IMG/VR virus record: IMGVR_UViG_2799112568_000001
Span: 3,857 to 67,856 of that record
Strand: one strand, 5' to 3'
Source of the DNA: a virus
Taxonomy: Duplodnaviria > Caudoviricetes
DNA length: 64,000 nt
Part shown: in pieces, positions 1 through 64,000 of the stretch
Numbering within the stretch: position 1 is the stretch's first letter
How the letters are laid out: each line of letters opens with the position of its first letter
Program-made: the position numbers and the translations under genes
The notes under the pieces: generated by a model
The model's input: the letters and a program-made list of their open reading frames with translations, nothing else
The model's database searches: none
Told to the model about the DNA's origin: nothing

Positions 1-3000
1 GATAAATTCATCCTTGATATCTTCTTTAAAATCAAAATACCCTAACGCTTCTTGGACAAGGTGTTCTGATTCTGTGCTGTAGAGATACTCGAGCCGTTCT
101 GATTGGCTACCTCGGAAAAACAGGTTTGCGATGTCTTTTAAGGGTTTCGCTATATCCAGGCAAGAGCATATTACTTCCGCTATAGCAAAAGAAAATTTTT
201 GATTGTGTTTCATCAGGTTTAATGAGAAATCATAAGGGACTTTTATATATGCTTTACGCTTTTCGCAAACAATATACTCATAATCATCCAGCCGGACTTG
301 GAATTTACTGTTATATAAAGCTGTTATTTCAGAACACAAGCAAATATTAATTGAAAGCATTTTTCTTGCTTCGTCCCGAATATCTGTTTTGGATGACAAA
401 TCTTTTAATCTATAAATAAAGCATAAGGGGAGAAACTCCTTGAAATCTCGCCCGAATGTTGATGAATCGTTATGAAGAATCGGTTCCCCAACCGGCTCCC
501 CATGAATTCTCAATTCTTTAACACCGAATACTTTTTGAACCTTTGCGACACTTTCTCTTGTATCAAGGCAAATGGTATTAAAATTATTCAAGACCTGTCG
601 GCTGATACCTTTTTCTGCTAAATAGTAGGTTTCTTTAATCGGTTTATATCCATTATTTGTATAAACCATTCCCTGCTCTAAAAAAGCTTTTCTTTCATCA
701 CATTCAATTGTCTTTGAATCAAAGTCTTTCTCAAGCAAACATGAATACAAAGATTTTGCTATTGATGATGATTCTTCAATTTCGCACAAATGCATTAACA
801 CACTGTAGATTTTACTGACAGGCAAATCGTCAAATTCGTTTAATCCTTCTTTAACGCCTAAATCTTTAAAAATTCGTTTGTATTCTTTTCTGACAGTGCT
901 TTTGTTCTCGTCAATGTTTTTTATATAGTCATCTATGTCCGGAGAAACTAAGTGTGGAGCAAGATTACAATTGCTGTTAAGGATTAAACAATCGTCTATA
1001 TTATATCTCTTGTCATCAACTTGTATCCAGGGAACGGTGCAAAACAAATAATAAATATATGAGTATGGTTTCTTTATTTCATCTATTCTTTGAAATCGGC
1101 TGATTTTATTTCCCCAAAGCACATTAACGCTACTGGTTGTTGCTTCGTGCTTTGTTGTTAACATACTCCTTAAAGAATCATCATTCCTAATCCATTCTAT
1201 TATATCTGTGGTTCTGCTGGTTTTTAAGATTTTTTCAAGATTCTCAATTGAAGATCTTTCATATTCGACTTCTGTTATTGCCTTTGAAAAAGCGGAACTT
1301 GTTTTATAAGAATCGTTTCCGATTTTATATGGGTATTTTAGTTCTTCAACCAGTTTACATATAAAATCTCTGTCTTTGCCTCCATACCACCATGAATTAT
1401 GGATGCTGACAGATTCTTTGATTAATCGCGGCAGAGAATCTATACCAAGTTTTTCAAGGAATTCATTTATTAATTCCGTCGGTTGATTCCCAATTATTTC
1501 GTGAATATCGGCGGCAAAGTCAGCTGAGCCGACTTTACCGAGAAGATTGTCACATAAATCATAACCGTATTCTTTGCCTAAATAAAGGGTGCTCGATTTT
1601 TTGTATGTTTTTTTCCTTGTGTAAAACAATATATCAATCGTGGTGCTGTCATCTGATAAGACTATATCTCGATTGTCCCAAAGCCACTTTATAATTTTAT
1701 CCCAGTAAGGCTTGGTCTTTTTTTTGCTACTGATTGTTATGTTTAATAACTCTATTATTTCATCAGAATTGTATTCTTTTATACCTAAAGCATCAAAGTA
1801 TTTAAGTGCTTCATCTTTATCATCAAAAATATTCCGAAGAAGATATTCCCTCATAAATGAGTTAAGAAACTCAACTTTTACAAACTCCGGCAGTTTTGAA
1901 ATACTGAGTCCTTCATCTAAGAAAAAAATCGGTATGCCAAAAGGAATGAGTTCATAATCTTCATTAAAAAAGAATGCCGGCATATCATTTGGGTTGGCGT
2001 TTTTGTTAATGTTCCAAGAAAACTCATCTTTAAATGCTTTTGCTGTTCGAGCTATATGCCTTATTTTTTCTTTATTGCCTTCGATATTATCTGTTTTGAC
2101 ATTTTGTCTCTTAACCCAAGCCTTTACTATTTTGCAGGCATTTTCAAATGAAAATTTATAATCATCTGGGTCTACCGGAAACAAATCATAAATAAAACTG
2201 CTTAAATCTTCTTCTTCCTCAGTATCAAAATCTAAAAGAACTCTGTCAAAATCTTTACCCCTTAAGTATTTAGAAAGACCGGTATTATACCACACAGGCT
2301 GATATGTCATCGGTATATATTTTCCGTTGACATTTGGAAGAATCGGCTTTTTAGTTGCGCTGTCCAAAAGATAATCTTCAAATTTATAATCTTTGGATAA
2401 ATCAACAGGAAGTTTGCTGTCGTTAATAAGCAGTTTGCAAATTTCATAATCAGCACGTTTTTTTTGTGCAATTTTAATAGCAATATCGACCATAAAACCA
2501 GCTGCCGCTTTTAATATGGTTTTATTTGCGTCCGAATCTTTGGCTAAATGGTTTCTGTTTTGATCAAGAGAAAAACTGGCATGCAAAAGAAACGGATATG
2601 GAAATACAACATCCGTTTTAAAATAACTATATAAAAATTGTTCATCTTCATCTATTCCCTGATCACAATAAGCTAAGGAAATAATATATGCCTTTTCTTT
2701 CGGCTTTCCGTTATCATCAGTATCAAGATTGTCTATTGTTGTGCCGGTTTTTGTTCGGACATGCCATTCTTTTTCACTTACAATACAATTATTAACTGTT
2801 TTGGAAAGGACAACGCTATTTTTCTTTTTCTTTTTTGAATAAACAACTGAGTATTCATCCGTGTCAATAGACAATATTTCTGTTCGATTCAGGAAAAGAA
2901 GAATATTTTCATCAAGATTTTTTATCTGATTAATAATCTCTTTGTGTTTCCCTTTTTTAACTTTTAGGGAAATAGTTGTTGTATATTCACTTGCTTTTTT

Positions 3001-3519
3001 TTCACCTATCCATTCGGGAAAAGCTAATGTGGGAGCTTTTTTGTTTTTTACAGGTTCCTTATATTTTGATAATATATCGTTCATTACGGATTTAGCATAA
3101 TCCTCAGAAAAACGAACATGCAAATCTCCGCTGTGAATGGTAATTTCATTTGCCCAGTTTAATACAGATCGGAAGCCGGTCCCTTTGTTGCCGATAACTT
3201 CTTTTTGCCTTTCCCTTTTTGAACTGTTGTTAGAATACATTAAAGATATTATGCCGTCTTCAGTAAAAGGAGAACCATAATTTGAGATTGTTAAAACATC
3301 TTTTTTAAACGATATTTCAACTTTTTTATACTCAGATGATGCCTTTTTATCAATTTCATCATCAGCATTTTGCAACAATTCAAGAATTTCACGTCCGTGA
3401 TATGATTGCCAGTCTTTAGTTTCACGGTCATAGTCAGTTCCGACTTGGGCGTTTTCAGTTAAATAAATCGTCTTTTTATTCTCGTTTTTCTCAAGAATAA
3501 ATTTCTTCATTTTATTCAT
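1..3519 (-). CDS. Large sacsin N-terminal-like GHKL (HSP90-type) ATPase domain protein, >1170 aa, 3' end beyond the window
   Basis: Not in the ORF track; translated by hand at several points in one frame from ATG 3519 (or 3510): MNKMKKFILEKNENKK...GREILELLQNADDE...ISNYGSPFTEDG...IGNKGTGFRSVLNWA...FPYPFLLHASFSLDQNRNHL. The frame is also open at position 1 (LVQEALGYFDFKEDIKDEFI). ExxQNADD and GxKGxGFxSV are sacsin-type GHKL motifs. Confidence 0.8.
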   Translation of the reverse strand, partial: MNKMKKFILEKNENKKTIYLTENAQVGTDYDRETKDWQSYHGREILELLQNADDEIDKKASSEYKKVEISFKKDVLTISNYGSPFTEDGIISLMYSNNSSKRERQKEVIGNKGTGFRSVLNWANEITIHSGDLHVRFSEDYAKSVMNDILSKYKEPVKNKKAPTLAFPEWIGEKKASEYTTTISLKVKKGKHKEIINQIKNLDENILLFLNRTEILSIDTDEYSVVYSKKKKKNSVVLSKTVNNCIVSEKEWHVRTKTGTTIDNLDTDDNGKPKEKAYIISLAYCDQGIDEDEQFLYSYFKTDVVFPYPFLLHASFSLDQNRNHLAKDSDANKTILKAAAGFMVDIAIKIAQKKRADYEICKLLINDSKLPVDLSKDYKFEDYLLDSATKKPILPNVNGKYIPMTYQPVWYNTGLSKYLRGKDFDRVLLDFDTEEEEDLSSFIYDLFPVDPDDYKFSFENACKIVKAWVKRQNVKTDNIEGNKEKIRHIARTAKAFKDEFSWNINKNANPNDMPAFFFNEDYELIPFGIPIFFLDEGLSISKLPEFVKVEFLNSFMREYLLRNIFDDKDEALKYFDALGIKEYNSDEIIELLNITISSKKKTKPYWDKIIKWLWDNRDIVLSDDSTTIDILFYTRKKTYKKSSTLYLGKEYGYDLCDNLLGKVGSADFAADIHEIIGNQPTELINEFLEKLGIDSLPRLIKESVSIHNSWWYGGKDRDFICKLVEELKYPYKIGNDSYKTSSAFSKAITEVEYERSSIENLEKILKTSRTTDIIEWIRNDDSLRSMLTTKHEATTSSVNVLWGNKISRFQRIDEIKKPYSYIYYLFCTVPWIQVDDKRYNIDDCLILNSNCNLAPHLVSPDIDDYIKNIDENKSTVRKEYKRIFKDLGVKEGLNEFDDLPVSKIYSVLMHLCEIEESSSIAKSLYSCLLEKDFDSKTIECDERKAFLEQGMVYTNNGYKPIKETYYLAEKGISRQVLNNFNTICLDTRESVAKVQKVFGVKELRIHGEPVGEPILHNDSSTFGRDFKEFLPLCFIYRLKDLSSKTDIRDEARKMLSINICLCSEITALYNSKFQVRLDDYEYIVCEKRKAYIKVPYDFSLNLMKHNQKFSFAIAEVICSCLDIAKPLKDIANLFFRGSQSERLEYLYSTESEHLVQEALGYFDFKEDIKDEFI

Positions 3520-3602
3520 ATAAGAACCCCGGTAAAGTAAGTTTATAATACTTCAATTATAATATCCTGTTGCTTTGTTATTTTTCGTCGCATTTAAACA
3601 AA

Positions 3603-6600
3603 TTACGCCGAAATCCAGCCATAGCCCTGAACTGCCATGTCAATAAAGTGATTCAACAGAAGCATTGCCTTCGAGTTGAACGAAACAATATCATAGCTGT
3701 CGGGTAAATCATGGTCGAGAGAATCTTTGATTTCGCTTTCGATTTTCTTCACCGGCTGTTCATCTCTGTACCAGTCAACAACAAACAGTTCGGCTTTCTT
3801 TTCGGTCAATTTCTTATAAAGATTCTTTGCAGAAAGCTTAACTATCTGCTCTTCTGCCTTCGTGAGCTTTTTGCCGACAATAAGCAAATCGTATAGTTCC
3901 AGCTCTTCCTCGGTCAAGCCCTCGGTCTGAGCTCGGTTATCCTCTTCTTTAAGGTCATTTATGAGCTGAATCAACTGCTCATAGTAATCCTCATTCTCGC
4001 TGCCTCCGGCGTTATAGCGGTCAATAATACCCTTATATCTTTGCGAGAACTGCATTCTGGTAATATTTTTATTTATCATCTGCTCAAGCGCTCTTTCAAG
4101 AAATGCTTTGAGGTCATCAATCTCAATTGCTTTGTATTTTGCCTGGCGTATTTCTTTTCTGAGTTCTTCAGCATCAATGCTTGAAAGATTAATAAACTTA
4201 TCCTGATGAATTACAATTTCCTGCTGGTCTTCGGTTTTTGCCGCTTCAACGCTGTAATCAAGCACCGTCTGCATACGGATACGCGCTTCTTTGACTTTTT
4301 CATCGTCAATGGTATGTTTCAGCAATCCGTGAATATATGCCAAAGGCGCAAATTTGCTGTTATACCAGTTTCTTTCAAATATCTCGGGCTTTGACGCTTC
4401 ATACAGGTTCATCAGTGTATTAAGTAGCACTTTTGCCTGAGTTTTGGTGTCATCATTTGCAACAATGGTGTTATAAACATCCCTGAGCAGATCAAGTCTG
4501 TCAAGGGTGTTTTCCTCTGCAATTATGCTGTCAATATCAATGCCGATTGATTTGAAATAAGAATCTGTTTCTTCTATTGTCGCATCAGTATATGCAATCA
4601 GCTGCGTAACATCTTTTGCAGGGAATTCATCGCTGTCATCACCTGTGGCATACTGCGACAGAGCGGTTTTCATAAATTTAAAAATGTTTACATAGTCAAC
4701 AATGATTCCGCAGGGCTTGTCAGGATATACTCTGTTTGCCCTTGCAATTGCCTGCATAAGGGTATGCCCCTTCATCGGCTTGTCAAGATAAAGGGTTGAA
4801 AGATTAGGCACATCAAAGCCGGTCAGCCACATTGCGCAAACAAAAACCAACTGAAGCGAATCATCCGGGTCTTTGAATCTGTCTTCAATATCCTTGCCTT
4901 CAGGCGTTATTTCATTCATCTTGGCGCGGTGAGATTCAATATCAAGGCCGTATGCCGTGAATTTGTCTTTCTCCTCGGCATCTTCCGATATTATTACTGC
5001 CATTTCTGCCTTGTTCATATAATCGAGAATGTCGGTTAACCTCTTGCGCTCATCAGCATCCGAAGTCTGATTGCGTTCTTTGATTATATCTTGCTTTTCA
5101 ATCGCCCAGTAATGCTGAACTTTGTCATACATTTTAACAGCGGTATATTTATCAACAGATACAACCATGCCTTTTCCCATAAATCCGCGTCTCGGAAAGT
5201 GATGGGCAATATCTCTGGCAATTTTATCAAGGCGGTCTTCGCGCTTGATTACCTCAAGCACTCTTGCCTGTGAGTTTTCAAGCAGACCGATTTCGTCTTC
5301 GTTAAGTTCAAGATCTTCAATAATGCTTTTAACATCATCATCGATAAAATCGTTTGTCAGCCATACTTCAGGAACCCTGCGTGAATAGAACAGCGGAACT
5401 GTTGAACCGTCTTCAATGCTCTGCGCAAAGTTATATTCCGAAACATAGTTGCCAAACCATTGATTTGTAAGGCGTTTTGCTCCGAGAAGCGGAGTTCCGG
5501 TAAACGCTACATAGTTTGCGTTCGGCATTGAGCGGCGCATATTTTCGGCAAGGTCTTTATACTGCGTTCTGTGCGCTTCATCAACAAGAACAAATATGTC
5601 ATCCCTGTCTGTCAACTTCGGGTATTTCTCGCCCTTGTCGGTTCTGAATTTATGTATCAGTGTAAATATGAACGGCTTGTTTGACTGCAGATATTCCCTG
5701 AGTTGCTTCGCGTTTTTTGGCTGGCATTCTTCTTTCGGACCGATTACATCTGTTCTTACAAAGGTCTTGTGAATCTGATTGTCAAGATCTTCTCTGTCTG
5801 TAATAACAACAAATGTGAAGTTACCTGGTATTTTGCGCTTGACTTTGCGGGCAAACATAACCATTGAGAATGATTTGCCGCTGCCCTGTGTGTGCCAGAA
5901 AACGCCGAGCTTGCCTTCGAGTTCTTTTCTGTTTTTGACCGATTCCATAAGATTGTTAACGCCGAGGAACTGATGGTTCTTCGCGATAATCTTTATGCTC
6001 TGATTCTGAAAAATGATGAAGTTCTCAATATAATCAATCAGGCGGTCTCTGCGAAGCAAGCCGTCAATGAAATATTTAACAGAGCTCTCGCCCACATCAT
6101 CGGCATTGCGAATCGCTTTTCTGTTGGGCTTCTCTTTTTCGCTGTCAACCTTCAGCCATTCAAAAAAGTATTCATATTTTGCATTGAATGCGCCGAGCCG
6201 GGTCTCAAGTCCGTTTGACAGCACACAAATCTGATTGAAAGCAAACAGATTCGGTATATCTTTTTTGTAATTAGTCAGGTTGTCATTATATGCGTCGCGG
6301 ACTTTAACAATGCTGTTTTTAAGTTCAATAAACACAAGCGGCATACCGTTTACAAAAATAAGCACGTCGGGTCTGCGCCAATATACTTTGCCCTGAATCC
6401 ACATCTGCGAAACAGCGGTAAAAGTGTTATTCTCGGGGTTTTCAAAGTCAATGAGTTTTACAAAATCAAAATCTTCTTTTCCGTTGCGGCGAACCTTGAT
6501 TTGTATGCTGTTTCTTATCTGATTATAGAGCTTGTAATTGACAGCGGTTATATCCCGACCTGTGAAATCTACGGTCAGGGTTTTAACAACTTCATTCAGT

Positions 6601-6818
6601 TTTTCATCCTCAATACCGGGATTGATTCTTCGCAGAGATTTTTTCAGAACTTCCGGCAGAACACACTGCCTTTTGTTGGTGCGGTATGTTCCGTCATCGG
6701 GATCTTCTCTGTGAACAGGGTCGGGGTCGCAGCGAATGATATCGTAGCAAAACGGTGCGGCTTCAAGTTTTTCAAGTATCGCCTGCTCAATATCGTCTTC
6801 GGATATGAAGTTGCTCAT
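3603..6818 (-). CDS. hsdR: Type I restriction endonuclease subunit R
   Basis: Nuclease motif PDVLIFVNGMPLVFIELK, Walker A HTQGSGKS, DEAH box, SF2 motifs MWLTGFDVP and QAIARANR. Start taken at MSNFISEDD (track start 6842 is an alternative). Confidence 0.96.
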   Translation of the reverse strand: MSNFISEDDIEQAILEKLEAAPFCYDIIRCDPDPVHREDPDDGTYRTNKRQCVLPEVLKKSLRRINPGIEDEKLNEVVKTLTVDFTGRDITAVNYKLYNQIRNSIQIKVRRNGKEDFDFVKLIDFENPENNTFTAVSQMWIQGKVYWRRPDVLIFVNGMPLVFIELKNSIVKVRDAYNDNLTNYKKDIPNLFAFNQICVLSNGLETRLGAFNAKYEYFFEWLKVDSEKEKPNRKAIRNADDVGESSVKYFIDGLLRRDRLIDYIENFIIFQNQSIKIIAKNHQFLGVNNLMESVKNRKELEGKLGVFWHTQGSGKSFSMVMFARKVKRKIPGNFTFVVITDREDLDNQIHKTFVRTDVIGPKEECQPKNAKQLREYLQSNKPFIFTLIHKFRTDKGEKYPKLTDRDDIFVLVDEAHRTQYKDLAENMRRSMPNANYVAFTGTPLLGAKRLTNQWFGNYVSEYNFAQSIEDGSTVPLFYSRRVPEVWLTNDFIDDDVKSIIEDLELNEDEIGLLENSQARVLEVIKREDRLDKIARDIAHHFPRRGFMGKGMVVSVDKYTAVKMYDKVQHYWAIEKQDIIKERNQTSDADERKRLTDILDYMNKAEMAVIISEDAEEKDKFTAYGLDIESHRAKMNEITPEGKDIEDRFKDPDDSLQLVFVCAMWLTGFDVPNLSTLYLDKPMKGHTLMQAIARANRVYPDKPCGIIVDYVNIFKFMKTALSQYATGDDSDEFPAKDVTQLIAYTDATIEETDSYFKSIGIDIDSIIAEENTLDRLDLLRDVYNTIVANDDTKTQAKVLLNTLMNLYEASKPEIFERNWYNSKFAPLAYIHGLLKHTIDDEKVKEARIRMQTVLDYSVEAAKTEDQQEIVIHQDKFINLSSIDAEELRKEIRQAKYKAIEIDDLKAFLERALEQMINKNITRMQFSQRYKGIIDRYNAGGSENEDYYEQLIQLINDLKEEDNRAQTEGLTEEELELYDLLIVGKKLTKAEEQIVKLSAKNLYKKLTEKKAELFVVDWYRDEQPVKKIESEIKDSLDHDLPDSYDIVSFNSKAMLLLNHFIDMAVQGYGWISA

Positions 6819-6838
6819 AAGAAATTCTCCGTTTAAAC

Positions 6839-7858
6839 TCAATTTATAAATGAATCAATCAAAGCTATAAATTCATTAATCTCAGAAAAATAATTTGGAT
6901 ATGCTTTCTTTAACATTGAAAACGAAGTGGTTGAAACAAGCACTATATCCTCGTTTGCTTTTCTGGTTTTTTCAGCCCTGTCATATTCAAGTGTTGCCTG
7001 TTCAAGTGCATTCTTTTTAAAAGATTTAATAGACAATTGATTTGTATCTCTATCTAAAATCAACACATAATATCCTTGATCAAGTGTTTCAGAACTATCT
7101 ACATAACCTACAGCTTCTTTAATACTTTTTAACTTTCTTAAAACCTCATATTTTTCCTCATATTTAATAAACTCTTGTATAATACTCGACCGTTTAACAG
7201 CTTCAACTTTTTGACCGTTAGTTTCATATATTTCTAATAACTTTGAAACCGAGATAAAAAACTGTCTGTTATATGGATCGCCTTGACCTATCTTTAATGG
7301 ATCTCCGGTAAAAGTATCCATTGTTTCAACTGCAGTTGCCCATAAGTGTTGTACATGTGTGCGGATTTGTATCTCAATAAATAGACCGTTATATTTTGGA
7401 TTTCGGTCACTGTTGTATGAATAAACAATATGATAGCTTCTGTACCCATCATCCTTTGGAGTTTTTATGTAGTCATATTCTTCCTTCAGTTTGTGTCGCA
7501 TTCTCGATTTCTTTAAAGACTCAACCATATTGTAGACTTCATCAGTAGTATTGAAAATAACTCTGCACCCACCAATGTCTTGCATGGTAGTTAAACTCAT
7601 ATTAGGGAATCTATATAGTTTTTGCGTAATTGAATACAAACGTTTTAATCTTTGGGCTACAACAGCATCCTCACCCGCTGTTTTCTTGACATGCATATAG
7701 ATTATTTGCAAAGGAAAAGCGTGGGCTGCACGCCAATTATTAATTAGAGTAAGCGCATAATCTTTTTCAGACTTTGAAGATTCATCTGAAACAAACACTT
7801 TCCCCGCTTTTTTTATTTGTGTTTTGGGAAATCTTATTTCTTCATAATTGTGAGACAT
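6839..7858 (-). CDS. capRel: RelA/SpoT synthetase-domain protein with C-terminal YXXY motif; CapRel-like fused toxin-antitoxin
   Basis: Intact SYNTH motifs QRLKRLYS, MQDIGGCR, GYRSYH, EIQIRT; no hydrolase domain. A C-terminal extension of ~130 aa ends KAYPNYF (Y320-P-N-Y323, nt 6890-6901), matching the YXXY switch described for CapRel. RelA/SpoT call is firm; CapRel assignment is motif-based. Confidence 0.72.
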   Translation of the reverse strand: MSHNYEEIRFPKTQIKKAGKVFVSDESSKSEKDYALTLINNWRAAHAFPLQIIYMHVKKTAGEDAVVAQRLKRLYSITQKLYRFPNMSLTTMQDIGGCRVIFNTTDEVYNMVESLKKSRMRHKLKEEYDYIKTPKDDGYRSYHIVYSYNSDRNPKYNGLFIEIQIRTHVQHLWATAVETMDTFTGDPLKIGQGDPYNRQFFISVSKLLEIYETNGQKVEAVKRSSIIQEFIKYEEKYEVLRKLKSIKEAVGYVDSSETLDQGYYVLILDRDTNQLSIKSFKKNALEQATLEYDRAEKTRKANEDIVLVSTTSFSMLKKAYPNYFSEINEFIALIDSFIN

Positions 7859-9023
7859 TTTTTACCTCCAGTTTACCACTCATCAGGCGCGGCAAAAGTA
7901 AATCTCGTTGTTTTGTTAAGTCCATATTTATTTTATATAGTGTGTTTTTTTGAATCATTATATTCCTAAGAATATCATTTGCTTTTTTCATAGTGTTATC
8001 ATCAGCAACTAAAACCATTATTTTTTTCAAGTGTCTGTCTCCAAGGTGGCTTACGGTAGTCCCAGATAATGTCTGTTCCCAAAACTTAATTTGAGAATAA
8101 ATTGAAAGATAGAGCCAATAATTGCAAACTTTGACACTCTTACTATCTAATTCAACTACTCGTTGATTTAAAAAGGCCCTTTTTCCACTCCATAAACACA
8201 TATGGAATATTCCATCCATACCTATTAGAATCGCATTTTCTTTTATTAAATACTTATCATCACATAACTCAGGGGTAAAAGTTTTTGTATCGTTTTTAGG
8301 GATGTCTCTTATTCTGACAACAGCATTGAGAGTTTCATCATCTGTGAATGCGTCTGAAGAAAATGAGTATCCATAAGTAACATTAGCAACATCAAAAAGA
8401 TTTGAATACTCCCATCCCTTTGGAATTCCATTCTCAAACTCTGCCGATTCATACCCGGGAAAGCGGAAACGGACAAACCACTCCTTATACATTTCTTCGG
8501 CCATCTGCTCAAGAACCTTAATGCGTTTGTTGTTGATCTCGATAAGTGAATCATAGTTTGAAAGAACAGAAACAATGCTCTTTTGGTATTCTATAGCCGG
8601 AAAATCCCATTTGATTTTTTTTATAAAACCAAGGTCGGCACGCTGTCTGCCGCTTGCACCAGTCATACTGTTAGCGGCAAGTTGCCTCATATGTTTCATT
8701 CTAAGCAGATAGTAAATATAATCAGTGTCCGTAACTCCATCTATGCCACGAAAAACAAACAGTTCAGTTGAGCCAAATCCTTTTTTGCCATTGGTTTTTG
8801 CTACTGCCATCTTTCCATTTTCAAGGCAGGGGGTTATACGAGCAAACAAAACATCATTATCTTCAAATTTTGCTCCACTCTGACCGGTGTATTCAATTTC
8901 TTCATCACTTTTAACAGGTTTAAATCCCGGATTGATCTTATCAATATCAACCAAAGGGTATTTTTCACCTTTTATAAGTTTAACAGAAGGATTACAGTTT
9001 ACTTTTTCGCCAAATCTATCCAT
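7842..9023 (-). CDS. hsdS: Type I RM specificity subunit
   Basis: Two TRDs (FARITPCLENGK...GSTEL; VVRIRDI...LNQRV) separated and followed by helical conserved regions (YQKSIVSVLSNYDSLIE...WFVRFRFPG; RDLLLPRLMSGKLEV); sits between hsdM and hsdR. Confidence 0.95.
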   Translation of the reverse strand: MDRFGEKVNCNPSVKLIKGEKYPLVDIDKINPGFKPVKSDEEIEYTGQSGAKFEDNDVLFARITPCLENGKMAVAKTNGKKGFGSTELFVFRGIDGVTDTDYIYYLLRMKHMRQLAANSMTGASGRQRADLGFIKKIKWDFPAIEYQKSIVSVLSNYDSLIEINNKRIKVLEQMAEEMYKEWFVRFRFPGYESAEFENGIPKGWEYSNLFDVANVTYGYSFSSDAFTDDETLNAVVRIRDIPKNDTKTFTPELCDDKYLIKENAILIGMDGIFHMCLWSGKRAFLNQRVVELDSKSVKVCNYWLYLSIYSQIKFWEQTLSGTTVSHLGDRHLKKIMVLVADDNTMKKANDILRNIMIQKNTLYKINMDLTKQRDLLLPRLMSGKLEVKNVSQL

Positions 9024-9026
9024 AGA

Positions 9027-10220
9027 TTACTCACCAAACAAAGCTTTTAAATTTTTGCCAATCTGGGTTTCAAGTTCTTTTGCTTCTGCATTCAACGCTT
9101 CATATTCTGTGTTCAACCCAAGCATGGTTTCTTTGAACGCTTCTGCTGTCATTCCGTCATCTTCAATAACAACGCCTACATAACGGCCTGCATTCAGCGA
9201 ATAATCCTGATCGGCAATGCTGTCTTCCTCTATAATTTCAATCGGATTACCGTCTTTATCAAGTTTAGGTTCACCGTTTTCATCAAGCTCATAAGAGATG
9301 CCGAGAGTAGCGACTTTGCATAAACCGATTACATCACGGTATTTGCCGTCAGGGAAACGCTCGGTGAGCCAGTTAATCTGCGCCTGCCAGTATGATTTGG
9401 TTTTAACTTCTTTATCATCTGATTCTTCGGGTGCTTCCGACATAGCGGCTTTATACTCTTCAATCAGCGCTTTGAGCGCTCCGGAGTCGCCTTTGTAAAG
9501 ACGGGTAATAATACCGAGATTTTTAATCTGCTCGTCGCTGAATTTGCGGTGCGCTCTGTCAACCTGTGTGAACACATTTCTCGCGTCAATAAAGAGTATT
9601 TCATCGTTTTTGTCGGTATGGGGCTTTTGTTTATCAAAGAACCAGAGTGTCGCAGGCAGTGTTACGGTTGAAAACATATTTGAGGGCAGAGTAACCATCT
9701 GACTGATGATTCCTTCTTCGATCATCTTCTTGCGGATTTCATATTCACTCTTGCCCGCGTCGGAAGCGGAGTTTGCCATAACGAGCGCGGCTCTGCCGTT
9801 TTCATTCAGGGCAGTTGCAAAATAGCCTATCCACAGATAGTTGGCGTTCGGCACGGTTTCTTTTTTATCCGACTTTTTCTTTGATGAATTAGAAGAATTT
9901 CTCGGCACACCGTATGTGTTGAATCTGGCATCATCAATAACCCTGTCAAATGTTACTTCATCCACATTGAACGGCGGATTTGCCATTACGTAGTCAAATG
10001 CGCCGACAGCATTATATGGGTCTGCATAAAATGAGTTTGCCTCGGTTATTTCGCCGCGGACATTATTGAGAAGAAGATTCATTTTGGCAAGTTTTACTGT
10101 ATCGGGTTCTTTTTCAACACCGTAGCAGCGGAAGCTCATCTGCTCCGCTTCACTGGCATTATGATTGTGCATATATCTTGCAGACTGAACAAACATACCG
10201 CCCGAACCGCAGGCGGGGTC
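9027..10220 (-). pseudogene. hsdM: 3' fragment (~397 codons) of type I RM methyltransferase, interrupted by the prophage at motif I
   Basis: Begins abruptly at DPACGSGGMF (motif I) and contains ANPPFN (motif IV). The upstream 34 codons of track ORF 9027..10322 are att-arm and terminator DNA, not an HsdM N-terminal domain. Confidence 0.88.
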
Positions 10221-10245
10221 TATAAAGACGCTATCTTTGATACAA
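10219..10245. other. Left attachment junction: TC core plus phage arm TATAAAGACGCTATCTTTGATACAA
   Basis: The arm matches the reverse complement of 63972-63996 at 18/25 positions (TATAAA....TTGATACAA). The core coincides with the hsdM break point. Confidence 0.85.
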
Positions 10246-10293
10246 ACAGAAAAAGCCTTCTCCGACACATAAGTGCCGAAAAAGGCGTAAAAT

Positions 10294-10344
10294 AAGGGCC
10301 TTTGAGGTTCCACTGTGTTCAACAGTAGAGCTTCAAAGGCCCTT
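10294..10344. terminator. Long bidirectional intrinsic terminator at the end of the left cargo operon
   Basis: 23-bp imperfect stem AAGGGCCTTTGAGGTTCCACTGT / ACAGTAGAGCTTCAAAGGCCCTT, 5-nt loop, T-rich tracts on both sides. Confidence 0.75.
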
Positions 10345-10449
10345 TTTTGTTTTGTCCGCTATTCTGTTGTTGTCGACCTCTGTGTAGAAGTTACCCTCCA
10401 CAAAAGGCGCTGCAAGGAATAATTAAAAAGTGTGGAATAATTAAAAGGT

Positions 10450-11025
10450 TCAATCTACAGAATCCGCGCAGTGCTGAATACGGCTGATTACCTGTTCTAC
10501 TTCGTTCCAGTTTCGCACACGCGTCATGCCGTGTGCTTCTGCATCATAACTAATGTTATGAGGAGCTGTCATCAGGATTTTTTTATAGTGCCCGCCTTCC
10601 AAATTATGAATACCGTCATCAATCAGAACATCTCCATTTATCATTTGTTTGCGGCTTGTAATTATCACATGATCCCAAGACAAAAACGGGAAGTATCTAA
10701 ATAGAACTTCACTCATCTTTTCGTAGATGGATTCGTATGGCGTAGCTGTAACAATAAACACTTCGTGCCCAGCGTTAATTAGGCGCTTCAAAGCATCTGA
10801 CGCGCCATCAATGGGATCGACGGTTTTCCAGAAACCGGGCTGCATAGGAATATCATAAACCTGCTCACGAGTTAATCCCGGAAAAGCGGCAGATACATCC
10901 CAAGAACGAATCTCCTCGCAGGATACGCTACACCCATATTTTTTGTTGACACCATCAACCCACGCTTTAAGAAGGTGTTCAATCGTGTCATCCATATCTA
11001 CAAGAATTACCATTTTCGCTTTCAC
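10450..11025 (-). CDS. 5'(3')-deoxyribonucleotidase (NT5C-type HAD phosphatase)
   Basis: HAD motif I LVDMDDTI, motif II IVTA, motif IV LIDDG; PGFWKTVDPI..A segment typical of the family. Confidence 0.85.
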   Translation of the reverse strand: MKAKMVILVDMDDTIEHLLKAWVDGVNKKYGCSVSCEEIRSWDVSAAFPGLTREQVYDIPMQPGFWKTVDPIDGASDALKRLINAGHEVFIVTATPYESIYEKMSEVLFRYFPFLSWDHVIITSRKQMINGDVLIDDGIHNLEGGHYKKILMTAPHNISYDAEAHGMTRVRNWNEVEQVISRIQHCADSVD

Positions 11026-11052
11026 CCTCTGGCTACAGAACTACAAATACGC

Positions 11053-11907
11053 TTATTTATCCATCTTCTCAAGTTCTCCGAGGCTTACTCCGTTTTCATC
11101 TTTCCACTTGAAATTACCGCTTAAAGATGCCCCACCTATAAAACTTGCTGCAGCGGATGGACTTGAAAGAAGCACATCAGCGGTAAGCGTATATGTCTCA
11201 TCAATTAGTTCAGAATACTTTTTGCGGTCTTTTATGGCCCTTTGGGGACAAGCCTTTGTGATTTGTGGATTAAGTTTACTGCCTTTCAAAACAACAAATC
11301 CGTCGCTTGTTCTTTTCCCCACAGCTTTTGCACCGCTATATTCTAAAAACAGTAGTGGCTCCGCTTCATTCTCTGGCGTGAGTGAAACATAGGGCTCAAA
11401 TACCTTATGGCCAAGAGCCCCCATTACTATTTTTGCGTAGTCTATGAACTCTTCAAGCTCGCTTTCTGTTTCCTCCGTGATATTTCCGGGATTAGGATCG
11501 TTTCCATTTTTTACAACGTAACGATTAGCTTGAATCGCTAAATTACAAAAACGATTTTCAAGATAGCTTATCTCTGTTGGCCCGAATGAGTTATTTGAAG
11601 TAGTAAACATTATCGTCTCGGTCCAATAGTCTATTGATGGGTGGGCCTCCTGAACACGAAGCAATAATCCCTTCCCATTTTTTCTGATTCCGGCTTGTCC
11701 AATATACACGACAGCGTTATCTTCTTTATCCGTGCCGAAGAGGAAATAGACACCGCTTTGTTTTAAGATATCCATGTCCTTACACTTGTCAAGCGAAGTC
11801 CGAGGTATTTTATAAGCGATACCGGTCCAGTTAGCGAGGGAGCATTTTATTCTGCCGCTCGGCTCTCCATCTATTAGGAATAGTTTTAACGTCTTGCTAC
11901 GTGACAT
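11053..11907 (-). CDS. GIY-YIG nuclease family protein with C-terminal DUF4357-like domain
   Basis: SGVYFLFG...VYIGQA (GIY-YIG), ISYLE, N.GNDP; C-terminal GFVVLKGS...SSPSAAASFIGGASLSGNFKWK. RBS GAGGAGG precedes ATG 11907. Confidence 0.85.
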   Translation of the reverse strand: MSRSKTLKLFLIDGEPSGRIKCSLANWTGIAYKIPRTSLDKCKDMDILKQSGVYFLFGTDKEDNAVVYIGQAGIRKNGKGLLLRVQEAHPSIDYWTETIMFTTSNNSFGPTEISYLENRFCNLAIQANRYVVKNGNDPNPGNITEETESELEEFIDYAKIVMGALGHKVFEPYVSLTPENEAEPLLFLEYSGAKAVGKRTSDGFVVLKGSKLNPQITKACPQRAIKDRKKYSELIDETYTLTADVLLSSPSAAASFIGGASLSGNFKWKDENGVSLGELEKMDK

Positions 11908-11941
11908 AATCTTCCTCCTCAACTACAGACTATCGATATTA

Positions 11942-12787
11942 TTATGAGAACAACGACAAAAAGACCCCGTTCTCCATGTCATTGATGTTATACAAGTGCT
12001 GCATCGTATTAAAGGTTTCTTCGAGATTTCTTCTGGCACTGCGCCAACCACCACCATCTGTTACCCAGACAAATTCAACTCCTGTAACAGACCGTGCTTC
12101 TTCAGCAATCATCTTATAGCTTCTGGCTGTCTCATTAAGTTTGGAACCGCCTCCGCCATAAAAATTTGTTTCAATAACGTAAATGAGAGAATCCGTTTTA
12201 ACGACGAAATCCCACCGCTTAGTAGATGTGCCTTCAGCGGAAATCGCAGAGAGGTCAACACCCCATTTTTTCTCTATGTCAGTTATATACATTTCCTTGT
12301 AGTATTCCACACCGGTCTGCTTAATGAATCCTTCTACAAGGTCCTCCATTTGATGGCCTCCACGGTTTTTTCTGCCGTTACTGTCAAGGCCGGTTTCAAT
12401 GCCAAGCACATAATCGACGAGGTTATTGACAAGGTGGTTTGCAATCAGATCCAATAAACCGGTTTTTCTCATAAACTCCATATACTGCTCAACGGAGTAA
12501 CTCATTTTATTGAAGTCAAATAGGAATGCACCTTCTGAATCTTGCGCATATATTTCGCTCTGCCGAACAGCCAAGAGTGTGGGAATACACTTCAGTATCT
12601 CCGGATATCTTTGAAGTAAGGAAGAAAAATCTGCTTCAATGTTCTTCGAGCCGATAAGAGAGTTCATGATATTAAGCTCAATTCTTATGCTCTCAACATT
12701 GGCATAGACTTTTTCAAAATCGACATAGTAATTGTAATTATTTATGCTCGGACGCATCTTTCCAAGCCACTCACTAAAACTCCGCAT
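11942..12787 (-). CDS. dpnB: DpnII-family type II restriction endonuclease (GATC)
   Basis: YYVDFEKV, GLDSNGRKNRGG, KRWDFV, ETNFYGGGGSKLNETARSY, FVWVTDG.GW. Confidence 0.9.
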   Translation of the reverse strand: MRSFSEWLGKMRPSINNYNYYVDFEKVYANVESIRIELNIMNSLIGSKNIEADFSSLLQRYPEILKCIPTLLAVRQSEIYAQDSEGAFLFDFNKMSYSVEQYMEFMRKTGLLDLIANHLVNNLVDYVLGIETGLDSNGRKNRGGHQMEDLVEGFIKQTGVEYYKEMYITDIEKKWGVDLSAISAEGTSTKRWDFVVKTDSLIYVIETNFYGGGGSKLNETARSYKMIAEEARSVTGVEFVWVTDGGGWRSARRNLEETFNTMQHLYNINDMENGVFLSLFS

Positions 12788-13571
12788 GCAAAACCTCCTG
12801 TTGTAATCTTCTAACTGAGAGTTCGATATATTCCTCTACATTGTCAATGCCTATGTACCGTCGTCCAAGCATTTTGGCAGCAACGCCTGTAGTGGAGCTC
12901 CCGCAAAATGGATCTAAGACCAAATCTCCGGGATTGGTAGAAGCTTCAATTATTCTTTCGAGCAAATACATCGGTTTCTGAGTCGGATGTTTCCCGAACG
13001 CTTTCTCTTTTTGTGAGGTGAGCGGTCCGGTCCAAACGTCCTTCATCTGTTTGCCACCGTTTTGCTGTTTCATTAATTGATAGTTGAAAAGGTGCCTTGA
13101 CTTCTTCTCATCCTTTTGAGCCCATAACACCGTCTCGGTACTATGCGTAAAGCATCTACATGCGAGGTTTGGAGGAGGATTTGTCTTTTGCCATGTGATG
13201 TTGTTTATGATCTTAAAGCCCTCTTGCTCTAAGGCCATGCCGATACTATAAATATTGTGGAGCGTTCCACTAATCCATATCGTTCCATTCGGGGTAAGGA
13301 CATTTCTGCATAGACGAATCCATTTTCTATTGAAGGCGTGCTTTTCAGAAACAGATGAAACCTTGTCCCAATCACCCTTATTAACAGAAACCATTTGACC
13401 GGCATGGCACGTAACGCCATCATTACTCAAAAAGTATGGTGGATCGGCAAAGACCATATCGACTGACGATGGGGCTATCTTTTTGAGAACTGAAAAAGTA
13501 TCACCCAAAAAGAGCATCTCAGTTTCTGTACAATAATATGGAGAAACCCTACCTTTAATCAGTTCTCTCAT
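12774..13571 (-). CDS. dpnA: Beta-class N6-adenine DNA methyltransferase (DpnA-like)
   Basis: MVFADPPYFLSN, KHPTQKP, VLDPFCGSSTTG; lies between dpnM and dpnB in the DpnII gene order. Confidence 0.88.
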   Translation of the reverse strand: MRELIKGRVSPYYCTETEMLFLGDTFSVLKKIAPSSVDMVFADPPYFLSNDGVTCHAGQMVSVNKGDWDKVSSVSEKHAFNRKWIRLCRNVLTPNGTIWISGTLHNIYSIGMALEQEGFKIINNITWQKTNPPPNLACRCFTHSTETVLWAQKDEKKSRHLFNYQLMKQQNGGKQMKDVWTGPLTSQKEKAFGKHPTQKPMYLLERIIEASTNPGDLVLDPFCGSSTTGVAAKMLGRRYIGIDNVEEYIELSVRRLQQEVLHAEF

Positions 13572-13584
13572 AAGACATTTCCCC

Positions 13585-14415
13585 TTAATAATTTGTGATT
13601 ATTACTTCTTTTCCAGTTCGTTTTGAGGCGTCACTGTTAATGGCTCTCCGAACATCAAAATGCTCAATCGAAAAGCCGCTATATAGTTCGTGGACAAGAG
13701 GAACATCATGATTGCTTAACATCACCTTGGCCCCTTGCTCTGACAATCGCCTGTATAGTGCAGCTAACCGTTTGTGGTCTTCGAGCGAAAAACCTTCTTT
13801 TGTGTAATCAGTGAAATTCGCTGTCTCATCAATCGGCACATACGGAGAGTCGAAATAAACAAAATCACCGGGCTGGACATCAAAACACGCGCTTTCAAAA
13901 TCTCCTTGACGAATTTCAACGTCTTTTGACCTTAAGTAAAGGCCTATGTTTCTAAGGTTTGCTGCGTCAATCGAGACACCGCCTTTTTTATTGTTGTATG
14001 GCACGTTGAACAGCCCTTTAGAATTAACCCGATATAAGCCATTGAAACAATGCTTATTAATCCAAATCATCAGCGCAGCACATTCAGGGTCCAGCTCATG
14101 GGCCTTGATTTTTGCGTTATACGCTTCGCGGATCTTCATATATCGCTCTTTGTCGCAAGGTTCAGCATCAAGCACCTGTACCGCAGCAATAACAGCCTCT
14201 GCGTCAATCTTGAGCTGCCTATAGACATTTAAAAGCTGCTCATTGATGTCGTTAATAACCACTCGTTCGGGCTGCAATTCAAGGAGAAGCGCACCTCCGC
14301 CTATAAAGGGCTCATAATACCTTCCGTAGTCCGTTGGCATATGCGCCTTCAGCCTATCAAGCAGTTGCGTTTTGCCACCTGCCCATTTCACAAACGGTCC
14401 TGTTTTAAATTCCAT
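13585..14415 (-). CDS. dpnM: Dam/DpnM-family alpha-class GATC adenine methyltransferase
   Basis: FVKWAGGKTQLL, YYEPFIGGGA, FNGLYRVNSKGLFNVPY, FVYFDSPY (DPPY variant), EVIITNY. Confidence 0.92.
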   Translation of the reverse strand: MEFKTGPFVKWAGGKTQLLDRLKAHMPTDYGRYYEPFIGGGALLLELQPERVVINDINEQLLNVYRQLKIDAEAVIAAVQVLDAEPCDKERYMKIREAYNAKIKAHELDPECAALMIWINKHCFNGLYRVNSKGLFNVPYNNKKGGVSIDAANLRNIGLYLRSKDVEIRQGDFESACFDVQPGDFVYFDSPYVPIDETANFTDYTKEGFSLEDHKRLAALYRRLSEQGAKVMLSNHDVPLVHELYSGFSIEHFDVRRAINSDASKRTGKEVIITNY

Positions 14416-14528
14416 CTTGGTTTCCTCCTAATTCCAAATTGGGTCATAGTATAGATGCCATACCTTTTTTCATTTATCAAGCCCATTTTGGAATATAATT
14501 TCTGAACTTTGTGTTTCCGGATGAACAT

Positions 14529-15200
14529 TTACCAGCCTCTATCCATCCGGCGAATGTCATAGACAAACTGCTTCTGAAAATAGAAAGCGTGGTTTTTGTT
14601 CGACACATATCTTCCATACACCCGTGAATAAATCGGATGATAACTACCACTTGCATCACGAGCGTCTTTGCTGCGAACCTGAATGTGAGTACCATTCGAT
14701 GTATGTATAAATCCATCAGGGCTATTCTCGATATGATATCTGAGCTGCTCGCAGATGGAATAGTAATCATTACGCCAGATTTCTCTTAATTGAGCAAACT
14801 TCCGGAGTGACAAATCGATATGGATGCTCGGCAAAAACATCCAGTCCTCTGGATGGCCATCTTTGCAAACAGGAACATAGAGAATATTACTGATTTTCTC
14901 ATAGAGATGGGTGTCTTCAAAAGGCCTCTCCTGTATCAGCTCGTCAATGACACTACTTATCTGTGTGATAAAGACTGTTTCTCTGGGATTCCCGGCTGCA
15001 TCACATTTGTTCGTTTTCAGTTCCCCATCATCAAAATCCAGATTTGTGCTTGAGAGATGCATCCCAAGGGACAGTTCAAGTAGTTGTCCTGTTTTGCCCT
15101 TGTTTATGATGATCATGTTCATATCGGACGGAGAGAATAGGTCTCCAAATCTAATTCCTGCAAGATTATTAAATCGCCTACATGCTTCTTCGAGTCTCAT
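14529..15200 (-). CDS. Single-domain MutH/Sau3AI-family endonuclease
   Basis: NKGKTGQLLE...LDFDDGELKT (PD-(D/E)xK core of the MutH/Sau3AI type), LYVPVCK, IQVRSKD, AFYFQKQFV; 223 aa, i.e. one domain. Confidence 0.8.
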   Translation of the reverse strand: MRLEEACRRFNNLAGIRFGDLFSPSDMNMIIINKGKTGQLLELSLGMHLSSTNLDFDDGELKTNKCDAAGNPRETVFITQISSVIDELIQERPFEDTHLYEKISNILYVPVCKDGHPEDWMFLPSIHIDLSLRKFAQLREIWRNDYYSICEQLRYHIENSPDGFIHTSNGTHIQVRSKDARDASGSYHPIYSRVYGRYVSNKNHAFYFQKQFVYDIRRMDRGW

Positions 15201-15202
15201 AC

Positions 15203-15745
15203 TTACGCCTCCGTTTCATCTCGTGGCACCAAACCCCACGTCATATTTCGGCCAGAATAGTTCCAGTATCGGATGTCCTGTTCAATGAATAGCCACTTGA
15301 TCGCTTTCAAAATGTGGTCCACAGGCAAGCCAGTGTCAAAATGAACTGTTTCCATATCGGCATCTGAAATATCCTCGCACTCAAACACACGTCTTAGTAG
15401 CTCGTGTAAACGAGAATACATTTCTGCATTTTCTTCTTTCTTGGCCTGTAAATCTGCTCCAAAGTCGTCATGCTTCGGAAAATTTCTTCTCCGTTGACCC
15501 GGTGGAGCATAATTGGCATTTTCAACGCATACGAGAAAGTCAAACCCGTTGTGCAGGTTTGCGGGTCTTTGTAAATAAACACGGTCACCTGTTTTTAAGG
15601 TTTCTACATAGTAAATGTACTTTGACGCATCTTCACCGCTACCTGTACCCGGTTCTTCAGCCGCAAGAGCATCTACAACTCGCATCCTGACTTCGTTTCT
15701 CGAACCGCTATTTGAAAAGAATTTTGTTATTTCATGCTTTGGCAT
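15203..15745 (-). CDS. Hypothetical protein (180 aa)
   Basis: Strong RBS (GGAGGA) before ATG 15745; ends 2 nt before the MutH-like start; no family recognised. Confidence 0.75.
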   Translation of the reverse strand: MPKHEITKFFSNSGSRNEVRMRVVDALAAEEPGTGSGEDASKYIYYVETLKTGDRVYLQRPANLHNGFDFLVCVENANYAPPGQRRRNFPKHDDFGADLQAKKEENAEMYSRLHELLRRVFECEDISDADMETVHFDTGLPVDHILKAIKWLFIEQDIRYWNYSGRNMTWGLVPRDETEA

Positions 15746-15756
15746 ATTCTTCCTCC

Positions 15757-16242
15757 TTAGAATCCTCGGTCCGCACAAAGGCGAGCGATGTCTCTCCAAC
15801 CCATGCCTTTCATAAAGACAACAGCATCGTTGACATCTCTGTTATTAATCAGTATCTCGTATGCAGCTAAGCGCTTGATCTTCCGCCCAAGTCTTGTGTG
15901 CGGGTAGTTTTCTTCGGCTGTCATTGCCATGTACAGTGTGGTGAAGAGCTTGTCTACCCTCAGCGCGTCATTCCCGTATGTGGCGGCTATATCTGATATC
16001 ATGTTTAGATTCATATCTTCAATTCTTTTCGTAGTAACATCATAAATTGCCACGAAATCGTCGTACACCCGATTGTTCCCATATGCCTTTCCTAATGATT
16101 TCAGATCATTAAAGTAATCTTTATCCAAGGGTGGCTGTCTACTACCAGCTGGATCTGTCATATACACACACCAGTTGTCAATTTTACCCCTGTCATACTC
16201 TAAAAACGAACCATCCGAGAACCGCTTTATTAGTTGACCCAT
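15757..16242 (-). CDS. Hypothetical protein (161 aa)
   Basis: RBS GAAGGA; abuts the next gene; globular composition; no family confidently recognised. Confidence 0.75.
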   Translation of the reverse strand: MGQLIKRFSDGSFLEYDRGKIDNWCVYMTDPAGSRQPPLDKDYFNDLKSLGKAYGNNRVYDDFVAIYDVTTKRIEDMNLNMISDIAATYGNDALRVDKLFTTLYMAMTAEENYPHTRLGRKIKRLAAYEILINNRDVNDAVVFMKGMGWRDIARLCADRGF

Positions 16243-16278
16243 ACTTCAATTCCTTCTTTCGTTACAAGAGAGATACAG

Positions 16279-16304
16279 CCTGCTGATATACACAGCAGGT
16301 TTTT
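16279..16304. terminator. Hairpin separating hamB from the downstream cassette
   Basis: CCTGCTG-N7-CAGCAGG. The T-run is on the + side, so it would terminate antisense transcription better than sense. Confidence 0.4.
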
Positions 16305-16319
16305 GCTTTTCAGTAGGTT

Positions 16320-18926
16320 TTATTCCGTTACAAACAGTTCCGGAACATTGTTATAGACTGCTCTTGCTTCTCCTTGAACACTCTTTCTTGGACAATGAAG
16401 AACAGACAGCTTGACCCGAATACCGTCATCGGTACGTTCAATATACAGGTCCTCGTGCTTTTGAATATACGTTGCCACTTCAGGAGAGAATCCGTTCTTT
16501 TGCAACAAGATGCACGTTTTGTTTGTTGTCCCATATTCAACATACTCATACCAGTCATTTGCCAAGAAGTCCCTATGCTTAAACTTTTTGAGTTCAGTCG
16601 AAAAGCGCATAAAGTAGTTTGACAAGCGAAACAGGATGATGTCGTTGACATTATTTAGCGTATCCTCGATCACTTTGTTGTGGTGTTCTGGGCCATCCAC
16701 AAACGGAACCGATTCTCCCTTAATATAAATGTTCTTGCCTCGCTTATAGCCGATGGCTTGATCAATCATATATTTAATGCCATTGCCTGTAAGCCACTGT
16801 GTCAAAAGCGTAGCGTAGAATCTGAGATTAGCATGCTTGCCATCCTTCAGCTTTCCAAGCGTTCCGGATTCATAGGTTTCCCAATCAAAAGCATCGCAGA
16901 GCTTTTCTAAAAATTCCAACGTGGGCTGATATCCAACGTAACCATAGATATTGACACTTGGATAATCAAGTCCGTTTGCGATTGCATTAACCAGCGTACT
17001 TACCTGATCCAGAGAGATGTTAATATCATCATCTGGCTCGTTCTGGCGTCCGGTAAACTGTTGCTTTATGATGGCAATATCTTCATCTGAAAGAATTGAT
17101 TCAAACTCACGGCTGATCCTGCCTTTGCGCCCCAGCATGATATCTCTAAGAAGTATATTTGCCGCTTTACGCATAAGAGCAAAAGCTTCATTTGTTTGGC
17201 CACTCAGTTTCTCAAGTTTTGTTTTACCGTCCTTCAGACAGTCTCGAACATACTCCTTCTCTTTGTCGCTGATAGCATCAATGGAGAGAATTTGAGGTTC
17301 AACTTCTTTCCGAAGCAAAGTTACATAGTTCGTAGGCTCAATGTTCATGTCCGGCAGACAAACAAGAAAAGCATTGCCATACAGACTATATTGGATTCTT
17401 CCAACACGACCGATTAGATTACGGAACTCAACAGCGGACATCGGATACGATCCATTCTTGTAATCTGTGATAAACAGATTGTCCGCAGGAAGATTGACAC
17501 CCTCCAGAAGCGTACTCGTACAAAATATGGTATGGATGCCGCCATCGCGTTTTCTAAACAGTTCCTCGATTCGCAGACGGATACTTGTGGGCAGATAACT
17601 CACATGATAGGCCACACCTTTTTCAACGGTATCTGCAAGGAAATAGCTCTCATGAACTTCCTCGCGGATTTCTTCGGCCAGCGCAATTAAATCTGGGTCA
17701 TGTAAAGAAGGAAGGCTGTCTGCATACTCTCTCGCAAAATCAACAACTTTAGCCTTGGCATTGCAATACACAAGATTCTTTTTGCCCGTCCCAAGCTCTA
17801 CAAGGAACGATTGAAAGCTCTTGCTTGGATCAAATTTAGCGATTAGGTGCAAGTCTTCTGTCAGCGAATTATAATAGCCCAAATCGCATGTCTGAAGATC
17901 AATCAAGAATTTTTCCTGACTAACTGGAGTATAAGACGATACGAGTTTTGTCCGTTCGCCCTCTATGGCATTGGGGACAAGCTCAAGATAAATATCCGGA
18001 TTAGGAATATGTGGTGAAGCGAACACAATTCTCGGATGTGGTTCAGTTCTATAGAGCATTCCGACTATTTGATAGTAGAACGCGCTACGGCCTTCCTTAT
18101 CTGAAATCTTCTGAGCTTCGTCGATAAACAAATACTGTATAGGGATATCTGGATAACCGATTAACTGGTACATCAATCTTTCTGGCGTCATCACAAATAC
18201 ATATCTATGCTCGTTTTTATCCTGTAAGATGACGGCACCTGCAGATGTAACAATCCTATAGTCGTATTCTCGCAGCAATTGCCCAAGGCTATCAGATATT
18301 TCTTTCGACACCTCATTGATTAATGCTTTCGTCGGGACAATAATCGCAAAATTGCTGTTAGGCTCCTGCTTAATTCGCTCTCGAATAAACGTGCGCATTA
18401 CAAACGATTTTCCCATCGAGGTTGGACCGGAGTAGCTGAAGAAACGATCTTCAACCATGTGGTCATAAACCTCTTTTTGAGAGCTGAGGAAATAACTATC
18501 ATTCTCGGACGGAATCCGCAGATATTCCTTATCAATTGCGGTGGACAACCTTTCGAGAACACCGGCCTCAAAGAACTCCGGAACACTATGCTGAAGCCCT
18601 AAATAGTTGCTGGTGCTCGAAAGGACTGATCCCATCACATATTCGATAGCAGCATCATTTGGTTTAAGCGTATGAAGAAGAGTGACAATCTCCTGAGCCA
18701 GAGATCTATGCTTTTCGGATTCTTTAACATGAACTGACTTCGACAACAGGTCTGCAAACCTTAACGCATCCTCTGTGTCAAACCCCACAGATGCCACATC
18801 ATGAACCTTAAACAACTGCAAAAAATAATTTTGCAGTAAAGCCTCGTATATTTCGTTTAGATAATCATCATGTTCTAATCCGTGAAAAATAGCATATCCA
18901 AGGCTGCTGGCAGGCTCATTCATCAA
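16320..18926 (-). CDS. hamB: Hachiman HamB-type Ski2-like DEAD/DEAH helicase
   Basis: GPTSMGKSF, IVPTKALINE, DEAQ, TSTLLEGVNLPA, NLIGRVGR; ATGA overlap with the upstream DUF1837-like gene. Confidence 0.85.
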   Translation of the reverse strand: MMNEPASSLGYAIFHGLEHDDYLNEIYEALLQNYFLQLFKVHDVASVGFDTEDALRFADLLSKSVHVKESEKHRSLAQEIVTLLHTLKPNDAAIEYVMGSVLSSTSNYLGLQHSVPEFFEAGVLERLSTAIDKEYLRIPSENDSYFLSSQKEVYDHMVEDRFFSYSGPTSMGKSFVMRTFIRERIKQEPNSNFAIIVPTKALINEVSKEISDSLGQLLREYDYRIVTSAGAVILQDKNEHRYVFVMTPERLMYQLIGYPDIPIQYLFIDEAQKISDKEGRSAFYYQIVGMLYRTEPHPRIVFASPHIPNPDIYLELVPNAIEGERTKLVSSYTPVSQEKFLIDLQTCDLGYYNSLTEDLHLIAKFDPSKSFQSFLVELGTGKKNLVYCNAKAKVVDFAREYADSLPSLHDPDLIALAEEIREEVHESYFLADTVEKGVAYHVSYLPTSIRLRIEELFRKRDGGIHTIFCTSTLLEGVNLPADNLFITDYKNGSYPMSAVEFRNLIGRVGRIQYSLYGNAFLVCLPDMNIEPTNYVTLLRKEVEPQILSIDAISDKEKEYVRDCLKDGKTKLEKLSGQTNEAFALMRKAANILLRDIMLGRKGRISREFESILSDEDIAIIKQQFTGRQNEPDDDINISLDQVSTLVNAIANGLDYPSVNIYGYVGYQPTLEFLEKLCDAFDWETYESGTLGKLKDGKHANLRFYATLLTQWLTGNGIKYMIDQAIGYKRGKNIYIKGESVPFVDGPEHHNKVIEDTLNNVNDIILFRLSNYFMRFSTELKKFKHRDFLANDWYEYVEYGTTNKTCILLQKNGFSPEVATYIQKHEDLYIERTDDGIRVKLSVLHCPRKSVQGEARAVYNNVPELFVTE

Positions 18927-20392
18927 TGAACACCTCCCAACAACAATTCATCCATTATTTCCTTCTTATCTTTCTCTGCATCGTTAAACGGCAGGAAATA
19001 GAAATAATACGAGTGCATACCAAGATTCAGTTCCGACACTTTCTTCTCGATGTATGGAATCGCGGCCTTAATATCAGACAACATCTTATCAGAGGCCAAT
19101 GCCCTAAAGGTGTCATTATCGTCAGCGATAACATCCAATGAGTACCCAATAAAAACACCAAAGGCCATATCCGGATCGCTTTGTCGTTGTTTGCTCGGAA
19201 CGAGGATTTGTCTTAAACGCTCTGTAGTCTCCTGATCGTAGGTATGGTTGAAAAGTGTACTATCAACCATCTGGCGCTCTCTTGTCCGCCCGCTTTTAAT
19301 AGCCGATAAAGCCTCGAACGCACAATCGATAGCGTCTTCTATCTTTCCGGTAATGCTGGATGTGCCAAATACAAGTTGATAGCTGATTACTCCATTAACC
19401 TTCCTTTTCAGAAGGTGAACACAATCACTTTTACTTTTGAACTGACTTGCACCAGTTGTTATTTCGACCTTGCTAAGCAGTTTTGGAGCGTGAAGGCTGC
19501 CTTCCATAAAAGTAAACAGGAGCATTTCACCCAGCTCATTGCCTGTCCCTTTTTCATCCGGTTTGCCATTTGCCTTCATCAAGCGCAGGGCTTTCGCCCC
19601 AATGCTCCGAGCTTTTTTCTTGTCCTCAAACTCCTTTAGCTTCGTTCGAGAATAAACATACATGCCAACACTATCAAAGAGGTATTCATTAAGCGCCATG
19701 TAGTCGAACGCTGAATCGGATATGTCTAAATAATAGAGGCTGATGCCGCTTTTATTCTTCAGCGATAAGGCTTCTCCGTGATCCACTTCACGGAATACAG
19801 CTTCAAAATCCTCATCGGCAAGAGTTCTTTCAAGCTCCTGTGTCTCGATAAAAACGGTTTCTTCAATGGCTATATTGCCTTTGTTTTTCTCAAAACCATT
19901 AACATAGTCTTCCGTGACCAGATTTATGGTTTCCTTGCCAGCTTTGTTTTCTATTCCTGTTGCCACAAAGGAAAATACGTCAGCAAAGAAATCTGCTGGA
20001 TTAAATGAAACCTTCAATACGAGATCTGCTCTACTTAGTCTCCCTATCTTAGCCTCATTGGATGAGACCGTAGATAAGGCCAAGTCCTGCAGCGTCAGGA
20101 TCGCAAGAGGAATCTTATCGGGATCAATCAACGGAATAACGTATTTCTCCATAGCTTGCGATAGGGCAAGCATGCTCATCTTCTGCATAGGTTCAACAAC
20201 ATCAACTGGAGAAAGATTGTAGTCGCATGAAAGCAAATGACTCACAGTGCTGTCATCAGACTCTAAAATACCGCCGTAATACTCATCGAGCGATTTTACA
20301 ACGGCACCACAGAGGGTCTTGTTATAGACTTTGGGCTTAGCGCAGATTTTAAGTACTTTTATAAGCGCCGCAAAACACAGCGTCATAGACAA
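18923..20392 (-). CDS. hamA: Hachiman HamA (DUF1837-like) with a long N-terminal extension
   Basis: C-terminal ~290 aa has GELGE-like ELGEMLLFTFME...APKLLSKVEI...SDCVH...LVFG...YFLPFND; directly coupled to a HamB-type helicase. Confidence 0.78.
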   Translation of the reverse strand: MSMTLCFAALIKVLKICAKPKVYNKTLCGAVVKSLDEYYGGILESDDSTVSHLLSCDYNLSPVDVVEPMQKMSMLALSQAMEKYVIPLIDPDKIPLAILTLQDLALSTVSSNEAKIGRLSRADLVLKVSFNPADFFADVFSFVATGIENKAGKETINLVTEDYVNGFEKNKGNIAIEETVFIETQELERTLADEDFEAVFREVDHGEALSLKNKSGISLYYLDISDSAFDYMALNEYLFDSVGMYVYSRTKLKEFEDKKKARSIGAKALRLMKANGKPDEKGTGNELGEMLLFTFMEGSLHAPKLLSKVEITTGASQFKSKSDCVHLLKRKVNGVISYQLVFGTSSITGKIEDAIDCAFEALSAIKSGRTRERQMVDSTLFNHTYDQETTERLRQILVPSKQRQSDPDMAFGVFIGYSLDVIADDNDTFRALASDKMLSDIKAAIPYIEKKVSELNLGMHSYYFYFLPFNDAEKDKKEIMDELLLGGVH

Positions 20393-20407
20393 GCCCTCCT
20401 TTCTTTG

Positions 20408-20617
20408 TTACTCATCATCCTTTACAAAGTCCACAAGGTCACCAATATTACAATCTAATACCTCGCAGATCCTGCCAAGCACATCCATGCTTACGGCTTC
20501 ACCTCTTCCCATTTTTGCAATTGTGGAAGAGGTGATTTTTGTTTTTGCCATAAGGTCTTTCTTCATCATGTTTTTATCAATCAATAGTTTCCAGAGCTTG
20601 TTATAGCTGTATGTCAT
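20408..20617 (-). CDS. Cro/CI (XRE) family helix-turn-helix regulator
   Basis: SYNKLWKLLIDKNMMKKDL...SSTIAKMGRGEAVSMDVLGRICEVLDCNIGDLV. Confidence 0.9.
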   Translation of the reverse strand: MTYSYNKLWKLLIDKNMMKKDLMAKTKITSSTIAKMGRGEAVSMDVLGRICEVLDCNIGDLVDFVKDDE

Positions 20618-20689
20618 GGCAGCTCCTCCTTACACCCGTATTTGCCAGAATATCACATACGGCGACCGTCGATAGTTAGAGATGTACAT

Positions 20690-20718
20690 ATTATATCACA
20701 AACCTTCACATTTTTCAA
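20690..20718 (-). promoter_or_regulatory. Near-consensus sigma-A promoter for the leftward HTH-hamAB operon
   Basis: Minus strand TTGAAA-17 nt-TATAAT with an extended -10 TG. Confidence 0.75.
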
Positions 20719-21078
20719 TCCCGCATTTGTATTTTATGTGTTTCAACTTCGTGAACTCAAAGTTTTCTATTTTTCTGTAACCTGTCCAAGTTTCTTCCAA
20801 GTCTCCTACAAGTCGGCTCCATGTAGATTGGAGCCGTTTTTTCTTAAAATCAAGATGTGAGTTAAAGCTCACGCCCTCAAGCGATACATCCGCTGGCCCC
20901 GGATGATCCAGTGTCGCCTGACGGGACAAGTAAATACGAACAGCTGCCTACTGGATAAGGAAGCTGCAGACCCGAACGGAGAAAACCTCCGTCAGGACTG
21001 CGGTTAGGTTTCTATTGCCTTTTTGCAGCTGACCTTGAAGTTTCCTCCGTTCCCAGACAAACGACGGAGGAAATTTTA

Positions 21079-21582
21079 ATGTCAAACGAAGCAAAGAAAT
21101 ACTACATCCCGGTCGACGGGACCCTTGTTGAAGTGAGCGAGGAAGTCTACCGCACTTACTACCAGCCCATCTGGGCAGCACGCTATCATGCGCAAAAGAA
21201 CGGCGAATGCACCTGCACCAAGGCTCAGCTTTGGAAATGCGACGGTGTATGTCCCGGCTGCCCCTTCTATGCTGCAGGCCGCAAGGTCTCTACCTCAACC
21301 GTCATCGGCGGCGAGAACGACGAACTCACCCTTGAGGACACGCTCGTCGACGATGCACCTTCTACCGAGTCCATCCTTATGGATGCGGAACTCCTCAAGG
21401 CGCTTTATGCGGAGCTCGACCGTCTTGATCCCGAAGGCAAACGCATCTGCGAACTGTTTATGCAGGGTCATTCGGAACGCGAGGCAGCTGACCTGATGGG
21501 GATGGCACGTTCGACCTTCAAGCGCCATTGGGCGAAGATCCAGTCGGAGCTTTATGAAAGCCTGAAGGAATTCTACTTCTAA
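21079..21582 (+). CDS. Phage sigma-70 region-4-like transcriptional regulator
   Basis: C-terminal HTH (LDRLDPEGKRICELFMQGHSEREAADLMGMARSTF), Cys cluster CxCxxxxxxxCxGxCxGC; first gene of the rightward replication operon. Confidence 0.8.
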   Translation: MSNEAKKYYIPVDGTLVEVSEEVYRTYYQPIWAARYHAQKNGECTCTKAQLWKCDGVCPGCPFYAAGRKVSTSTVIGGENDELTLEDTLVDDAPSTESILMDAELLKALYAELDRLDPEGKRICELFMQGHSEREAADLMGMARSTFKRHWAKIQSELYESLKEFYF

Positions 21583-21645
21583 TTCAACATGGCCGCCGTG
21601 GGAGAAAAGGCCTCCTGCGGCGGTCAAAAACTTTTTTCAAAAAAA

Positions 21646-21685
21646 AGCGGACCACTTTGGCCATTTCCCTCCAGTGGGTAGTGAG
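21646..21685 (+). repeat. 40-bp exact repeat, copy 1 (upstream of the replication genes)
   Basis: AGCGGACCACTTTGGCCATTTCCCTCCAGTGGGTAGTGAG, identical to 56325-56364. Confidence 0.95.
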
Positions 21686-21726
21686 GAAGGCAAAAACACA
21701 TCGCCCCTCAGAAAGGAGGAACCGCC

Positions 21727-21939
21727 ATGAACGAGTCCGCGAAAGTCAATCAGGCCGTAGCCGATGAAGAGCTCATCGGTGTGCTTACGGCAATCAGCGT
21801 AGTGTCAAAGCGTCTGGCAAGGAAGTTGATCCAGCAGAGCCAGACAAGCAAATCTCAGGAAGGAGGAAACGGTAATGAGCAAAATGAGCGAACTGGATGC
21901 GACCATCAGAGAGTTACGGGATATTGCATCTTCTATTAA
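21727..21939 (+). CDS. Small hypothetical phage protein
   Basis: RBS AGGAGG; first ORF after the 40-bp repeat. Confidence 0.55.
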   Translation: MNESAKVNQAVADEELIGVLTAISVVSKRLARKLIQQSQTSKSQEGGNGNEQNERTGCDHQRVTGYCIFY

Positions 21940-22192
21940 CTCCATCGCCAACTGGCTGACCGGCGCATTTAGCGGCAACAGTGACACCGAGGACGCAGCT
22001 CCCGTCGAGGCGACGGAACCGGCTCTCACGCTTGAACAGGTCCGTGCGATTCTGGCTGAAAAGTCCCGCAGCGGTTTTACCGCTCAGGTCCGCGATCTTC
22101 TCCTGAAGTACGGTGCCAAGAAGCTCTCCGAGATCGACCCGGAAAACTACAAGGCGCTGGTGGCCGATGCGGAGGTGCTCGGAAATGGGTAA
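21875..22192 (+). CDS. Conserved phage replication-module protein
   Basis: RBS GGAGG; C-terminal LTLEQVRAILAEKSRSGFTAQVRDLLLKYGAKKLSEIDPENY; coupled to the next gene. Confidence 0.75.
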   Translation: MSKMSELDATIRELRDIASSINSIANWLTGAFSGNSDTEDAAPVEATEPALTLEQVRAILAEKSRSGFTAQVRDLLLKYGAKKLSEIDPENYKALVADAEVLGNG

Positions 22193-23309
22193 TCACGCAC
22201 TGCTTTCCGCAAGCTCCTCGCACCGCTGGCTGAACTGCCCTCCCTCCGCAAGACTCTGCGAAGGCTACGACGACAAAGGCAGCGATTTCGCAGCCGAGGG
22301 TACCGACGCTCATGCGCTCTGCGAATACAAGCTGCGCAAGGCTCTGGGCATGGAGGCCGAGGACCCGACCGAGAACCTCACTTGGTACAACACCGAGATG
22401 GAAGATTGCGCATCCGGTTATGTGGCCTTCGTGCTGGAGCTCATCGAAGAGGCCAAGAAGACCTGCGCCGACCCTGTGATCCTGATCGAGCAGCGGCTTG
22501 ACTACTCCAAGTATGTCAAGGACGGCTTCGGCACCGGCGACTGCGTCATCATCGCAGACGGAACGCTGAACATCGTCGACTACAAGCACGGTCGCGGCGT
22601 ACTGGTCGAAGCAGAAGAAAATCCGCAGATGAAGCTGTACGCCCTCGGCGCTCTGGAGCTGTTCGACGACATCTACGACATCGACACCGTCAGCATGACC
22701 ATCTACCAACCGCGCAGATCAAATGTCAGCACCTTCACCATTCCGAAGGATGAACTCTATGAATGGGCCGAGCAGGTCTTGGCACCGACAGCAGAGCTCG
22801 CCTTTGAAGGCAGCGGTGATTATCACTGCGGCGAATGGTGTCAGTTCTGCAAGGCAAAAGCCGACTGCCGGGAACGCGCAAAGGCCAACATGGAGCTCGC
22901 ACGATTCGAGTTCCGGCAACCGCCTCTGTTGTCCGACGAAGAGGTCGAGGAAGTTCTCCGCAAGGTGGACGACCTGATTTCTTGGGCATCGGACATCAAG
23001 GACTACGCGCTGCAGGCGGCCATCAGCGGCAAACACTGGTCCGGCTACAAGCTGGTCGAAGGCCGCTCCAACCGCAAGTACACAGACGAGAATGCCGTCA
23101 TCGCAGCTGTTTCCGCTGCCGGGTATGACCCCTATGAACACAAGGTTCTCGGCGTAACAGCTATGACCACGCTTCTCGGAAAGAAGCAATTCAACGACAT
23201 CCTTGGAGGCCTCATCACGAAGCCTCAAGGCAAACCGACGCTGGTGCCGGACAGCGATAAGAGACCGGCAATGACAACCATTACTGATGATTTTAAGGAG
23301 GACAACTAA
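22185..23309 (+). CDS. DUF2800-like PD-(D/E)xK (Cas4-like) exonuclease
   Basis: HALLSASSSHRWLNCP, EGTDAH, FGTGDC...IVDYKHG, QMKLYALGA, GEWCQFC. Confidence 0.85.
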   Translation: MGNHALLSASSSHRWLNCPPSARLCEGYDDKGSDFAAEGTDAHALCEYKLRKALGMEAEDPTENLTWYNTEMEDCASGYVAFVLELIEEAKKTCADPVILIEQRLDYSKYVKDGFGTGDCVIIADGTLNIVDYKHGRGVLVEAEENPQMKLYALGALELFDDIYDIDTVSMTIYQPRRSNVSTFTIPKDELYEWAEQVLAPTAELAFEGSGDYHCGEWCQFCKAKADCRERAKANMELARFEFRQPPLLSDEEVEEVLRKVDDLISWASDIKDYALQAAISGKHWSGYKLVEGRSNRKYTDENAVIAAVSAAGYDPYEHKVLGVTAMTTLLGKKQFNDILGGLITKPQGKPTLVPDSDKRPAMTTITDDFKEDN

Positions 23310-23882
23310 ATGTCAAACACTACTAAACTCGCAAGCCCCATGAAGGTTATTACTGGCAAGGACACTCGCTGGTCCTACGCCAATGTCTGGGAAGCAAAGT
23401 CTATCAACGGCGGCACTCCCAAGTTCTCTGTATCCCTTATCATCCCGAAAGCCGACACCGCGACCGTTCAGAAGGTCAAGGCTGCAATCCAGGCCGCCTA
23501 TGAAGAGGGTCAGGCCAAGCTCAAGGGCAATGGTCGCACGGTACCGCCTCTGTCTGCCATCAAAACGCCTCTGCGCGACGGTGACACCGAGCGCCCTGAT
23601 GATCCGGCCTATGCTGGCTGCTACTTCATCAACGCCAACTCCGCGACGGCTCCCGGTATCGTCGATGCCGACTGTAACCCGATTCTGTCCCGCTCCGAAG
23701 TTTACTCCGGCGTGTACGGCAGAGCCAGCATCAACTTCTACGCCTTCAACTCGAACGGAAATAAGGGCATTGCCTGCGGCCTGAACAATCTTCAGAAGAT
23801 CCGCGACGGCGAACCCCTCGGCGGCAAGGCAAGCGCTGCGTCCGACTTCTCGACCGACGCAGATGAAGACTTCTTGTCTTAA
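23310..23882 (+). CDS. DUF2815-like single-stranded DNA-binding protein (T7 gp2.5 type)
   Basis: RWSYANVWE, PKFSVSLIIPK, LRDGD, YSGVYGRASINFYAF, acidic C-terminus DADEDFLS. Confidence 0.85.
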   Translation: MSNTTKLASPMKVITGKDTRWSYANVWEAKSINGGTPKFSVSLIIPKADTATVQKVKAAIQAAYEEGQAKLKGNGRTVPPLSAIKTPLRDGDTERPDDPAYAGCYFINANSATAPGIVDADCNPILSRSEVYSGVYGRASINFYAFNSNGNKGIACGLNNLQKIRDGEPLGGKASAASDFSTDADEDFLS

Positions 23883-23894
23883 GGAGGTGCCGAT

Positions 23895-24146
23895 ATGGAA
23901 AACATCACCGGAATTCTCTGCATCCTGCTCCTGTCCCTGTGGCTCCTTCTGGCACTGTTCTGGATCGTCAGGTCCATCATCGACGCTGTTGAGGAACACA
24001 AGCGTGAAAAGCGCAACGCAGCCCTTGATGCTGAACGTGAACAGCGTAATGCAAAATGGGAAGCCGAGCGCCAGCAGATTGAGCGTGACCGTGCCATCCG
24101 TGAGGTGGAATACCACGAAGCCCGCATGAAGCAGCTTAACGAATAA
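23895..24146 (+). CDS. Small membrane-anchored coiled-coil protein
   Basis: RBS AAGGAGG; hydrophobic residues ~5-27 followed by an E/R-rich helix. Confidence 0.65.
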   Translation: MENITGILCILLLSLWLLLALFWIVRSIIDAVEEHKREKRNAALDAEREQRNAKWEAERQQIERDRAIREVEYHEARMKQLNE

Positions 24147-24213
24147 CCGTAACGGCCTACGGGTGGCGGGAGTCATCTCGTCACCCGGTCAGGCTATGAG
24201 AAGGACAATGTGT

Positions 24214-26196
24214 ATGAAAACTTTGAGTATCGATATTGAAACATACAGCAGCGTGGATCTGGCCAAGTGCGGTGTCTACAAATACACCGAAGCACCGGAC
24301 TTTGAAATTCTGCTGTTCGGTTACTCCGTAGACGGAAGCAGCGTCCGGACAGTCGATCTTGCCTGTGGCGAAACCTTACCGCCGGAGGTTATTGCGGCCC
24401 TGATCGATGACCGCATCATCAAATGGGCTTTCAACGCACAATTTGAACGCATCTGCCTATCCCGTTGGCTCCGTGATCACGACGCATTCGATAACACCGG
24501 CTACAGCATCCCAGAGGATACCGTCGGGGACTATCTTGATCCGGCTTCTTGGCGCTGCACGATGATCTGGTCGGCGTATATGGGATTGCCTTTATCACTT
24601 GAAGGCGTCGGCGCTGTTCTCGGCCTCGAAAGGCAGAAACTGACTGAAGGAAAAGACCTCATCAAATACTTCTGCCAGCCTTGCGCTCCTACGAAGACGA
24701 ACGGTGGCCGCACCCGCAATCTGCCTGCAAACGCTCCGGACAAGTGGGAGGCATTCAAAACCTACAACATTCGGGACGTGGATGTGGAGATGTCCATTCA
24801 GGAAAAGCTGCGTAAGTTCCCGGTTCCGGACAGCGTCTGGGACGAATACCACCTCGATCAGGAAATCAACGACAGAGGCGTTTCCCTCGACATGGCGCTT
24901 GTCCGTGCCGCCATCGAAATGGACACCCGGTCCCGCTCAGAGCTGACCGCTGCCATGAAAAAGCTCACCGCGCTGGATAATCCGAACTCGGTGCAGCAGA
25001 TGAAGCAGTGGCTTTCGGATAACGGTCTGGAGGTGGATTCCCTCGGAAAGAAGGAAGTCGCCGAGATGATTAAAACCGCTCCGGCTGAGCTGCAGAAGGT
25101 GCTTCTTCTCCGACAGCAGCTCGCAAAATCGTCGGTGAAGAAGTATCAGGCGATGGAAAAGGCGGTCTGCGCTGATGGTCGAGCCAGAGGCATGTTTCAG
25201 TTCTATGGTGCCAACCGCACAGGCCGCTGGGCAGGCCGACTCATCCAGATGCAAAACCTGCCACAGAACCACCTGTCAGATTTGGAACAGGCACGTGGGC
25301 TTGTCCGCGCCGGTAACTTTGATGCCGTGGAACTTCTCTATGAAGATGTTCCGGATACGCTCTCGCAGCTGATCCGTACCGCATTCGTACCGAAGGCCGG
25401 ATACAAGTTCATCGTTTCCGACTTCTCTGCAATCGAAGCCAGAGTTCTGGCTTGGTTTGCCGGTGAAGCATGGCGTCAGGAGGTCTTTGAAAAAGGCGAC
25501 GATATCTACTGCGCCTCTGCCTCACAGATGTTCAAGGTGCCGGTGGAAAAGCACGGCATCAATGGCCACCTCCGGCAGAAAGGCAAAATCGCGGAATTGG
25601 CGCTCGGCTACGGAGGGTCCGTAGGTGCGCTCAAAGCGATGGGAGCACTGGAAATGGGCCTGCAGGAAGGCGAGCTTCAGCCGCTGGTCACCGCATGGCG
25701 AAACTCGAATCAGAACATCGTCCGCTTCTGGTGGGACATAGACCGGGCCGCCATGAATGCCCTGAAATACCGTACCGAGGAGTATGTCGGTGACATCCAC
25801 TTCGTCTATCAGAGCGGCATGCTTTTTATCACGCTCCCGTCCGGAAGAAGGCTGTCCTATGTAAAGCCGAAACTCGGTGTAAATCAGTTCGGCGGCGAAT
25901 GCATCACCTACGAAGGCGTCGGCAGCACAAAGAAATGGGAGCGGCTTGATACCTACGGTCCGAAACTCGTCGAGAACATTGTTCAGGCAACTTCCCGCGA
26001 CATTCTGTGCTATGCCATGCGGACGCTCAGCCACTGCTTTATTACGATGCACATCCACGATGAGCTGGTCATTGAAGCCAGTCCGAAGGTCAGCCTTTCT
26101 GTCCTCTGTGAGCAGATGGGCCGGACGCCACCGTGGGCAAGCGGCCTGAAGCTCCGAGCCGATGGCTACGAGACCATGTTCTACAAAAAAGACTAA
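24214..26196 (+). CDS. Family A DNA polymerase with 3'-5' exonuclease domain
   Basis: SIDIETYS (ExoI), SDFSAIEARVLAW (motif A), RQKGKIAELALGY (motif B, Leu at the 762-equivalent position, typical of temperate phage PolA), HIHDE (motif C). Confidence 0.93.
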   Translation: MKTLSIDIETYSSVDLAKCGVYKYTEAPDFEILLFGYSVDGSSVRTVDLACGETLPPEVIAALIDDRIIKWAFNAQFERICLSRWLRDHDAFDNTGYSIPEDTVGDYLDPASWRCTMIWSAYMGLPLSLEGVGAVLGLERQKLTEGKDLIKYFCQPCAPTKTNGGRTRNLPANAPDKWEAFKTYNIRDVDVEMSIQEKLRKFPVPDSVWDEYHLDQEINDRGVSLDMALVRAAIEMDTRSRSELTAAMKKLTALDNPNSVQQMKQWLSDNGLEVDSLGKKEVAEMIKTAPAELQKVLLLRQQLAKSSVKKYQAMEKAVCADGRARGMFQFYGANRTGRWAGRLIQMQNLPQNHLSDLEQARGLVRAGNFDAVELLYEDVPDTLSQLIRTAFVPKAGYKFIVSDFSAIEARVLAWFAGEAWRQEVFEKGDDIYCASASQMFKVPVEKHGINGHLRQKGKIAELALGYGGSVGALKAMGALEMGLQEGELQPLVTAWRNSNQNIVRFWWDIDRAAMNALKYRTEEYVGDIHFVYQSGMLFITLPSGRRLSYVKPKLGVNQFGGECITYEGVGSTKKWERLDTYGPKLVENIVQATSRDILCYAMRTLSHCFITMHIHDELVIEASPKVSLSVLCEQMGRTPPWASGLKLRADGYETMFYKKD

Positions 26197-26209
26197 TTGG
26201 AGGTGCCTT

Positions 26210-26632
26210 ATGGCTGAATACAAAAACGCAGAAGGCTATGCGGACCCTACCGCATTCGGTGCCTTCTGTGCCATAGAAAAAGAAGAAAAAGCGCTCCGAG
26301 CATTCAGGCCAATCGTGTATATCTGCAGCCCATATGCCGGAGACATAGAAAACAACACCGCAGCTGCAAGGCGTTACAGCCGGTATGCTGTGGAGTCCGG
26401 ATACATCCCAATTGCACCACACCTGCTGTTCCCGCAGTTCCTTGATGACCACAATCCCAAAGAACGCGAGCTCGGTTTATTCTTCGGCAATGCCATCATG
26501 AGCAAATGCGCCGAGGTGTGGGTGTTTGGAGAGCGCATCTCCGATGGGATGGACGCGGAAATCAAACGTGCCACTTGGAAAGGCCACCGAATCCGCTACT
26601 TCAGCGAGAACTGCGAGGAGGTTACAAGATGA
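26210..26632 (+). CDS. Nucleoside 2-deoxyribosyltransferase-like (DUF4406-type) phage protein
   Basis: VYICSPYAGD, PIAPHL, C.EVWVFG...S.GM..EI. Confidence 0.7.
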   Translation: MAEYKNAEGYADPTAFGAFCAIEKEEKALRAFRPIVYICSPYAGDIENNTAAARRYSRYAVESGYIPIAPHLLFPQFLDDHNPKERELGLFFGNAIMSKCAEVWVFGERISDGMDAEIKRATWKGHRIRYFSENCEEVTR

Positions 26633-28890
26633 ATTTTACGATTTACCATGCCGACTGCATTGGGATCGCAGGCAACTGCTCCTATCCGCATGAGGTCACT
26701 GTCACGGATAAAGACTCCTTGCTGAAGGCGGTCGAACACGACTATGTCTGTGCCGAGTACAAGGGCAGCTATCGCAGCAACGACAACTTCATCGGGAGCA
26801 ACTGTCTGCCGGTTGATTGCGACAACGACCACAGCGAAGATCCGGATGACTGGATCTATCCTTCCGATGTCGCTGCTGCTTTTCCCGGTGTGGCGTTTGC
26901 GGTCCATTTCAGCCGGAACCACATGAAGAAGAAAAACGGCAAAGCTGCAAGGCCGAAGTTCCATGTGTTCTTTGCCATTGATCCGCTGACTGATGCGGCA
27001 CAATACAGCGACATGAAAAAGCAGGTCAATGCCGCATTTCCGTACTTTGACACCAAGGCTCTCGACGCAGCGAGGTTCTTCTTCGGGACCGACAAGCCGG
27101 AGGTTGAGATCTTCGATGGGCCTATGACGCTGACCACATTCCTCACCGACGATGACTTTGATGCGGCGATGGATGCCGGAAACTATGGTGAAATCCCTAT
27201 CCCGGAAGGCAGCCGCAACTCCACCATGTCGCACTATGCCGGACGGATTCTGAAGCGCTACGGAAACACCGACGAGGCTCACGCCCACTTCGCAGAGATC
27301 GCAGCGCGGTGCGTTCCTCCGCTGGAGCAGTCCGAGCTTGACAGCATCTGGCGCAGTGCGCAGCGCTTCTATGGCAAGGTCTCTACTCAGGAAGGCTATA
27401 TCCCGCCGGAGCAGTACAATCAGGACCTTCTGCTCAAGCCGTCGGATTATTCCGATGTCGGGCAGGCCGTTGTTCTGGCGCGGGAGTATGAAGGCAAGCT
27501 GCGCTATTCTCCGTCAACAGACTTCCTTGTCTATAACGGCAGCTTCTGGGAGGAGACCAAGCCCAAGTCTCAGGGCATCGCGCAGGAGCTCACCACCCGC
27601 CAGCTTGAGGAGGCCGAAACCGAAATCAAGAAGACCACCGACGAGATGGTGAAAAACGGTGCGTGGGAGATTCTCGCCTCGATGGGTCCGAAGAAGGCTG
27701 CGTCCGTCTTCAGCTCGGAACAGGCTCGTTCCTTCCAGAAATACGAGAATGCAACAACCTACAGGAACTACGCCATCAAGCGCCGGGACTCAAAATACAT
27801 CACTGCTGCGCTGAAAGAAGCTCGACCGATGGTGGAGATCGACCAGCGCGACCTTGATGCCGATGAGTTCCTGCTCAACACTCCGTCGGCTACCTACGAC
27901 CTGCGGCTCGGCATTACGGCGGTCCATGAGCACGAAGCCACCGACTTCATCACCAAGCAGACGACCGTTGACCCGTCCGACGACGGCAAGGATATCTGGC
28001 ACGATGCGCTCGATACTTTCTTCTGCGGCGACGCTGACCTTATCCGCTATGTGCAGGAGATCGCCGGTCTTGCTGCTATCGGCAAGGTGCATATTGAAGG
28101 CCTTGTAATTGCCTACGGTGAAGGCCGCAACGGTAAGTCCACCTTCTGGAACACGATCTCCCGCGTCCTCGGCACCTACAGTGGCAACATGTCCGCAGAC
28201 ACCTTGACGGTCGGCTGCAAGCGCAACGTAAAGCCGGAGCTGGCCGAAGTTAAGGGCAAGCGCCTCATTATCGCGGCAGAGTTGGAAGAAGGTATGCGCC
28301 TGAACACATCTAACGTGAAACAGCTCTGCTCGACGGACGAGATCTATGCCGAGAAGAAGTACAAGGACCCGTTCAGCTTCGTACCAAGCCACACGCTGGT
28401 GCTCTATACCAACCACCTGCCGAAAGTCGGTGCGATTGATGCCGGTACATGGCGCAGGCTGATCGTGATTCCGTTCAACGCCAAGATCGAGGGCAAATCC
28501 GACATCAAGAACTATGCCGACTATCTTTTCGAGCACGCTGGCGGAGCGGTCCTCAAGTGGATCATGGACGGTGCCAAACGCGCCATCGACAAGGACTACC
28601 ACATTGATAAGCCCGCTGTCGTGGTGGAGGCAATCAAGAAGTACAAGGATAATAACGACTGGCTCACGCAGTTCCTCGACGAATGCTGCGAGGTCGGTCC
28701 TGCCCTGACCGCCAAGTCCGGTGAGGTCTACAACGCATACCGCAGCTATTGCACGCAGGTGGGCGACTATATCCGCAGCACGACAGATTTCTACGTAGCT
28801 CTTGAATCCGCAGGCGGTTTCGATAGGCACAAAACGAAAAAGGGAGTCGTGATTTACGGGCTCCAGCTCAAGTCAGATTTCATGGAATAA
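26629..28890 (+). CDS. P4/D5-type primase-helicase
   Basis: N-terminal primase motifs (DCDNDH, SRNH, KFH), PriCT-like EGSRNSTM, SF3 Walker A GEGRNGKST, AAELEEG, YTNHLP. Confidence 0.92.
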   Translation: MNFTIYHADCIGIAGNCSYPHEVTVTDKDSLLKAVEHDYVCAEYKGSYRSNDNFIGSNCLPVDCDNDHSEDPDDWIYPSDVAAAFPGVAFAVHFSRNHMKKKNGKAARPKFHVFFAIDPLTDAAQYSDMKKQVNAAFPYFDTKALDAARFFFGTDKPEVEIFDGPMTLTTFLTDDDFDAAMDAGNYGEIPIPEGSRNSTMSHYAGRILKRYGNTDEAHAHFAEIAARCVPPLEQSELDSIWRSAQRFYGKVSTQEGYIPPEQYNQDLLLKPSDYSDVGQAVVLAREYEGKLRYSPSTDFLVYNGSFWEETKPKSQGIAQELTTRQLEEAETEIKKTTDEMVKNGAWEILASMGPKKAASVFSSEQARSFQKYENATTYRNYAIKRRDSKYITAALKEARPMVEIDQRDLDADEFLLNTPSATYDLRLGITAVHEHEATDFITKQTTVDPSDDGKDIWHDALDTFFCGDADLIRYVQEIAGLAAIGKVHIEGLVIAYGEGRNGKSTFWNTISRVLGTYSGNMSADTLTVGCKRNVKPELAEVKGKRLIIAAELEEGMRLNTSNVKQLCSTDEIYAEKKYKDPFSFVPSHTLVLYTNHLPKVGAIDAGTWRRLIVIPFNAKIEGKSDIKNYADYLFEHAGGAVLKWIMDGAKRAIDKDYHIDKPAVVVEAIKKYKDNNDWLTQFLDECCEVGPALTAKSGEVYNAYRSYCTQVGDYIRSTTDFYVALESAGGFDRHKTKKGVVIYGLQLKSDFME

Positions 28891-28897
28891 CGGTAAA

Positions 28898-28993
28898 GGT
28901 GCAGGTCGTGAAGGTCTCTACTAAAACTTTTCTTAGGACCTTAAAAAATCAACTATAAGAAAAGTTCTGGAAATAACCTTCACGACCTGCACC
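28898..28993. repeat. Nested inverted repeats directly after the primase-helicase; candidate replication origin
   Basis: Perfect 18-bp IR GGTGCAGGTCGTGAAGGT (28898-28915 / 28976-28993) enclosing a perfect 11-bp IR AACTTTTCTTA (28925-28935 / 28956-28966) in AT-rich DNA. Confidence 0.8.
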
Positions 28994-29022
28994 CACCCAT
29001 TAATTCCTGATGGAGGAGCATT

Positions 29023-29304
29023 ATGCGAGAGAAAACCATAGAACAGAAATTAGTCAATACAGTGAAAAGCTACGGCGGCATAGCGCCCAAGTTCGTGAGT
29101 CCCGGCTTTGGCGGCATGCCGGACAGACTGGTGCTGCTGCCGAACGGAAAAGTCGGATTTGTGGAGGTCAAGGCACCGGGCAAGGAACCGAGACCTTTGC
29201 AGGTAGCCAGACACGAACTTCTTAGGCGGCTCGGCTTCAAGGTGTTTGTGCTGGACAATCCGGAGCAGATTGGAGGAATACTTGATGCAATACGAACCAC
29301 ATGA
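29023..29304 (+). CDS. VRR-NUC domain nuclease
   Basis: REKTIEQKL, GMPDRLVLLP, FVEVKAPG, PRPLQ. Confidence 0.9.
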   Translation: MREKTIEQKLVNTVKSYGGIAPKFVSPGFGGMPDRLVLLPNGKVGFVEVKAPGKEPRPLQVARHELLRRLGFKVFVLDNPEQIGGILDAIRTT

Positions 29305-30649
29305 CTATCAGAAATACGCGATCCGCTATATCGAGGATCACCCCTTTGCAGCAGTTCTGCTGGACATGGGCCTCGGCAAAACGAGCATTACGCTCTCGGC
29401 GATTGCAGACCTTCTGTTTGACAGCTTCGAGGTTCACAAGGTGCTGGTCATCGCCCCTCTCCGCGTAGCACGTGACACATGGAGTGCGGAAATTCAGAAA
29501 TGGGACCAGCTACATGGCCTGACTTATTCCGTAGCGGTCGGTACTGAGGCAGAACGCAAAGCGGCCCTCAACCGGAAAGCTGACATCTACATCATCAACC
29601 GTGAGAACGTGCAGTGGCTCATCGACCAGAGCAAGATCCCGTTTGATTATGACATGGTGGTGGTAGACGAGCTCTCGTCCTTCAAGAATCACCAGTCAAA
29701 GCGCTTCAAAGCACTGATGCAGGTGCGGCCCAAGCTAAAGCGCGTAGTCGGGCTGACCGGCACTCCAGCTTCCAATGGTCTGATGGATCTGTGGGCAGAG
29801 TTCAAGGTCATCGACATGGGAAAGCGCCTCGGACGCTTCATTTCCCACTATCGCCAGAACTACTTTGTCCCGGACAAGATGAACGGGCAGATCGTTTACA
29901 GCTATCGCCCCAGACCCGGAGCCGAAGACGCCATATATCGGCAAATCTCGGATATCACCATTTCCATGAAATCGACGGACCACATCAAGATGCCGGATCT
30001 CGTTTCTACGGAATACAAGGTCTATCTCTCCCCGGACGAGCAGGAAGTCTACGATGACATGAAAAAGCAGTTCGTTTTGGACCTCCCTGCAGGCGAAATA
30101 TCCGCAGCGAATGCCGCAGTCCTCTCCGGCAAGCTGTCCCAGATGGCAAACGGCGCGATATATGACGATAACGGCGGCATGGTGGAAATCCATAGCCAAA
30201 AACTCGACGCTCTGGAAGACATCATCGAATCCGCAAATGGGAAACCCCTTCTGGTGGCCTATTGGTATCAGCACGATCTGAACCGGATCATGAAAAGGCT
30301 GCATGAGCGGCATATCCCGTTTTCCAAGCTGGACTCTGCCGACAGTATCCGCAGATGGAACAATGGCGAAATCCCGGTAGCGCTGATTCACCCAGCCTCT
30401 GCCGGTCATGGCCTGAATCTTCAGTCCGGCGGGAACCACATCGTGTGGTACGGCCTGACATGGTCCCTTGAGCTCTACTCACAGACCATAGCAAGGCTCT
30501 GGCGACAAGGCCAAACGGAAGAAACGGTGATTGTGCAGCACATCGTAGCCGAAGGCACCATTGATGAGCAGATTCTCCGAGCTCTGAAGGCCAAGGACAA
30601 AACACAGTCTGCTTTAATCGCTGCAGTAAAGGCTAACCTGAAAATCTAA
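29285..30649 (+). CDS. SNF2-family helicase
   Basis: PHDYQ, LDMGLGKT, VVVDELSSFK, GLTGTP, HPASAGHGLNLQ, ARLWRQGQ. Confidence 0.92.
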   Translation: MQYEPHDYQKYAIRYIEDHPFAAVLLDMGLGKTSITLSAIADLLFDSFEVHKVLVIAPLRVARDTWSAEIQKWDQLHGLTYSVAVGTEAERKAALNRKADIYIINRENVQWLIDQSKIPFDYDMVVVDELSSFKNHQSKRFKALMQVRPKLKRVVGLTGTPASNGLMDLWAEFKVIDMGKRLGRFISHYRQNYFVPDKMNGQIVYSYRPRPGAEDAIYRQISDITISMKSTDHIKMPDLVSTEYKVYLSPDEQEVYDDMKKQFVLDLPAGEISAANAAVLSGKLSQMANGAIYDDNGGMVEIHSQKLDALEDIIESANGKPLLVAYWYQHDLNRIMKRLHERHIPFSKLDSADSIRRWNNGEIPVALIHPASAGHGLNLQSGGNHIVWYGLTWSLELYSQTIARLWRQGQTEETVIVQHIVAEGTIDEQILRALKAKDKTQSALIAAVKANLKI

Positions 30650-30716
30650 AGACAATCTTCGACAAAATTCGACAATCCGTGCCAATCCGAGTGATCACAA
30701 ATTCGGAGGTGCGACT

Positions 30717-30908
30717 TTGAACCCATACGAGAATCTGGCAAACGCCATCATTCTACAAGCGGTCAAGGATTACCGACTGACCGACGACGAGCGGGAGCTT
30801 CAGGAAATTGAGCGCTTCTTTCGTTCCGGCTGGTTCGGCATCCTGTCAAAAGTCGATCCGGAATTCCTCATCAAAGAGTTACGGAAGGAGAAGCGAAATG
30901 ACCGCTAA
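30717..30908 (+). CDS. Small hypothetical phage protein
   Basis: RBS GGAGGT, TTG start, NLANAIILQAVKDYR; coupled to the next gene. Confidence 0.65.
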   Translation: MNPYENLANAIILQAVKDYRLTDDERELQEIERFFRSGWFGILSKVDPEFLIKELRKEKRNDR

Positions 30909-31323
30909 AGAATATCTGTCACAGGCCCGGACGCTGGACATGCGGATTAAATCCAAGCTCCAGCAGATCGAGTCCCTAAATGAACTGGCCACTTCCTGCA
31001 CCGTTGTTTACAGCGACATGCCCAGAAACCCGAATCGTGGCGGCTCCAAAATAGAGCGGGCCGTTTTGAAGATAATCGAGGTTGAGGACAGCCTGAAACA
31101 CGACGTCGAGGATTTGGTAGAACTGAAGAAGGAGATCATGGCCACAATCCACGCCGTTTCGGATGTTGAACTGCAAACCCTGCTGGAGAAGCGCTATTTA
31201 TGCTTCCTCTCGTGGGAGAAGATTGCGGTTGAAATGCATTACAGTATCCAGCACATTTACCGGATGCACGACACGGCACTTTCCTGTGTGGCCGCTATCA
31301 TGAGAGTAAATGAGAGAGATTGA
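30898..31323 (+). CDS. DUF1492/ArpU-like late transcription regulator
   Basis: MTAKEYLSQA...LLEKRYL...SWEKIAVEMHYSIQHIYRMH (region-4-like HTH); located just before the packaging genes. Confidence 0.8.
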   Translation: MTAKEYLSQARTLDMRIKSKLQQIESLNELATSCTVVYSDMPRNPNRGGSKIERAVLKIIEVEDSLKHDVEDLVELKKEIMATIHAVSDVELQTLLEKRYLCFLSWEKIAVEMHYSIQHIYRMHDTALSCVAAIMRVNERD

Positions 31324-31432
31324 GAGTCGCCTCTTATGATAGTATTAAGATGGACAAAGTGAAACATACAGAAGCCTTGTGGGAGCCCTCTCCTGCAGGG
31401 CTTTTCTGTTGCCCAGAAAGCGAGGTGAAACG

Positions 31433-31780
31433 ATGCCAAGGCGACCAAAGAAGCCGTGTCGTTACCCCGGCTGTCCTAACCTGACGGACGAGCTCTACTG
31501 TCCGGAACACGCAAAGCTGGCCCGTGGCCAGTACAACAAGTACGAACGCAGCCCCGACGTCAACAAGAAATACGGCAGGGCTTGGAAGCGGATCAGGGAC
31601 AGGTATGTCAAGGCCCACCCGTTGTGTGAAATGTGTTTGAAGGAAGGCCGACTCACTCCGGTCGAAGAAGTCCACCACATTCGCCCGATATCACAAGGCG
31701 GCACACACGCGGAAAGCAATCTGATGAGTCTTTGCCAGTCCTGCCACACGAAGATCCACCACGAGCTTGGCGACAGGTGA
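31433..31780 (+). CDS. HNH endonuclease (terminase-associated)
   Basis: CEMC...EVHHIRPISQGGTHAESNLMSLCQSCHTKIH. Confidence 0.92.
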   Translation: MPRRPKKPCRYPGCPNLTDELYCPEHAKLARGQYNKYERSPDVNKKYGRAWKRIRDRYVKAHPLCEMCLKEGRLTPVEEVHHIRPISQGGTHAESNLMSLCQSCHTKIHHELGDR

Positions 31781-31804
31781 TAGTTCTTCCGTCCTTCTCC
31801 GCAC

Positions 31805-31890
31805 CGGGTAGGGCCGGTCAAATCTCTACGACCTTTCGATGCGGACAGCGGCGTGGGGTCACGAACGCAAAAATCAGAAATCAAACGGGG
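31805..31890. other. Candidate cos/packaging initiation region
   Basis: Non-coding GC-rich stretch between HNH and terS, the usual cos position in HK97-like phages; cut site not determined. Confidence 0.35.
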
Positions 31891-31925
31891 TATTAACCCC
31901 AGACACGGAAAGTGAGGTGAAATGT

Positions 31926-32465
31926 GTGGCAAAAGACGGTACTAACAGAGGCGGTCCAAGAGTCGGTGCAGGCCGAAAATCAAAGGCACTGACCGATAAA
32001 ATCGCTGACGGCAGACTGAATGGTGCGATGGTTCTCCCTGAACCAGCCGAGATTGAAGGCGCTGACGTTCCTCCGATCAAGGACTACCTGAAAGCTGCTC
32101 AAAAAAGCGGCAAGGACCTGTGCGCCGAGGAGGTCTACCGGGACACTTGGAACTGGCTCAAGGCTCGCGGCTGTGAAATGTTAGTAAACAACCAGCTCAT
32201 CGAGCAATACGCCATGTCCGTCTCCAGATGGATTCAGTGTGAGGAATGTATCTCCGAGTACGGTTTTCTTGCCAAACATCCCACTACCGGAAATGCCATC
32301 GCTTCTCCCTATGTAGCGATGAGCCAAACCTACATGAAGCAGGTCAATCAGGTCTGGTATCAGATCTACCAGATCGTAAAGGAAAACTGCTCCGTTGAGT
32401 ACGGAGGAAGAAGTCCACAGGACGATTTGATGGAGCGCCTGCTTACAGCACGAAGAGGAAACTAA
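31926..32465 (+). CDS. terS: Terminase small subunit (P27-like)
   Basis: GTG start, RGGPRVGAGRK, HPTTGNAIASPYV; position after HNH. Confidence 0.8.
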   Translation: MAKDGTNRGGPRVGAGRKSKALTDKIADGRLNGAMVLPEPAEIEGADVPPIKDYLKAAQKSGKDLCAEEVYRDTWNWLKARGCEMLVNNQLIEQYAMSVSRWIQCEECISEYGFLAKHPTTGNAIASPYVAMSQTYMKQVNQVWYQIYQIVKENCSVEYGGRSPQDDLMERLLTARRGN

Positions 32466-32481
32466 TATCGGAGGTATTTTT

Positions 32482-33273
32482 ATGTTTGAAAAAGTCAATC
32501 CAGCACATCCCGACAAGGTGGCTGACCGCATTGCCGGTGCCCTTGTCGATCTTGCGTACCAGAAAGAAAGCAATCCCAGAATTGCGGTCGAAGTTCTTAT
32601 CGGGCACGGCACCTGCCACATCATCGCAGAGACGTCCGTACCGCTCGAACCAGCTGATGTTGTTGCTGCTGTACAAAGCATCGCCGGGGACCTTATCGTC
32701 GACTACCGCGAGGTCGCTCAGGATGAGCATCTGGCAGACAACCAGATCGACGGCATCCACTGCGGTGACAACGGCATCTTTAAGGGTGTACCTGTTACCG
32801 AAGAGCAGAAGCAGCTGACCAGCATTGCCGACTTCCTTTATAAGGTCTACGCCAGCGACGGTAAATACATTTTAGATGGCGACCGGCTTATCATCTGTCA
32901 GAGCAATGCGAAGAACGCGAACCTGCGCGAGACCTATCCCAATGCCGAGATCAATCCGCTCGGTGAATGGACCGGCGGTACGGATGTCGATACCGGCGCT
33001 ACCAACCGCAAGCTCGGCAGCGATATGGGCGATTCCGTCACCGGCGGCGGTCTTCACGGCAAGGACCTGTCGAAGGCCGACGTCAGCGTGAACATCTACG
33101 CATGGCTGAAGGCTCAGGAAACCGGAAGGCCGGTCGAGCTTTGCTGCGCCATCGGTGATGCCGATGTGTGCGGTATCCCTTACAGAGAAATCGTAGAAAC
33201 AGCGAGAACCTTCATCCGCTCTATCGGCGGCTTTGAAAAATTCGCTGAGTGGGGTCTTGTCTATGAATATTGA
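32482..33273 (+). CDS. metK: Compact S-adenosylmethionine synthetase-like protein (263 aa)
   Basis: HPDKVADRI, CGDNG (GDQG-like), DTGATNRK, GGGLHGKDLSKAD. Confidence 0.8.
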   Translation: MFEKVNPAHPDKVADRIAGALVDLAYQKESNPRIAVEVLIGHGTCHIIAETSVPLEPADVVAAVQSIAGDLIVDYREVAQDEHLADNQIDGIHCGDNGIFKGVPVTEEQKQLTSIADFLYKVYASDGKYILDGDRLIICQSNAKNANLRETYPNAEINPLGEWTGGTDVDTGATNRKLGSDMGDSVTGGGLHGKDLSKADVSVNIYAWLKAQETGRPVELCCAIGDADVCGIPYREIVETARTFIRSIGGFEKFAEWGLVYEY

Positions 33274-34498
33274 AAAGAAGAAAACGGCGGAGCTGCTTCC
33301 CGCAGAATACAATCCCCGTAAAGACCTGAAACCCGGAGATGAGGAATACGAAAAGCTGAAGCGCTCCATTGAGGAGTTCGGATACGTGGAACCGGTCATC
33401 TGGAACAAGAAAACCGGACGCGTGGTCGGCGGTCACCAGCGTCTTAAGGTCCTGATTGACCTTGGCATCACCGAAGTAGACTGCGTCGTGGTTGAAATGG
33501 ATGAGGCAAAGGAAAAGGCGCTGAACATCGCTCTGAACAAGATCAGCGGCGATTGGGATAAGGATAAGCTGGCTCTCCTCATCGCGGATCTCCAAGGCGA
33601 GGACTTTGATGTATCGCTCACCGGTTTTAATCCGGCAGAGATCGACGACCTCTTCAAGGCCAGCTTGAAGGACGGAATTCACGATGACGATTTCGATGTG
33701 GATGCAGAACTGCAGAAGCCCACTTTCACCAAGGCCGGAGACATCTGGACGCTTGGAAAGCACAGGCTGGTCTGCGGTGACTCCACCAAGAAAGAGACCT
33801 ATGACACCCTGATGGACGGCGTCAAAGCGAATCTCGTGATTACCGATCCTCCGTATAACGTGAACTACGAAGGCAGCGCCGGAAAGATCAAAAACGATAA
33901 CATGGCGAACGACGCCTTTTATCAGTTCCTGCTCGACGCCTTCACCAACATGGAAGCCGTCATGACCGACGACGCCTCCATCTATGTGTTCCATGCCGAT
34001 ACCGAGGGACTCAACTTCCGCAGGGCTTTCGCCGATGCGGGATTTTATTTGTCCGGCTGCTGCATCTGGAAGAAGCAGTCGCTGGTGCTCGGACGCAGCC
34101 CCTATCAGTGGCAGCACGAGCCGGTCCTCTACGGCTGGAAGAAAAACGGCAAGCACCAGTGGTACACGGGCCGCAAGGAAACGACCATCTGGGAATTTGA
34201 TAAACCGAAGAAAAACGGCGACCATCCGACCATGAAGCCGATTGCGCTTCTGGCGTACCCGATCATGAATTCCTCCATGAGCAATGCCGTGGTGCTTGAT
34301 CCCTTCGGCGGTTCCGGCAGCACTCTGATTGCCTGTGAGCAGTCCGAGCGCATCTGCTATACCGTAGAGCTCGACGAGAAGTTCTGCGACGTCATCGTCA
34401 AGCGGTACATCGAGCAGGTCGGTTCCGCTGATGGCGTGACGGTACAGCGCGACGGCGTGACCTTCCGGTATGATGAAGTGTCTAATGTAGACGAATGA
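33263..34498 (+). CDS. ParB-N-terminal-domain / N4-N6 DNA methyltransferase fusion
   Basis: YNPRK...GGHQRLK (ParB-like), TDPPYNV, HPTMKP, VLDPFGGSGST. Confidence 0.9.
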   Translation: MNIEKKKTAELLPAEYNPRKDLKPGDEEYEKLKRSIEEFGYVEPVIWNKKTGRVVGGHQRLKVLIDLGITEVDCVVVEMDEAKEKALNIALNKISGDWDKDKLALLIADLQGEDFDVSLTGFNPAEIDDLFKASLKDGIHDDDFDVDAELQKPTFTKAGDIWTLGKHRLVCGDSTKKETYDTLMDGVKANLVITDPPYNVNYEGSAGKIKNDNMANDAFYQFLLDAFTNMEAVMTDDASIYVFHADTEGLNFRRAFADAGFYLSGCCIWKKQSLVLGRSPYQWQHEPVLYGWKKNGKHQWYTGRKETTIWEFDKPKKNGDHPTMKPIALLAYPIMNSSMSNAVVLDPFGGSGSTLIACEQSERICYTVELDEKFCDVIVKRYIEQVGSADGVTVQRDGVTFRYDEVSNVDE

Positions 34499-34546
34499 GG
34501 GCCTCGGTTTTCCCCTGATAATTGGTACATTTATTTTTCAAATATA

Positions 34547-34578
34547 GCTTGCTATTTACAGGCTTTAGAGTGATATAT
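34547..34578 (+). promoter_or_regulatory. Promoter-like motif CTTG(C/A)TATTT..AGGC..TTAGAGTGATATAT, copy 1
   Basis: Near-identical copies at 35732-35763 and 56976-57007, each ~25-45 nt upstream of a start codon. Confidence 0.7.
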
Positions 34579-34609
34579 GTACCTACCAAAAAACAAGGAG
34601 GTACCCTCA

Positions 34610-35281
34610 ATGAAAGAACTTCACTACAACGTAACCGGACAGGATCGCAAAGAGATGGTCGGTGTCATCTCCAAGGTGATCGGCATGAAGGCGGTCTACA
34701 AATTCATGCCCACCTGCGCATTCGTCATCAGCAACATCACCGTCGAGAAGGACGGCACGATGGTTTGGGACGAGCGCACCGATCAGGACACCATCGAGGC
34801 GGTCATCATCGCCCTTGCAGCTGCAGGCTTCAACCCCGCAAAGGACGAGGACGAGGCTGAAGAAACCGGCCTCACGGTTGAGATCCCGCTGGAGCATGTA
34901 CAAGTCGGCAACCTGCTCAAGCTGCTGGACGCCAAGGGCAGCCTGATTAAAAAGGCGCTCGGTACCGACGACATTGGCATCGAAGTCAAACAGGACCGTG
35001 TCGCGTTCCCGTGGTTCAGCACCCTTCCGGAGCCCGACGAGATCAAGGCCTACAGCCACTTCATCACTGCGCTTTGCAAGCTGGCCAAGGACGCCAAGCG
35101 AGTAAACGCGACTGAAAAGGAAGTCGACAACGAGAAGTACGCCTTCCGCTGCTTCCTTCTCAGGCTCGGCTTCATCGGCGATGAGTACAAGGCTGAACGG
35201 AAGATCCTTCTCCGCAACCTTTCCGGTTCCTCGGCCTTTAAGAGCGGCTCGAAAAAGACGGAGGTGGAAACATGCGAATGA
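34610..35281 (+). CDS. Phage accessory protein (family often labelled virulence-related protein)
   Basis: RBS AAGGAGG; C-terminal DNEKYAFRCFLLRLGFIGDEYKAERKILLRNLSGSSAFK. Confidence 0.75.
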   Translation: MKELHYNVTGQDRKEMVGVISKVIGMKAVYKFMPTCAFVISNITVEKDGTMVWDERTDQDTIEAVIIALAAAGFNPAKDEDEAEETGLTVEIPLEHVQVGNLLKLLDAKGSLIKKALGTDDIGIEVKQDRVAFPWFSTLPEPDEIKAYSHFITALCKLAKDAKRVNATEKEVDNEKYAFRCFLLRLGFIGDEYKAERKILLRNLSGSSAFKSGSKKTEVETCE

Positions 35282-35502
35282 TTTCTAAAGCGGCCTTACA
35301 GGGCCTACGTGAGCGATACAAGCCCGGTGTCCGCGTCGAGCTTTTGAAGATGGACGATCTTCAGGCACCTCCCATCGGGACTCGCGGTACGGTGATCGGT
35401 GTAGACGATATCGGCTCCATCATGGTGAATTGGGACAATGGCTCCGGCCTGTCCGTGGCCTACGGCGAAGATCTCTGCAGGGTGGTGAGTGACGATGACT
35501 GA
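35272..35502 (+). CDS. DUF4314-like small protein
   Basis: YKPGVRVELLKMDD..APPIGTRGTV.GVDDIGSIMVNWDNGSGL. Confidence 0.8.
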   Translation: MRMISKAALQGLRERYKPGVRVELLKMDDLQAPPIGTRGTVIGVDDIGSIMVNWDNGSGLSVAYGEDLCRVVSDDD

Positions 35503-35671
35503 AACGATCAAAAAGCAGATCCTCGCCATCCGGGACACCGGTCTGACGAACATGTTTGATACGAACATGGTGCAGCGGCTGGCCTACGAAAGAAACTACT
35601 TTGAACTGGTGGTTTTTATCGAGGAGCATCGCAAGGAATACGTGCATTTCATCCTCTACGGCGAGGCATAA
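35495..35671 (+). CDS. DUF5049-like small protein
   Basis: IKKQILAIRDTGLTNMFD...YVHFILYG. Confidence 0.8.
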   Translation: MTETIKKQILAIRDTGLTNMFDTNMVQRLAYERNYFELVVFIEEHRKEYVHFILYGEA

Positions 35672-35731
35672 AGTACACAATTTCCGGCCCGAATCTTTGT
35701 GTAAAATACTTCGGATTATATCGCAGAAATG

Positions 35732-35763
35732 ACTTGCTATTTCAGGCGTTTAGAGTGATATAT
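35732..35763 (+). promoter_or_regulatory. Promoter-like motif, copy 2
   Basis: ACTTGCTATTTCAGGCGTTTAGAGTGATATAT upstream of ORF 35805. Confidence 0.7.
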
Positions 35764-35804
35764 ACACTACCGAAAGGAAATACACACAAACGGAGGAACC
35801 CACC

Positions 35805-36134
35805 ATGAAGAACGCCTACGAAATCAGAAAGCACTTCGGAACCATCGGAGATTACAACACCAGCATCGCCCGCGACGAATTCGAGCAGCTTTTCCACAAG
35901 ACCGAAGAAAAGGTCACCTTCACCTTCGGCGGCTGGGATGGCAAGAGCTACGACGGCGAGAGCCGCACGAGCCGGGTCTACCGCACAAGCTACCCCGGAT
36001 TCGAGGAGATCCGCTTCATCAAGGTCGGCAAGCACCTGCACAACATCGACGAGGATGACTTCCGAATCGAAAAGGCAACCGGCGAGAGCCACCCCACCGC
36101 CAGCTGGGTGATCGACGTCCGCAAGGCACAGTAA
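35805..36134 (+). CDS. Hypothetical protein (109 aa)
   Basis: RBS GGAGG, phage-like codon usage, own promoter-like motif. Confidence 0.75.
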   Translation: MKNAYEIRKHFGTIGDYNTSIARDEFEQLFHKTEEKVTFTFGGWDGKSYDGESRTSRVYRTSYPGFEEIRFIKVGKHLHNIDEDDFRIEKATGESHPTASWVIDVRKAQ

Positions 36135-36147
36135 GGAGGAAGGAACT

Positions 36148-36402
36148 ATGTGGAGCGAAGGAACCATCGGAATCCCCGACGCCAAGAACAAGGGCAAGTA
36201 CACGGTTTGCCATTATTGGGTGAAGCACTACGAGGAGCCCAGCGAACTCTACGGCATCAACGGCGGCAAGATCAGCAAGCTGACGATCCGGATTAACGGC
36301 AAGACCACCGCCAACTACGACAGAGGCTGGGACATCGAACCTGCCGAAGACGATATGGCAACGCAGATGGCATACTGCATCCTGCTCGAAAACTACAACT
36401 AA
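36148..36402 (+). CDS. Small conserved phage accessory protein
   Basis: RBS AAGGAGG; MWSEGTI...YWVKHYEEPS.YGINGGKISKL...YDRGWD. Confidence 0.75.
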   Translation: MWSEGTIGIPDAKNKGKYTVCHYWVKHYEEPSELYGINGGKISKLTIRINGKTTANYDRGWDIEPAEDDMATQMAYCILLENYN

Positions 36403-36430
36403 GAATCGGAAAACAAAAGATTCCGGGGAC

Positions 36431-36485
36431 GAGCCGAAAGGCTCTGTTCCTCGTTATGGACGGTCGCTTGAGGCGGCTATTTTTT
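36431..36485 (+). terminator. Hairpins plus T-tract closing the accessory block before terL
   Basis: GAGCC-GAAA-GGCTC and a second GC hairpin followed by TATTTTTT. Confidence 0.45.
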
Positions 36486-36509
36486 ATGCCTTTTTGGAGG
36501 TGATAAGAC

Positions 36510-38111
36510 TTGAGGCAACTGAAAAAATACAAACCGACGCAGTTCAAAGCAAAGGACTCTGTTTACAGCAAGGAACGCGCCGACTTCGCAGTGTCCTTCA
36601 TCGAATGCCTGTGTCACACAAAAGGTACGTGGGCCGGAAAGCCCTTCACCCTGATTGATTGGCAGGAGCAGATTATCCGAGACATCTTCGGAATCCTCAA
36701 GCCGAACGGATACCGGCAGTTCAACACCGCCTACATTGAGATCCCCAAGAAGATGGGCAAATCGGAGCTTGCGGCTGCGGTCGCGCTTCTGCTCACATGC
36801 GGCGACGGTGAGGAACGGGCTGAGGTTTACGGCTGCGCTGCAGACCGACAGCAGGCTTCCATTGTTTTTGAGGTCGCTGCGGACATGGTCCGTATGTGTC
36901 CAGCGCTGAACCGGCGAGTAAAGATTCTGACGGCAACAAAACGAATTGTCTACACGCCTACGAACAGCTTCTATCAGGTGCTTTCAGCCGAGGCATATTC
37001 CAAGCATGGCTTTAACATCCACGGCGTGGTATTCGACGAGCTGCACACCCAGCCGAACCGGAAGCTCTTTGATGTTATGACCAAGGGGTCCGGCGATGCT
37101 CGAATGCAGCCGCTGTACTTCTTGATTACGACTGCCGGAACGGATACCAAGTCCATCTGCTACGAAACACATCAGAAAGCAAAGGACATTCTGGAAGGCC
37201 GGAAGATCGATCCGACATTCTATCCGGTGATCTATGGTGCGGATGAAAATGACGACTGGACTGACCCAAAGGTCTGGAAGAAGGCAAACCCCTCTCTCGG
37301 CATAACGGTCGGTATCGATAAGGTCCGGGCCGCCTGCGAATCGGCAAAGCAGAATCCCGCCGAGGAGAACTCCTTCCGACAGCTCAGGCTCAATCAGTGG
37401 GTCAAGCAAGCTGTGCGCTGGATGCCTATGGAGAAATGGGACCGATGCGCATTTGCCGTGAATGAGGAAGATCTGGAAGGCCGCGTCTGCTACGGCGGCT
37501 TGGACCTTTCAAGCACAACGGATATCACAGCATTCGTGCTGGTGTTTCCTCCGCTGGATGAAGACGACAAGTTCGTGATCCTGCCGTACTTCTGGATACC
37601 AGAGGACAACATGCTCCAACGGGTCAATCGAGACCACGTTCCTTATGATGTGTGGGAGCGTCAAGGCTTCCTGCAAACGACCGAAGGCAATGTCGTTCAC
37701 TACGGCTATATCGAGAGGTTCATCGAAAACCTCGGAGAGCGCTTCAACATCCGCGAGATCGCCTTTGACCGCTGGGGAGCCGTGCAGATGGTACAGAACC
37801 TTGAGGGTATGGGCTTTACCGTTGTTCCTTTCGGTCAGGGCTTTAAGGATATGTCCCCACCGACGAAGGAGCTCATGAAACTCACGCTTGAGGAGCGTGT
37901 CGCCCACGGAGGCCATCCCGTCCTCCGCTGGATGATGGATAACATTTACGTGCGGACGGACCCTGCCGGGAATATCAAGCCCGACAAGGAAAAGTCCACA
38001 GAGAAGATAGACGGCGCTGTGGCAACAGTCATGGCGCTGGACCGCGCAATCAGGTGCGGCAACGATATGACCGAGAGTGTCTACGATACACGCGGTCTTT
38101 TATTTTTATGA
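36510..38111 (+). CDS. terL: Terminase large subunit
   Basis: IPKKMGKSEL (Walker A), VVFDELH, ITTAG, GGLDLSSTTD, KIDGAVA. Confidence 0.95.
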   Translation: MRQLKKYKPTQFKAKDSVYSKERADFAVSFIECLCHTKGTWAGKPFTLIDWQEQIIRDIFGILKPNGYRQFNTAYIEIPKKMGKSELAAAVALLLTCGDGEERAEVYGCAADRQQASIVFEVAADMVRMCPALNRRVKILTATKRIVYTPTNSFYQVLSAEAYSKHGFNIHGVVFDELHTQPNRKLFDVMTKGSGDARMQPLYFLITTAGTDTKSICYETHQKAKDILEGRKIDPTFYPVIYGADENDDWTDPKVWKKANPSLGITVGIDKVRAACESAKQNPAEENSFRQLRLNQWVKQAVRWMPMEKWDRCAFAVNEEDLEGRVCYGGLDLSSTTDITAFVLVFPPLDEDDKFVILPYFWIPEDNMLQRVNRDHVPYDVWERQGFLQTTEGNVVHYGYIERFIENLGERFNIREIAFDRWGAVQMVQNLEGMGFTVVPFGQGFKDMSPPTKELMKLTLEERVAHGGHPVLRWMMDNIYVRTDPAGNIKPDKEKSTEKIDGAVATVMALDRAIRCGNDMTESVYDTRGLLFL

Positions 38112-38128
38112 AAGGATGGTGATGAGAT

Positions 38129-39490
38129 ATGGGTATTTTCAGTGGCTTGTTCAAATCCAGAGATAAGCCCAAGGACAGCACAGCTGGTTCCAGATACACC
38201 TTCTACATGGGCGGCACCACCTCCGGAAAAGCGGTCACGGAACGCAGCGCCATGCAGATGACAGCGGTTTACTCCTGCGTTCGTATTCTGGCTGAGGCAA
38301 TTGCTGGACTCCCACTTCACGTTTACCGATACAAGGAAGATGGCGGCAAGGAAAAAGCCATCGACCATTCGCTTTACCTGCTGCTGCACGATGAGCCGAA
38401 TCCAGAGATGAGCTCGTTTGTGTTCAGAGAAACCCTGATGACACACCTTCTCCTCTGGGGTAACGCCTACGCGCAGATTATCCGCAATGGCAAGGACGAA
38501 GTTGTGGCTCTATATCCTCTGATGCCAAACAAGATGTCCGTAGATCGTAATGAAGCTGGGCAGCTGTATTACCAGTATCTTCGCAGCGTAGATGAAGCCG
38601 GTGGCAAGAACGAAACCGTAATCCTCCAGCCGAGAGATGTGCTCCACATTCCCGGCCTCGGCTTTGATGGCCTTGTGGGATACAGCCCGATTGCGATGGC
38701 GAAAAACGCTATCGGTCTTGCGATTGCTACGGAGGAATACGGAGCTAAGTTCTTTGCGAACGGCGCTGCGCCTTCCGGTGTTCTGGAGCATCCGGGGACG
38801 ATTAAAGACCCGCAGCGCGTCAGAGAGGCTTGGCAGAGCCAGTTCGGAGGCTCACAAAACAGCGGAAAGATCGCTGTGCTGGAAGAAGGCATGAAATACA
38901 CGCCCATATCCATTTCTCCGGAACAGGCGCAGTTCCTCGAAACGCGAAAATTTCAAATCAATGAGATAGCTCGAATTTTCAGAGTCCCACCTCACATGGT
39001 CGGCGACCTTGAGAAGTCGAGCTTTTCAAATATTGAGCAGCAATCCCTTGAGTTTGTGAAGTACACGCTGGACCCGTGGGTGATCCGCTGGGAACAGTCC
39101 ATGCAGAGACGGCTCCTATCTACCGACGAGAAAAACACGTATTTCGTAAAGTTCAATTTGGAAGGCTTGCTCCGTGGAGATTACCAAAGCCGCATGAACG
39201 GTTATGCCACAGCAAGGCAGAACGGTTGGATGAGCGCAAACGATATCCGTGAGCTTGAAAACCTCGACCGTATCCCTACCGAGGCCGGTGGTGATCTCTA
39301 CCTTATCAACGGCAATATGCTCCCGCTGCAACAGGCCGGAGCCTTTGCAAATACACAGAACGATGACGGAAAGGAGGAAAACACCGATGAAGAAGTTCTG
39401 GAAGTGGAAGAATCAGGCACAGACGGAGACGGCTCCGGCTCAGAGGACGCTGTATCTAAACGGAACAATCGCAGAGGAAAGCTGGTTTGA
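38129..39490 (+). CDS. HK97-family portal protein
   Basis: AVYSCVRILAEAIAGLPL, LLLWGNAY, GYSPI, IARIFRVPPH, LLRGD. Confidence 0.95.
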   Translation: MGIFSGLFKSRDKPKDSTAGSRYTFYMGGTTSGKAVTERSAMQMTAVYSCVRILAEAIAGLPLHVYRYKEDGGKEKAIDHSLYLLLHDEPNPEMSSFVFRETLMTHLLLWGNAYAQIIRNGKDEVVALYPLMPNKMSVDRNEAGQLYYQYLRSVDEAGGKNETVILQPRDVLHIPGLGFDGLVGYSPIAMAKNAIGLAIATEEYGAKFFANGAAPSGVLEHPGTIKDPQRVREAWQSQFGGSQNSGKIAVLEEGMKYTPISISPEQAQFLETRKFQINEIARIFRVPPHMVGDLEKSSFSNIEQQSLEFVKYTLDPWVIRWEQSMQRRLLSTDEKNTYFVKFNLEGLLRGDYQSRMNGYATARQNGWMSANDIRELENLDRIPTEAGGDLYLINGNMLPLQQAGAFANTQNDDGKEENTDEEVLEVEESGTDGDGSGSEDAVSKRNNRRGKLV

Positions 39491-40133
39491 CGATGACGTC
39501 ACTCCTCAGCTGTTCAAGGAGGAGCTCATGAGCGGCTCTGGCGACATTACCGTTTGGATCAATTCTCCCGGTGGTGACTGCGTGGCCGCAGCGCAGATTT
39601 ACAACATGCTGATCGATTATGAGGGCAACGTGACAGTCAAGATTGACGGCATCGCTGCGTCGGCTGCATCCGTCATTGCGATGGCTGGCACCAAGGTCCT
39701 TATGTCCCCGGTCTCAATGCTCATGATTCACAACCCGATGACCATCGCTATGGGCGACAGGGCCGAGATGGAAAAAGCCATCGAGATGCTGTCCGAAGTC
39801 AAGGAAAGCATCATGAACGCTTATGAAATCAAGTCCGGGCTCTCCCGTGCGAAGATCTCTCATCTGATGGATGCCGAAACGTGGATGAATGCGAACAAGG
39901 CAAAAGAGCTCGGCTTTATTGACGAGATTCTCTCCCGCGAGGACCGCTCCGAAGATGAGGAACAGCCTGCCGCCTCAATGATGTACTCAGAGGCAACCGC
40001 AGTGAATTCCCTGATGGGAAAGATTGCGGAGAAGTGCAGGATCAATGCAAAGCCGGTTCAGCCGGAAAGTCCGAAGGGCCGCTCTGTGACACAGCTCAAA
40101 GAGCAGCTCAATACCATCAAAAAATTCATTTAA
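39387..40133 (+). CDS. ClpP-type prohead maturation protease
   Basis: INSPGGD, GIAASAAS, LMIHNP, AETWM; RBS AAGGAGG inside the portal 3' end. Confidence 0.93.
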   Translation: MKKFWKWKNQAQTETAPAQRTLYLNGTIAEESWFDDDVTPQLFKEELMSGSGDITVWINSPGGDCVAAAQIYNMLIDYEGNVTVKIDGIAASAASVIAMAGTKVLMSPVSMLMIHNPMTIAMGDRAEMEKAIEMLSEVKESIMNAYEIKSGLSRAKISHLMDAETWMNANKAKELGFIDEILSREDRSEDEEQPAASMMYSEATAVNSLMGKIAEKCRINAKPVQPESPKGRSVTQLKEQLNTIKKFI

Positions 40134-40147
40134 TGGAGGTAAACAAA

Positions 40148-41347
40148 ATGACTATTACTGAGATGCGCAACAAGCGCAACAGACTCGTGGAAACTATGGA
40201 TGGTTTCCTTGACACCCACAAGGGCGAACACGGTGCCCTTTCCGCAGCAGACGACGCCACCTACAAGGAGATGGAGGCCGAGTTTGCTTCCCTTACCAAT
40301 GAAATCCAGCGCATGGAGCGCCGTGAGGACATTGAAGCCGAACTCAAGAGACCTGTCAGCAAGCCCATCATCGAAAAGCCGATGACCGCCGACAGCGACA
40401 AGCCCAAGAAGACCGGTCGCGCTTCTGCCGAGTATAAGAATGCGCTGCTTCAGGCCATGAGAACGAACTTCCGTCAGATCAGCAACGTGCTGCAGGAAGG
40501 CGTCGACGCCAACGGCGGCTATCTGGTACCCGATGAGTACGACTCCCGTCTTATCGATATCCTGAACGAGGAGAATGTCATGCGTTCCCTCGGTACCCGC
40601 ATCACCACCAGCGGCGAGCACAAGATCAACATTGCGGCCACCAAGCCTGCGGCAGCGTGGATCGAGGAAGGCGGCACTCTCACTTTCGGTGAGGCGACCT
40701 TCGACCAGATCATTCTGGACGCGCACAAGCTCCATGTTGCGATCAAGGTGACCGAGGAGCTGCTTTACGACAACGCCTTCAATCTTGAGAACTACATCAT
40801 CACGCAGTTCGGCAAGGCCCTGTCCAATGCCGAGGAAGATGCCTTCATCAACGGTACCGGCGTCGGCCAGCCTCTCGGTATCCTCGCGGCTACCGGTGGC
40901 GCACAGGTCGGTGTGACCACGGCTTCTTCCACTAAGGTCACCGCTGACGAGATCATCAACCTTGTGTACTCCCTGAAGCGTCCTTATCGCAAGAACGCGG
41001 TATTCCTCGCCAACGACGTCTGCGTCGCCGAGCTCCGCAAGCTCAAGGACAACAACGGCCAGTACCTCTGGCAGCCTTCTCTGCAGGCCGGTGAGCCGGA
41101 TCGCGTTCTGGGCTACAAGGTCTACACCTCTCCGTACTTCCCGGTTCCTACGGCTGGTGGCACTGCTGTCGCCTTCGGTGATTTCAGCTACTACAACATC
41201 GGCGACCGTGGCACCCGCTCTATCGCCGAGCTCAAGGAGCTCTTTGCCGGTAACGGCATGGTCGGCTTTGTCGCCAAGGAGCGTGTCGATGGCAAGCTGG
41301 TTCTTCCTGAAGCCATCAAACTGCTCCAGATGAAGTCCGGATCTTAA
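40148..41347 (+). CDS. HK97-fold major capsid protein
   Basis: Coiled-coil delta domain, GGYLVPDE, AAWIEEG, EEDAFINGTG, GDFSYY. Confidence 0.95.
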   Translation: MTITEMRNKRNRLVETMDGFLDTHKGEHGALSAADDATYKEMEAEFASLTNEIQRMERREDIEAELKRPVSKPIIEKPMTADSDKPKKTGRASAEYKNALLQAMRTNFRQISNVLQEGVDANGGYLVPDEYDSRLIDILNEENVMRSLGTRITTSGEHKINIAATKPAAAWIEEGGTLTFGEATFDQIILDAHKLHVAIKVTEELLYDNAFNLENYIITQFGKALSNAEEDAFINGTGVGQPLGILAATGGAQVGVTTASSTKVTADEIINLVYSLKRPYRKNAVFLANDVCVAELRKLKDNNGQYLWQPSLQAGEPDRVLGYKVYTSPYFPVPTAGGTAVAFGDFSYYNIGDRGTRSIAELKELFAGNGMVGFVAKERVDGKLVLPEAIKLLQMKSGS

Positions 41348-41362
41348 CGAAAGGAGGCAGCG

Positions 41363-41677
41363 GTGATGGCGACTCTTCTTGAGAAAGTCAAACAGAATCT
41401 GATCCTCAACCATTCGGCAGATGATGAGCTTATCGAGAGATATATCACCGCTGCCATTTCTTATGCGGAAAGCTATCAGCACATTCCAGCGGGCACCTAC
41501 TCCCAAAACGAGATGCCCGCTACTACGGAGCAGGCCATTATCATGCTGGCGAGTCATTTCTACGAATCCAGAGATGGATCAACCGGTGGTTTCTTTGCGG
41601 ACAATACGAATGCGGCGCAGCAGGTGTGGAACACAGTCAATCTGCTGCTTCGGCTTGACCGAGACTGGAAGGTGTGA
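41363..41677 (+). CDS. Head-tail connector (gp6-like)
   Basis: LLEKVKQNL...DDELIERYITAA..YAESY; position after the capsid gene. Confidence 0.85.
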   Translation: MMATLLEKVKQNLILNHSADDELIERYITAAISYAESYQHIPAGTYSQNEMPATTEQAIIMLASHFYESRDGSTGGFFADNTNAAQQVWNTVNLLLRLDRDWKV

Positions 41678-41678
41678 C

Positions 41679-42014
41679 ATGAGCTACGGAAAAATGAATC
41701 GTCCTGCACAGATCACAGAAGTGCGGAACGTGAAAGACAGCGAGGGCTTTTCTTCAAAGCAAGATGTGGTCCTCGCTGAAATTCGCGTATGTCGGGAAGG
41801 TCGGCACGGCTCCGAGCGCTGGGCAAATCTGGCGGCATTCTCGGAGGCTACCGACCTGTTCCGGTTCCGAATGATACCGGGCCTAACAATCACAACGGCC
41901 CATTTTATCGTCTGTGATGGCGAGCGCTTCAACATCACCTCGGTTGAAGACATGAAAGGACGCGGTATGTACACAGAGGTGCTTGCAAAGAAGGTGGTGA
42001 CGAGCATTGGCTAA
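41679..42014 (+). CDS. Head closure / head-tail adaptor protein
   Basis: Gene order; FRFRMIPG...RFNITSVED beta-barrel pattern. Confidence 0.8.
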   Translation: MSYGKMNRPAQITEVRNVKDSEGFSSKQDVVLAEIRVCREGRHGSERWANLAAFSEATDLFRFRMIPGLTITTAHFIVCDGERFNITSVEDMKGRGMYTEVLAKKVVTSIG

Positions 42015-42438
42015 GGTTGATATCAAGTTACCGGATGACTTTCTGAACAAAGTCCAGAACCTTGGCAGTCAGGAAGACGGCATTGCCGAGCGGGTCCTGC
42101 AGGCTGGTGCTGACGTTGTCCTGTCGAAGGTTAAGAGCAATCTCTCCGGCGCAGTAGGACGAGGAACAAAATACCCATCGCGTTCGACCGGTGAACTGGA
42201 AGGCGCTCTCGGTGCCTCATCCGTAAAGGTGGATCGGCAAGGGAACCACAACATCAAGATCGGTTTTGCCGAACCTCGTTCCGACGGAGACAGCAACGCA
42301 AAAATCGCCAATATTCTGGAATACGGAAAGCACGGTCAACCTGCAAAACCCTTCTTGAAACCCGCAAAATCGTCTACCCGATCCGAGTGCATTTCTGCGA
42401 TGCAACAGAAGTTTGAAGAGGAGGTCAGAAATATATGA
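42007..42438 (+). CDS. HK97 gp10-like neck protein
   Basis: RSTGEL, ILEYG, PAKPFLKPA. Confidence 0.85.
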   Translation: MAKVDIKLPDDFLNKVQNLGSQEDGIAERVLQAGADVVLSKVKSNLSGAVGRGTKYPSRSTGELEGALGASSVKVDRQGNHNIKIGFAEPRSDGDSNAKIANILEYGKHGQPAKPFLKPAKSSTRSECISAMQQKFEEEVRNI

Positions 42439-42776
42439 GCCTTCTTGAAGATATACAGGAAGTCCTGTCCGAACTCAACATCCCGATTGAGACCGGCGTT
42501 TTCTCAGATGAAGCACCGGACCAGTACATCGTTGTGGTACCGCTTGCAGACACCTTTGATTTGCATGCGGATAACTCTCCGGGTGTTGATGTTCAAGAGG
42601 CGCGACTTTCTCTTTTTTCAAAAGGCAGCTATACAGCTGCGAAAAACAGACTTGTCCGTTTACTGCTGCGGGAAGATTTCACGATCACCGACCGCAGATA
42701 TAACGGCTATGAAACCGATACGGGCTACCACCACTATGTGGTCGACGTGGCCCAATACTATGAAATGGAGGTATAA
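42435..42776 (+). CDS. Tail terminator-like protein
   Basis: Gene order; APDQYIV, YETDTGYHHY. Confidence 0.7.
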   Translation: MSLLEDIQEVLSELNIPIETGVFSDEAPDQYIVVVPLADTFDLHADNSPGVDVQEARLSLFSKGSYTAAKNRLVRLLLREDFTITDRRYNGYETDTGYHHYVVDVAQYYEMEV

Positions 42777-42779
42777 CCT

Positions 42780-43409
42780 ATGGCTACAATCGGTCTTGAT
42801 AAACTGTACTACTCCAAAATCACTGAGGACGATGCCGGGAATGAGACCTACGGTGTTCCGAGCGTCCTTGCGAAGGCTATGACGGCGGATCTTTCCGTGG
42901 AGCTCAACGAAGCGACTCTGTACGCTGACGACGGCGCTGCTGAAGTGGTGAAAGAATTCAAATCCGGTACGCTTTCCCTCGGCATTGATGATATCGGCGC
43001 TCCCGTGGCAAGCGACCTCACCGGTTCCACCATCGATACGAACGGCGTCATTATCTCTGCTTCCGAGGATGGCGGCGATCCTGTCGCTGTCGGATTCCGC
43101 GCAAAGAAGTCCAACGGCAAATACAGGTATTACTGGCTGTATCGCGTGAAGTTCGGTATCCCAGCCACCAACCTCGCTACCAAGGGCGACAGCATTACCT
43201 TCTCCACTCCTACCATCGAAGGCACGATCATGCGCCGGAACAGAGTCGATGATTTTGGTAAGCACCCGTGGAAAGCGGAAGTCACCGAGGGTACTGAGGA
43301 TGTGGAACAGAGCGTCATCGACGGCTGGTACGAGGAAGTCTACGAGCCCGCTGCCCCTGAACAGGTAAAGATCAATCTGCCCCGTCCGTCCGATAGCGAA
43401 CTGATGTAA
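42780..43409 (+). CDS. Major tail (tube) protein, phi13 type
   Basis: IGLDKLYY, LYADDG, VAVGFRAKKSNGKYRYYWLYRVKF. Confidence 0.9.
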   Translation: MATIGLDKLYYSKITEDDAGNETYGVPSVLAKAMTADLSVELNEATLYADDGAAEVVKEFKSGTLSLGIDDIGAPVASDLTGSTIDTNGVIISASEDGGDPVAVGFRAKKSNGKYRYYWLYRVKFGIPATNLATKGDSITFSTPTIEGTIMRRNRVDDFGKHPWKAEVTEGTEDVEQSVIDGWYEEVYEPAAPEQVKINLPRPSDSELM

Positions 43410-43419
43410 GGAGGGCCGC

Positions 43420-43806
43420 ATGATGGATAACGAACGCGCTACTGTAATCGCCGTCGGCGGCGAAGAATACGAGCTGCTTCTGACCACCAAAGCCACCAAG
43501 GAAATCGCCGGACGCTACGGCGGTCTGGAGAACCTCGGCGACAAGCTGATGAAGAACGAGAACTTTGAAATGGCCATCGGCGAGATCGTGTGGCTAATCA
43601 CGCTTCTGGCCAATCAGAGCATTCTCATTTACAACATCAAACACAAGGATAAGCCGAAGCCGGTACTGACCGAGGATGAGGTTGAGCTTCTCACCACTCC
43701 TTATGATCTGGCCGGTTACAAGGCGGCTATCACACAGGCTCTCTACAAAGGCACCAAGCGAAATGTGGAAAGTGAGCCAGACTCAAAAAACGCGGAAGTC
43801 GGGTAA
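43420..43806 (+). CDS. Tail assembly chaperone (G-like)
   Basis: Between tail tube and tape measure genes; ends with slippery heptamer A AAA AAC (43785-43791). Confidence 0.85.
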   Translation: MMDNERATVIAVGGEEYELLLTTKATKEIAGRYGGLENLGDKLMKNENFEMAIGEIVWLITLLANQSILIYNIKHKDKPKPVLTEDEVELLTTPYDLAGYKAAITQALYKGTKRNVESEPDSKNAEVG

Positions 43807-43994
43807 GTGACGAGGAGTTATTTACCCGACTTTTATACTACGGCATCTGCCACCTCCATCTGTCAATGGATGAAGTGTGGCTGATGCCGTTCGGTCTATT
43901 ACTGGACCTGTGGGAATGCCATAAGCAATACACGGGAAATGCGGTCCCGAAACGGGAACACTTCATCGACGACATTATCCCGGACGGAATCTGA
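43791..43994 (+). CDS. -1 frameshift extension of the tail chaperone (GT-like)
   Basis: Not in the track. The -1 frame is open from the slippery site: RGSRVSDEELFTRLLYYGICHLHLSMDEVWLMPFGLLLDLWECHKQY...IIPDGI*. Confidence 0.75.
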   Translation, partial: RGSRVSDEELFTRLLYYGICHLHLSMDEVWLMPFGLLLDLWECHKQYTGNAVPKREHFIDDIIPDGI

Positions 43995-44012
43995 AGAAAG
44001 GAGGCGGCATAA

Positions 44013-46553
44013 ATGGCAGATAATTTTGGATTAAAAATCGGTCTTGAGGGCGAGAAGGAATTCAAAAAGGCTCTATCCGACATCAACTCCTCCTTTAAGG
44101 TTCTCGGCTCGGAAATGAAGCTGGTGTCCTCTCAGTTCGATAAGAACGACAAATCCGTGCAGGCGCTTTCTGCTCGGAACACGGTTCTGAACAAAGAAAT
44201 CGAAGCACAGAAACAGAAAATCGAAACGTTGCGTTCAGCTCTTGAGAATGCCGCATCCTCCTTCGGCGAAACCGACAAGCGCACACAGAACTGGCAGATT
44301 CAGCTGAATAATGCGGAGGCTGCGCTTAACGACATGGAGCGTGAGCTCAGCGACAACAACAAGGCTCTGGATGAAGCAGAAAACGGCTTTGATGACGCTG
44401 GCAAAGAAGCAGACGACTTCGGTGAAGAGGTCGAGGATGCCGGTAAGCAGAGCGATGACGCTGGCAGCAAGTTCTCCAAACTCGGTGATGTAGCAAAGAA
44501 AGTCGGCAAGGCGATGGCCGCTGCGGTGGCCGCCATTGGCGCTGCGGCAGTTGCTGCTGGAAAGCAGCTCTGGGATATGGCAAATCAGACTGCGGCAGTC
44601 GGTGACGAAATCGAAAAGAACAGTCAGAAAGTCGGCCTGTCCTATGAGAGCTACCAGAAATGGGACTATGCCATGCAACTGGCTGGCACTTCAATGTCCA
44701 GCTGCACTACCGGCCTGAAGACGCTGACAAACACCTTTGATGACGCTCAAAACGGCAGTGCCGGAGCCATCGAGAAGTTTGAGCGCCTCGGCCTTTCGTT
44801 CGACGACCTCAAAGGCAAAAGTCGTGAGGAGGTCTTTGCGGCAACGGTCTCGGCCTTGCAGAACGTGACAGACGAAACAGAAAAAGCTGCCCTCGCCAAC
44901 GATATGTTCGGCAAGAGCGGTCAGGATCTGCTTCCTCTTCTCAACCAGTCTACAGACGCCACACAAGCGCTTCTCGATGAAGCTGAGAAGTATGGCATGG
45001 TAATGAGCGATGATGCGGTGAAAGCAAGTGCCGCGTTTCAGGACAGCCTCTCCAAATTGAAAGGCACGATGGGCGGTCTAAAAAACAGCATCGTCGGCGA
45101 CCTGCTTCCGGGTATCACCATGATTATGGATGGTCTATCCGACCTTGTGGCCGGAAACGAGGAGGCCGGTGAAGAGATCAAAAACGGAGTCGAAAGCGTG
45201 ATCACGTCCATCTCCGAAATGATCCCGCAGGTCATTGAGCTTCTGTCCTTGATCATTGCGGCTGTTCTGGAAAGCGCTCCGCAGATCATCCAAGCACTCG
45301 CGCAGGGCATCTTGGAGACAATACCCACTCTGATCCCCGTGGTCATGGAAGTAATCGCCCAGCTTGTGACGACGCTTCTGGAGCTCCTCCCGCAGCTCAT
45401 TGATGCCGGTATGCAGGTCATTGCCTCGCTGATCATCGGAATCGCGGAAGCTCTGCCCACCTTGATTCCGCAGATGGTCGAGGTGGTTATGCAGATGGTG
45501 CAGACGCTCGTCGACAACCTGCCGCTTCTCCTTGATGCAGCGCTTCAGCTTATTACGGGCTTTACGCAGGGTATCCTTGACGCCATCCCTGTCATCATCG
45601 CGGCGCTTCCGGAGGTAATTGACTCCATTATCACCTTCATTCTGGATGCCATCCCGCAGATCATCGAAACCGGCATACAGCTGTTGACTTCGCTGGTTGA
45701 GGCACTCCCGGAGATCATCGCAACCATCGTGGAGGCGATCCCAAAAATCATCAACAACATCATCACTGCCGTGCTGAACGCAATCCCGCAGATTATTCAG
45801 GCTGGTATTCAACTCCTGATTTCTCTGGTGCAGGCGCTTCCGCAGATTATTACAACAATCGTGGCCGCCATTCCTGAGATCATCTCCGGCATTGTCGATG
45901 CGGTTATAAACAACATCCCGCAAATCATCATGGCCGGTGTGGAACTCTTTGTTTCCCTCATCGAGAACCTTCCGACTATCATTGTGGAGATCGTGAAGGC
46001 CGTGCCTCAGATCGTCGAGGGCATTGTGAAAGCATTCGGCTCCCTGATGGGCAAGATCGTGGAGATTGGCGGCAATATCGTCAAGGGCCTCTGGGAAGGT
46101 ATCACGCAGCTTGCAAGCTGGCTGTGGGACAAGGTCTCCGGCTGGATTTCTTCTATCTGGAACGGAATCCTTGACTTCTTTGGCATCCACTCTCCGTCGA
46201 AGGAGATGGCGTGGGTCGGCCAGATGCTTGTGAAAGGTCTGTCCGGCTCCATCGAGGACAACGGCGATGAGGCAGTAAAGGCTGCTGAAGCCATGAGCGA
46301 AGACATAGACGACGTGATGCAGGACCTTGCCAAGGATATGAACACCGCGCTGCCTACCGACTTCAATGTTGGCAGCAGCATTGGCAGTTCCATTGCGTCT
46401 GCAGCGGACGGTATCCTTTCAAGCGGCTTCCAGCTTGTCCTGAACATCACGAACTTCAACAACTATTCAAGCGAGGACATTGAGCAGCTGACCAACGAGG
46501 TCATGGTAACCGCCGGTCAGTTTGCCAAGCGGAAAGGAGTGGTATTTGCATGA
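44013..46553 (+). CDS. Tape measure protein
   Basis: 846 aa helical protein with ~11-residue I/L-P repeats and a Trp-rich C-terminal region. Confidence 0.93.
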   Translation: MADNFGLKIGLEGEKEFKKALSDINSSFKVLGSEMKLVSSQFDKNDKSVQALSARNTVLNKEIEAQKQKIETLRSALENAASSFGETDKRTQNWQIQLNNAEAALNDMERELSDNNKALDEAENGFDDAGKEADDFGEEVEDAGKQSDDAGSKFSKLGDVAKKVGKAMAAAVAAIGAAAVAAGKQLWDMANQTAAVGDEIEKNSQKVGLSYESYQKWDYAMQLAGTSMSSCTTGLKTLTNTFDDAQNGSAGAIEKFERLGLSFDDLKGKSREEVFAATVSALQNVTDETEKAALANDMFGKSGQDLLPLLNQSTDATQALLDEAEKYGMVMSDDAVKASAAFQDSLSKLKGTMGGLKNSIVGDLLPGITMIMDGLSDLVAGNEEAGEEIKNGVESVITSISEMIPQVIELLSLIIAAVLESAPQIIQALAQGILETIPTLIPVVMEVIAQLVTTLLELLPQLIDAGMQVIASLIIGIAEALPTLIPQMVEVVMQMVQTLVDNLPLLLDAALQLITGFTQGILDAIPVIIAALPEVIDSIITFILDAIPQIIETGIQLLTSLVEALPEIIATIVEAIPKIINNIITAVLNAIPQIIQAGIQLLISLVQALPQIITTIVAAIPEIISGIVDAVINNIPQIIMAGVELFVSLIENLPTIIVEIVKAVPQIVEGIVKAFGSLMGKIVEIGGNIVKGLWEGITQLASWLWDKVSGWISSIWNGILDFFGIHSPSKEMAWVGQMLVKGLSGSIEDNGDEAVKAAEAMSEDIDDVMQDLAKDMNTALPTDFNVGSSIGSSIASAADGILSSGFQLVLNITNFNNYSSEDIEQLTNEVMVTAGQFAKRKGVVFA

Positions 46554-47275
46554 ATTACTTTGAATACAACGGGACACGTTCGGATGATATGGGCCTGCGC
46601 ATTGAAAGCAAGAATGTATTCTCCGCTCCGAAGTATGATGCGAAGTTCACCACCATTCCCGGCAGAGATGGCGAGCTGATTGTACCAAACTATCGATACC
46701 CCAATGTTCAAGTGACATATACCGTGTTCGTGCCTGCAAAGAGCATCTCAGAGCTCTCTGCGCGGATCACCGCTATTAAGGCATGGCTTTACACCGAGCC
46801 GGATCGGTATCACGAACTGCGTGACTCCTATGACAGCACCTTTTTCAGGAGAGCGGTAATAAACACGCAGCTTGACATCGAGGATCAGCTAAACAAGATC
46901 GGGACATTTACGGTTTCGTTTTCTTGCCATCCGTTCCGTTTCAGCGAAGAAGGACAAACACCGGTTTCTGTAGGAAACGGTGGAACAATCATCAATCCAT
47001 TCGCCTTTCCCTCGAAGCCGGTCATCAAGATCTCCGGCAGTGGAGATGGTGTACTGAGAGTTATCAACGGTGCTATAAACCTTTGGAACATCACGGACAT
47101 TGAGAACGGAATGCTCATCGACAGCGGTCAGATGAACTGCTACAAGGATGCAGTACCGCTCAACGACCGTGTCAGCGGCGACGGCTTCCCGCTGCTGTAT
47201 CCCGGCACAAGCCATATCGTCTATCAGGGCGGTATCACTTCCGTTGAGATCACTCCGGGGTGGTGTACGCTATGA
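46550..47275 (+). CDS. Distal tail (Dit-like) protein
   Basis: Directly after the TMP; IPGRDG, FSCHPF, GFPLLYPG. Confidence 0.85.
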   Translation: MNYFEYNGTRSDDMGLRIESKNVFSAPKYDAKFTTIPGRDGELIVPNYRYPNVQVTYTVFVPAKSISELSARITAIKAWLYTEPDRYHELRDSYDSTFFRRAVINTQLDIEDQLNKIGTFTVSFSCHPFRFSEEGQTPVSVGNGGTIINPFAFPSKPVIKISGSGDGVLRVINGAINLWNITDIENGMLIDSGQMNCYKDAVPLNDRVSGDGFPLLYPGTSHIVYQGGITSVEITPGWCTL

Positions 47276-49101
47276 TCCCGGTACTCTACAGAGCGGACGC
47301 GACCGAGTTCTCCTCCTTCGGCATCGGAGCCCTTGCGGACTGTATTTCCTGCGAGGTGTCGGAGGAACGCAATGGAGCGTTTGAACTCACCATGAAGTAT
47401 CCGGTCACCGGAAGGAACTATAAAGAGCTGGCAAACGAGAGACTTGTAAAAGCAAAGCCTAACGACACAGCACGTGATCAGGTCTTTCGTATTTACAGGA
47501 TTACCACTCCGCTTGATGGAGTGGTTTCTGTTTATGCACAGCATATTTCATACGACCTGTCAAATGTCGCAGCCCTTCTGTGGTCAAGCGAACAGATATC
47601 TCCGACGCTGGCTATGGAACGGGTGTTTCAGAATACTGCAACACCGCACAATTTTACCTGCCAAACGGAATACTCCGAGGCAAAACCCTTCTCGGTATCA
47701 AGGCCGCAGAGCGTCCGGGCATGTCTTGGAGGTGTCGCCGGTTCGTTTCTTGACCTCTGGGGCGGCGAATATGAGTGGGATAACTTCAGGGTGATCCACC
47801 ACCAGAGGCGTGGTCAGCAGACGGGTGTCGTTATCGAGTACGGTAAGAACCTCACGAAGATGGAGCATGACGCGGACGACACCGATGTGTACACCGACAT
47901 TCTCCCGTATGCCGTACAGACCGATGAAAACGGAACCGAAACAGTCATCACGCTGCAGGAGGTCCTTATACCCATCACCGGCTCGGAGCTCTCAAGGCGA
48001 AAGACACTGATAAAGGACTTCACAGAGAACTTCGACTTCGGCACGATCATTTCGGAGGAGGCACTCAGGGCGAAGGCTAACAGCTGGCTTACCGCGAACC
48101 CGTCCGGCGTGACTGCTCCCACGCTGACCGTAGCCTTCGAGCCTTTGTGGAAACAGCCGGAGTACGCTGCAGTACTGGAGCGAGTATCCCTTTGCGACAC
48201 GGTCACGATACGGCACTCCGTTCTTGGCGTGACCGCAAAGGCAAAGGTCATCAAGACGATTTACGACACCCTCTCCGAAAAATACAAGTCCATTACTCTC
48301 GGAAGCGCGAAGGCAAACTTTATTAACACGGTTTCAGAGACCCAGCAGACCGTGCAGCAGGTCTCGACAAAAATCGACAGATTTCCCGCGCTTTTGAATG
48401 CAGCGGTCTCGTCGGCCACAAATCTCATCACCGGCCAGACGGGAGGTTATGTCGTTATTCATCAGGACGCGGATTCCGGGCAGCCGTATGAGCTACTGAT
48501 CCTCGACCATCCGGATATCGAAAGCGCAGTCAATGTATGGCGCTGGAACGTGGGCGGACTTGGATTTTCCCATAACGGCTACAACGGACCATACGAAACC
48601 GCCATCACATCGGACGGCCAGATCGTCGCGGACTTCATCACTTCTGGGACGCTGGTGGCCAACATCATCAAGGCGGGAGTGCTGTCCTCTCAGGACGGTT
48701 CATCCTATTGGGATCTTGAGACTGGCGAAATTCATCTGACGGCCTACGCGACTACAACACAGATGGAGGAAGTTTCCGACCGCGTCGATGTGATTGAGGA
48801 TCAACGAATGCTCCGGCTTGTGATCTCGTCCACCAACGGAAACATCTTCAAGAATGGCATTATCAACACGACGCTGTATGCGACCGTGTTTTCGTGGGAC
48901 GAGAACATAACCGACGAGCTTGACCCGAACCAGTTTATATGGACCCGTGTCTCTGATGACGCAGCCAGCGATGCCGCTTGGAACAGCGCACACTTTGGAG
49001 GCACGAAATCCATTGATATAACGTCCGATGACGTCCGGGTAAGGGCGACCTTCTTCTGCGACCTCATCGATCCAATTACAAGAAACAGCTTACTCGGCTG
49101 A
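47272..49101 (+). CDS. Tail hub/spike (Tal, phage endopeptidase-type minor structural protein)
   Basis: VSEERNGAFELTMKYP, IEYGKNL, VSLCDTV, GQIVADFITSG; gene order. Confidence 0.85.
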   Translation: MIPVLYRADATEFSSFGIGALADCISCEVSEERNGAFELTMKYPVTGRNYKELANERLVKAKPNDTARDQVFRIYRITTPLDGVVSVYAQHISYDLSNVAALLWSSEQISPTLAMERVFQNTATPHNFTCQTEYSEAKPFSVSRPQSVRACLGGVAGSFLDLWGGEYEWDNFRVIHHQRRGQQTGVVIEYGKNLTKMEHDADDTDVYTDILPYAVQTDENGTETVITLQEVLIPITGSELSRRKTLIKDFTENFDFGTIISEEALRAKANSWLTANPSGVTAPTLTVAFEPLWKQPEYAAVLERVSLCDTVTIRHSVLGVTAKAKVIKTIYDTLSEKYKSITLGSAKANFINTVSETQQTVQQVSTKIDRFPALLNAAVSSATNLITGQTGGYVVIHQDADSGQPYELLILDHPDIESAVNVWRWNVGGLGFSHNGYNGPYETAITSDGQIVADFITSGTLVANIIKAGVLSSQDGSSYWDLETGEIHLTAYATTTQMEEVSDRVDVIEDQRMLRLVISSTNGNIFKNGIINTTLYATVFSWDENITDELDPNQFIWTRVSDDAASDAAWNSAHFGGTKSIDITSDDVRVRATFFCDLIDPITRNSLLG

Positions 49102-49117
49102 TTAAGGAGGAACTTTT

Positions 49118-50197
49118 ATGAGCAGAGCACAAGGTCAATTTACAATCATTGACTATAACGATGCGCTGACCCTGACCGGCTACATCGGCAGCAATCATCC
49201 GAAAACGCAGATGTTCAATCCGGACAACGGCAGCTATACACCAAGCTGGGCAAGCACAAATCTTGTCTTGACGCCCAGCCTTTATGTGATCGGTACGACC
49301 ACGGATCAGATCACCTCGGAGAACGTGACCTCGGTCAAGTGGTATCAGGGTACCTCGACCACTCCGATTGCGAGCGGCGGCAACTATACGCTCAACGGAG
49401 CTAAGAGCCACATTCTGACGGTCAAGGCAAACATTATGGCCGGTCTTCCCGGCGTGGACTTCAAGTGCGAGATCACCTACAGAGACCCCAGCACCGGCCT
49501 GACGCTGGTCCATCCTCTGTCGATTTCGTTCTCCCGCGTGGTCAACGGTTCCGGCATTGTGGACCTTCTCGTTATCACACCGAACGGTAATGTATTCAAG
49601 AATTCCGAAGTGGCAACGCTGACTGCGAAGGCCGAACTCTGGAGAGGCTCAACAGTCGACACCACGAGCGTCTCCTACAAGTGGGCGATGATGGATGCAT
49701 CTGTCACGTCTTCCTCCTCAACAGGCTACGACTCAGCCTTCGGCATCGGTTGGAGAAAGCTCACCAATACCGCAAACTTGTACTCCGGTTGCACCACTGC
49801 GACACTGACGCTCTACGCGGCAGCCGTGGACAGCTATGCTGTCGTCAAGTGCTGTGCAACGGATACCGATTCTGCGTCTCCGACCTACAACACGAAGTTC
49901 TTTGATGTTGCCACCTTCATTGACAACTCTGACCCGCTGCAGGTAATCATTTCATCCACTGGCGGTGATGTCTTCAAGAACGGCATCGGCAGCACTGTAT
50001 TGACTGCCGTATGCTATCAGGCTGGAGCCGAGGTCGATTCGGCTGGCACCGGAACATATACGTGGACAAAATACAACAAGGACGGTGCTGTGGATACTGC
50101 TTGGGGTACGAACGGAACAAAGACCGGAAAAACGCTGTCGGTTGGTACCGCTGATGTCGATACCAAGGCGACCTTTATGGTAGTCGTCGATCTATAA
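49118..50197 (+). CDS. Minor tail protein (Ig-like, Thr/Ser-rich)
   Basis: Repeated GNVFKN/GDVFKN modules shared with the upstream gene; position in the tail cluster. Confidence 0.7.
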   Translation: MSRAQGQFTIIDYNDALTLTGYIGSNHPKTQMFNPDNGSYTPSWASTNLVLTPSLYVIGTTTDQITSENVTSVKWYQGTSTTPIASGGNYTLNGAKSHILTVKANIMAGLPGVDFKCEITYRDPSTGLTLVHPLSISFSRVVNGSGIVDLLVITPNGNVFKNSEVATLTAKAELWRGSTVDTTSVSYKWAMMDASVTSSSSTGYDSAFGIGWRKLTNTANLYSGCTTATLTLYAAAVDSYAVVKCCATDTDSASPTYNTKFFDVATFIDNSDPLQVIISSTGGDVFKNGIGSTVLTAVCYQAGAEVDSAGTGTYTWTKYNKDGAVDTAWGTNGTKTGKTLSVGTADVDTKATFMVVVDL

Positions 50198-50209
50198 GGA
50201 GGTACGGCT

Positions 50210-51298
50210 ATGCGGGCAATCGGTCAAATCACTATTACGAACATCTGTGATGTGGTAGCTTCCGAGACGGCCCCTGAAAATCCCTACGTCGGCCAGCTAT
50301 GGGTAGACACTTCGGTATCGCCTCCTGAAACAAAGATATGGAACGGCGCGGAATGGGTCTTGCAGAACGACATCGAGACCATCCGCGTCGCCATTTCTGT
50401 GCTCACTACCAGAAGCGCAGAGCTGCAAAGCACCATTGATGGGCTGAATAGTTATGTCGGCAGCATGACGCAGACGATTGAAACGATCACGGACAGCCTC
50501 GGTAATGAGCAGGAAACCGTGCTGGAGATGCAGGCGCAGATGTCTCAGCTTCAGCAGACAATCGACGGCCTTACCATACAGGTGCAAAACCAGTACGCAG
50601 GCGGTTTGAATTTCATCCAGAACTCGGCTGGACTTAACGGCATATCCGACGATTGGGTGAAAACAGGAACCGTCACGGTTGATACTTCCACGGACACACA
50701 GAACAACACAACCTCGGACTCGTGCTTCGTTCTCGGCACGTCCTCCACGCTGAAGCAGACGGTCACAGGCCTTGTTACCGGCCAGTCCTATGCGTTTTCG
50801 CTCCGGGCGAAGAAGACCGCATCGAGCTATTCGAGCTATATTCGTGTGCAGTACAACGGCAACAAATACGCCTATTTCTTCAACCAGACGACCACGTTCG
50901 GCTGGCAGGATTTCAGCCTTGTGATCGATGACATCACCGACAGCACCATCGTGTTCTATATCTACAACCGCTCTGCGTCGCTGTATGTCTCGGACATCAT
51001 GATGGTCGAAGGGCCGACGGTCCATAACTGGACTCCCGCTCCGAACGAAATCTACACGAACGAGGTGAAGATTGATAAGCGCGGTATCGCCGTCTCCAAC
51101 GCGGCGTCCTCCCAGCGGACGGTAATCACGAATACAGAGTTTGCCGGTTACTACAACGACGAGATCATCTTCACGCTGAACAAGGACGAAACCCAGACAA
51201 AGAAAACCACTGTGGACGGCGAGCTCACAGTGGGAAAAACAAAATTCGTGCCGATGTCAACGGCCTCTGATGGCTTGAACATCGTAATTCTTGACTAA
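50210..51298 (+). CDS. Minor tail protein (coiled coil plus beta-sandwich)
   Basis: GQLWVDTS..P, coiled-coil segment, carbohydrate-binding-like C-terminus. Confidence 0.7.
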   Translation: MRAIGQITITNICDVVASETAPENPYVGQLWVDTSVSPPETKIWNGAEWVLQNDIETIRVAISVLTTRSAELQSTIDGLNSYVGSMTQTIETITDSLGNEQETVLEMQAQMSQLQQTIDGLTIQVQNQYAGGLNFIQNSAGLNGISDDWVKTGTVTVDTSTDTQNNTTSDSCFVLGTSSTLKQTVTGLVTGQSYAFSLRAKKTASSYSSYIRVQYNGNKYAYFFNQTTTFGWQDFSLVIDDITDSTIVFYIYNRSASLYVSDIMMVEGPTVHNWTPAPNEIYTNEVKIDKRGIAVSNAASSQRTVITNTEFAGYYNDEIIFTLNKDETQTKKTTVDGELTVGKTKFVPMSTASDGLNIVILD

Positions 51299-51315
51299 GG
51301 AAGGAGGTAATCTGA

Positions 51316-53838
51316 ATGGCACTTAGCGGCAGCTTTCAAAATCTGCCTGTAAACAATTTCGGCCTGTATTGCACATGGTCGGCCACACAGAGCGTCATCG
51401 GGAATTACTCGGATGTAACGCTCAATGTTTACTTGAAATACTACACGCTGGAAGTAGGTTCTCGACCGGATTCGACAGTTTCCATCAACGGAGTCTCTGA
51501 AACCTACACAGCTCCTGCTATCACCGATTACTCCTCCGGTCAGCACACGAAGCTCCTGAAAACAAAGACTGTACGAGTAAATCATAACGCTGATGGCACC
51601 AAGTCAGGTGTGGCGCTTTCTGCGTATTGGAGGTTTTCCGGTACTTATAGCGGAACGCCTATCAGCTCGATCACGGCCAGCACAACTATCACGCTGGATA
51701 CTATCGACAGAGCCGCTCCGACGGTCTCGCTGTCAACCTCCAACATTACGGCAAACGGGGTAACGCTCTCTGCAACCTCATCTGCAACAGCAGATATCTG
51801 GCAGTACAGCACGGACAACGGCTCCACTTGGACGCAGTTCTCGACGACAGCAGGGACTTCCGCTTCTGTGACAGTTGTCGGGCTCTCTCCGAACACCACT
51901 TACTACGTCAAGGTCCGGGCAAGGAAAAAGAGCAATCAAGTCTATGGTACTTCTTCTGCAGTAACGGTAAAGACGCTGGGCGGTGCAATCGTCAACAGCG
52001 TTTCAGCCGTGACTGCAGATTCCGCAACCGTAAGCATAAGCCTGAATGTGACGGTTTATGATGCCTCCTATAGCTACACCCTCGCACTGAAGAACGGATC
52101 AACGACTATCGTCACCGTGGGCGGTCTTACGTGGTCAAAAGGAACTGCGAACCGGACAGTAACACTGACTGCCACGCAGAGGACCACGCTGTTGACGGCG
52201 ATGGCATCCCTTAAGTCCTTCACTGGAACTTTTGCGGTTACGACCTACAACGGCTCAACGCAGATCGGTTCGGTTTCCTCGAAAACCGCTACAGTCACGA
52301 CCACGGCAGCGAATTCCGGCCCGACGCTTTCTGGTTTTACCTTCGCCGACAGTTACGCAACTACGACGGCGATAACCGAAAACGATCAGGTCTTCATTCA
52401 GGGCCACTCCAAATTGACGGTCACTCCCGGAACAGCGACACCGAAGAACTCTGCTACGATTGCCAACTATACAGCCACTTGTAATGGCGTTTCGGTTTCC
52501 AACACGACCGGCGATGCCCTGACCGTCGGACCGGTATCAAAGAGCGGATCGGTCGCTGTGGTTTTGACGATCACAGACAGCCGTGGGTATACGGCAAGCG
52601 TCACTCAAAACATCACGGTGTTAGCCTATGCACAGCCCAAGGTGAACTCCTTGACGCTCCGGCGTACAAACGACATCGAAGCCGAGATGCAGCTGATCTT
52701 CAACGGGTCCATTTCGGCTATCACCGTGGATAGCGTTCAGAAGAACTCGCTGAAATACGTGCGATACCGGTATAAGGCGACAAGCGCGACGTCGTACAGC
52801 AGCTATGTCAGCATTCTTTCGGCAGTAACGCAGAGCGGAACATCCTTCTCGTATTCAAATCTGGAGCTACGAGACCTTGCTGCAGATCAGTCTTGGGATG
52901 TTCATATTCAGATCCGCGACCAGCTTAACAGCCTCTCGTCTTTGGATTTGTACTATGTTATCCCGCAGGGCACTCCGCTTGTGGCACTCCGAAAGCAGAA
53001 GGTCGGCATCAATACGCCAACACCCGAAGCCGCTCTTGATGTTGTCGGCGACGCGAAGGTGTCCGGGACCCTGACGGCGACTACGCTCTCCGGTTCTCTT
53101 GCACCATCAAAGCTCTCGTCCGCTGTGCCGATTTCAAAAGGCGGTACCGGCGCGACAACAGCTGCGTCTGCAAGGACGAATCTGGCCGTGCTTCCGCTGG
53201 CAGGAGGAACACTCACCGGTCAGGTTCAAAAGGCCGGGTCAGGTGGTTCGTTTATAAACGGGCGAACCTATGCCATGATCCGGACGAACAGCAATGGCAG
53301 TTCATCTTCCTTCTATCCCGTGGTATCCGTCAAAACTCCTTCCGGTTCTTGGGATATCGGTGCATACGGTGAAAGCCTGTACTTTGTGTACGGAACCGAT
53401 GCGAACTTCAATGCAGGTACAAACACGACCTTGCAGCGATACATCAATTCCAGCGGAAACTTCAGCGGGAAGGCGTCAAACGTGACTGGAACAGTGGCTC
53501 TGGCCAACGGAGGCACCGGTGCAACTACGGCTGCTGCAGCGAGGACGAATCTCGGCATTGCGGTCACATCGCTTTATAACGGGGACCTGTCAAGCGGCAG
53601 CATCACCTTCAACTACGGGAACTACAACGCCTATATCATCTTGGGCAAACCCGGCACAGCGACTGCTATCGCCGGTATCGTTGTTCCAAAAGCACAGATT
53701 ACGACCTCGGACGTTAAGTATCAGATCACGGACGAATCCTACTACCGCTGCTTCAATCTGAAGTATTCCAGCTCGACCGTGACCCTGACGATCTCCACAG
53801 GCAGCGGATCAATTTTGAGGGTCTTCGGACTCAACTGA
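51316..53838 (+). CDS. Tail fibre / receptor-binding protein with FN3-like domain
   Basis: 840 aa Thr/Ser-rich; GLSPNTTYYVKVRA (FN3), VGINTPTP, two GGTGATTAA.ARTNL repeats. Confidence 0.8.
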   Translation: MALSGSFQNLPVNNFGLYCTWSATQSVIGNYSDVTLNVYLKYYTLEVGSRPDSTVSINGVSETYTAPAITDYSSGQHTKLLKTKTVRVNHNADGTKSGVALSAYWRFSGTYSGTPISSITASTTITLDTIDRAAPTVSLSTSNITANGVTLSATSSATADIWQYSTDNGSTWTQFSTTAGTSASVTVVGLSPNTTYYVKVRARKKSNQVYGTSSAVTVKTLGGAIVNSVSAVTADSATVSISLNVTVYDASYSYTLALKNGSTTIVTVGGLTWSKGTANRTVTLTATQRTTLLTAMASLKSFTGTFAVTTYNGSTQIGSVSSKTATVTTTAANSGPTLSGFTFADSYATTTAITENDQVFIQGHSKLTVTPGTATPKNSATIANYTATCNGVSVSNTTGDALTVGPVSKSGSVAVVLTITDSRGYTASVTQNITVLAYAQPKVNSLTLRRTNDIEAEMQLIFNGSISAITVDSVQKNSLKYVRYRYKATSATSYSSYVSILSAVTQSGTSFSYSNLELRDLAADQSWDVHIQIRDQLNSLSSLDLYYVIPQGTPLVALRKQKVGINTPTPEAALDVVGDAKVSGTLTATTLSGSLAPSKLSSAVPISKGGTGATTAASARTNLAVLPLAGGTLTGQVQKAGSGGSFINGRTYAMIRTNSNGSSSSFYPVVSVKTPSGSWDIGAYGESLYFVYGTDANFNAGTNTTLQRYINSSGNFSGKASNVTGTVALANGGTGATTAAAARTNLGIAVTSLYNGDLSSGSITFNYGNYNAYIILGKPGTATAIAGIVVPKAQITTSDVKYQITDESYYRCFNLKYSSSTVTLTISTGSGSILRVFGLN

Positions 53839-53849
53839 GGAGGTGCGAT

Positions 53850-54215
53850 ATGCAGGTATTACTGGAAAAAGGATATGTTGTTTCCTATGCACTTGAGGGA
53901 AATCTCGTCGATGGCATTGAGGCAAACGCTCCACCTGACATGGAGCACTTCATGGCTCATTTCAAAGCCTATCGCATGAGAGATGGGACCCTCGAATACG
54001 ACGGACAACAGAATACGGAAATTGAGAAAAAAGCACTTTGTGATGACCTGCGAAAGCGGCGTGAAACAGAGTGCTTTTCCTATATCAACAGAGGCCAGCT
54101 TTGGTATGACAAGCTCTCCAATGCTCAAAAGCAGGAACTGAGCGAATGGTACCAAGGCTGGCTTCAAGTCACGGACACACTGACGGAACCGGATAAACCG
54201 TCGTGGTTATATTAA
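53850..54215 (+). CDS. Small tail-fibre-associated protein
   Basis: RBS GGAGGT; LRKRRETECF...WYQGWLQVT...P.KP.W pattern of fibre chaperone-like genes. Confidence 0.65.
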   Translation: MQVLLEKGYVVSYALEGNLVDGIEANAPPDMEHFMAHFKAYRMRDGTLEYDGQQNTEIEKKALCDDLRKRRETECFSYINRGQLWYDKLSNAQKQELSEWYQGWLQVTDTLTEPDKPSWLY

Positions 54216-54238
54216 AAACTTCAAAGGAGGAACTGAAC

Positions 54239-54670
54239 ATGAAAGAATTCTGGGCTACCATTCAGGTCGCTTTTGCTGCTGTCGGCGGCTGGCTTGGATG
54301 GTTTCTGGGAGGATGTGACGGCTTGCTTTATGCGCTGCTTGCGTTTGTAGTCATCGACTACATCACCGGAATCATGTGCGCCATCGTGGACAAGAAGCTG
54401 TCCTCTGCCGTGGGCTTCAAAGGCATCTTCAAAAAGGTGCTCATTTTCACGCTTGTCGGCATCGGGCACATTCTGGACACGCAGGTAATCGGCACCGGTT
54501 CCATACTGCGTACTGCTGTCATTTTCTTCTATCTCTCGAACGAGGGTGTATCCCTTATCGAAAACGCGGGACATCTCGGACTGCCGATTCCCGCAAAGCT
54601 GAAGGCTGTGCTGGAGCAGCTTCACGACCGTGCTGAAAAGGAGGACGAGCACCATGATGACAAATATTGA
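54239..54670 (+). CDS. Holin (toxin secretion / phage lysis holin family)
   Basis: IDYITG, KLSS.VGFKGIFKK, NEGVSLIENAG.LGLPIP. Confidence 0.9.
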   Translation: MKEFWATIQVAFAAVGGWLGWFLGGCDGLLYALLAFVVIDYITGIMCAIVDKKLSSAVGFKGIFKKVLIFTLVGIGHILDTQVIGTGSILRTAVIFFYLSNEGVSLIENAGHLGLPIPAKLKAVLEQLHDRAEKEDEHHDDKY

Positions 54671-56255
54671 ACTGGCAAACAAACTCAAGGACATCGCCAA
54701 GAACTATAAGACGCTGTATGTTCTCGGCTGCTTCGGCGCTCCGCTGAATGCCGCCAACAAGAAACGCTACACCAGCAACTACGATTACAACAAGCAGGCT
54801 TCTCGAAAGGCCATGATCAATGCCGCCTCGGATGACACCTTCGGTTTTGATTGTGTCTGCCTCATCAAAGGTGTGCTCTGGGGCTGGAACGGCAACAAGA
54901 ACGCGACCTACGGCGGTGCCGGTTACGCCTGCAACGGTGTGCCGGACATCGGCGCGGATCAGATGATTAAGGTCTGCAAGAATGTCACGACTGACTTCTC
55001 CAAGATTGAAATCGGCGAGGCCGTGTGGCTTGAAGGCCACATCGGTGTTTATGTCGGCGATGGCCTTGCCGTTGAATGCACTCCGCGCTGGGCAAACAAG
55101 GTCCAGATCACTGCCTGCAACAGGAACGTCAGCGGATATAACCGTCGTGACTGGACGAAGCATGGCAAACTCCCGTATGTGACCTATGTGAACGAAGCAC
55201 CTGAAATACCCGTAGAAAAACCGCCTGTAAAAGGTATCGATGTTTCCAAGTGGCAGGGCGAGATTGACTGGAACAAGGTCAAGGCAGACGGCATCAAGTT
55301 TGCGATGATCCGTTTGGGATACGGCTCCGCTGATGGAAACTCCTGCGGCCTTGACGGTTACTTCGAGAAAAACGTGGCAGGAGCTGTGAAAGCCGGTATC
55401 GACATCGGCTGTTACTTCTACTCCTATGCAACCTCCGTGGCTGCTGCAAAAAAGGAAGCCGCGTATGTGGTCGGCGTCCTGCAGAAGTACAAAGGCGTAT
55501 TCGCATATCCTGTCGCATTCGATCTGGAAGACAAGACCCAGCAGGGACTTGGAAAGACCGTTCTGACCGATATGGTGATTGCCTTCGGTGATGCAATCGA
55601 GAAGGCAGGTTTCTACTGCTCCCTTTACAGCAACCCCAGCTGGATGAAGAGCTATCTCGATGCAGATCGCGTCAAACGCTTTGACCTCTGGCTGGCACAC
55701 TGGACGGACAAGACAAACTATGCCGGTGCATACGGCATGTGGCAGAACTCCTCCAGCGGCAAGGTGAATGGCATCAACGGAAACGTCGATACGGATATCG
55801 CGTACAAGGACTATCCTGCGATCATCAAGAGTGCGAAGCTCAACGGCTTCACCTCTGCGGATCAGAAGCCTTCTGTACCGTCCGAACCCGGCACACCTGT
55901 GACTCCTCCTGCCTCTTTCAAGAAGGGAGATCTCGTGAAGATCACCGGCACGAAATACTACGGCGGCCAGACGATCCCCGGATGGGTAAAAGCGAAGAAC
56001 TGGTATGTTCTTCAGGTCAATGGCAGTCGCGTCGTAATCGACAAAAGTGAGGATGGGAAGCATGCCATTTGTAGCCCTGTCAATGCAAAAGACCTTCAGC
56101 TGGCAAAGGCCACTCCCCAAAAGACTGTAGACGAGCTCGCCCATGAGGTTATCAAGGGCCTCTGGGGTAATGGCACTGACAGGAAGAACCGCCTGACCGC
56201 TGCCGGTTACGATTACCGCGCCGTTCAGGATCGCGTTAACGAGCTCCTGAGATAA
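54654..56255 (+). CDS. Modular endolysin: NlpC/CHAP-like + GH25 muramidase + SH3-like + Cpl-7-like binding domain
   Basis: FDCVCLIK...GHIGVY; GIDVSKWQG...AFDLED; KGDLVKITG; DELAHEVIKGLWGNG.DRKNRL..AGYDY. Confidence 0.88.
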   Translation: MMTNIELANKLKDIAKNYKTLYVLGCFGAPLNAANKKRYTSNYDYNKQASRKAMINAASDDTFGFDCVCLIKGVLWGWNGNKNATYGGAGYACNGVPDIGADQMIKVCKNVTTDFSKIEIGEAVWLEGHIGVYVGDGLAVECTPRWANKVQITACNRNVSGYNRRDWTKHGKLPYVTYVNEAPEIPVEKPPVKGIDVSKWQGEIDWNKVKADGIKFAMIRLGYGSADGNSCGLDGYFEKNVAGAVKAGIDIGCYFYSYATSVAAAKKEAAYVVGVLQKYKGVFAYPVAFDLEDKTQQGLGKTVLTDMVIAFGDAIEKAGFYCSLYSNPSWMKSYLDADRVKRFDLWLAHWTDKTNYAGAYGMWQNSSSGKVNGINGNVDTDIAYKDYPAIIKSAKLNGFTSADQKPSVPSEPGTPVTPPASFKKGDLVKITGTKYYGGQTIPGWVKAKNWYVLQVNGSRVVIDKSEDGKHAICSPVNAKDLQLAKATPQKTVDELAHEVIKGLWGNGTDRKNRLTAAGYDYRAVQDRVNELLR

Positions 56256-56276
56256 TCTGAATACACCTCCGGCTAT

Positions 56277-56316
56277 GGCCCATCGTGGATTTTTCTGCGG
56301 TGGGCCTTCTTTTTTT
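56277..56316 (+). terminator. Intrinsic terminator after the lysis genes
   Basis: GGCCCATCGTGGA / TCTGCGGTGGGCC stem followed by TTCTTTTTTT. Confidence 0.7.
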
Positions 56317-56324
56317 GCATTTTT

Positions 56325-56364
56325 AGCGGACCACTTTGGCCATTTCCCTCCAGTGGGTAGTGAG
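56325..56364 (+). repeat. 40-bp exact repeat, copy 2 (upstream of the recombination module)
   Basis: Identical to 21646-21685. Confidence 0.95.
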
Positions 56365-56394
56365 AGGGACTCCTCTCGGACTGGAGGATATCTC

Positions 56395-56814
56395 ATGACC
56401 AACGAACAAAAAGAAAAAATCATCGACCTGCGGCATCAAGGCTACGGCTATACCGCTATCGCAAACGCTGTGGGTCTCAAGAAAGACAACATAAAAGCCT
56501 TCTGCCGGAAGCACGGTCTCGCAGGCGTGAAGGCAGAGAGCAATGCCCGTGTATCGATTGTTCAGGACATCTGCCTTAATTGCGGCAAGCCTCTGACCCA
56601 GCAGCCCGGAGTAAAGCAGCGCAAATTCTGCTGCCCGGAATGCCGGACGAAGTGGTGGAACGCCCATCAGGATCAGGTGAAGCAAAAAGCTCTCTACCGT
56701 TTCACCTGTCCGGAATGTGGTCAGGACTTCACCTCCTACGGAAACTCAAAGCGGAAGTACTGCAGCCATGAGTGCTATATCGCAGCCCGCTTCAAAGGCG
56801 GTGATGCAATATGA
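56395..56814 (+). CDS. HTH plus zinc-ribbon protein of the recombinase module
   Basis: N-terminal GYGYTAIANAVGL HTH; four CxxC pairs (CLNC, CCPEC, CPEC, CSHEC). Confidence 0.8.
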   Translation: MTNEQKEKIIDLRHQGYGYTAIANAVGLKKDNIKAFCRKHGLAGVKAESNARVSIVQDICLNCGKPLTQQPGVKQRKFCCPECRTKWWNAHQDQVKQKALYRFTCPECGQDFTSYGNSKRKYCSHECYIAARFKGGDAI

Positions 56815-56981
56815 GCGCAGAAGAAATCCGCAACGACATGCTCTATCATGCGGCGCTTTCAGTAGCAAAGGACATGCTGGAAAAGGGCCTCATTACCGAG
56901 GAAGAGTACGCTCAAATTGATACAATTCTCCTCGAAAAATACCGGCCATATTTGGGTACATTACTTTCCGAAAACGCTTGA
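56811..56981 (+). CDS. SHOCT-like 56-aa protein
   Basis: Not in the track; MSAEEIRNDMLYHAALSVAKDMLEKGLITEEEYAQIDTILLEKYRPYLGTLLSENA; ATGA overlap with the previous gene. Confidence 0.75.
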   Translation: MSAEEIRNDMLYHAALSVAKDMLEKGLITEEEYAQIDTILLEKYRPYLGTLLSENA

Positions 56982-57007
56982 TATTTCAGGCTTTTAGAGT
57001 GATATAT
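56976..57007 (+). promoter_or_regulatory. Promoter-like motif, copy 3, upstream of recombinase 1
   Basis: GCTTGATATTTCAGGCTTTTAGAGTGATATAT. Confidence 0.7.
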
Positions 57008-57033
57008 AGACACACGGAAAGGAGGGATTTTTC

Positions 57034-58806
57034 TTGAAAACCGTAGAGAAAATCGAAAAAACAAAGTCGGTTATTCCCAAGAGAAAGCGAGTCGCGGCCT
57101 ACGCCAGAGTGTCGATGGAATCTGAGCGAATGCAGCACTCGCTTTCTACGCAGGTTAGCTACTACAGCAGCCTGATTCAAAAGAACCCGGAATGGGAATA
57201 CGCTGGCGTCTATGCCGATTACGGCATTTCCGGGACAGGCACAAAAAAGCGAGATGACTTCAATCGCATGCTGGCTGACTGCGAGGCCGGTAAGATCGAT
57301 ATCATCCTGACCAAGTCCATCCAGCGCTTTGCGAGAAATACCGTGGACCTGCTGAACACCGTCCGGCACCTGAAGGACATCGGCATCGAGGTCCGCTTCG
57401 AGAAGGAAAACATCAACTCCCTGAGCGGTGATGGCGAGCTGATGATGTCAATCCTCGCTTCCTTCGCACAGGAAGAAAGCCGCAGCATCTCAGAAAACGT
57501 CAAGTGGGGTACGATCAAGCGCTTCAAGCAAGGCATCCCCAACGGCAAGTTCACCATCTTCGGATATGAATGGGAAGACGATCATCTGGTCCCGATCCCA
57601 GAAGAAGCCGAGATTGTCCGCTGGATGTACAGCGAATACATGAAAGGCGCTTCTCGAATCGAGATCGGTCGAGCTTTGATGGAGCGCGGGATCTACACCC
57701 GGCAAGGCAAGCCGTGGGTGGATTCTAATGTAAAATGCATCCTGACAAACATCACCTACACTGGCAACTTGCTCTTCCAGAAAGAGTTCTGCGAGGACCC
57801 GATCACCAAGCACCGGAAGAAGAATCGCGGTGAGCTCCCGCAGTATTTTGTCGAGGGTACGCACGAAGCCATTATTCCGATGGATGAGTGGCAGGCCGTA
57901 CAAGAGGAGTTCAAGCGCAGACGGGACCTTGGCCCCTTCGGAAACAAGTCGCTCAAGCTGTCCGCGTTCTCCACGAAGATCACCTGCGGATGCTGCGGCA
58001 AGCATTACCGGCACAGCGGAAAGCGAAACACAGCCGGTGAGGTTTACTACATCTGGACCTGCCAGACAAAAAGCCAGAAAGGAGCCTCGGCCTGCGACTC
58101 CAAAAACGTACCGGAGAAGATGCTTCAGAAGGCTTCCGCTGAAGTCCTCGGAATTCCAGAGTTTGACGAGGCTGTATTTGCCGAGCAGATTCAGGAGATC
58201 ATCGTTGTCGGTAAAGACACCCTGACATTCCGTTTCTACGATGGCCGAGAGATCACCACTCAATGGACATCGACCGCAAAAACAGACTGGTGGACACCGG
58301 AGCGCAGGAGGCTCTGGGGAGAAGCCCACAAACGCAAAGACACGAACCCGAACCGGAACGTGTTCTACGAGTTTACCGGCTTCATCAAATGCGGCTGCTG
58401 TGGTGCGAATTACCGCTGTCAGTCAAACAAGCTGAAAGACGGTACCCCGACGCGGTCTTGGTACTGCACCAGCCCAAGGACGAAATGCCAGAACCCCGGC
58501 ATCCGGGACGATACGATGAAGCGGCTCGTGACTGATGTCCTCGGATTGGATGAATTCGATGAGGCTACTATGGACGCTCAAATCGAACACGCCTCTGTTC
58601 TCGCCAACACGGTGACCTTCCATTTCCGGGACGGTCATACTGAGAGCCGAGACTATCTTGACAAGCGGCGCGGCACACCTTGGACTCCAGAGCGCAGAGA
58701 AAAGGCCATCGCATCTATGAAGGATGCTTGGACAGATGAACGAAAGGCGGCGATGAGCAAAAGAATCAAAGAAGTAAGGAGAGAAAAGAAATGGCCAAAT
58801 CCGTAA
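57034..58806 (+). CDS. Large serine recombinase 1 (two zinc ribbons)
   Basis: AAYARVS catalytic motif, TKSIQRFARN, recombinase domain, two CGCCG ribbons. Confidence 0.93.
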   Translation: MKTVEKIEKTKSVIPKRKRVAAYARVSMESERMQHSLSTQVSYYSSLIQKNPEWEYAGVYADYGISGTGTKKRDDFNRMLADCEAGKIDIILTKSIQRFARNTVDLLNTVRHLKDIGIEVRFEKENINSLSGDGELMMSILASFAQEESRSISENVKWGTIKRFKQGIPNGKFTIFGYEWEDDHLVPIPEEAEIVRWMYSEYMKGASRIEIGRALMERGIYTRQGKPWVDSNVKCILTNITYTGNLLFQKEFCEDPITKHRKKNRGELPQYFVEGTHEAIIPMDEWQAVQEEFKRRRDLGPFGNKSLKLSAFSTKITCGCCGKHYRHSGKRNTAGEVYYIWTCQTKSQKGASACDSKNVPEKMLQKASAEVLGIPEFDEAVFAEQIQEIIVVGKDTLTFRFYDGREITTQWTSTAKTDWWTPERRRLWGEAHKRKDTNPNRNVFYEFTGFIKCGCCGANYRCQSNKLKDGTPTRSWYCTSPRTKCQNPGIRDDTMKRLVTDVLGLDEFDEATMDAQIEHASVLANTVTFHFRDGHTESRDYLDKRRGTPWTPERREKAIASMKDAWTDERKAAMSKRIKEVRREKKWPNP

Positions 58807-60362
58807 CCACGATACCAGCGACGCTCAGCCGATTTACGGCGACACCGCTGGGCAGCACAAAAAAGCGACGTGTGGCCGCCTACGCTCGTGTCAGTACCGA
58901 TCAAGAAGAACAGCTGACAAGCTATGAGGCACAGGTCGATTATTACACAAACTACATCAAGGGCCGGGAGGACTGGGAATTCGCCGGGATCTACACGGAT
59001 GAAGGTATCACCGGGACGAATACCAAAAAGCGCGAGGGCTTCAAAAGCATGGTGGCAGATGCGCTGGCCGGAAAGATTGACCTGATCATCACGAAGTCGG
59101 TCAGCCGCTTTGCTCGAAACACAGTCGACAGCCTGACCACGATCCGCTCCCTGAAAGAGCACAATGTCGAATGCTATTTCGAGAAGGAAAACATCTGGAC
59201 CTTCGACGGCAAAGGCGAACTGCTCCTGACGATCATGTCCTCGTTGGCGCAGGAGGAAGCCCGCTCCATCTCAGAGAACTGCACATGGGGACAGCGGAAG
59301 CGATTTGCAGACGGCAAGGTAACTGTTCCGTTTAATCGCTTCCTCGGCTACGACAGAGGCCCTGATGGAAATCTTGTGGTCAACCGGGAACAGGCAAAGC
59401 TGGTGCAGCGGATTTACGGGATGTTCCTCACAGGCATGTCCCCGATGAGGATTGCAAAGACGCTCACCGCCGAGGGTATTCCATCTCCGGGCGGCAAAGA
59501 CCACTGGAACCCCAGCAACATCAAGAGCATCCTCACGAACGAGAAATACAAAGGAGATGCGTTGCTCCAGAAAACCTACACGGTAGACTTCCTCACCAAA
59601 AAGAAAAAGGCCAACGAGGGCGAAATCCCGCAGTACTACGTCCGGGACAATCACGAGGCCATCATTTCCCCGGAGACCTTCGAGCGAGTACAAACCATGA
59701 TGGCAGCCCGGACAAAGGGCAAGAATCGCCTGAGCTCCGTGAGCATCTTCTCCAGCAAGATTAAGTGCGGTGATTGCGGCAGCTGGTATGGCTCCAAGGT
59801 CTGGCACTCCAACGATAAATACCGCCGGATAATCTGGCAGTGCAATCACAAGTTTGAAGGCAAGAAATGCACCACACCGGTTTTGACCGAGGATGAAATC
59901 AAAGACATCTTCGTTCGGACCGCCAACATGGTGATTACAGAAAAGGACGAGATCTGCAGCACCTACGAGCAGATAATGGCACCGCTGCTTTCAACTTCCG
60001 AGCTCGAAAAGGAACAGGCAGAGCTGGAAACGGAAATCAATGTCACCGCCGAGCTCATCGAAGAGTGCATCAAGGAGAACGCACACGTTGCCCTTGATCA
60101 GGCCGATTACCAGAAACGCTACGATGCCTTAGTTGCTCGGTTTGAGAAAGCAAAAGACCGGCTCACAGAGATTTCCGACCTGATTGTTGACCGGCTGGCC
60201 CGGAGGCATCAGATTGAGATGTACCTGCAGGAACTCCGGGAGCGGGAGCTTATAACCGAGTTCCACGATGCCGACTGGCTCTCGATGGTCGACCACATTA
60301 CCGTCTACAGCAAGAATGACATCCGCGTAAAGTTCAAAGACGGGACCGAGATAAAGGCATGA
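58791..60362 (+). CDS. Large serine recombinase 2
   Basis: AAYARVSTD, TKSVSRFARN, recombinase domain, CGDCG zinc ribbon, coiled coil. Confidence 0.95.
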   Translation: MAKSVTTIPATLSRFTATPLGSTKKRRVAAYARVSTDQEEQLTSYEAQVDYYTNYIKGREDWEFAGIYTDEGITGTNTKKREGFKSMVADALAGKIDLIITKSVSRFARNTVDSLTTIRSLKEHNVECYFEKENIWTFDGKGELLLTIMSSLAQEEARSISENCTWGQRKRFADGKVTVPFNRFLGYDRGPDGNLVVNREQAKLVQRIYGMFLTGMSPMRIAKTLTAEGIPSPGGKDHWNPSNIKSILTNEKYKGDALLQKTYTVDFLTKKKKANEGEIPQYYVRDNHEAIISPETFERVQTMMAARTKGKNRLSSVSIFSSKIKCGDCGSWYGSKVWHSNDKYRRIIWQCNHKFEGKKCTTPVLTEDEIKDIFVRTANMVITEKDEICSTYEQIMAPLLSTSELEKEQAELETEINVTAELIEECIKENAHVALDQADYQKRYDALVARFEKAKDRLTEISDLIVDRLARRHQIEMYLQELRERELITEFHDADWLSMVDHITVYSKNDIRVKFKDGTEIKA

Positions 60363-60377
60363 TGCACACAAGAAAAT

Positions 60378-60415
60378 AGGCACCGGGCTACTGTTAATTC
60401 AGCGGCTCGGTGCCT
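60378..60415. terminator. Terminator between convergent genes
   Basis: AGGCACCGGGC / GCTCGGTGCCT stem. Confidence 0.65.
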
Positions 60416-60419
60416 CTCT

Positions 60420-60629
60420 TTATTCTTCGTCTTCGACCTTGATGTCAAACAATCCCTCGCTCCGGAACTTGGCCAGAGTCTCCAGCATGTGTTTGCCGAT
60501 TCGCTCCGGGTCATTGTCCAGCCCTGCACAGATGATCCGCAGGCCGTCCGGTGTAATGACACGACCGTGTAAAACGGCAGTCTTGTACTTTTCATATTCC
60601 ACATATTCTTTGTTCGTAAGCTGTTTCAT
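60420..60629 (-). CDS. Small hypothetical protein (69 aa)
   Basis: RBS GGAGGT, ATG start, ends at the terminator. Confidence 0.7.
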   Translation of the reverse strand: MKQLTNKEYVEYEKYKTAVLHGRVITPDGLRIICAGLDNDPERIGKHMLETLAKFRSEGLFDIKVEDEE

Positions 60630-60704
60630 TTTGACCTCCGATAATGTTTACAGGGCAGCGCAGGGATAATCCTGTTTATTTCGATCTATTCTGCCTTGTA
60701 GAAA

Positions 60705-61373
60705 TCAATCTGATCTGTTCAACAAAAAATGATTCTTATTGTATGAAATCAGCCCATCTTTCTTCATCTTTGACAGCTCAGCCGACAAAGCACTTCGTTC
60801 TACAGAAAGGAAATCGGCGAACTGCTGCCTGTCAAAAGGAATATCAAATTCACGAACACCTGTCTTTTGTGATTGAGAATACAGATAGGAAAGCACCTTC
60901 TCCCGTGTGGTACGCTGTGCCATATGGGAGATTTTTTCATTCATCTGCAAATTCTTTGAAGCCAATCCAGTCACAAGATTACGAATCAAAACGGCATGAT
61001 GAACGCACGCCGATGAACAGGTTGTCATCACCTTTCTAACTGCAAGCCAAAGAATCCTACACTCTGTCTCAGCGAGAACAGAGACATCCATCTTTGAAGT
61101 CGGAGAACATGCATATGCTTCAGCGAAGATATCCCCTGAAATGAGTTTCGTTACGATATTCCTGTTTCCCCAGTAATCCTCTTTAACTACAAGGGCGCTG
61201 CCGTCCAGCACCAGACCGACGCTTTCAGGTGTGTCACCGACACGAAGGATATACTCTCCTGCACTATAGCCTGTTTCAGTTGCTCCAAGGCATGACAACA
61301 CAGTTCTCAATTCTGACTCATCTATACCGGAGAAGATCGAAGCACTTTTAATCGACCCAAAAAATTCTTCCAT
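60705..61373 (-). CDS. Crp/Fnr-family regulator (HcpR-like)
   Basis: cNMP-binding fold (GDIFAE), C-terminal HTH RQQFADFLSVERSALSAELSKM; divergent from hcp. Confidence 0.9.
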   Translation of the reverse strand: MEEFFGSIKSASIFSGIDESELRTVLSCLGATETGYSAGEYILRVGDTPESVGLVLDGSALVVKEDYWGNRNIVTKLISGDIFAEAYACSPTSKMDVSVLAETECRILWLAVRKVMTTCSSACVHHAVLIRNLVTGLASKNLQMNEKISHMAQRTTREKVLSYLYSQSQKTGVREFDIPFDRQQFADFLSVERSALSAELSKMKKDGLISYNKNHFLLNRSD

Positions 61374-61387
61374 AAAAATTCCTTTCT

Positions 61388-61401
61388 GTTGGAAATACAA
61401 C
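61388..61401. promoter_or_regulatory. Candidate Crp/Fnr operator GTTG-N6-CAAC
   Basis: Palindrome with Crp-like spacing in the short intergenic region between the regulator and the ferredoxin-hcp genes. Confidence 0.45.
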
Positions 61402-61458
61402 CGACTTGTTGTTTTTATTATAGTAAAATGCAATCAGAAAGTCAAGGAGGTACTTCAA

Positions 61459-62160
61459 ATGAAACGGAAAATCATTGAAATCGATGAAGATCGCTGCAAT
61501 GGCTGCGGCGCTTGTGCTAAGGCGTGTCATGAAGGAGCTATTGCTATGGTAAACGGAAAAGCAAAACTCATGCGTGATGATTACTGTGACGGACTTGGCG
61601 ACTGCCTCCCGGCCTGCCCGACGGATGCGATTCGGTTTGTGGAGCGCGAGGCAGCAGCATATGACGCAGAAGCAGTTGCTGCAAGCAAGGCAAAGAAGGC
61701 AGCACACCTTGCCTGTGGCTGCCCCGGAACAATGGCAAAGTCCATACAGCACGGAACGGAAGAACTCCCGGAGATCGCGGCTTCCCGCGCTCCTATTTCA
61801 CGGCTGTCCCAGTGGCCTGTGCAGATCAAGCTGGTCAATCCGAAAGCTGCGTATCTGGACGGCGCAAAGATCCTCGTTGCGGCGGACTGTACGGCCTATG
61901 CCTATGCGAACTTCCATGAGGAATTCATTAAAGGCCGCATCACACTGGTCGGCTGCCCGAAGCTGGACGCCATAGACTATTCTGAGAAGCTCACGGAAAT
62001 CCTGAAGAGCAACGATATCCGTGACGTATTAGTCGTCCGTATGGAAGTTCCATGCTGCGGTGGTCTGGAAAATGCAGTTAAGAAAGCACTGCAGGGCTGC
62101 GGCAAGCTGATCCCATGGCGAGTCGTGACCATCTCCACGGATGGAAAAATCATAGAATAA
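61459..62160 (+). CDS. 2x[4Fe-4S] ferredoxin-domain protein with Cys-rich C-terminal domain
   Basis: CNGCGACAKAC and CDGLGDCLPAC; C-terminal ADC, GCPKLD, MEVPCCGG. Confidence 0.9.
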   Translation: MKRKIIEIDEDRCNGCGACAKACHEGAIAMVNGKAKLMRDDYCDGLGDCLPACPTDAIRFVEREAAAYDAEAVAASKAKKAAHLACGCPGTMAKSIQHGTEELPEIAASRAPISRLSQWPVQIKLVNPKAAYLDGAKILVAADCTAYAYANFHEEFIKGRITLVGCPKLDAIDYSEKLTEILKSNDIRDVLVVRMEVPCCGGLENAVKKALQGCGKLIPWRVVTISTDGKIIE

Positions 62161-62196
62161 AACCTATTCGGAATAACGGAAAGGAAGGTACTGAAA

Positions 62197-63795
62197 ATGG
62201 AAAACAAGATGTTTTGCTATCAATGTGAGCAGACAGCCGGATGTGTCGGCTGCAAGGGAAATGCGGGCGTCTGCGGCAAAAGCGCCGGAACTGCAATCCT
62301 ACAGGATAAACTGACAGGAGCGCTCATCGGACTTGCCCGTGCCACTGATGGGGACACGAATCCCGATGAGACCACATATCGGACATTGATCGAGGGTCTT
62401 TTCACGACGATCACCAACGTGAGCTTTGATGATGCAGCCATACAGAGACAGATCGACAAGACTCACGCCGAAAGGGACAAGCTCGTTCCGCAGTGCTCCT
62501 TCTGCGCCTCTCAGTGCGGAAAGAATAACGACTACGATATGCAGAAGCTCTGGAATGACGATGAGGATGTCCGCTCTCTGAAATCCCTGATCCTTTTCGG
62601 GCTTCGCGGTATTGCAGCTTACGCCTACCATGCACTTATGCTCGGTTACACAGATGATGAGGTAAACAAGTTCTTCGCCGAAGGATTGTTCTACATTGGC
62701 GAAGACCTCTCCGTCGAACAGCTCCTGCCGCACGTCCTGAAGGTCGGCGAGATCAACCTGAAGTGCATGGCATTGCTGGACAAGGCAAATACGGAAACCT
62801 ACGGCACACCTGCGCCTGCAACGGTTCCTCTGTCCGTCGAAAGAGGTCCGTTCATCGTGGTGACGGGACATGATCTGAAGGATCTGCAGCTTCTTCTGGA
62901 ACAGACGAAAGATAAGGGGATTAATGTCTATACGCACGGTGAGATGCTGCCCGCTCACGCATATCCGGAACTTAAGAAGTATCCGCAGCTTAAAGGCAAT
63001 TTCGGAACGGCATGGCAGAACCAGCAGAAAGAGTTCGACGGCATTCCCGCGCCGATCCTGTTTACAACGAACTGCCTGATGCCTCCGAAGGCAAGCTATG
63101 CAGACCGTGTGTTTACCACAGAAGTCGTCGCCTTCCCCGGTGCTGTCCATATCGGTGATGAGAAGGACTTCACACCGGTTATCGAAAAAGCGCTTGAACT
63201 GGGCGGCTATCCCGATGAGCACCCGATGGCAGGCATAAACGGCGGTACAGCTGTGACCACCGGTTTTGGTCACGGGACTGTGCTCTCCGTCGCTGATAAG
63301 ATCATCGAAGCGGTGAAGGCAGGAGCCATCAAACATTTCTTCCTTGTGGCAGGCTGTGACGGCGCAAGGCCCGGTAGAAATTACTATACGGACTTCGTGA
63401 AGAAGACTCCGAAGGATTCCGTGATACTGACTCTTGCCTGCGGAAAATATCGCTTCAACGATCTCGACCTCGGAACAATCGCAGGGCTTCCTCGCCTGCT
63501 TGATATGGGACAATGCAACGATGCATACAGCGCGATTCAGGTGGCTGTTGCCTTGGCAAATGCTTTCGGCTGCGGTGTGAATGATCTTCCTCTCTCCTTC
63601 GTTCTGTCATGGTACGAGCAGAAAGCAGTCAGTATTCTGCTGACGCTGCTTCACCTTGGAATCAAAAACATCCGTCTTGGTCCGACTCTTCCGGCATTTC
63701 TCTCGCCGAACATTACGAAGTTCCTCGTGGAGAACTATGGGATCGCACCGATCACGACTCCGGATGAGGACCTGAAAGCACTCCTCGATAAATAA
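62197..63795 (+). CDS. hcp: Hybrid cluster protein (hydroxylamine / NO reductase)
   Basis: MFCYQCEQTA..GC...GVCGK cubane motif; GHD, YTHGEM, TTNC, GCDG, LACGK, GQCND, SWYEQKA hybrid-cluster ligands. Confidence 0.96.
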   Translation: MENKMFCYQCEQTAGCVGCKGNAGVCGKSAGTAILQDKLTGALIGLARATDGDTNPDETTYRTLIEGLFTTITNVSFDDAAIQRQIDKTHAERDKLVPQCSFCASQCGKNNDYDMQKLWNDDEDVRSLKSLILFGLRGIAAYAYHALMLGYTDDEVNKFFAEGLFYIGEDLSVEQLLPHVLKVGEINLKCMALLDKANTETYGTPAPATVPLSVERGPFIVVTGHDLKDLQLLLEQTKDKGINVYTHGEMLPAHAYPELKKYPQLKGNFGTAWQNQQKEFDGIPAPILFTTNCLMPPKASYADRVFTTEVVAFPGAVHIGDEKDFTPVIEKALELGGYPDEHPMAGINGGTAVTTGFGHGTVLSVADKIIEAVKAGAIKHFFLVAGCDGARPGRNYYTDFVKKTPKDSVILTLACGKYRFNDLDLGTIAGLPRLLDMGQCNDAYSAIQVAVALANAFGCGVNDLPLSFVLSWYEQKAVSILLTLLHLGIKNIRLGPTLPAFLSPNITKFLVENYGIAPITTPDEDLKALLDK

Positions 63796-63810
63796 ACAAG
63801 TTTAATAACG

Positions 63811-63848
63811 AAGATCGCCTTTGAGTCCAACATCTCAGAGGCGATCTT
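63811..63848 (+). terminator. Terminator after hcp
   Basis: AAGATCGCCTTTGAG / CTCAGAGGCGATCTT stem. Confidence 0.7.
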
Positions 63849-63971
63849 TGTAGTCCATAGAAAAGCAAAAACTTATCCCATCGTGTGCAACTTATGTTGC
63901 TGCCTACACAAATTACCCTGCAAAACAAAAATTACCCTGCAAGCGGCAAAATCGGCGGAGGAATAATTAAA

Positions 63972-63998
63972 TTGTATCAATCTCGGTGTTTTTATATC
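63972..63998. other. Right attachment junction: phage arm TTGTATCAATCTCGGTGTTTTTATA plus TC core
   Basis: Inverted counterpart of 10221-10245; TCTA occurs at both junctions (10219-10222 and 63997-64000). Confidence 0.85.
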
Positions 63999-64000
63999 TA

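Follow-up and report, generated by a model that had tools for sequence, protein, structure and literature searches.

The window analysed here, a stretch of 64,000 nucleotides, carries on its minus strand the genes of a type I restriction-modification operon in the order hsdM remnant, hsdS, capRel, hsdR and tmtA (Tiamat); all features of this operon described below lie on that strand. The capRel gene is the open reading frame at 6839-7858, which starts with ATG and encodes a fused toxSAS toxin-antitoxin protein of 339 aa (P0001), identified by the reading frame itself, its match to CapRelSJ46, PADLOC and an AlphaFold2 model. The preceding gene hsdS (7842-9023, 393 aa; Pfam Methylase_S, PADLOC Specificity_I) ends at position 7842 and therefore overlaps capRel, which begins at 7858, by 17 nt. 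A ribosome-binding site of capRel (GGAGG, 7865-7869) was read within the 3' end of hsdS, 6 nt ahead of the capRel ATG. The stop codon of capRel occupies positions 6841-6839. The likely start codon of hsdR is the ATG at 6818, which has a GGAG 8 nt upstream and leaves a gap of 20 nt to capRel, and the TTG at 6842 given in the list of open reading frames is probably not the true start. When read from this ATG, hsdR (3603-6818) encodes a protein of 1071 aa, in agreement with an intact allele from another metagenome, and contains the Pfam domains HSDR_N, SWI2_SNF2, T1R_D3 and T1RH-like_C (TIGR00348, E 3.5e-152). The tmtA gene (1-3519; PADLOC TmtA, E 1.6e-210) extends beyond the left end of the window and belongs to a frame of 1560 aa on the contig. 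To the left of the window, tmtA is followed by a TnsA-like gene of 331 aa, an order that is the same in the intact allele, and the whole tmtA/TnsA-like block has a GC content of about 33% compared to 49% for the genome. The fractional GC content is 0.325 for capRel, 0.355 for hsdS, 0.420 for hsdR and 0.442 for the hsdM remnant, with 0.492 for the genome. The 17-nt overlap with hsdS and the lower GC content of capRel relative to hsdR had both been reported in a first-pass annotation of this DNA, and our values agree with it.

The source genome is a metagenome-assembled genome (MAG) of 2.1 Mb in 320 contigs, and the window reaches the end of its contig. The left 20 kb of the window show 32-44% GC versus 49% in the genome. 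The phage core, located at about 21-60 kb, has 53% GC and contains an HK97-type capsid gene and two large serine recombinases. The two recombinase genes (590 and 523 aa) adjoin each other at the right end of the phage core (57034-60362) and are followed by a small open reading frame and then by genes for a Crp-like protein, a ferredoxin and a hybrid-cluster protein (hcp). CapRel was not found in 18 genomes of the same genus and 12 further genomes of the same order, and because of its absence from these 30 relatives we consider the gene accessory.

A Pfam scan of the full CapRel protein yielded a RelA_SpoT synthetase domain (residues 69-175, E 7e-23) as the sole domain and no HD hydrolase domain. 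Based on this match and on the alignment to CapRelSJ46, the toxSYNTH catalytic core was placed at about residues 60-190 (7289-7681), including R70, R99 and the G-loop residue Y139. In an alignment of 49 homologues, 13 synthetase residues were invariant (R70, K72, S76, K80, D94, G96, G97, R99, Y139, H143, E162, Q164, and R166). The catalytic core is followed by anchor helices and a pseudo-zinc-finger-like sensor/antitoxin region at about residues 195-311 (6926-7276, borders approximate), which aligns with the C-terminal half of CapRelSJ46 and in the AlphaFold2 model shows a three-strand sheet and a helix. Close to the C-terminus lies the motif YPNYF (Y320-F324, 6887-6901), the equivalent of Y352-F356 of CapRelSJ46. 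It represents the YXXY motif whose role in the autoinhibition of CapRel has been described previously (PMC9712102). Residues A319-Y320-P321-N322-Y323-F324 are identical to AYPNYF of CapRelSJ46 and were invariant in the 49 homologues. PADLOC assigned the protein over its full length to the candidate family PDC-S33 (E 9e-115).

The closest full-length relative is CapRelSJ46 of Salmonella phage SJ46 (PMC9712102, PMC11578894), a single chain composed of toxSYNTH and a pseudo-zinc-finger domain (pseudo-ZFD) like the protein studied here. Residues 7-334 of CapRel align with residues 12-366 of CapRelSJ46 (PDB 7ZTB, 9ERV) with an E-value of 5.7e-42. According to the published numbering (PMC9712102), A77, R79, R116, and Y155 of CapRelSJ46 correspond to A68, R70, R99, and Y139, and V338, L339, A351, Y352, and Y355 to V306, L307, A319, Y320, and Y323. 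All of these positions were invariant in the alignment of 49 homologues. The equivalents of R79, R116, Y155, V338, L339, and A351 are thus kept and the string LKKAYPNYF is the same in both proteins, whereas the equivalent of A341 is a serine. The two proteins differ further in that they share 31-36% identity and in that CapRel of the window is 34 residues shorter, mainly because loops ahead of the catalytic core and within the C-terminal domain are missing. They also differ in their genomic context, as CapRelSJ46 lies on a P1-like plasmid prophage and the present protein is encoded by a gut Clostridia MAG, within a type I restriction operon.

The AlphaFold2 model, which was built on the alignment of the 49 homologues, reached a pLDDT of 87.3 and a pTM of 0.83, and its top fold matches were 7ZTB and 9ERV (Foldseek, E 1e-21). 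VIA-align superimposed residues 7-339 of the model on residues 12-371 of chain 7ZTB_B with a Z-score of 25.8 and an rmsd of 3.0 over 271 residues. Compared to the open crystal form, a rigid fit gave an rmsd of 10 and a trimmed fit an rmsd of 3.0, which may hint at a closed state of the model with the YXXY turn placed between the two arginines. With the alignment extending to residue 334 of 339 and the fold match, the C-terminal pseudo-ZFD antitoxin fused in cis, together with its anchor helices, is present. The first-pass annotation had read the gene from its letters as a CapRel-like fused toxSAS with intact synthetase motifs, no hydrolase and a C-terminal YPNY, and the homology search, the alignment and the structure prediction bear this out. 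The gene is an intact member of the CapRel family in terms of family assignment, motifs and fold.

In contrast to hsdS and hsdR, which are intact, the hsdM gene of the window is truncated, and no full-length HsdM with an HsdM_N domain is present to complete the type I system. The remnant (9027-10235), recognized by its N6_Mtase domain and its homology to locus L103, comprises the C-terminal two thirds of the protein from motif I (DPACGSGG) onwards and lacks HsdM_N. Compared to the intact HsdM of L103 (579 aa), the closest related operon, homology begins at residue 201, corresponding to position 10235 of the window, and at the DNA level at about position 10220. Directly upstream of this breakpoint, two hairpins with T-runs were read (10255-10348), consisting of a terminator-like site (10286-10255) and a 27-nt inverted repeat (10290-10348), and unrelated genes are also located upstream of it. 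The missing 5' part of hsdM was not found anywhere in the 320-contig assembly, in which the only HsdM_N belongs to an unrelated, about 25% identical HsdM on another contig (C65). A simple prophage insertion splitting hsdM, with both junctions in the window, was considered and is unproven, as the right end of the phage core is not joined to the 5' part of hsdM. No usable synteny for the split was found in relatives.

An intact version of the operon exists elsewhere. A metagenome contig of 15 kb encodes a 100% identical CapRel within the complete order hsdM-hsdS-capRel-hsdR-tmtA, with 602, 393, and 1071 aa for HsdM, HsdS, and HsdR, respectively, and the truncation of hsdM is therefore specific to the source genome. 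The first-pass annotation had proposed a layered defence unit made of the restriction system and the toxSAS. With hsdM cut at about codon 200 and hairpins upstream of the cut, this unit is probably disabled in the source genome, although the allele with the same CapRel is intact.

This raises the question whether capRel itself is a silent passenger here, i.e., whether the operon was decapitated by adjoining mobile DNA, leaving hsdS-capRel-hsdR untranscribed and the cassette heading to decay. The loss of the hsdM 5' part from the assembly and the two T-run hairpins directly ahead of the remnant point in this direction. A search for an internal capRel promoter yielded 21 promoter-like matches in the region compared to 18.0 (SD 4.3) in shuffled sequences, which are no commoner than expected from the shuffles, but the sigma-70 consensus used is poorly suited to Clostridia, the group of the source genome, and one site within the hsdM remnant (10090-10062) matches 10 of 12 consensus positions. 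Moreover, the reading frames of capRel, hsdS, and hsdR have remained open over their full length, and the 100% identity of CapRel to the copy in the intact operon implies that the event was recent or that the gene is still under selection. Silencing in this particular genome is therefore a tentative reading, which we take seriously without favouring it.

To see whether the location of capRel in a type I operon is conserved, we analyzed the best 80 species-level CapRel loci from GTDB genomes and calculated a tree. Type I genes were marked by profiles built and iterated on the sampled loci, which may miss very divergent type I genes; one hsdS (L051) was in fact found by Pfam only, and its locus, scored as near a type I operon, has the arrangement hsdS-capRel. 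Within this sample of 80, all restriction-linked copies belonged to a single clade of 43 rows (SH-aLRT 99), mostly from gut and rumen Bacillota. In this clade, capRel was located directly in a type I operon at 18 loci and near one at three, whereas 13 loci with at least 3 kb of flanking sequence on both sides showed no type I genes in these flanks and nine were on contigs too short to judge. The gene is hence found in type I operons at 18 of 34 informative clade loci, and the accompanying HsdR proteins represent five or more divergent lineages. Among the informative rows that fall outside the clade, including the loci from other phyla, none in this sample was restriction-linked. Along the tree, the linkage label must have changed at least 6-9 times, and none of 500 shuffles gave as few as nine. 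Ten close neighbours that were inspected showed mixed contexts, including the one missed HsdS. The close homologues with 61-79% identity, which derive from independent assemblies, are all located directly before hsdR in type I operons, and the order hsdM-hsdS-capRel-hsdR recurs in related operons, whereas a homologue with 53% identity adjoins a prophage recombinase instead of hsdR. The placement of capRel in type I operons is not a one-off.

The proteins encoded next to CapRel do not diverge in step with it. At four loci, identity to the window is 74-78% for CapRel and 73-74% for HsdR, but at locus L010 a CapRel with 71% identity is accompanied by an HsdR with 36% and an HsdM with 37% identity, and at L013 the CapRel value is 61% against 36%. 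Further partners go down to 21-30% identity and differ in architecture, the partner HsdM proteins range from 475 to 816 aa, the partner HsdR of L096 is of the EcoEI_R_C/DUF4145 type, and at L039 the gene order is R-M-S-capRel. DNA homology between the window and L010 is confined to positions 7865-6810, starting at the ribosome-binding site of capRel and ending eight bases within hsdR. As this homology ends at the gene edges and lies beside an HsdR of 36% identity, capRel moves as a cassette whose borders can be read directly from the DNA.

Other genes occupy the same operons in a comparable manner. At L020 (11021-13030), a two-gene insert is present between capRel and hsdR, encoding a 282-aa protein without known family and a 350-aa protein with a PIN_12 domain. 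A duplicated stretch of about 40 nt, MRNFISEDDIEQA, corresponding to the first 13 hsdR codons, brackets the insert and suggests that cassettes enter via recombination at the start of hsdR. Five small genes without Pfam or PADLOC match are located in the hsdS-capRel interval of L013 (4207-6853), and a single gene for a 275-aa protein, likewise without match in either collection, in the hsdM-hsdS interval of L007 (5986-6813). Searches of the other cargo of the slot with Pfam and PADLOC thus gave mostly no match and one PIN domain. Given the two-gene insert of L020 and the five small genes of L013, which share the slot, the start of hsdR acts as a landing site at which different cargo genes can replace each other, capRel being one of them. 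Abortive-type toxins nested in restriction-modification operons have long been described (PMC3710099; PMC3874165), including the Abi, HEPN, and Fic genes (Anantharaman et al., 2013; PMC3710099), which capRel resembles as interchangeable cargo of the abortive type, and the Campylobacter rlo genes (cited in PMC10440598), which are also nested as abortive-type cargo. In the open-access literature, we found no report that links CapRel or toxSAS to type I operons or that names CapRel as cargo of restriction-modification systems.

A search for longer CapRel relatives revealed proteins in which a complete CapRel is fused to a type II nuclease. In these fusions (P0123, P0262, P0263, P0269, and P0271; L107:6001-7926 and L108-L111:5001-6932), RelA_SpoT covers residues 74-187 and is followed by a complete DpnII nuclease (residues 360-638), while AYPNYF and the last helix of CapRel are retained. 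The variants of 641-643 aa are each represented by 2-6 contigs and were assembled independently from at least four metagenome samples, always in one and the same chromosomal context between dpnM and a second methylase gene. The CapRel-DpnII fusion is real and represents a single lineage. We also considered a CapRel-DUF4145-HsdR frame of 1483 aa (L096:1754-6205) as a possible Rosetta stone. Since it has a single member on a single contig and its nearest relatives are plain HsdR proteins of 1123-1125 aa, it probably arose through loss of a stop codon or an error in assembly and was not used as evidence. Additional CapRel-like proteins of 597-1022 aa (P0121, P0122, and P0124-P0137) carry a Beta_protein domain (PF14350), DUF2779, or unannotated C-terminal domains of about 260 aa.

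The position of capRel next to restriction genes invites comparison with toxins that guard restriction. In EcoprrI, the order is hsdM-hsdS-prrC-hsdR (PMC3874165), and the first-pass annotation had rightly pointed out that capRel and prrC occupy the same position between hsdS and hsdR. PrrC is a translation-targeting suicide enzyme, as CapRel is predicted to be. In the Ronin system, RonA and HsdMS likewise represent a toxic effector that is genetically tied to type I genes in a layered defence, and together with EcoR22I Ronin provides a precedent (bioRxiv 10.1101/2023.04.06.535777). By analogy, CapRel could be tied to HsdR or HsdMS and fire when a phage anti-restriction protein disables restriction, forming a single restriction-plus-suicide machine. 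This would agree with the tight coupling to both neighbours, with the frequent location in type I operons, and with the independently assembled DpnII fusions, whereas the read-through into HsdR is a singleton. Nevertheless, we consider it unlikely. PrrC is an ABC-ATPase/HEPN anticodon nuclease without an antitoxin of its own, which is kept latent by the restriction complex and freed by the T4 Stp peptide, whereas CapRel carries its own antitoxin in cis and an intact YXXY switch, both complete, which makes an external keeper unnecessary. RonA is a membrane peptide of 61 aa that is neutralised by HsdMS, whereas nothing indicates that CapRel depends on HsdMS. Furthermore, in the clade of proteins with at least 60% identity, the catalytic part is conserved at 0.76, and the anchors and the pseudo-ZFD, with 0.54-0.58, are the most variable part. 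Such a fast-varying sensor fits changing phage proteins better than a host partner, and a variable sensor tracking phage proteins is the pattern described for CapRel (PMC9712102). The missing co-divergence with HsdR, the unrelated cargo in the same slot, and the loci without any type I gene nearby, comprising the 13 in the clade and all sampled ones from other phyla, also argue against a guard. The idea of the first-pass annotation that CapRel may sense inhibition of restriction in addition to capsid thus found no support. It is likewise improbable that the CapRel cassettes of gut Firmicutes have become adapted to restriction-nuclease genes and work together with the nuclease, either by firing on blocked restriction or by making the loss of the R gene costly, although the recurrent placement beside nuclease genes and the one DpnII fusion leave room for a functional link beyond mere linkage.

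Less likely still is that the protein synthesizes a toxic alarmone, either (pp)pApp or (p)ppGpp, as FaRel or Pag1B/GRel do, in place of modifying tRNA. The toxSYNTH fold is shared with the small alarmone synthetases RelQ and RelP (VIA-align, Z about 15), and toxSAS families differ in substrate (PMC11782079). However, these synthetases match the catalytic half of the model only, CapRelSJ46, a tRNA pyrophosphokinase, is the closest relative over the full length and scores much higher than any alarmone synthetase, and the domain layout and the YXXY switch are of the CapRel type.

We therefore favour the interpretation that the gene encodes a self-contained CapRel defence protein which adds a second, independent layer to the type I operon that carries it and is not a subunit or guard of the restriction enzyme, and we assign it a probability of nearly 80%. 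The protein adds a well-preserved and ordinary CapRel to an established family, and the kind of slot that its gene occupies is likewise known. From the 31-36% identical homologue we infer its toxicity and how it would be autoinhibited, triggered, and directed to tRNA. Following the mechanism of the family (PMC9712102, PMC11578894), the C-terminal pseudo-zinc-finger domain of the protein would keep the N-terminal toxSYNTH inactive, and the YPNYF turn would insert between R70 and R99 and thereby block the ATP site. As for CapRelSJ46, a phage protein, either the major capsid protein or another abundant one, would bind the variable C-terminal domain and open the enzyme. The opened CapRel would then pyrophosphorylate the 3' ends of tRNAs, causing a halt of translation and abortion of the infection. 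The cassette, extending from the ribosome-binding site to the first hsdR codons, has established itself immediately ahead of hsdR in type I operons, where capRel would be transcribed and transferred together with the restriction genes, its translation probably being coupled to theirs. In the source genome, the first 200 codons of hsdM have been lost and the promoter of the operon with them, so that restriction is probably off and expression of capRel uncertain.

One defence gene is thus found repeatedly just before the nuclease gene of type I systems that are unrelated to each other. It moves as a cassette with exact borders and in one lineage is fused to a type II nuclease. With this pattern, cargo that is simply linked to restriction can be cleanly distinguished from cargo that is wired into it; if the cassettes were adapted to the nuclease genes, CapRel would be a guard of restriction and not a capsid sensor only. 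The start of hsdR emerges as a recognisable docking place for abortive-infection cargo, and the CapRel described here provides a Gram-positive gut representative for studies of the trigger outside the enterobacteria.

Follow-up and report, generated by a model that had tools for sequence, protein, structure and literature searches.

A Ca. Heliusvirales siphophage probably integrated by its own two large serine recombinases at the motif I Asp codon of a host hsdM gene

Serine integrases are usually viewed as reading a two-sided attB of ~40 bp at one locus, and multi-targeting large serine recombinases (LSRs) and the recombinases of GA-core transposons, TnpX and TndX, use relaxed targets around a fixed central dinucleotide GA/TC. 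Elements placed by an LSR inside an open reading frame include the A118-like phage in comK of Listeria, SPbeta in spsM and skin in sigK; in these switches precise excision rebuilds the gene, excision is developmental or linked to infection, and the target is kept intact. Streptococcal ICEs with a serine integrase triplet inserted in hsdM are described in the portion of Ambroset et al. (2016, PMC4701971) used here, in which excision restoring hsdM is also raised. Among tailed phages, the Ca. Heliusvirales of the gut were described by de Jonge et al. (2024, PMC11283538), who used nine markers from among the replication, packaging and head genes, termed the recombinase cluster 'DNA invertase' and did not analyse the integration sites; the comparison set includes the Streptococcus phages phi1207.3 and phi10394.4 (PMC4260502). 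Streptococcal phi1207.3-like records lie, judging from their names, in comEC, and phi-m46.1 is inserted in the 3' end of rum (PMC4288039), in neither case in a DNA methylase motif. No published description of an integrase family targeting methylase motifs was found in the literature.

The window studied here, a stretch of 64,000 nucleotides of an IMG/VR record, very probably holds a Heliusvirales siphophage that entered the motif I Asp codon of a host hsdM gene by means of its own two LSRs and for which the methylase motif would be a landing pad. The integrated element occupied positions 10221-63998 (~53.8 kb) and carried a complete temperate siphophage gene set, arranged as follows.

10255..10286, minus strand, terminator-like hairpin (14-bp stem and T-run) just inside attL
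10450..16242, minus strand, left-arm cargo: NT5C nucleotidase, DUF4357 protein, DpnII endonuclease with two methylases (N6_N4, D12), MutH-like nuclease, an ORF without assignment and DUF7004
16320..20392, minus strand, Hachiman-type pair: DEAD/Helicase_C helicase (868 aa) and HamA (489 aa)
20408..21582, lysogeny/early control region: Cro/C1-type HTH gene (minus strand), small ORF, sigma-like gene (plus strand)
22113..35281, plus strand, replication/modification module: DUF2800 PD-(D/E)XK nuclease, Enc34-type SSB, family A polymerase, D5-type primase, VRR-NUC, SNF2 helicase, regulator, HNH, small terminase, SAM-synthetase-like gene, ParB-methylase, amidoligase-like gene
within 36510..56255, plus strand, packaging and head genes: TerL, portal, ClpP protease, HK97-type capsid, head-tail genes
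within 36510..56255, plus strand, tail and lysis genes: tape measure, Sipho_tail, Prophage_tail, DUF859 fibre, holin, GH25-CW_7 endolysin
60705..63795, right-arm cargo inside the element: Crp/Fnr-type regulator (minus strand), 4Fe-4S ferredoxin, hybrid-cluster protein (Prismane)

Polymerase, primase, helicase, SSB, TerL, portal, protease and capsid genes were all recognized by Pfam. The TerL was 87-92% identical to those of the Ca. Heliusvirales genomes NatCom_27610, NatCom_35866, NatCom_38182 and NatCom_991, and the taxonomy line of PV036426 is Ca. Heliusvirales; on these sequence grounds the element belongs to the Ca. Heliusvirales, as a phi1207.3-like siphophage. It shares with this lineage the left-arm RM cassette and the genome plan, comprising family A polymerase, primase, SNF2 helicase, SAM-synthetase-like gene, HNH and ParB-methylase, followed by the late genes for TerS/TerL, portal, ClpP, capsid, tail and holin-lysin, as well as two serine recombinases at the right end and a cargo gene beside att. 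The hosts of Heliusvirales belong to several phyla, as do those of the relatives of the element studied here. The cargo, consisting of DpnII, Hachiman and the hcp cassette, differs from that of the Heliusvirales references.

To the left of the element the window contained a host type I restriction-modification (RM) operon.

1..3519, minus strand, large ORF of the host flank, open at the window start, no Pfam match
3603..6842, minus strand, hsdR, type I restriction subunit (HSDR_N, SWI2_SNF2, T1R_D3, T1RH-like_C)
6839..7858, minus strand, CapRel-like gene with a RelA_SpoT domain, between hsdS and hsdR
7842..9023, minus strand, hsdS, specificity subunit (Methylase_S, two repeats)
9027..10220, minus strand, C-terminal 397 codons of hsdM, from the Asp of DPACGSGG to the stop codon, with the N-terminal ~205 codons missing

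A contig with the empty site showed the same order of hsdS, RelA_SpoT gene and hsdR, and a 1552-aa NOV_C protein in the slot of the ORF at 1-3519. The motif DPACGSGG, the accompanying hsdS and hsdR, and the HsdM_N and N6_Mtase domains of the intact allele P0002 (602 aa) identify the split gene as a type I hsdM. Its product was 100% identical to residues 206-602 of P0002, the match starting at Asp206, and covered only positions 47-270 of the N6_Mtase profile. The minus-strand reading over the left junction was VFI-DPACGSGGMF, where P0002 reads GEKKFL-DPACGSGGMF. HsdM residues 1-203 were absent from the whole MAG, and the HsdM_N domain was missing from both window and MAG. The GC content was 34-42% in the host flank, 52-57% in the phage core and 48-51% in the right-arm cargo, with a MAG mean of 49%.

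The left junction had the structure GAACCGCAGGCGGGG-TC-TATAAAGACGCTATCTTTGATACAA, and the attachment features at the two ends of the element were as follows.

10219..10220, crossover dinucleotide TC, left copy; on the gene strand the GA of the GAC Asp codon, at the same position as in relatives
10221..10245, plus strand, P' arm of attL, TATAAAGACGCTATCTTTGATACAA (25 nt)
63972..63996, plus strand, P arm of attR, TTGTATCAATCTCGGTGTTTTTATA
63997..63998, crossover dinucleotide TC, right copy
63999..64000, TA, presumed start of the host B' flank

When P was compared with the reverse complement of P', 18 of the 25 positions were the same and the outer 9-mer matched throughout; the two arms thus form an imperfect inverted repeat with the 2-bp non-palindromic crossover at its centre, as in the attP of serine integrases. 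Since P' was the only opposite-strand match of at least 18/25 to P when the whole 64-kb window was searched, the symmetry is not due to chance. Variants of the P' arm also border 18 IMG/VR junctions. The source contig terminates at position 64000, two bases past the right core; the TA found there matches the xTA Leu codon preceding the Asp in the intact HsdM allele and agrees with the TCTA(A/G) of 68 uninterrupted sites in the same hsdM family. From these two bases and by analogy with the relatives, the right junction would be the attR of the element, and the flank beyond 64000 would be the N-terminal half of hsdM. In four metagenome runs, contigs over 63000-63998 parted exactly behind 63998 into several different flanks, which identifies this position as a recombination joint; in other runs, single contigs covered 59621-63969. 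The first-pass annotation had proposed a prophage bounded by serine-integrase att arms, an attP symmetric about a non-palindromic TC, a core within the GAC of DPACG and an hsdM without its N-terminal part, and the TC and inverted arms at both ends, together with the P0002 match from Asp206, confirm each of these points.

Its further claim that the lysogen loses the type I system is a well-founded inference: the break in HsdM lies ahead of the catalytic domain and HsdR depends on M2S, so that both modification and restriction would be lost. The hairpin at 10255-10286, which resembles a strong terminator and closes the leftward cargo operon ahead of the truncated hsdM, would add to this loss, and the type I system and the embedded CapRel-like gene are probably silent. 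Excision would be conservative and should restore hsdM.

The recombinase region lay between the lysis genes and the right-arm cargo.

56275..56814, plus strand, 179-aa ORF (phrog_2308) upstream of the recombinases, 55-68% identical to its relatives
57034..58806, plus strand, large serine recombinase 1 (LSR1), with Resolvase, Recombinase and Zn-ribbon domains and YARVS nucleophile motif
58791..60362, plus strand, large serine recombinase 2 (LSR2), with the same three domains and YARVS, overlapping LSR1 by 16 nt

Both proteins contained PF00239, PF07508 and PF13408 and the motif AAYARVS, as expected for large serine recombinases, matched phrog_95 'integrase' and had as best solved structure match 3g13, the catalytic domain of a conjugative-transposon recombinase; LSR2 was 55% identical to its phi1207.3 counterpart. 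Recombination of attP with attB by LSR1 and LSR2 is predicted. No directionality factor, which serine integrases require for excision, was identified in the element, and the 179-aa ORF is only a candidate.

As far as they are described in the part of Ambroset et al. (2016) used here, the streptococcal hsdM ICEs resemble this element in their tandem LSRs, the site-specific disruption of hsdM, the cargo between recombinases and target and the very short end repeats (2-8 bp); they are conjugative and have three recombinases, whereas the window holds a tailed phage with two recombinases, the full tailed-phage gene set and no conjugation genes.

The exact inner 21-mer of the right arm (arm and core) recurred in 55 related elements, 10 from IMG/VR contigs and 45 from species genomes; it marked the end of each of them, behind cargo that varied but always followed the same pair of recombinases. 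All of them part directly behind TATATC, and what follows is in most cases the N-terminal half of an adenine methyltransferase gene. Among 38 N-side fragments, 17 matched N6_Mtase (13 of them also HsdM_N), two MmeI and one D12, and a further eight were beta-class by motif; at least 28 of the 38 classifiable targets were thus DNA adenine methyltransferases that belong to RM-type systems and fall into four classes. The left-arm junctions of relatives read DPACGSG, DPTSGSG, DPCCGSG or EPSCGTG. Four elements had both junctions on one contig, with the intact motif rebuilt (the slash marks the junction).

G001, IKIYD/PTSGSGSLL
Anaeromassilibacillus senegalensis An867, KCIYID/PPFNTG
Bifidobacterium merycicum DSM 6492, RICD/PACGTAGFL
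G023, both junctions on one contig

The hsdM family of the window was itself struck at the same codon in L065 and L097/L100. Of the short N-terminal fragments of this family, 45 of 119 ended right after FL(D/E), and 38 of those 45 continued through an arm in which the outer TTGATACAA was retained; the tail of fragment P0210 was exactly that predicted from the arm of the window. Uninterrupted attB sites of the family were present at 68 metagenome loci, with TCTA as in the window, and true attP junctions were found in the relatives L094 and L091, the right arm being joined to the phage left end in L094. The split targets of several relatives (L029, L037, L065 and others) contained stops or frameshifts, and some targets were not methylases (PfkB, radical SAM, rubredoxin). 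The suggestion of the first-pass annotation that the integrase targets a conserved methyltransferase motif holds, since elements bearing these arms occupy this codon in dozens of further genomes, and the survey of attB sites of related recombinases that it called for returned Asp-Pro codons of methylase motifs again and again.

Targets gathered on the codons for Asp-Pro in methyltransferase motifs; their B half-site was conserved and B' varied almost freely. In contrast to the TnpX/TndX type, these targets are non-random. The B' half-site contained almost no information, which is unusual for serine integrases. Asp-Pro sites of the form GAT-CC(N) were present in the phage's own methylases, and candidate sites were also left free in three further methylase genes of the MAG, namely a second hsdM, one more of the gamma class and one of the beta class; Asp-Pro alone can therefore not suffice for recognition. 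The position inside the hsdM ORF is that seen in active lysogeny, in which the target is kept functional across lysogens and excision is coupled to a need of the host; several of the split targets of relatives had decayed. The same decay sets these elements apart from the comK, spsM and sigK switches, as does the target, a motif common to many genes instead of one locus.

The distribution of the targets argues for a landing pad as the most likely reason for this choice. The two translationally overlapping LSRs would exchange strands at the non-palindromic TC/GA with which the Asp codon of motif I begins; this motif, DPACGSGG, is the SAM-binding loop encoded by hsdM. The codons for Asp-Pro and the glycine-rich loop would form a short DNA word kept nearly constant by protein selection, and this word would reside in dispensable, horizontally mobile genes of very many bacteria, so that it may provide a portable and harmless landing pad allowing lysogeny of hosts across families and even phyla. 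The loss of one RM system would be a side effect, offset by the DpnII and Hachiman systems of the phage.

A more purposeful role, in which the RM knockout itself benefits the phage as an adaptive replacement of defence, with DpnII and Hachiman installed in its stead and possibly a reversible RM switch, appears unlikely. The predominance of RM-type adenine methyltransferases of four classes among the targets, the location of the full DpnII system and Hachiman ≤10 kb from the junction and the terminator insulating the remaining type I operon are in line with it, and so is the complete identity of the split C-half to the intact allele, which indicates that the insertion is recent and reversible in principle. 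Against it, phage DNA is already past restriction when integration occurs, the progeny of an hsdM-null lysogen would be unmodified and exposed to sister cells carrying the system, and the host retains the three other methylases intact. Moreover, the stops and frameshifts in relatives indicate that the target gene is not preserved for later use, some insertions lie in genes other than methylases, and among the metagenome matches listed neither an attP nor an empty-site (attB) signal, nor any other sign of excision, was seen for the element of the window. Equally doubtful is the wider form of this proposal, a 'motif-homing' two-recombinase integrase of a widespread gut-phage order, with one half-site nearly free, that reads the DNA for the Asp-Pro at the start of SAM-binding or catalytic motifs in at least four adenine methyltransferase classes (type I/II gamma, MmeI-type, D12 and type III-like beta), by which lysogeny disables RM by design, substitutes phage defence and returns the system on excision; if true, the choice of integration site would itself be a counter-defence and host-range strategy.

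An assembly or binning artefact, with phage and RM island joined in silico at a shared word and hsdM simply truncated, is very improbable. The MAG is made up of 320 contigs, the one studied here stops at the second att site, and the GC content of the host flank differs from that of the phage core and the MAG mean; yet the join matches those of relatives to methylase C-halves in isolate genomes and long contigs, the shared word would be TC only, and reading frame, arm symmetry and far-end TA all fit one recombination event. Least credible of all is a true right end at ~60.4-60.7 kb, past LSR2, with the Crp-ferredoxin-hcp genes as host DNA and the arm as a chance match: these are ordinary cellular genes of slightly lower GC content in a slot with other cargo in relatives, but this end is contradicted by the arm at 63972-63996 as the sole match of at least 18/25 to P' in the window, by the 21-mer closing 55 related elements, by contigs of four runs that continue unbroken from the recombinase/regulator region to the arm (short k-mer overlap) before fanning out, and by the attP of L094.

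A single attP with the same two arms is thus found at the Asp-Pro codon of methylase genes that have hardly more than a protein motif in common and come from Clostridia, Actinobacteria and other phyla. If this pattern holds, it would account for the lysogeny of varied hosts by the very widespread Heliusvirales phages, and split host genes would lie behind many hsdM/mod genes annotated at prophage ends as 'phage-encoded' or 'truncated'. The pair would also be a natural recombinase system with one strict and one relaxed half-site, of relevance to integrase engineering, and lysogeny by Heliusvirales phages would rewrite the restriction and methylation state of the host.

The prophage, of about 53.8 kb (window 10221-63998), was found inserted in a minus-strand hsdM. 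At its left end the plus strand reads ...GAACCGCAGGCGGGG-TC-TATAAAGACGCTATCTTTGATACAA, with TC at 10219-10220, and the minus strand reads ...GTC TTT ATA GAC CCC GCC TGC GGT (V F I D P A C G), so that 10219-10220 are the GA of the Asp codon of DPACG, where the first-pass annotation had placed the core. The lack of the N-terminal part of hsdM, claimed there too, was borne out: in a Pfam scan the ORF 9027-10322 showed an N6_Mtase match starting only at profile position 47 and no HsdM_N domain, and HsdM residues 1-203 were found nowhere in the 320-contig MAG with HsdM_N and N6_Mtase profiles and tblastn. The only HsdM_N match in the MAG was a different hsdM on contig C65, with 25% identity.

Searching a database with the last 395 residues of this hsdM product retrieved an intact HsdM of 602 aa (P0002), 100% identical over this part, which reads ...PQPGEKKFL-DPACGSGGMF... 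across the split point; therefore, the identity begins at Asp, with TC/GA as the first two bases. The 15-kb contig of P0002 carries the same downstream genes as the left flank of the window (HsdS of 393 aa, RelA_SpoT protein of 339 aa, HsdR, and then a large NOV_C protein), and this shared gene order indicates that the empty site of this hsdM exists in nature. The RelA_SpoT-domain gene (CapRel-like; 6839-7858, minus strand) overlaps hsdS by 17 nt and is located between hsdS and hsdR, also in the empty-site contig.

At the right end, TTGTATCAATCTCGGTGTTTTTATA (63972-63996) is followed by TC (63997-63998) and TA, after which the MAG contig itself, not merely the window, stops at 64000. This right arm (P) and the reverse complement of the left arm (P', 10221-10245) agree at 18 of 25 positions, with a perfect outer 9-mer, and P' is the sole opposite-strand match to P at 18/25 or better within 64 kb. 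Because this match is unique, the 52-bp attP around TC that the two ends had been said to rebuild is a fair reconstruction and no chance pairing. True attP sequences, in which a P' variant adjoins the right arm and TC, were detected in two relatives (L094 and L091); in L094 the ~100 nt that come next show homology to the left phage end in the window. Exact matches to the reconstructed attP or to the 27-nt left arm were absent from IMG/VR, where looser arm patterns did match.

Contigs of the hcp region from four bovine- or pig-gut runs track the window to 63998 and then show several different continuations; read depth climbs over the last 40 bp before 63998, as expected for an arm that several elements share. 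In run X13, one continuation translates to ...LQPQSGESVYD in the frame of DPACG. Neither the attP continuation TATAAAG nor the hsdM flank of the window allele was among the continuations listed behind 63998.

According to its gene content, the element between these ends is a complete temperate siphophage. Pfam and PHROG scans gave the following features:

Leftward cargo: NT5C nucleotidase, DUF4357, DpnII endonuclease with two methylases, MutH-like nuclease, DUF7004
Leftward cargo, Hachiman: helicase/HamA pair
Control genes: Cro/C1-type HTH gene, sigma-like gene
Replication block: DUF2800 nuclease, Enc34-type SSB, family A polymerase, D5 primase, VRR-NUC, SNF2 helicase
Middle genes: HNH, TerS, SAM-synthetase-like gene, ParB-methylase
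Late genes: TerL, portal, ClpP, capsid, tail genes, holin, GH25 lysin
57034-58806 and 58791-60362: large serine recombinases LSR1 and LSR2, with a 16-nt overlap
60705-63795, just inside the right arm: cargo cassette of Crp/Fnr regulator, 4Fe-4S ferredoxin and hybrid-cluster protein (hcp)

LSR1 and LSR2 each contain Resolvase, Recombinase and Zn-ribbon domains and the YARVS nucleophile motif. The defence cargo, from the DpnII endonuclease with its two methylases through the Hachiman pair, occupies 11942-20392 (minus strand); the MutH-like nuclease has two unknown neighbours, one of them DUF7004, and HamA has 489 aa, with a Pfam match beginning at residue 234. The Crp-ferredoxin-hcp cassette is joined to the phage by single contigs in other runs, and the slot between the recombinases and the right arm carries other cargo in relatives. 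The host island had a G+C content of 34-42%, the left cargo 42-44% and the phage core 52-57%, against a MAG mean of 49%. An identical 40-bp direct repeat precedes the replication genes (21646-21685) and the ORF/recombinase block (56325-56364); the two copies may serve the sigma-like protein as a common promoter or operator. Contigs from two runs break exactly at 56325 and 56364, as expected for a repeat.

TerL was 87-92% identical to that of Ca. Heliusvirales reference genomes, and LSR2 showed 57-68% identity to Ca. Heliusvirales phages and 55% to Streptococcus phage phi1207.3; the published map of the latter shows the modules in this order too, with two resolvases at the right end (PMC4260502; PMC11283538). 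The phage lineage has already been described, with the recombinase termed DNA invertase and no integration sites given (PMC11283538).

The same arms were recovered from many other genomes. The 21-mer CAATCTCGGTGTTTTTATATC of the right arm was present in 10 IMG/VR contigs and 45 species-representative genomes, and in all of them the sequence diverges immediately behind TATATC. Those relatives that were checked carry the same recombinase pair (80-86% identity) and then variable cargo. The host sides at the right arm are mostly N-terminal halves of DNA adenine methyltransferases, ending ...(I/V/L/C)-(Y/I/L/C)-D: among 38 fragments, each of at least 40 aa, 17 matched N6_Mtase (13 also HsdM_N), two MmeI and one the D12 class. 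Eight further fragments were of the type GDNL..LK.L...Y.G..KCIYID, presumably the stretch before DPPY in beta-class (type III-like) enzymes, an attribution confirmed in one case, Anaeromassilibacillus senegalensis An867. Non-methylase targets form a minority (PfkB kinase, radical-SAM enzyme, rubredoxin-like fragment with the end CGYVYD). With the pattern TCTATAAARAYGYYRTCTTTGATA, the left arm borders 18 IMG/VR junctions, with host sides such as DPACGSG, DPTSGSGSLL, DPACGTGGFL, DPCCGSGGMF, EPSCGTGNFL and similar. The earlier proposal that the integrase targets a conserved methyltransferase motif is supported by this recurrence at the motif codon. Four elements have both junctions on one contig, and each rebuilds an intact motif (slash, split point):

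IMG/VR provirus, 57.3 kb: IKIYD/PTSGSGSLL
Isolate Anaeromassilibacillus senegalensis An867, 55.3 kb: KCIYID/PPFNTGQAF, beta-class enzyme
Isolate Bifidobacterium merycicum DSM 6492, G017:C5:478721-493913 (junctions L083, L098), 15.2 kb: RICD/PACGTAGFL
Ruminiclostridium MAG, 47.5 kb: VVYD/PCCGSGGMF

The B. merycicum element, in an Actinobacteria isolate, has the same two att arms and splits a gamma-class methylase; at ~15.2 kb it is too small for the phage, and therefore could represent a remnant, a satellite or a different carrier of the recombinase module. Ten IMG/VR records with the left arm lacked the right arm, even when up to 3 mismatches were allowed. Genomes G011 and G012 (L042-L044, L050-L052) keep the left arm of the window and the adjacent ~30 nt, with a different right arm, and their recombinases are only ~40% identical to those of the window despite the conserved P' arm. 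Genome G007 (L045-L049) contains more than one element and two recombinase pairs. A Heliusvirales "complete genome" (GenBank PV036426.1, 58596-58714; L223) ends in the arm variant TTGTATCAAACTTGGTAAGATTATT-TC, behind which ~80 nt, annotated as "similar to hypothetical protein", resemble host flank; deposited Heliusvirales records of this kind probably include split host genes.

The hsdM family of the window is itself a frequent target. Loci L065 and L097/L100 are split at ...GDKKFLD/PACGSGGMF. Among the matches listed, 68 of 80 metagenome loci have the uninterrupted site ...GC(N)GG(R)-TC-TA(R)(R)AAYTTCTTTTC..., in agreement with the TCTA at the end of the window, and the nearest reach ~75-79% nucleotide identity to its allele; a B' flank scan detected no attR among the 80 loci listed. 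In short N-terminal fragments of this family the match ends right behind FL(D/E) in 45/119, 38 of these 45 continuing through an arm with the outer TTGATACAA retained, translated (L/M)IQ. Fragment P0210 has exactly the tail that the arm of the window predicts, D-IKTPRLIQFNYSSADFAA.

The junctions show a crossover at TC/GA in the Asp codon and an attP whose two arms resemble each other; this single attP is used at sites with little DNA in common. A position count covered B arms (n = 20), from the C-terminal part of the gene, and B' arms (n = 51), from its N-terminal part. The B arms were informative (...CC.G..CC(R)CA.GC.GG(R)), largely because of the codons for P-x-C-G-x-G, and the B' arms held almost no information (<0.5 bit at every position). 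Recognition would then proceed mainly through one half-site and the core, with LSR1 and LSR2 probably acting jointly. At L055 (JAFTDT010000092.1) the C-terminal part of the motif comes behind the right arm, TATATC-CCCTGCCTGCGGCAGCGGC (..I P A C G S G S); here the element is inserted the other way round and uses TC from GAT-CCT in place of GA from GAC. Asp-Pro alone must be insufficient for recognition, because GAT-CC(N) sites in the DpnA and ParB-methylase genes of the phage itself are unoccupied, as are three candidate sites in further adenine methyltransferase genes of the MAG, with intact Asp-Pro motifs:

C65, second hsdM, cut by the contig end: RIYD/PTCGSGG
C102, gamma-class enzyme: VID/PCCGSG
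C310, beta-class enzyme: KCIYID/PPYNTG

For the host, the predicted outcome is an HsdM severed between its N-terminal and catalytic domains. A predicted terminator with a 14-bp stem, 35 nt inside attL, faces hsdM. Type I systems without HsdM neither modify nor restrict, and for this reason the type I system is very probably off in the lysogen. The hsdS, CapRel-like and hsdR genes would be deprived of their upstream promoter, and the CapRel-like gene would go the way of its operon. Excision should restore the Asp codon, because serine recombination is conservative.

Prophages placed inside genes by serine integrases are known. ICEs with a serine-integrase triplet in hsdM have also been reported (PMC4701971). 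On prophage or serine-integrase targeting of methyltransferase motifs, our literature search found only the papers on ICEs in hsdM, phi1207.3 and phi-m46.1, and none on Asp-Pro codon targeting in several methyltransferase classes. The window adds a clean, recent insertion in a type I hsdM of a rumen Clostridia-type MAG, with the right flank unassembled. Integration into the methylase motif as anti-defence or defence replacement would fit the strong target bias toward RM methylases and the DpnII and Hachiman cargo, and we consider it unlikely. The host keeps other RM-type methylases, non-methylase targets exist, several split halves in relatives are decayed (DLACVSGSLL... and DQACGTEHFS, each running into a stop, and a frameshifted N-half in L065), and the same arms occur across Clostridia families and in Actinobacteria isolates. 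For these reasons we favour the motif as a landing pad that is conserved, dispensable and widespread.
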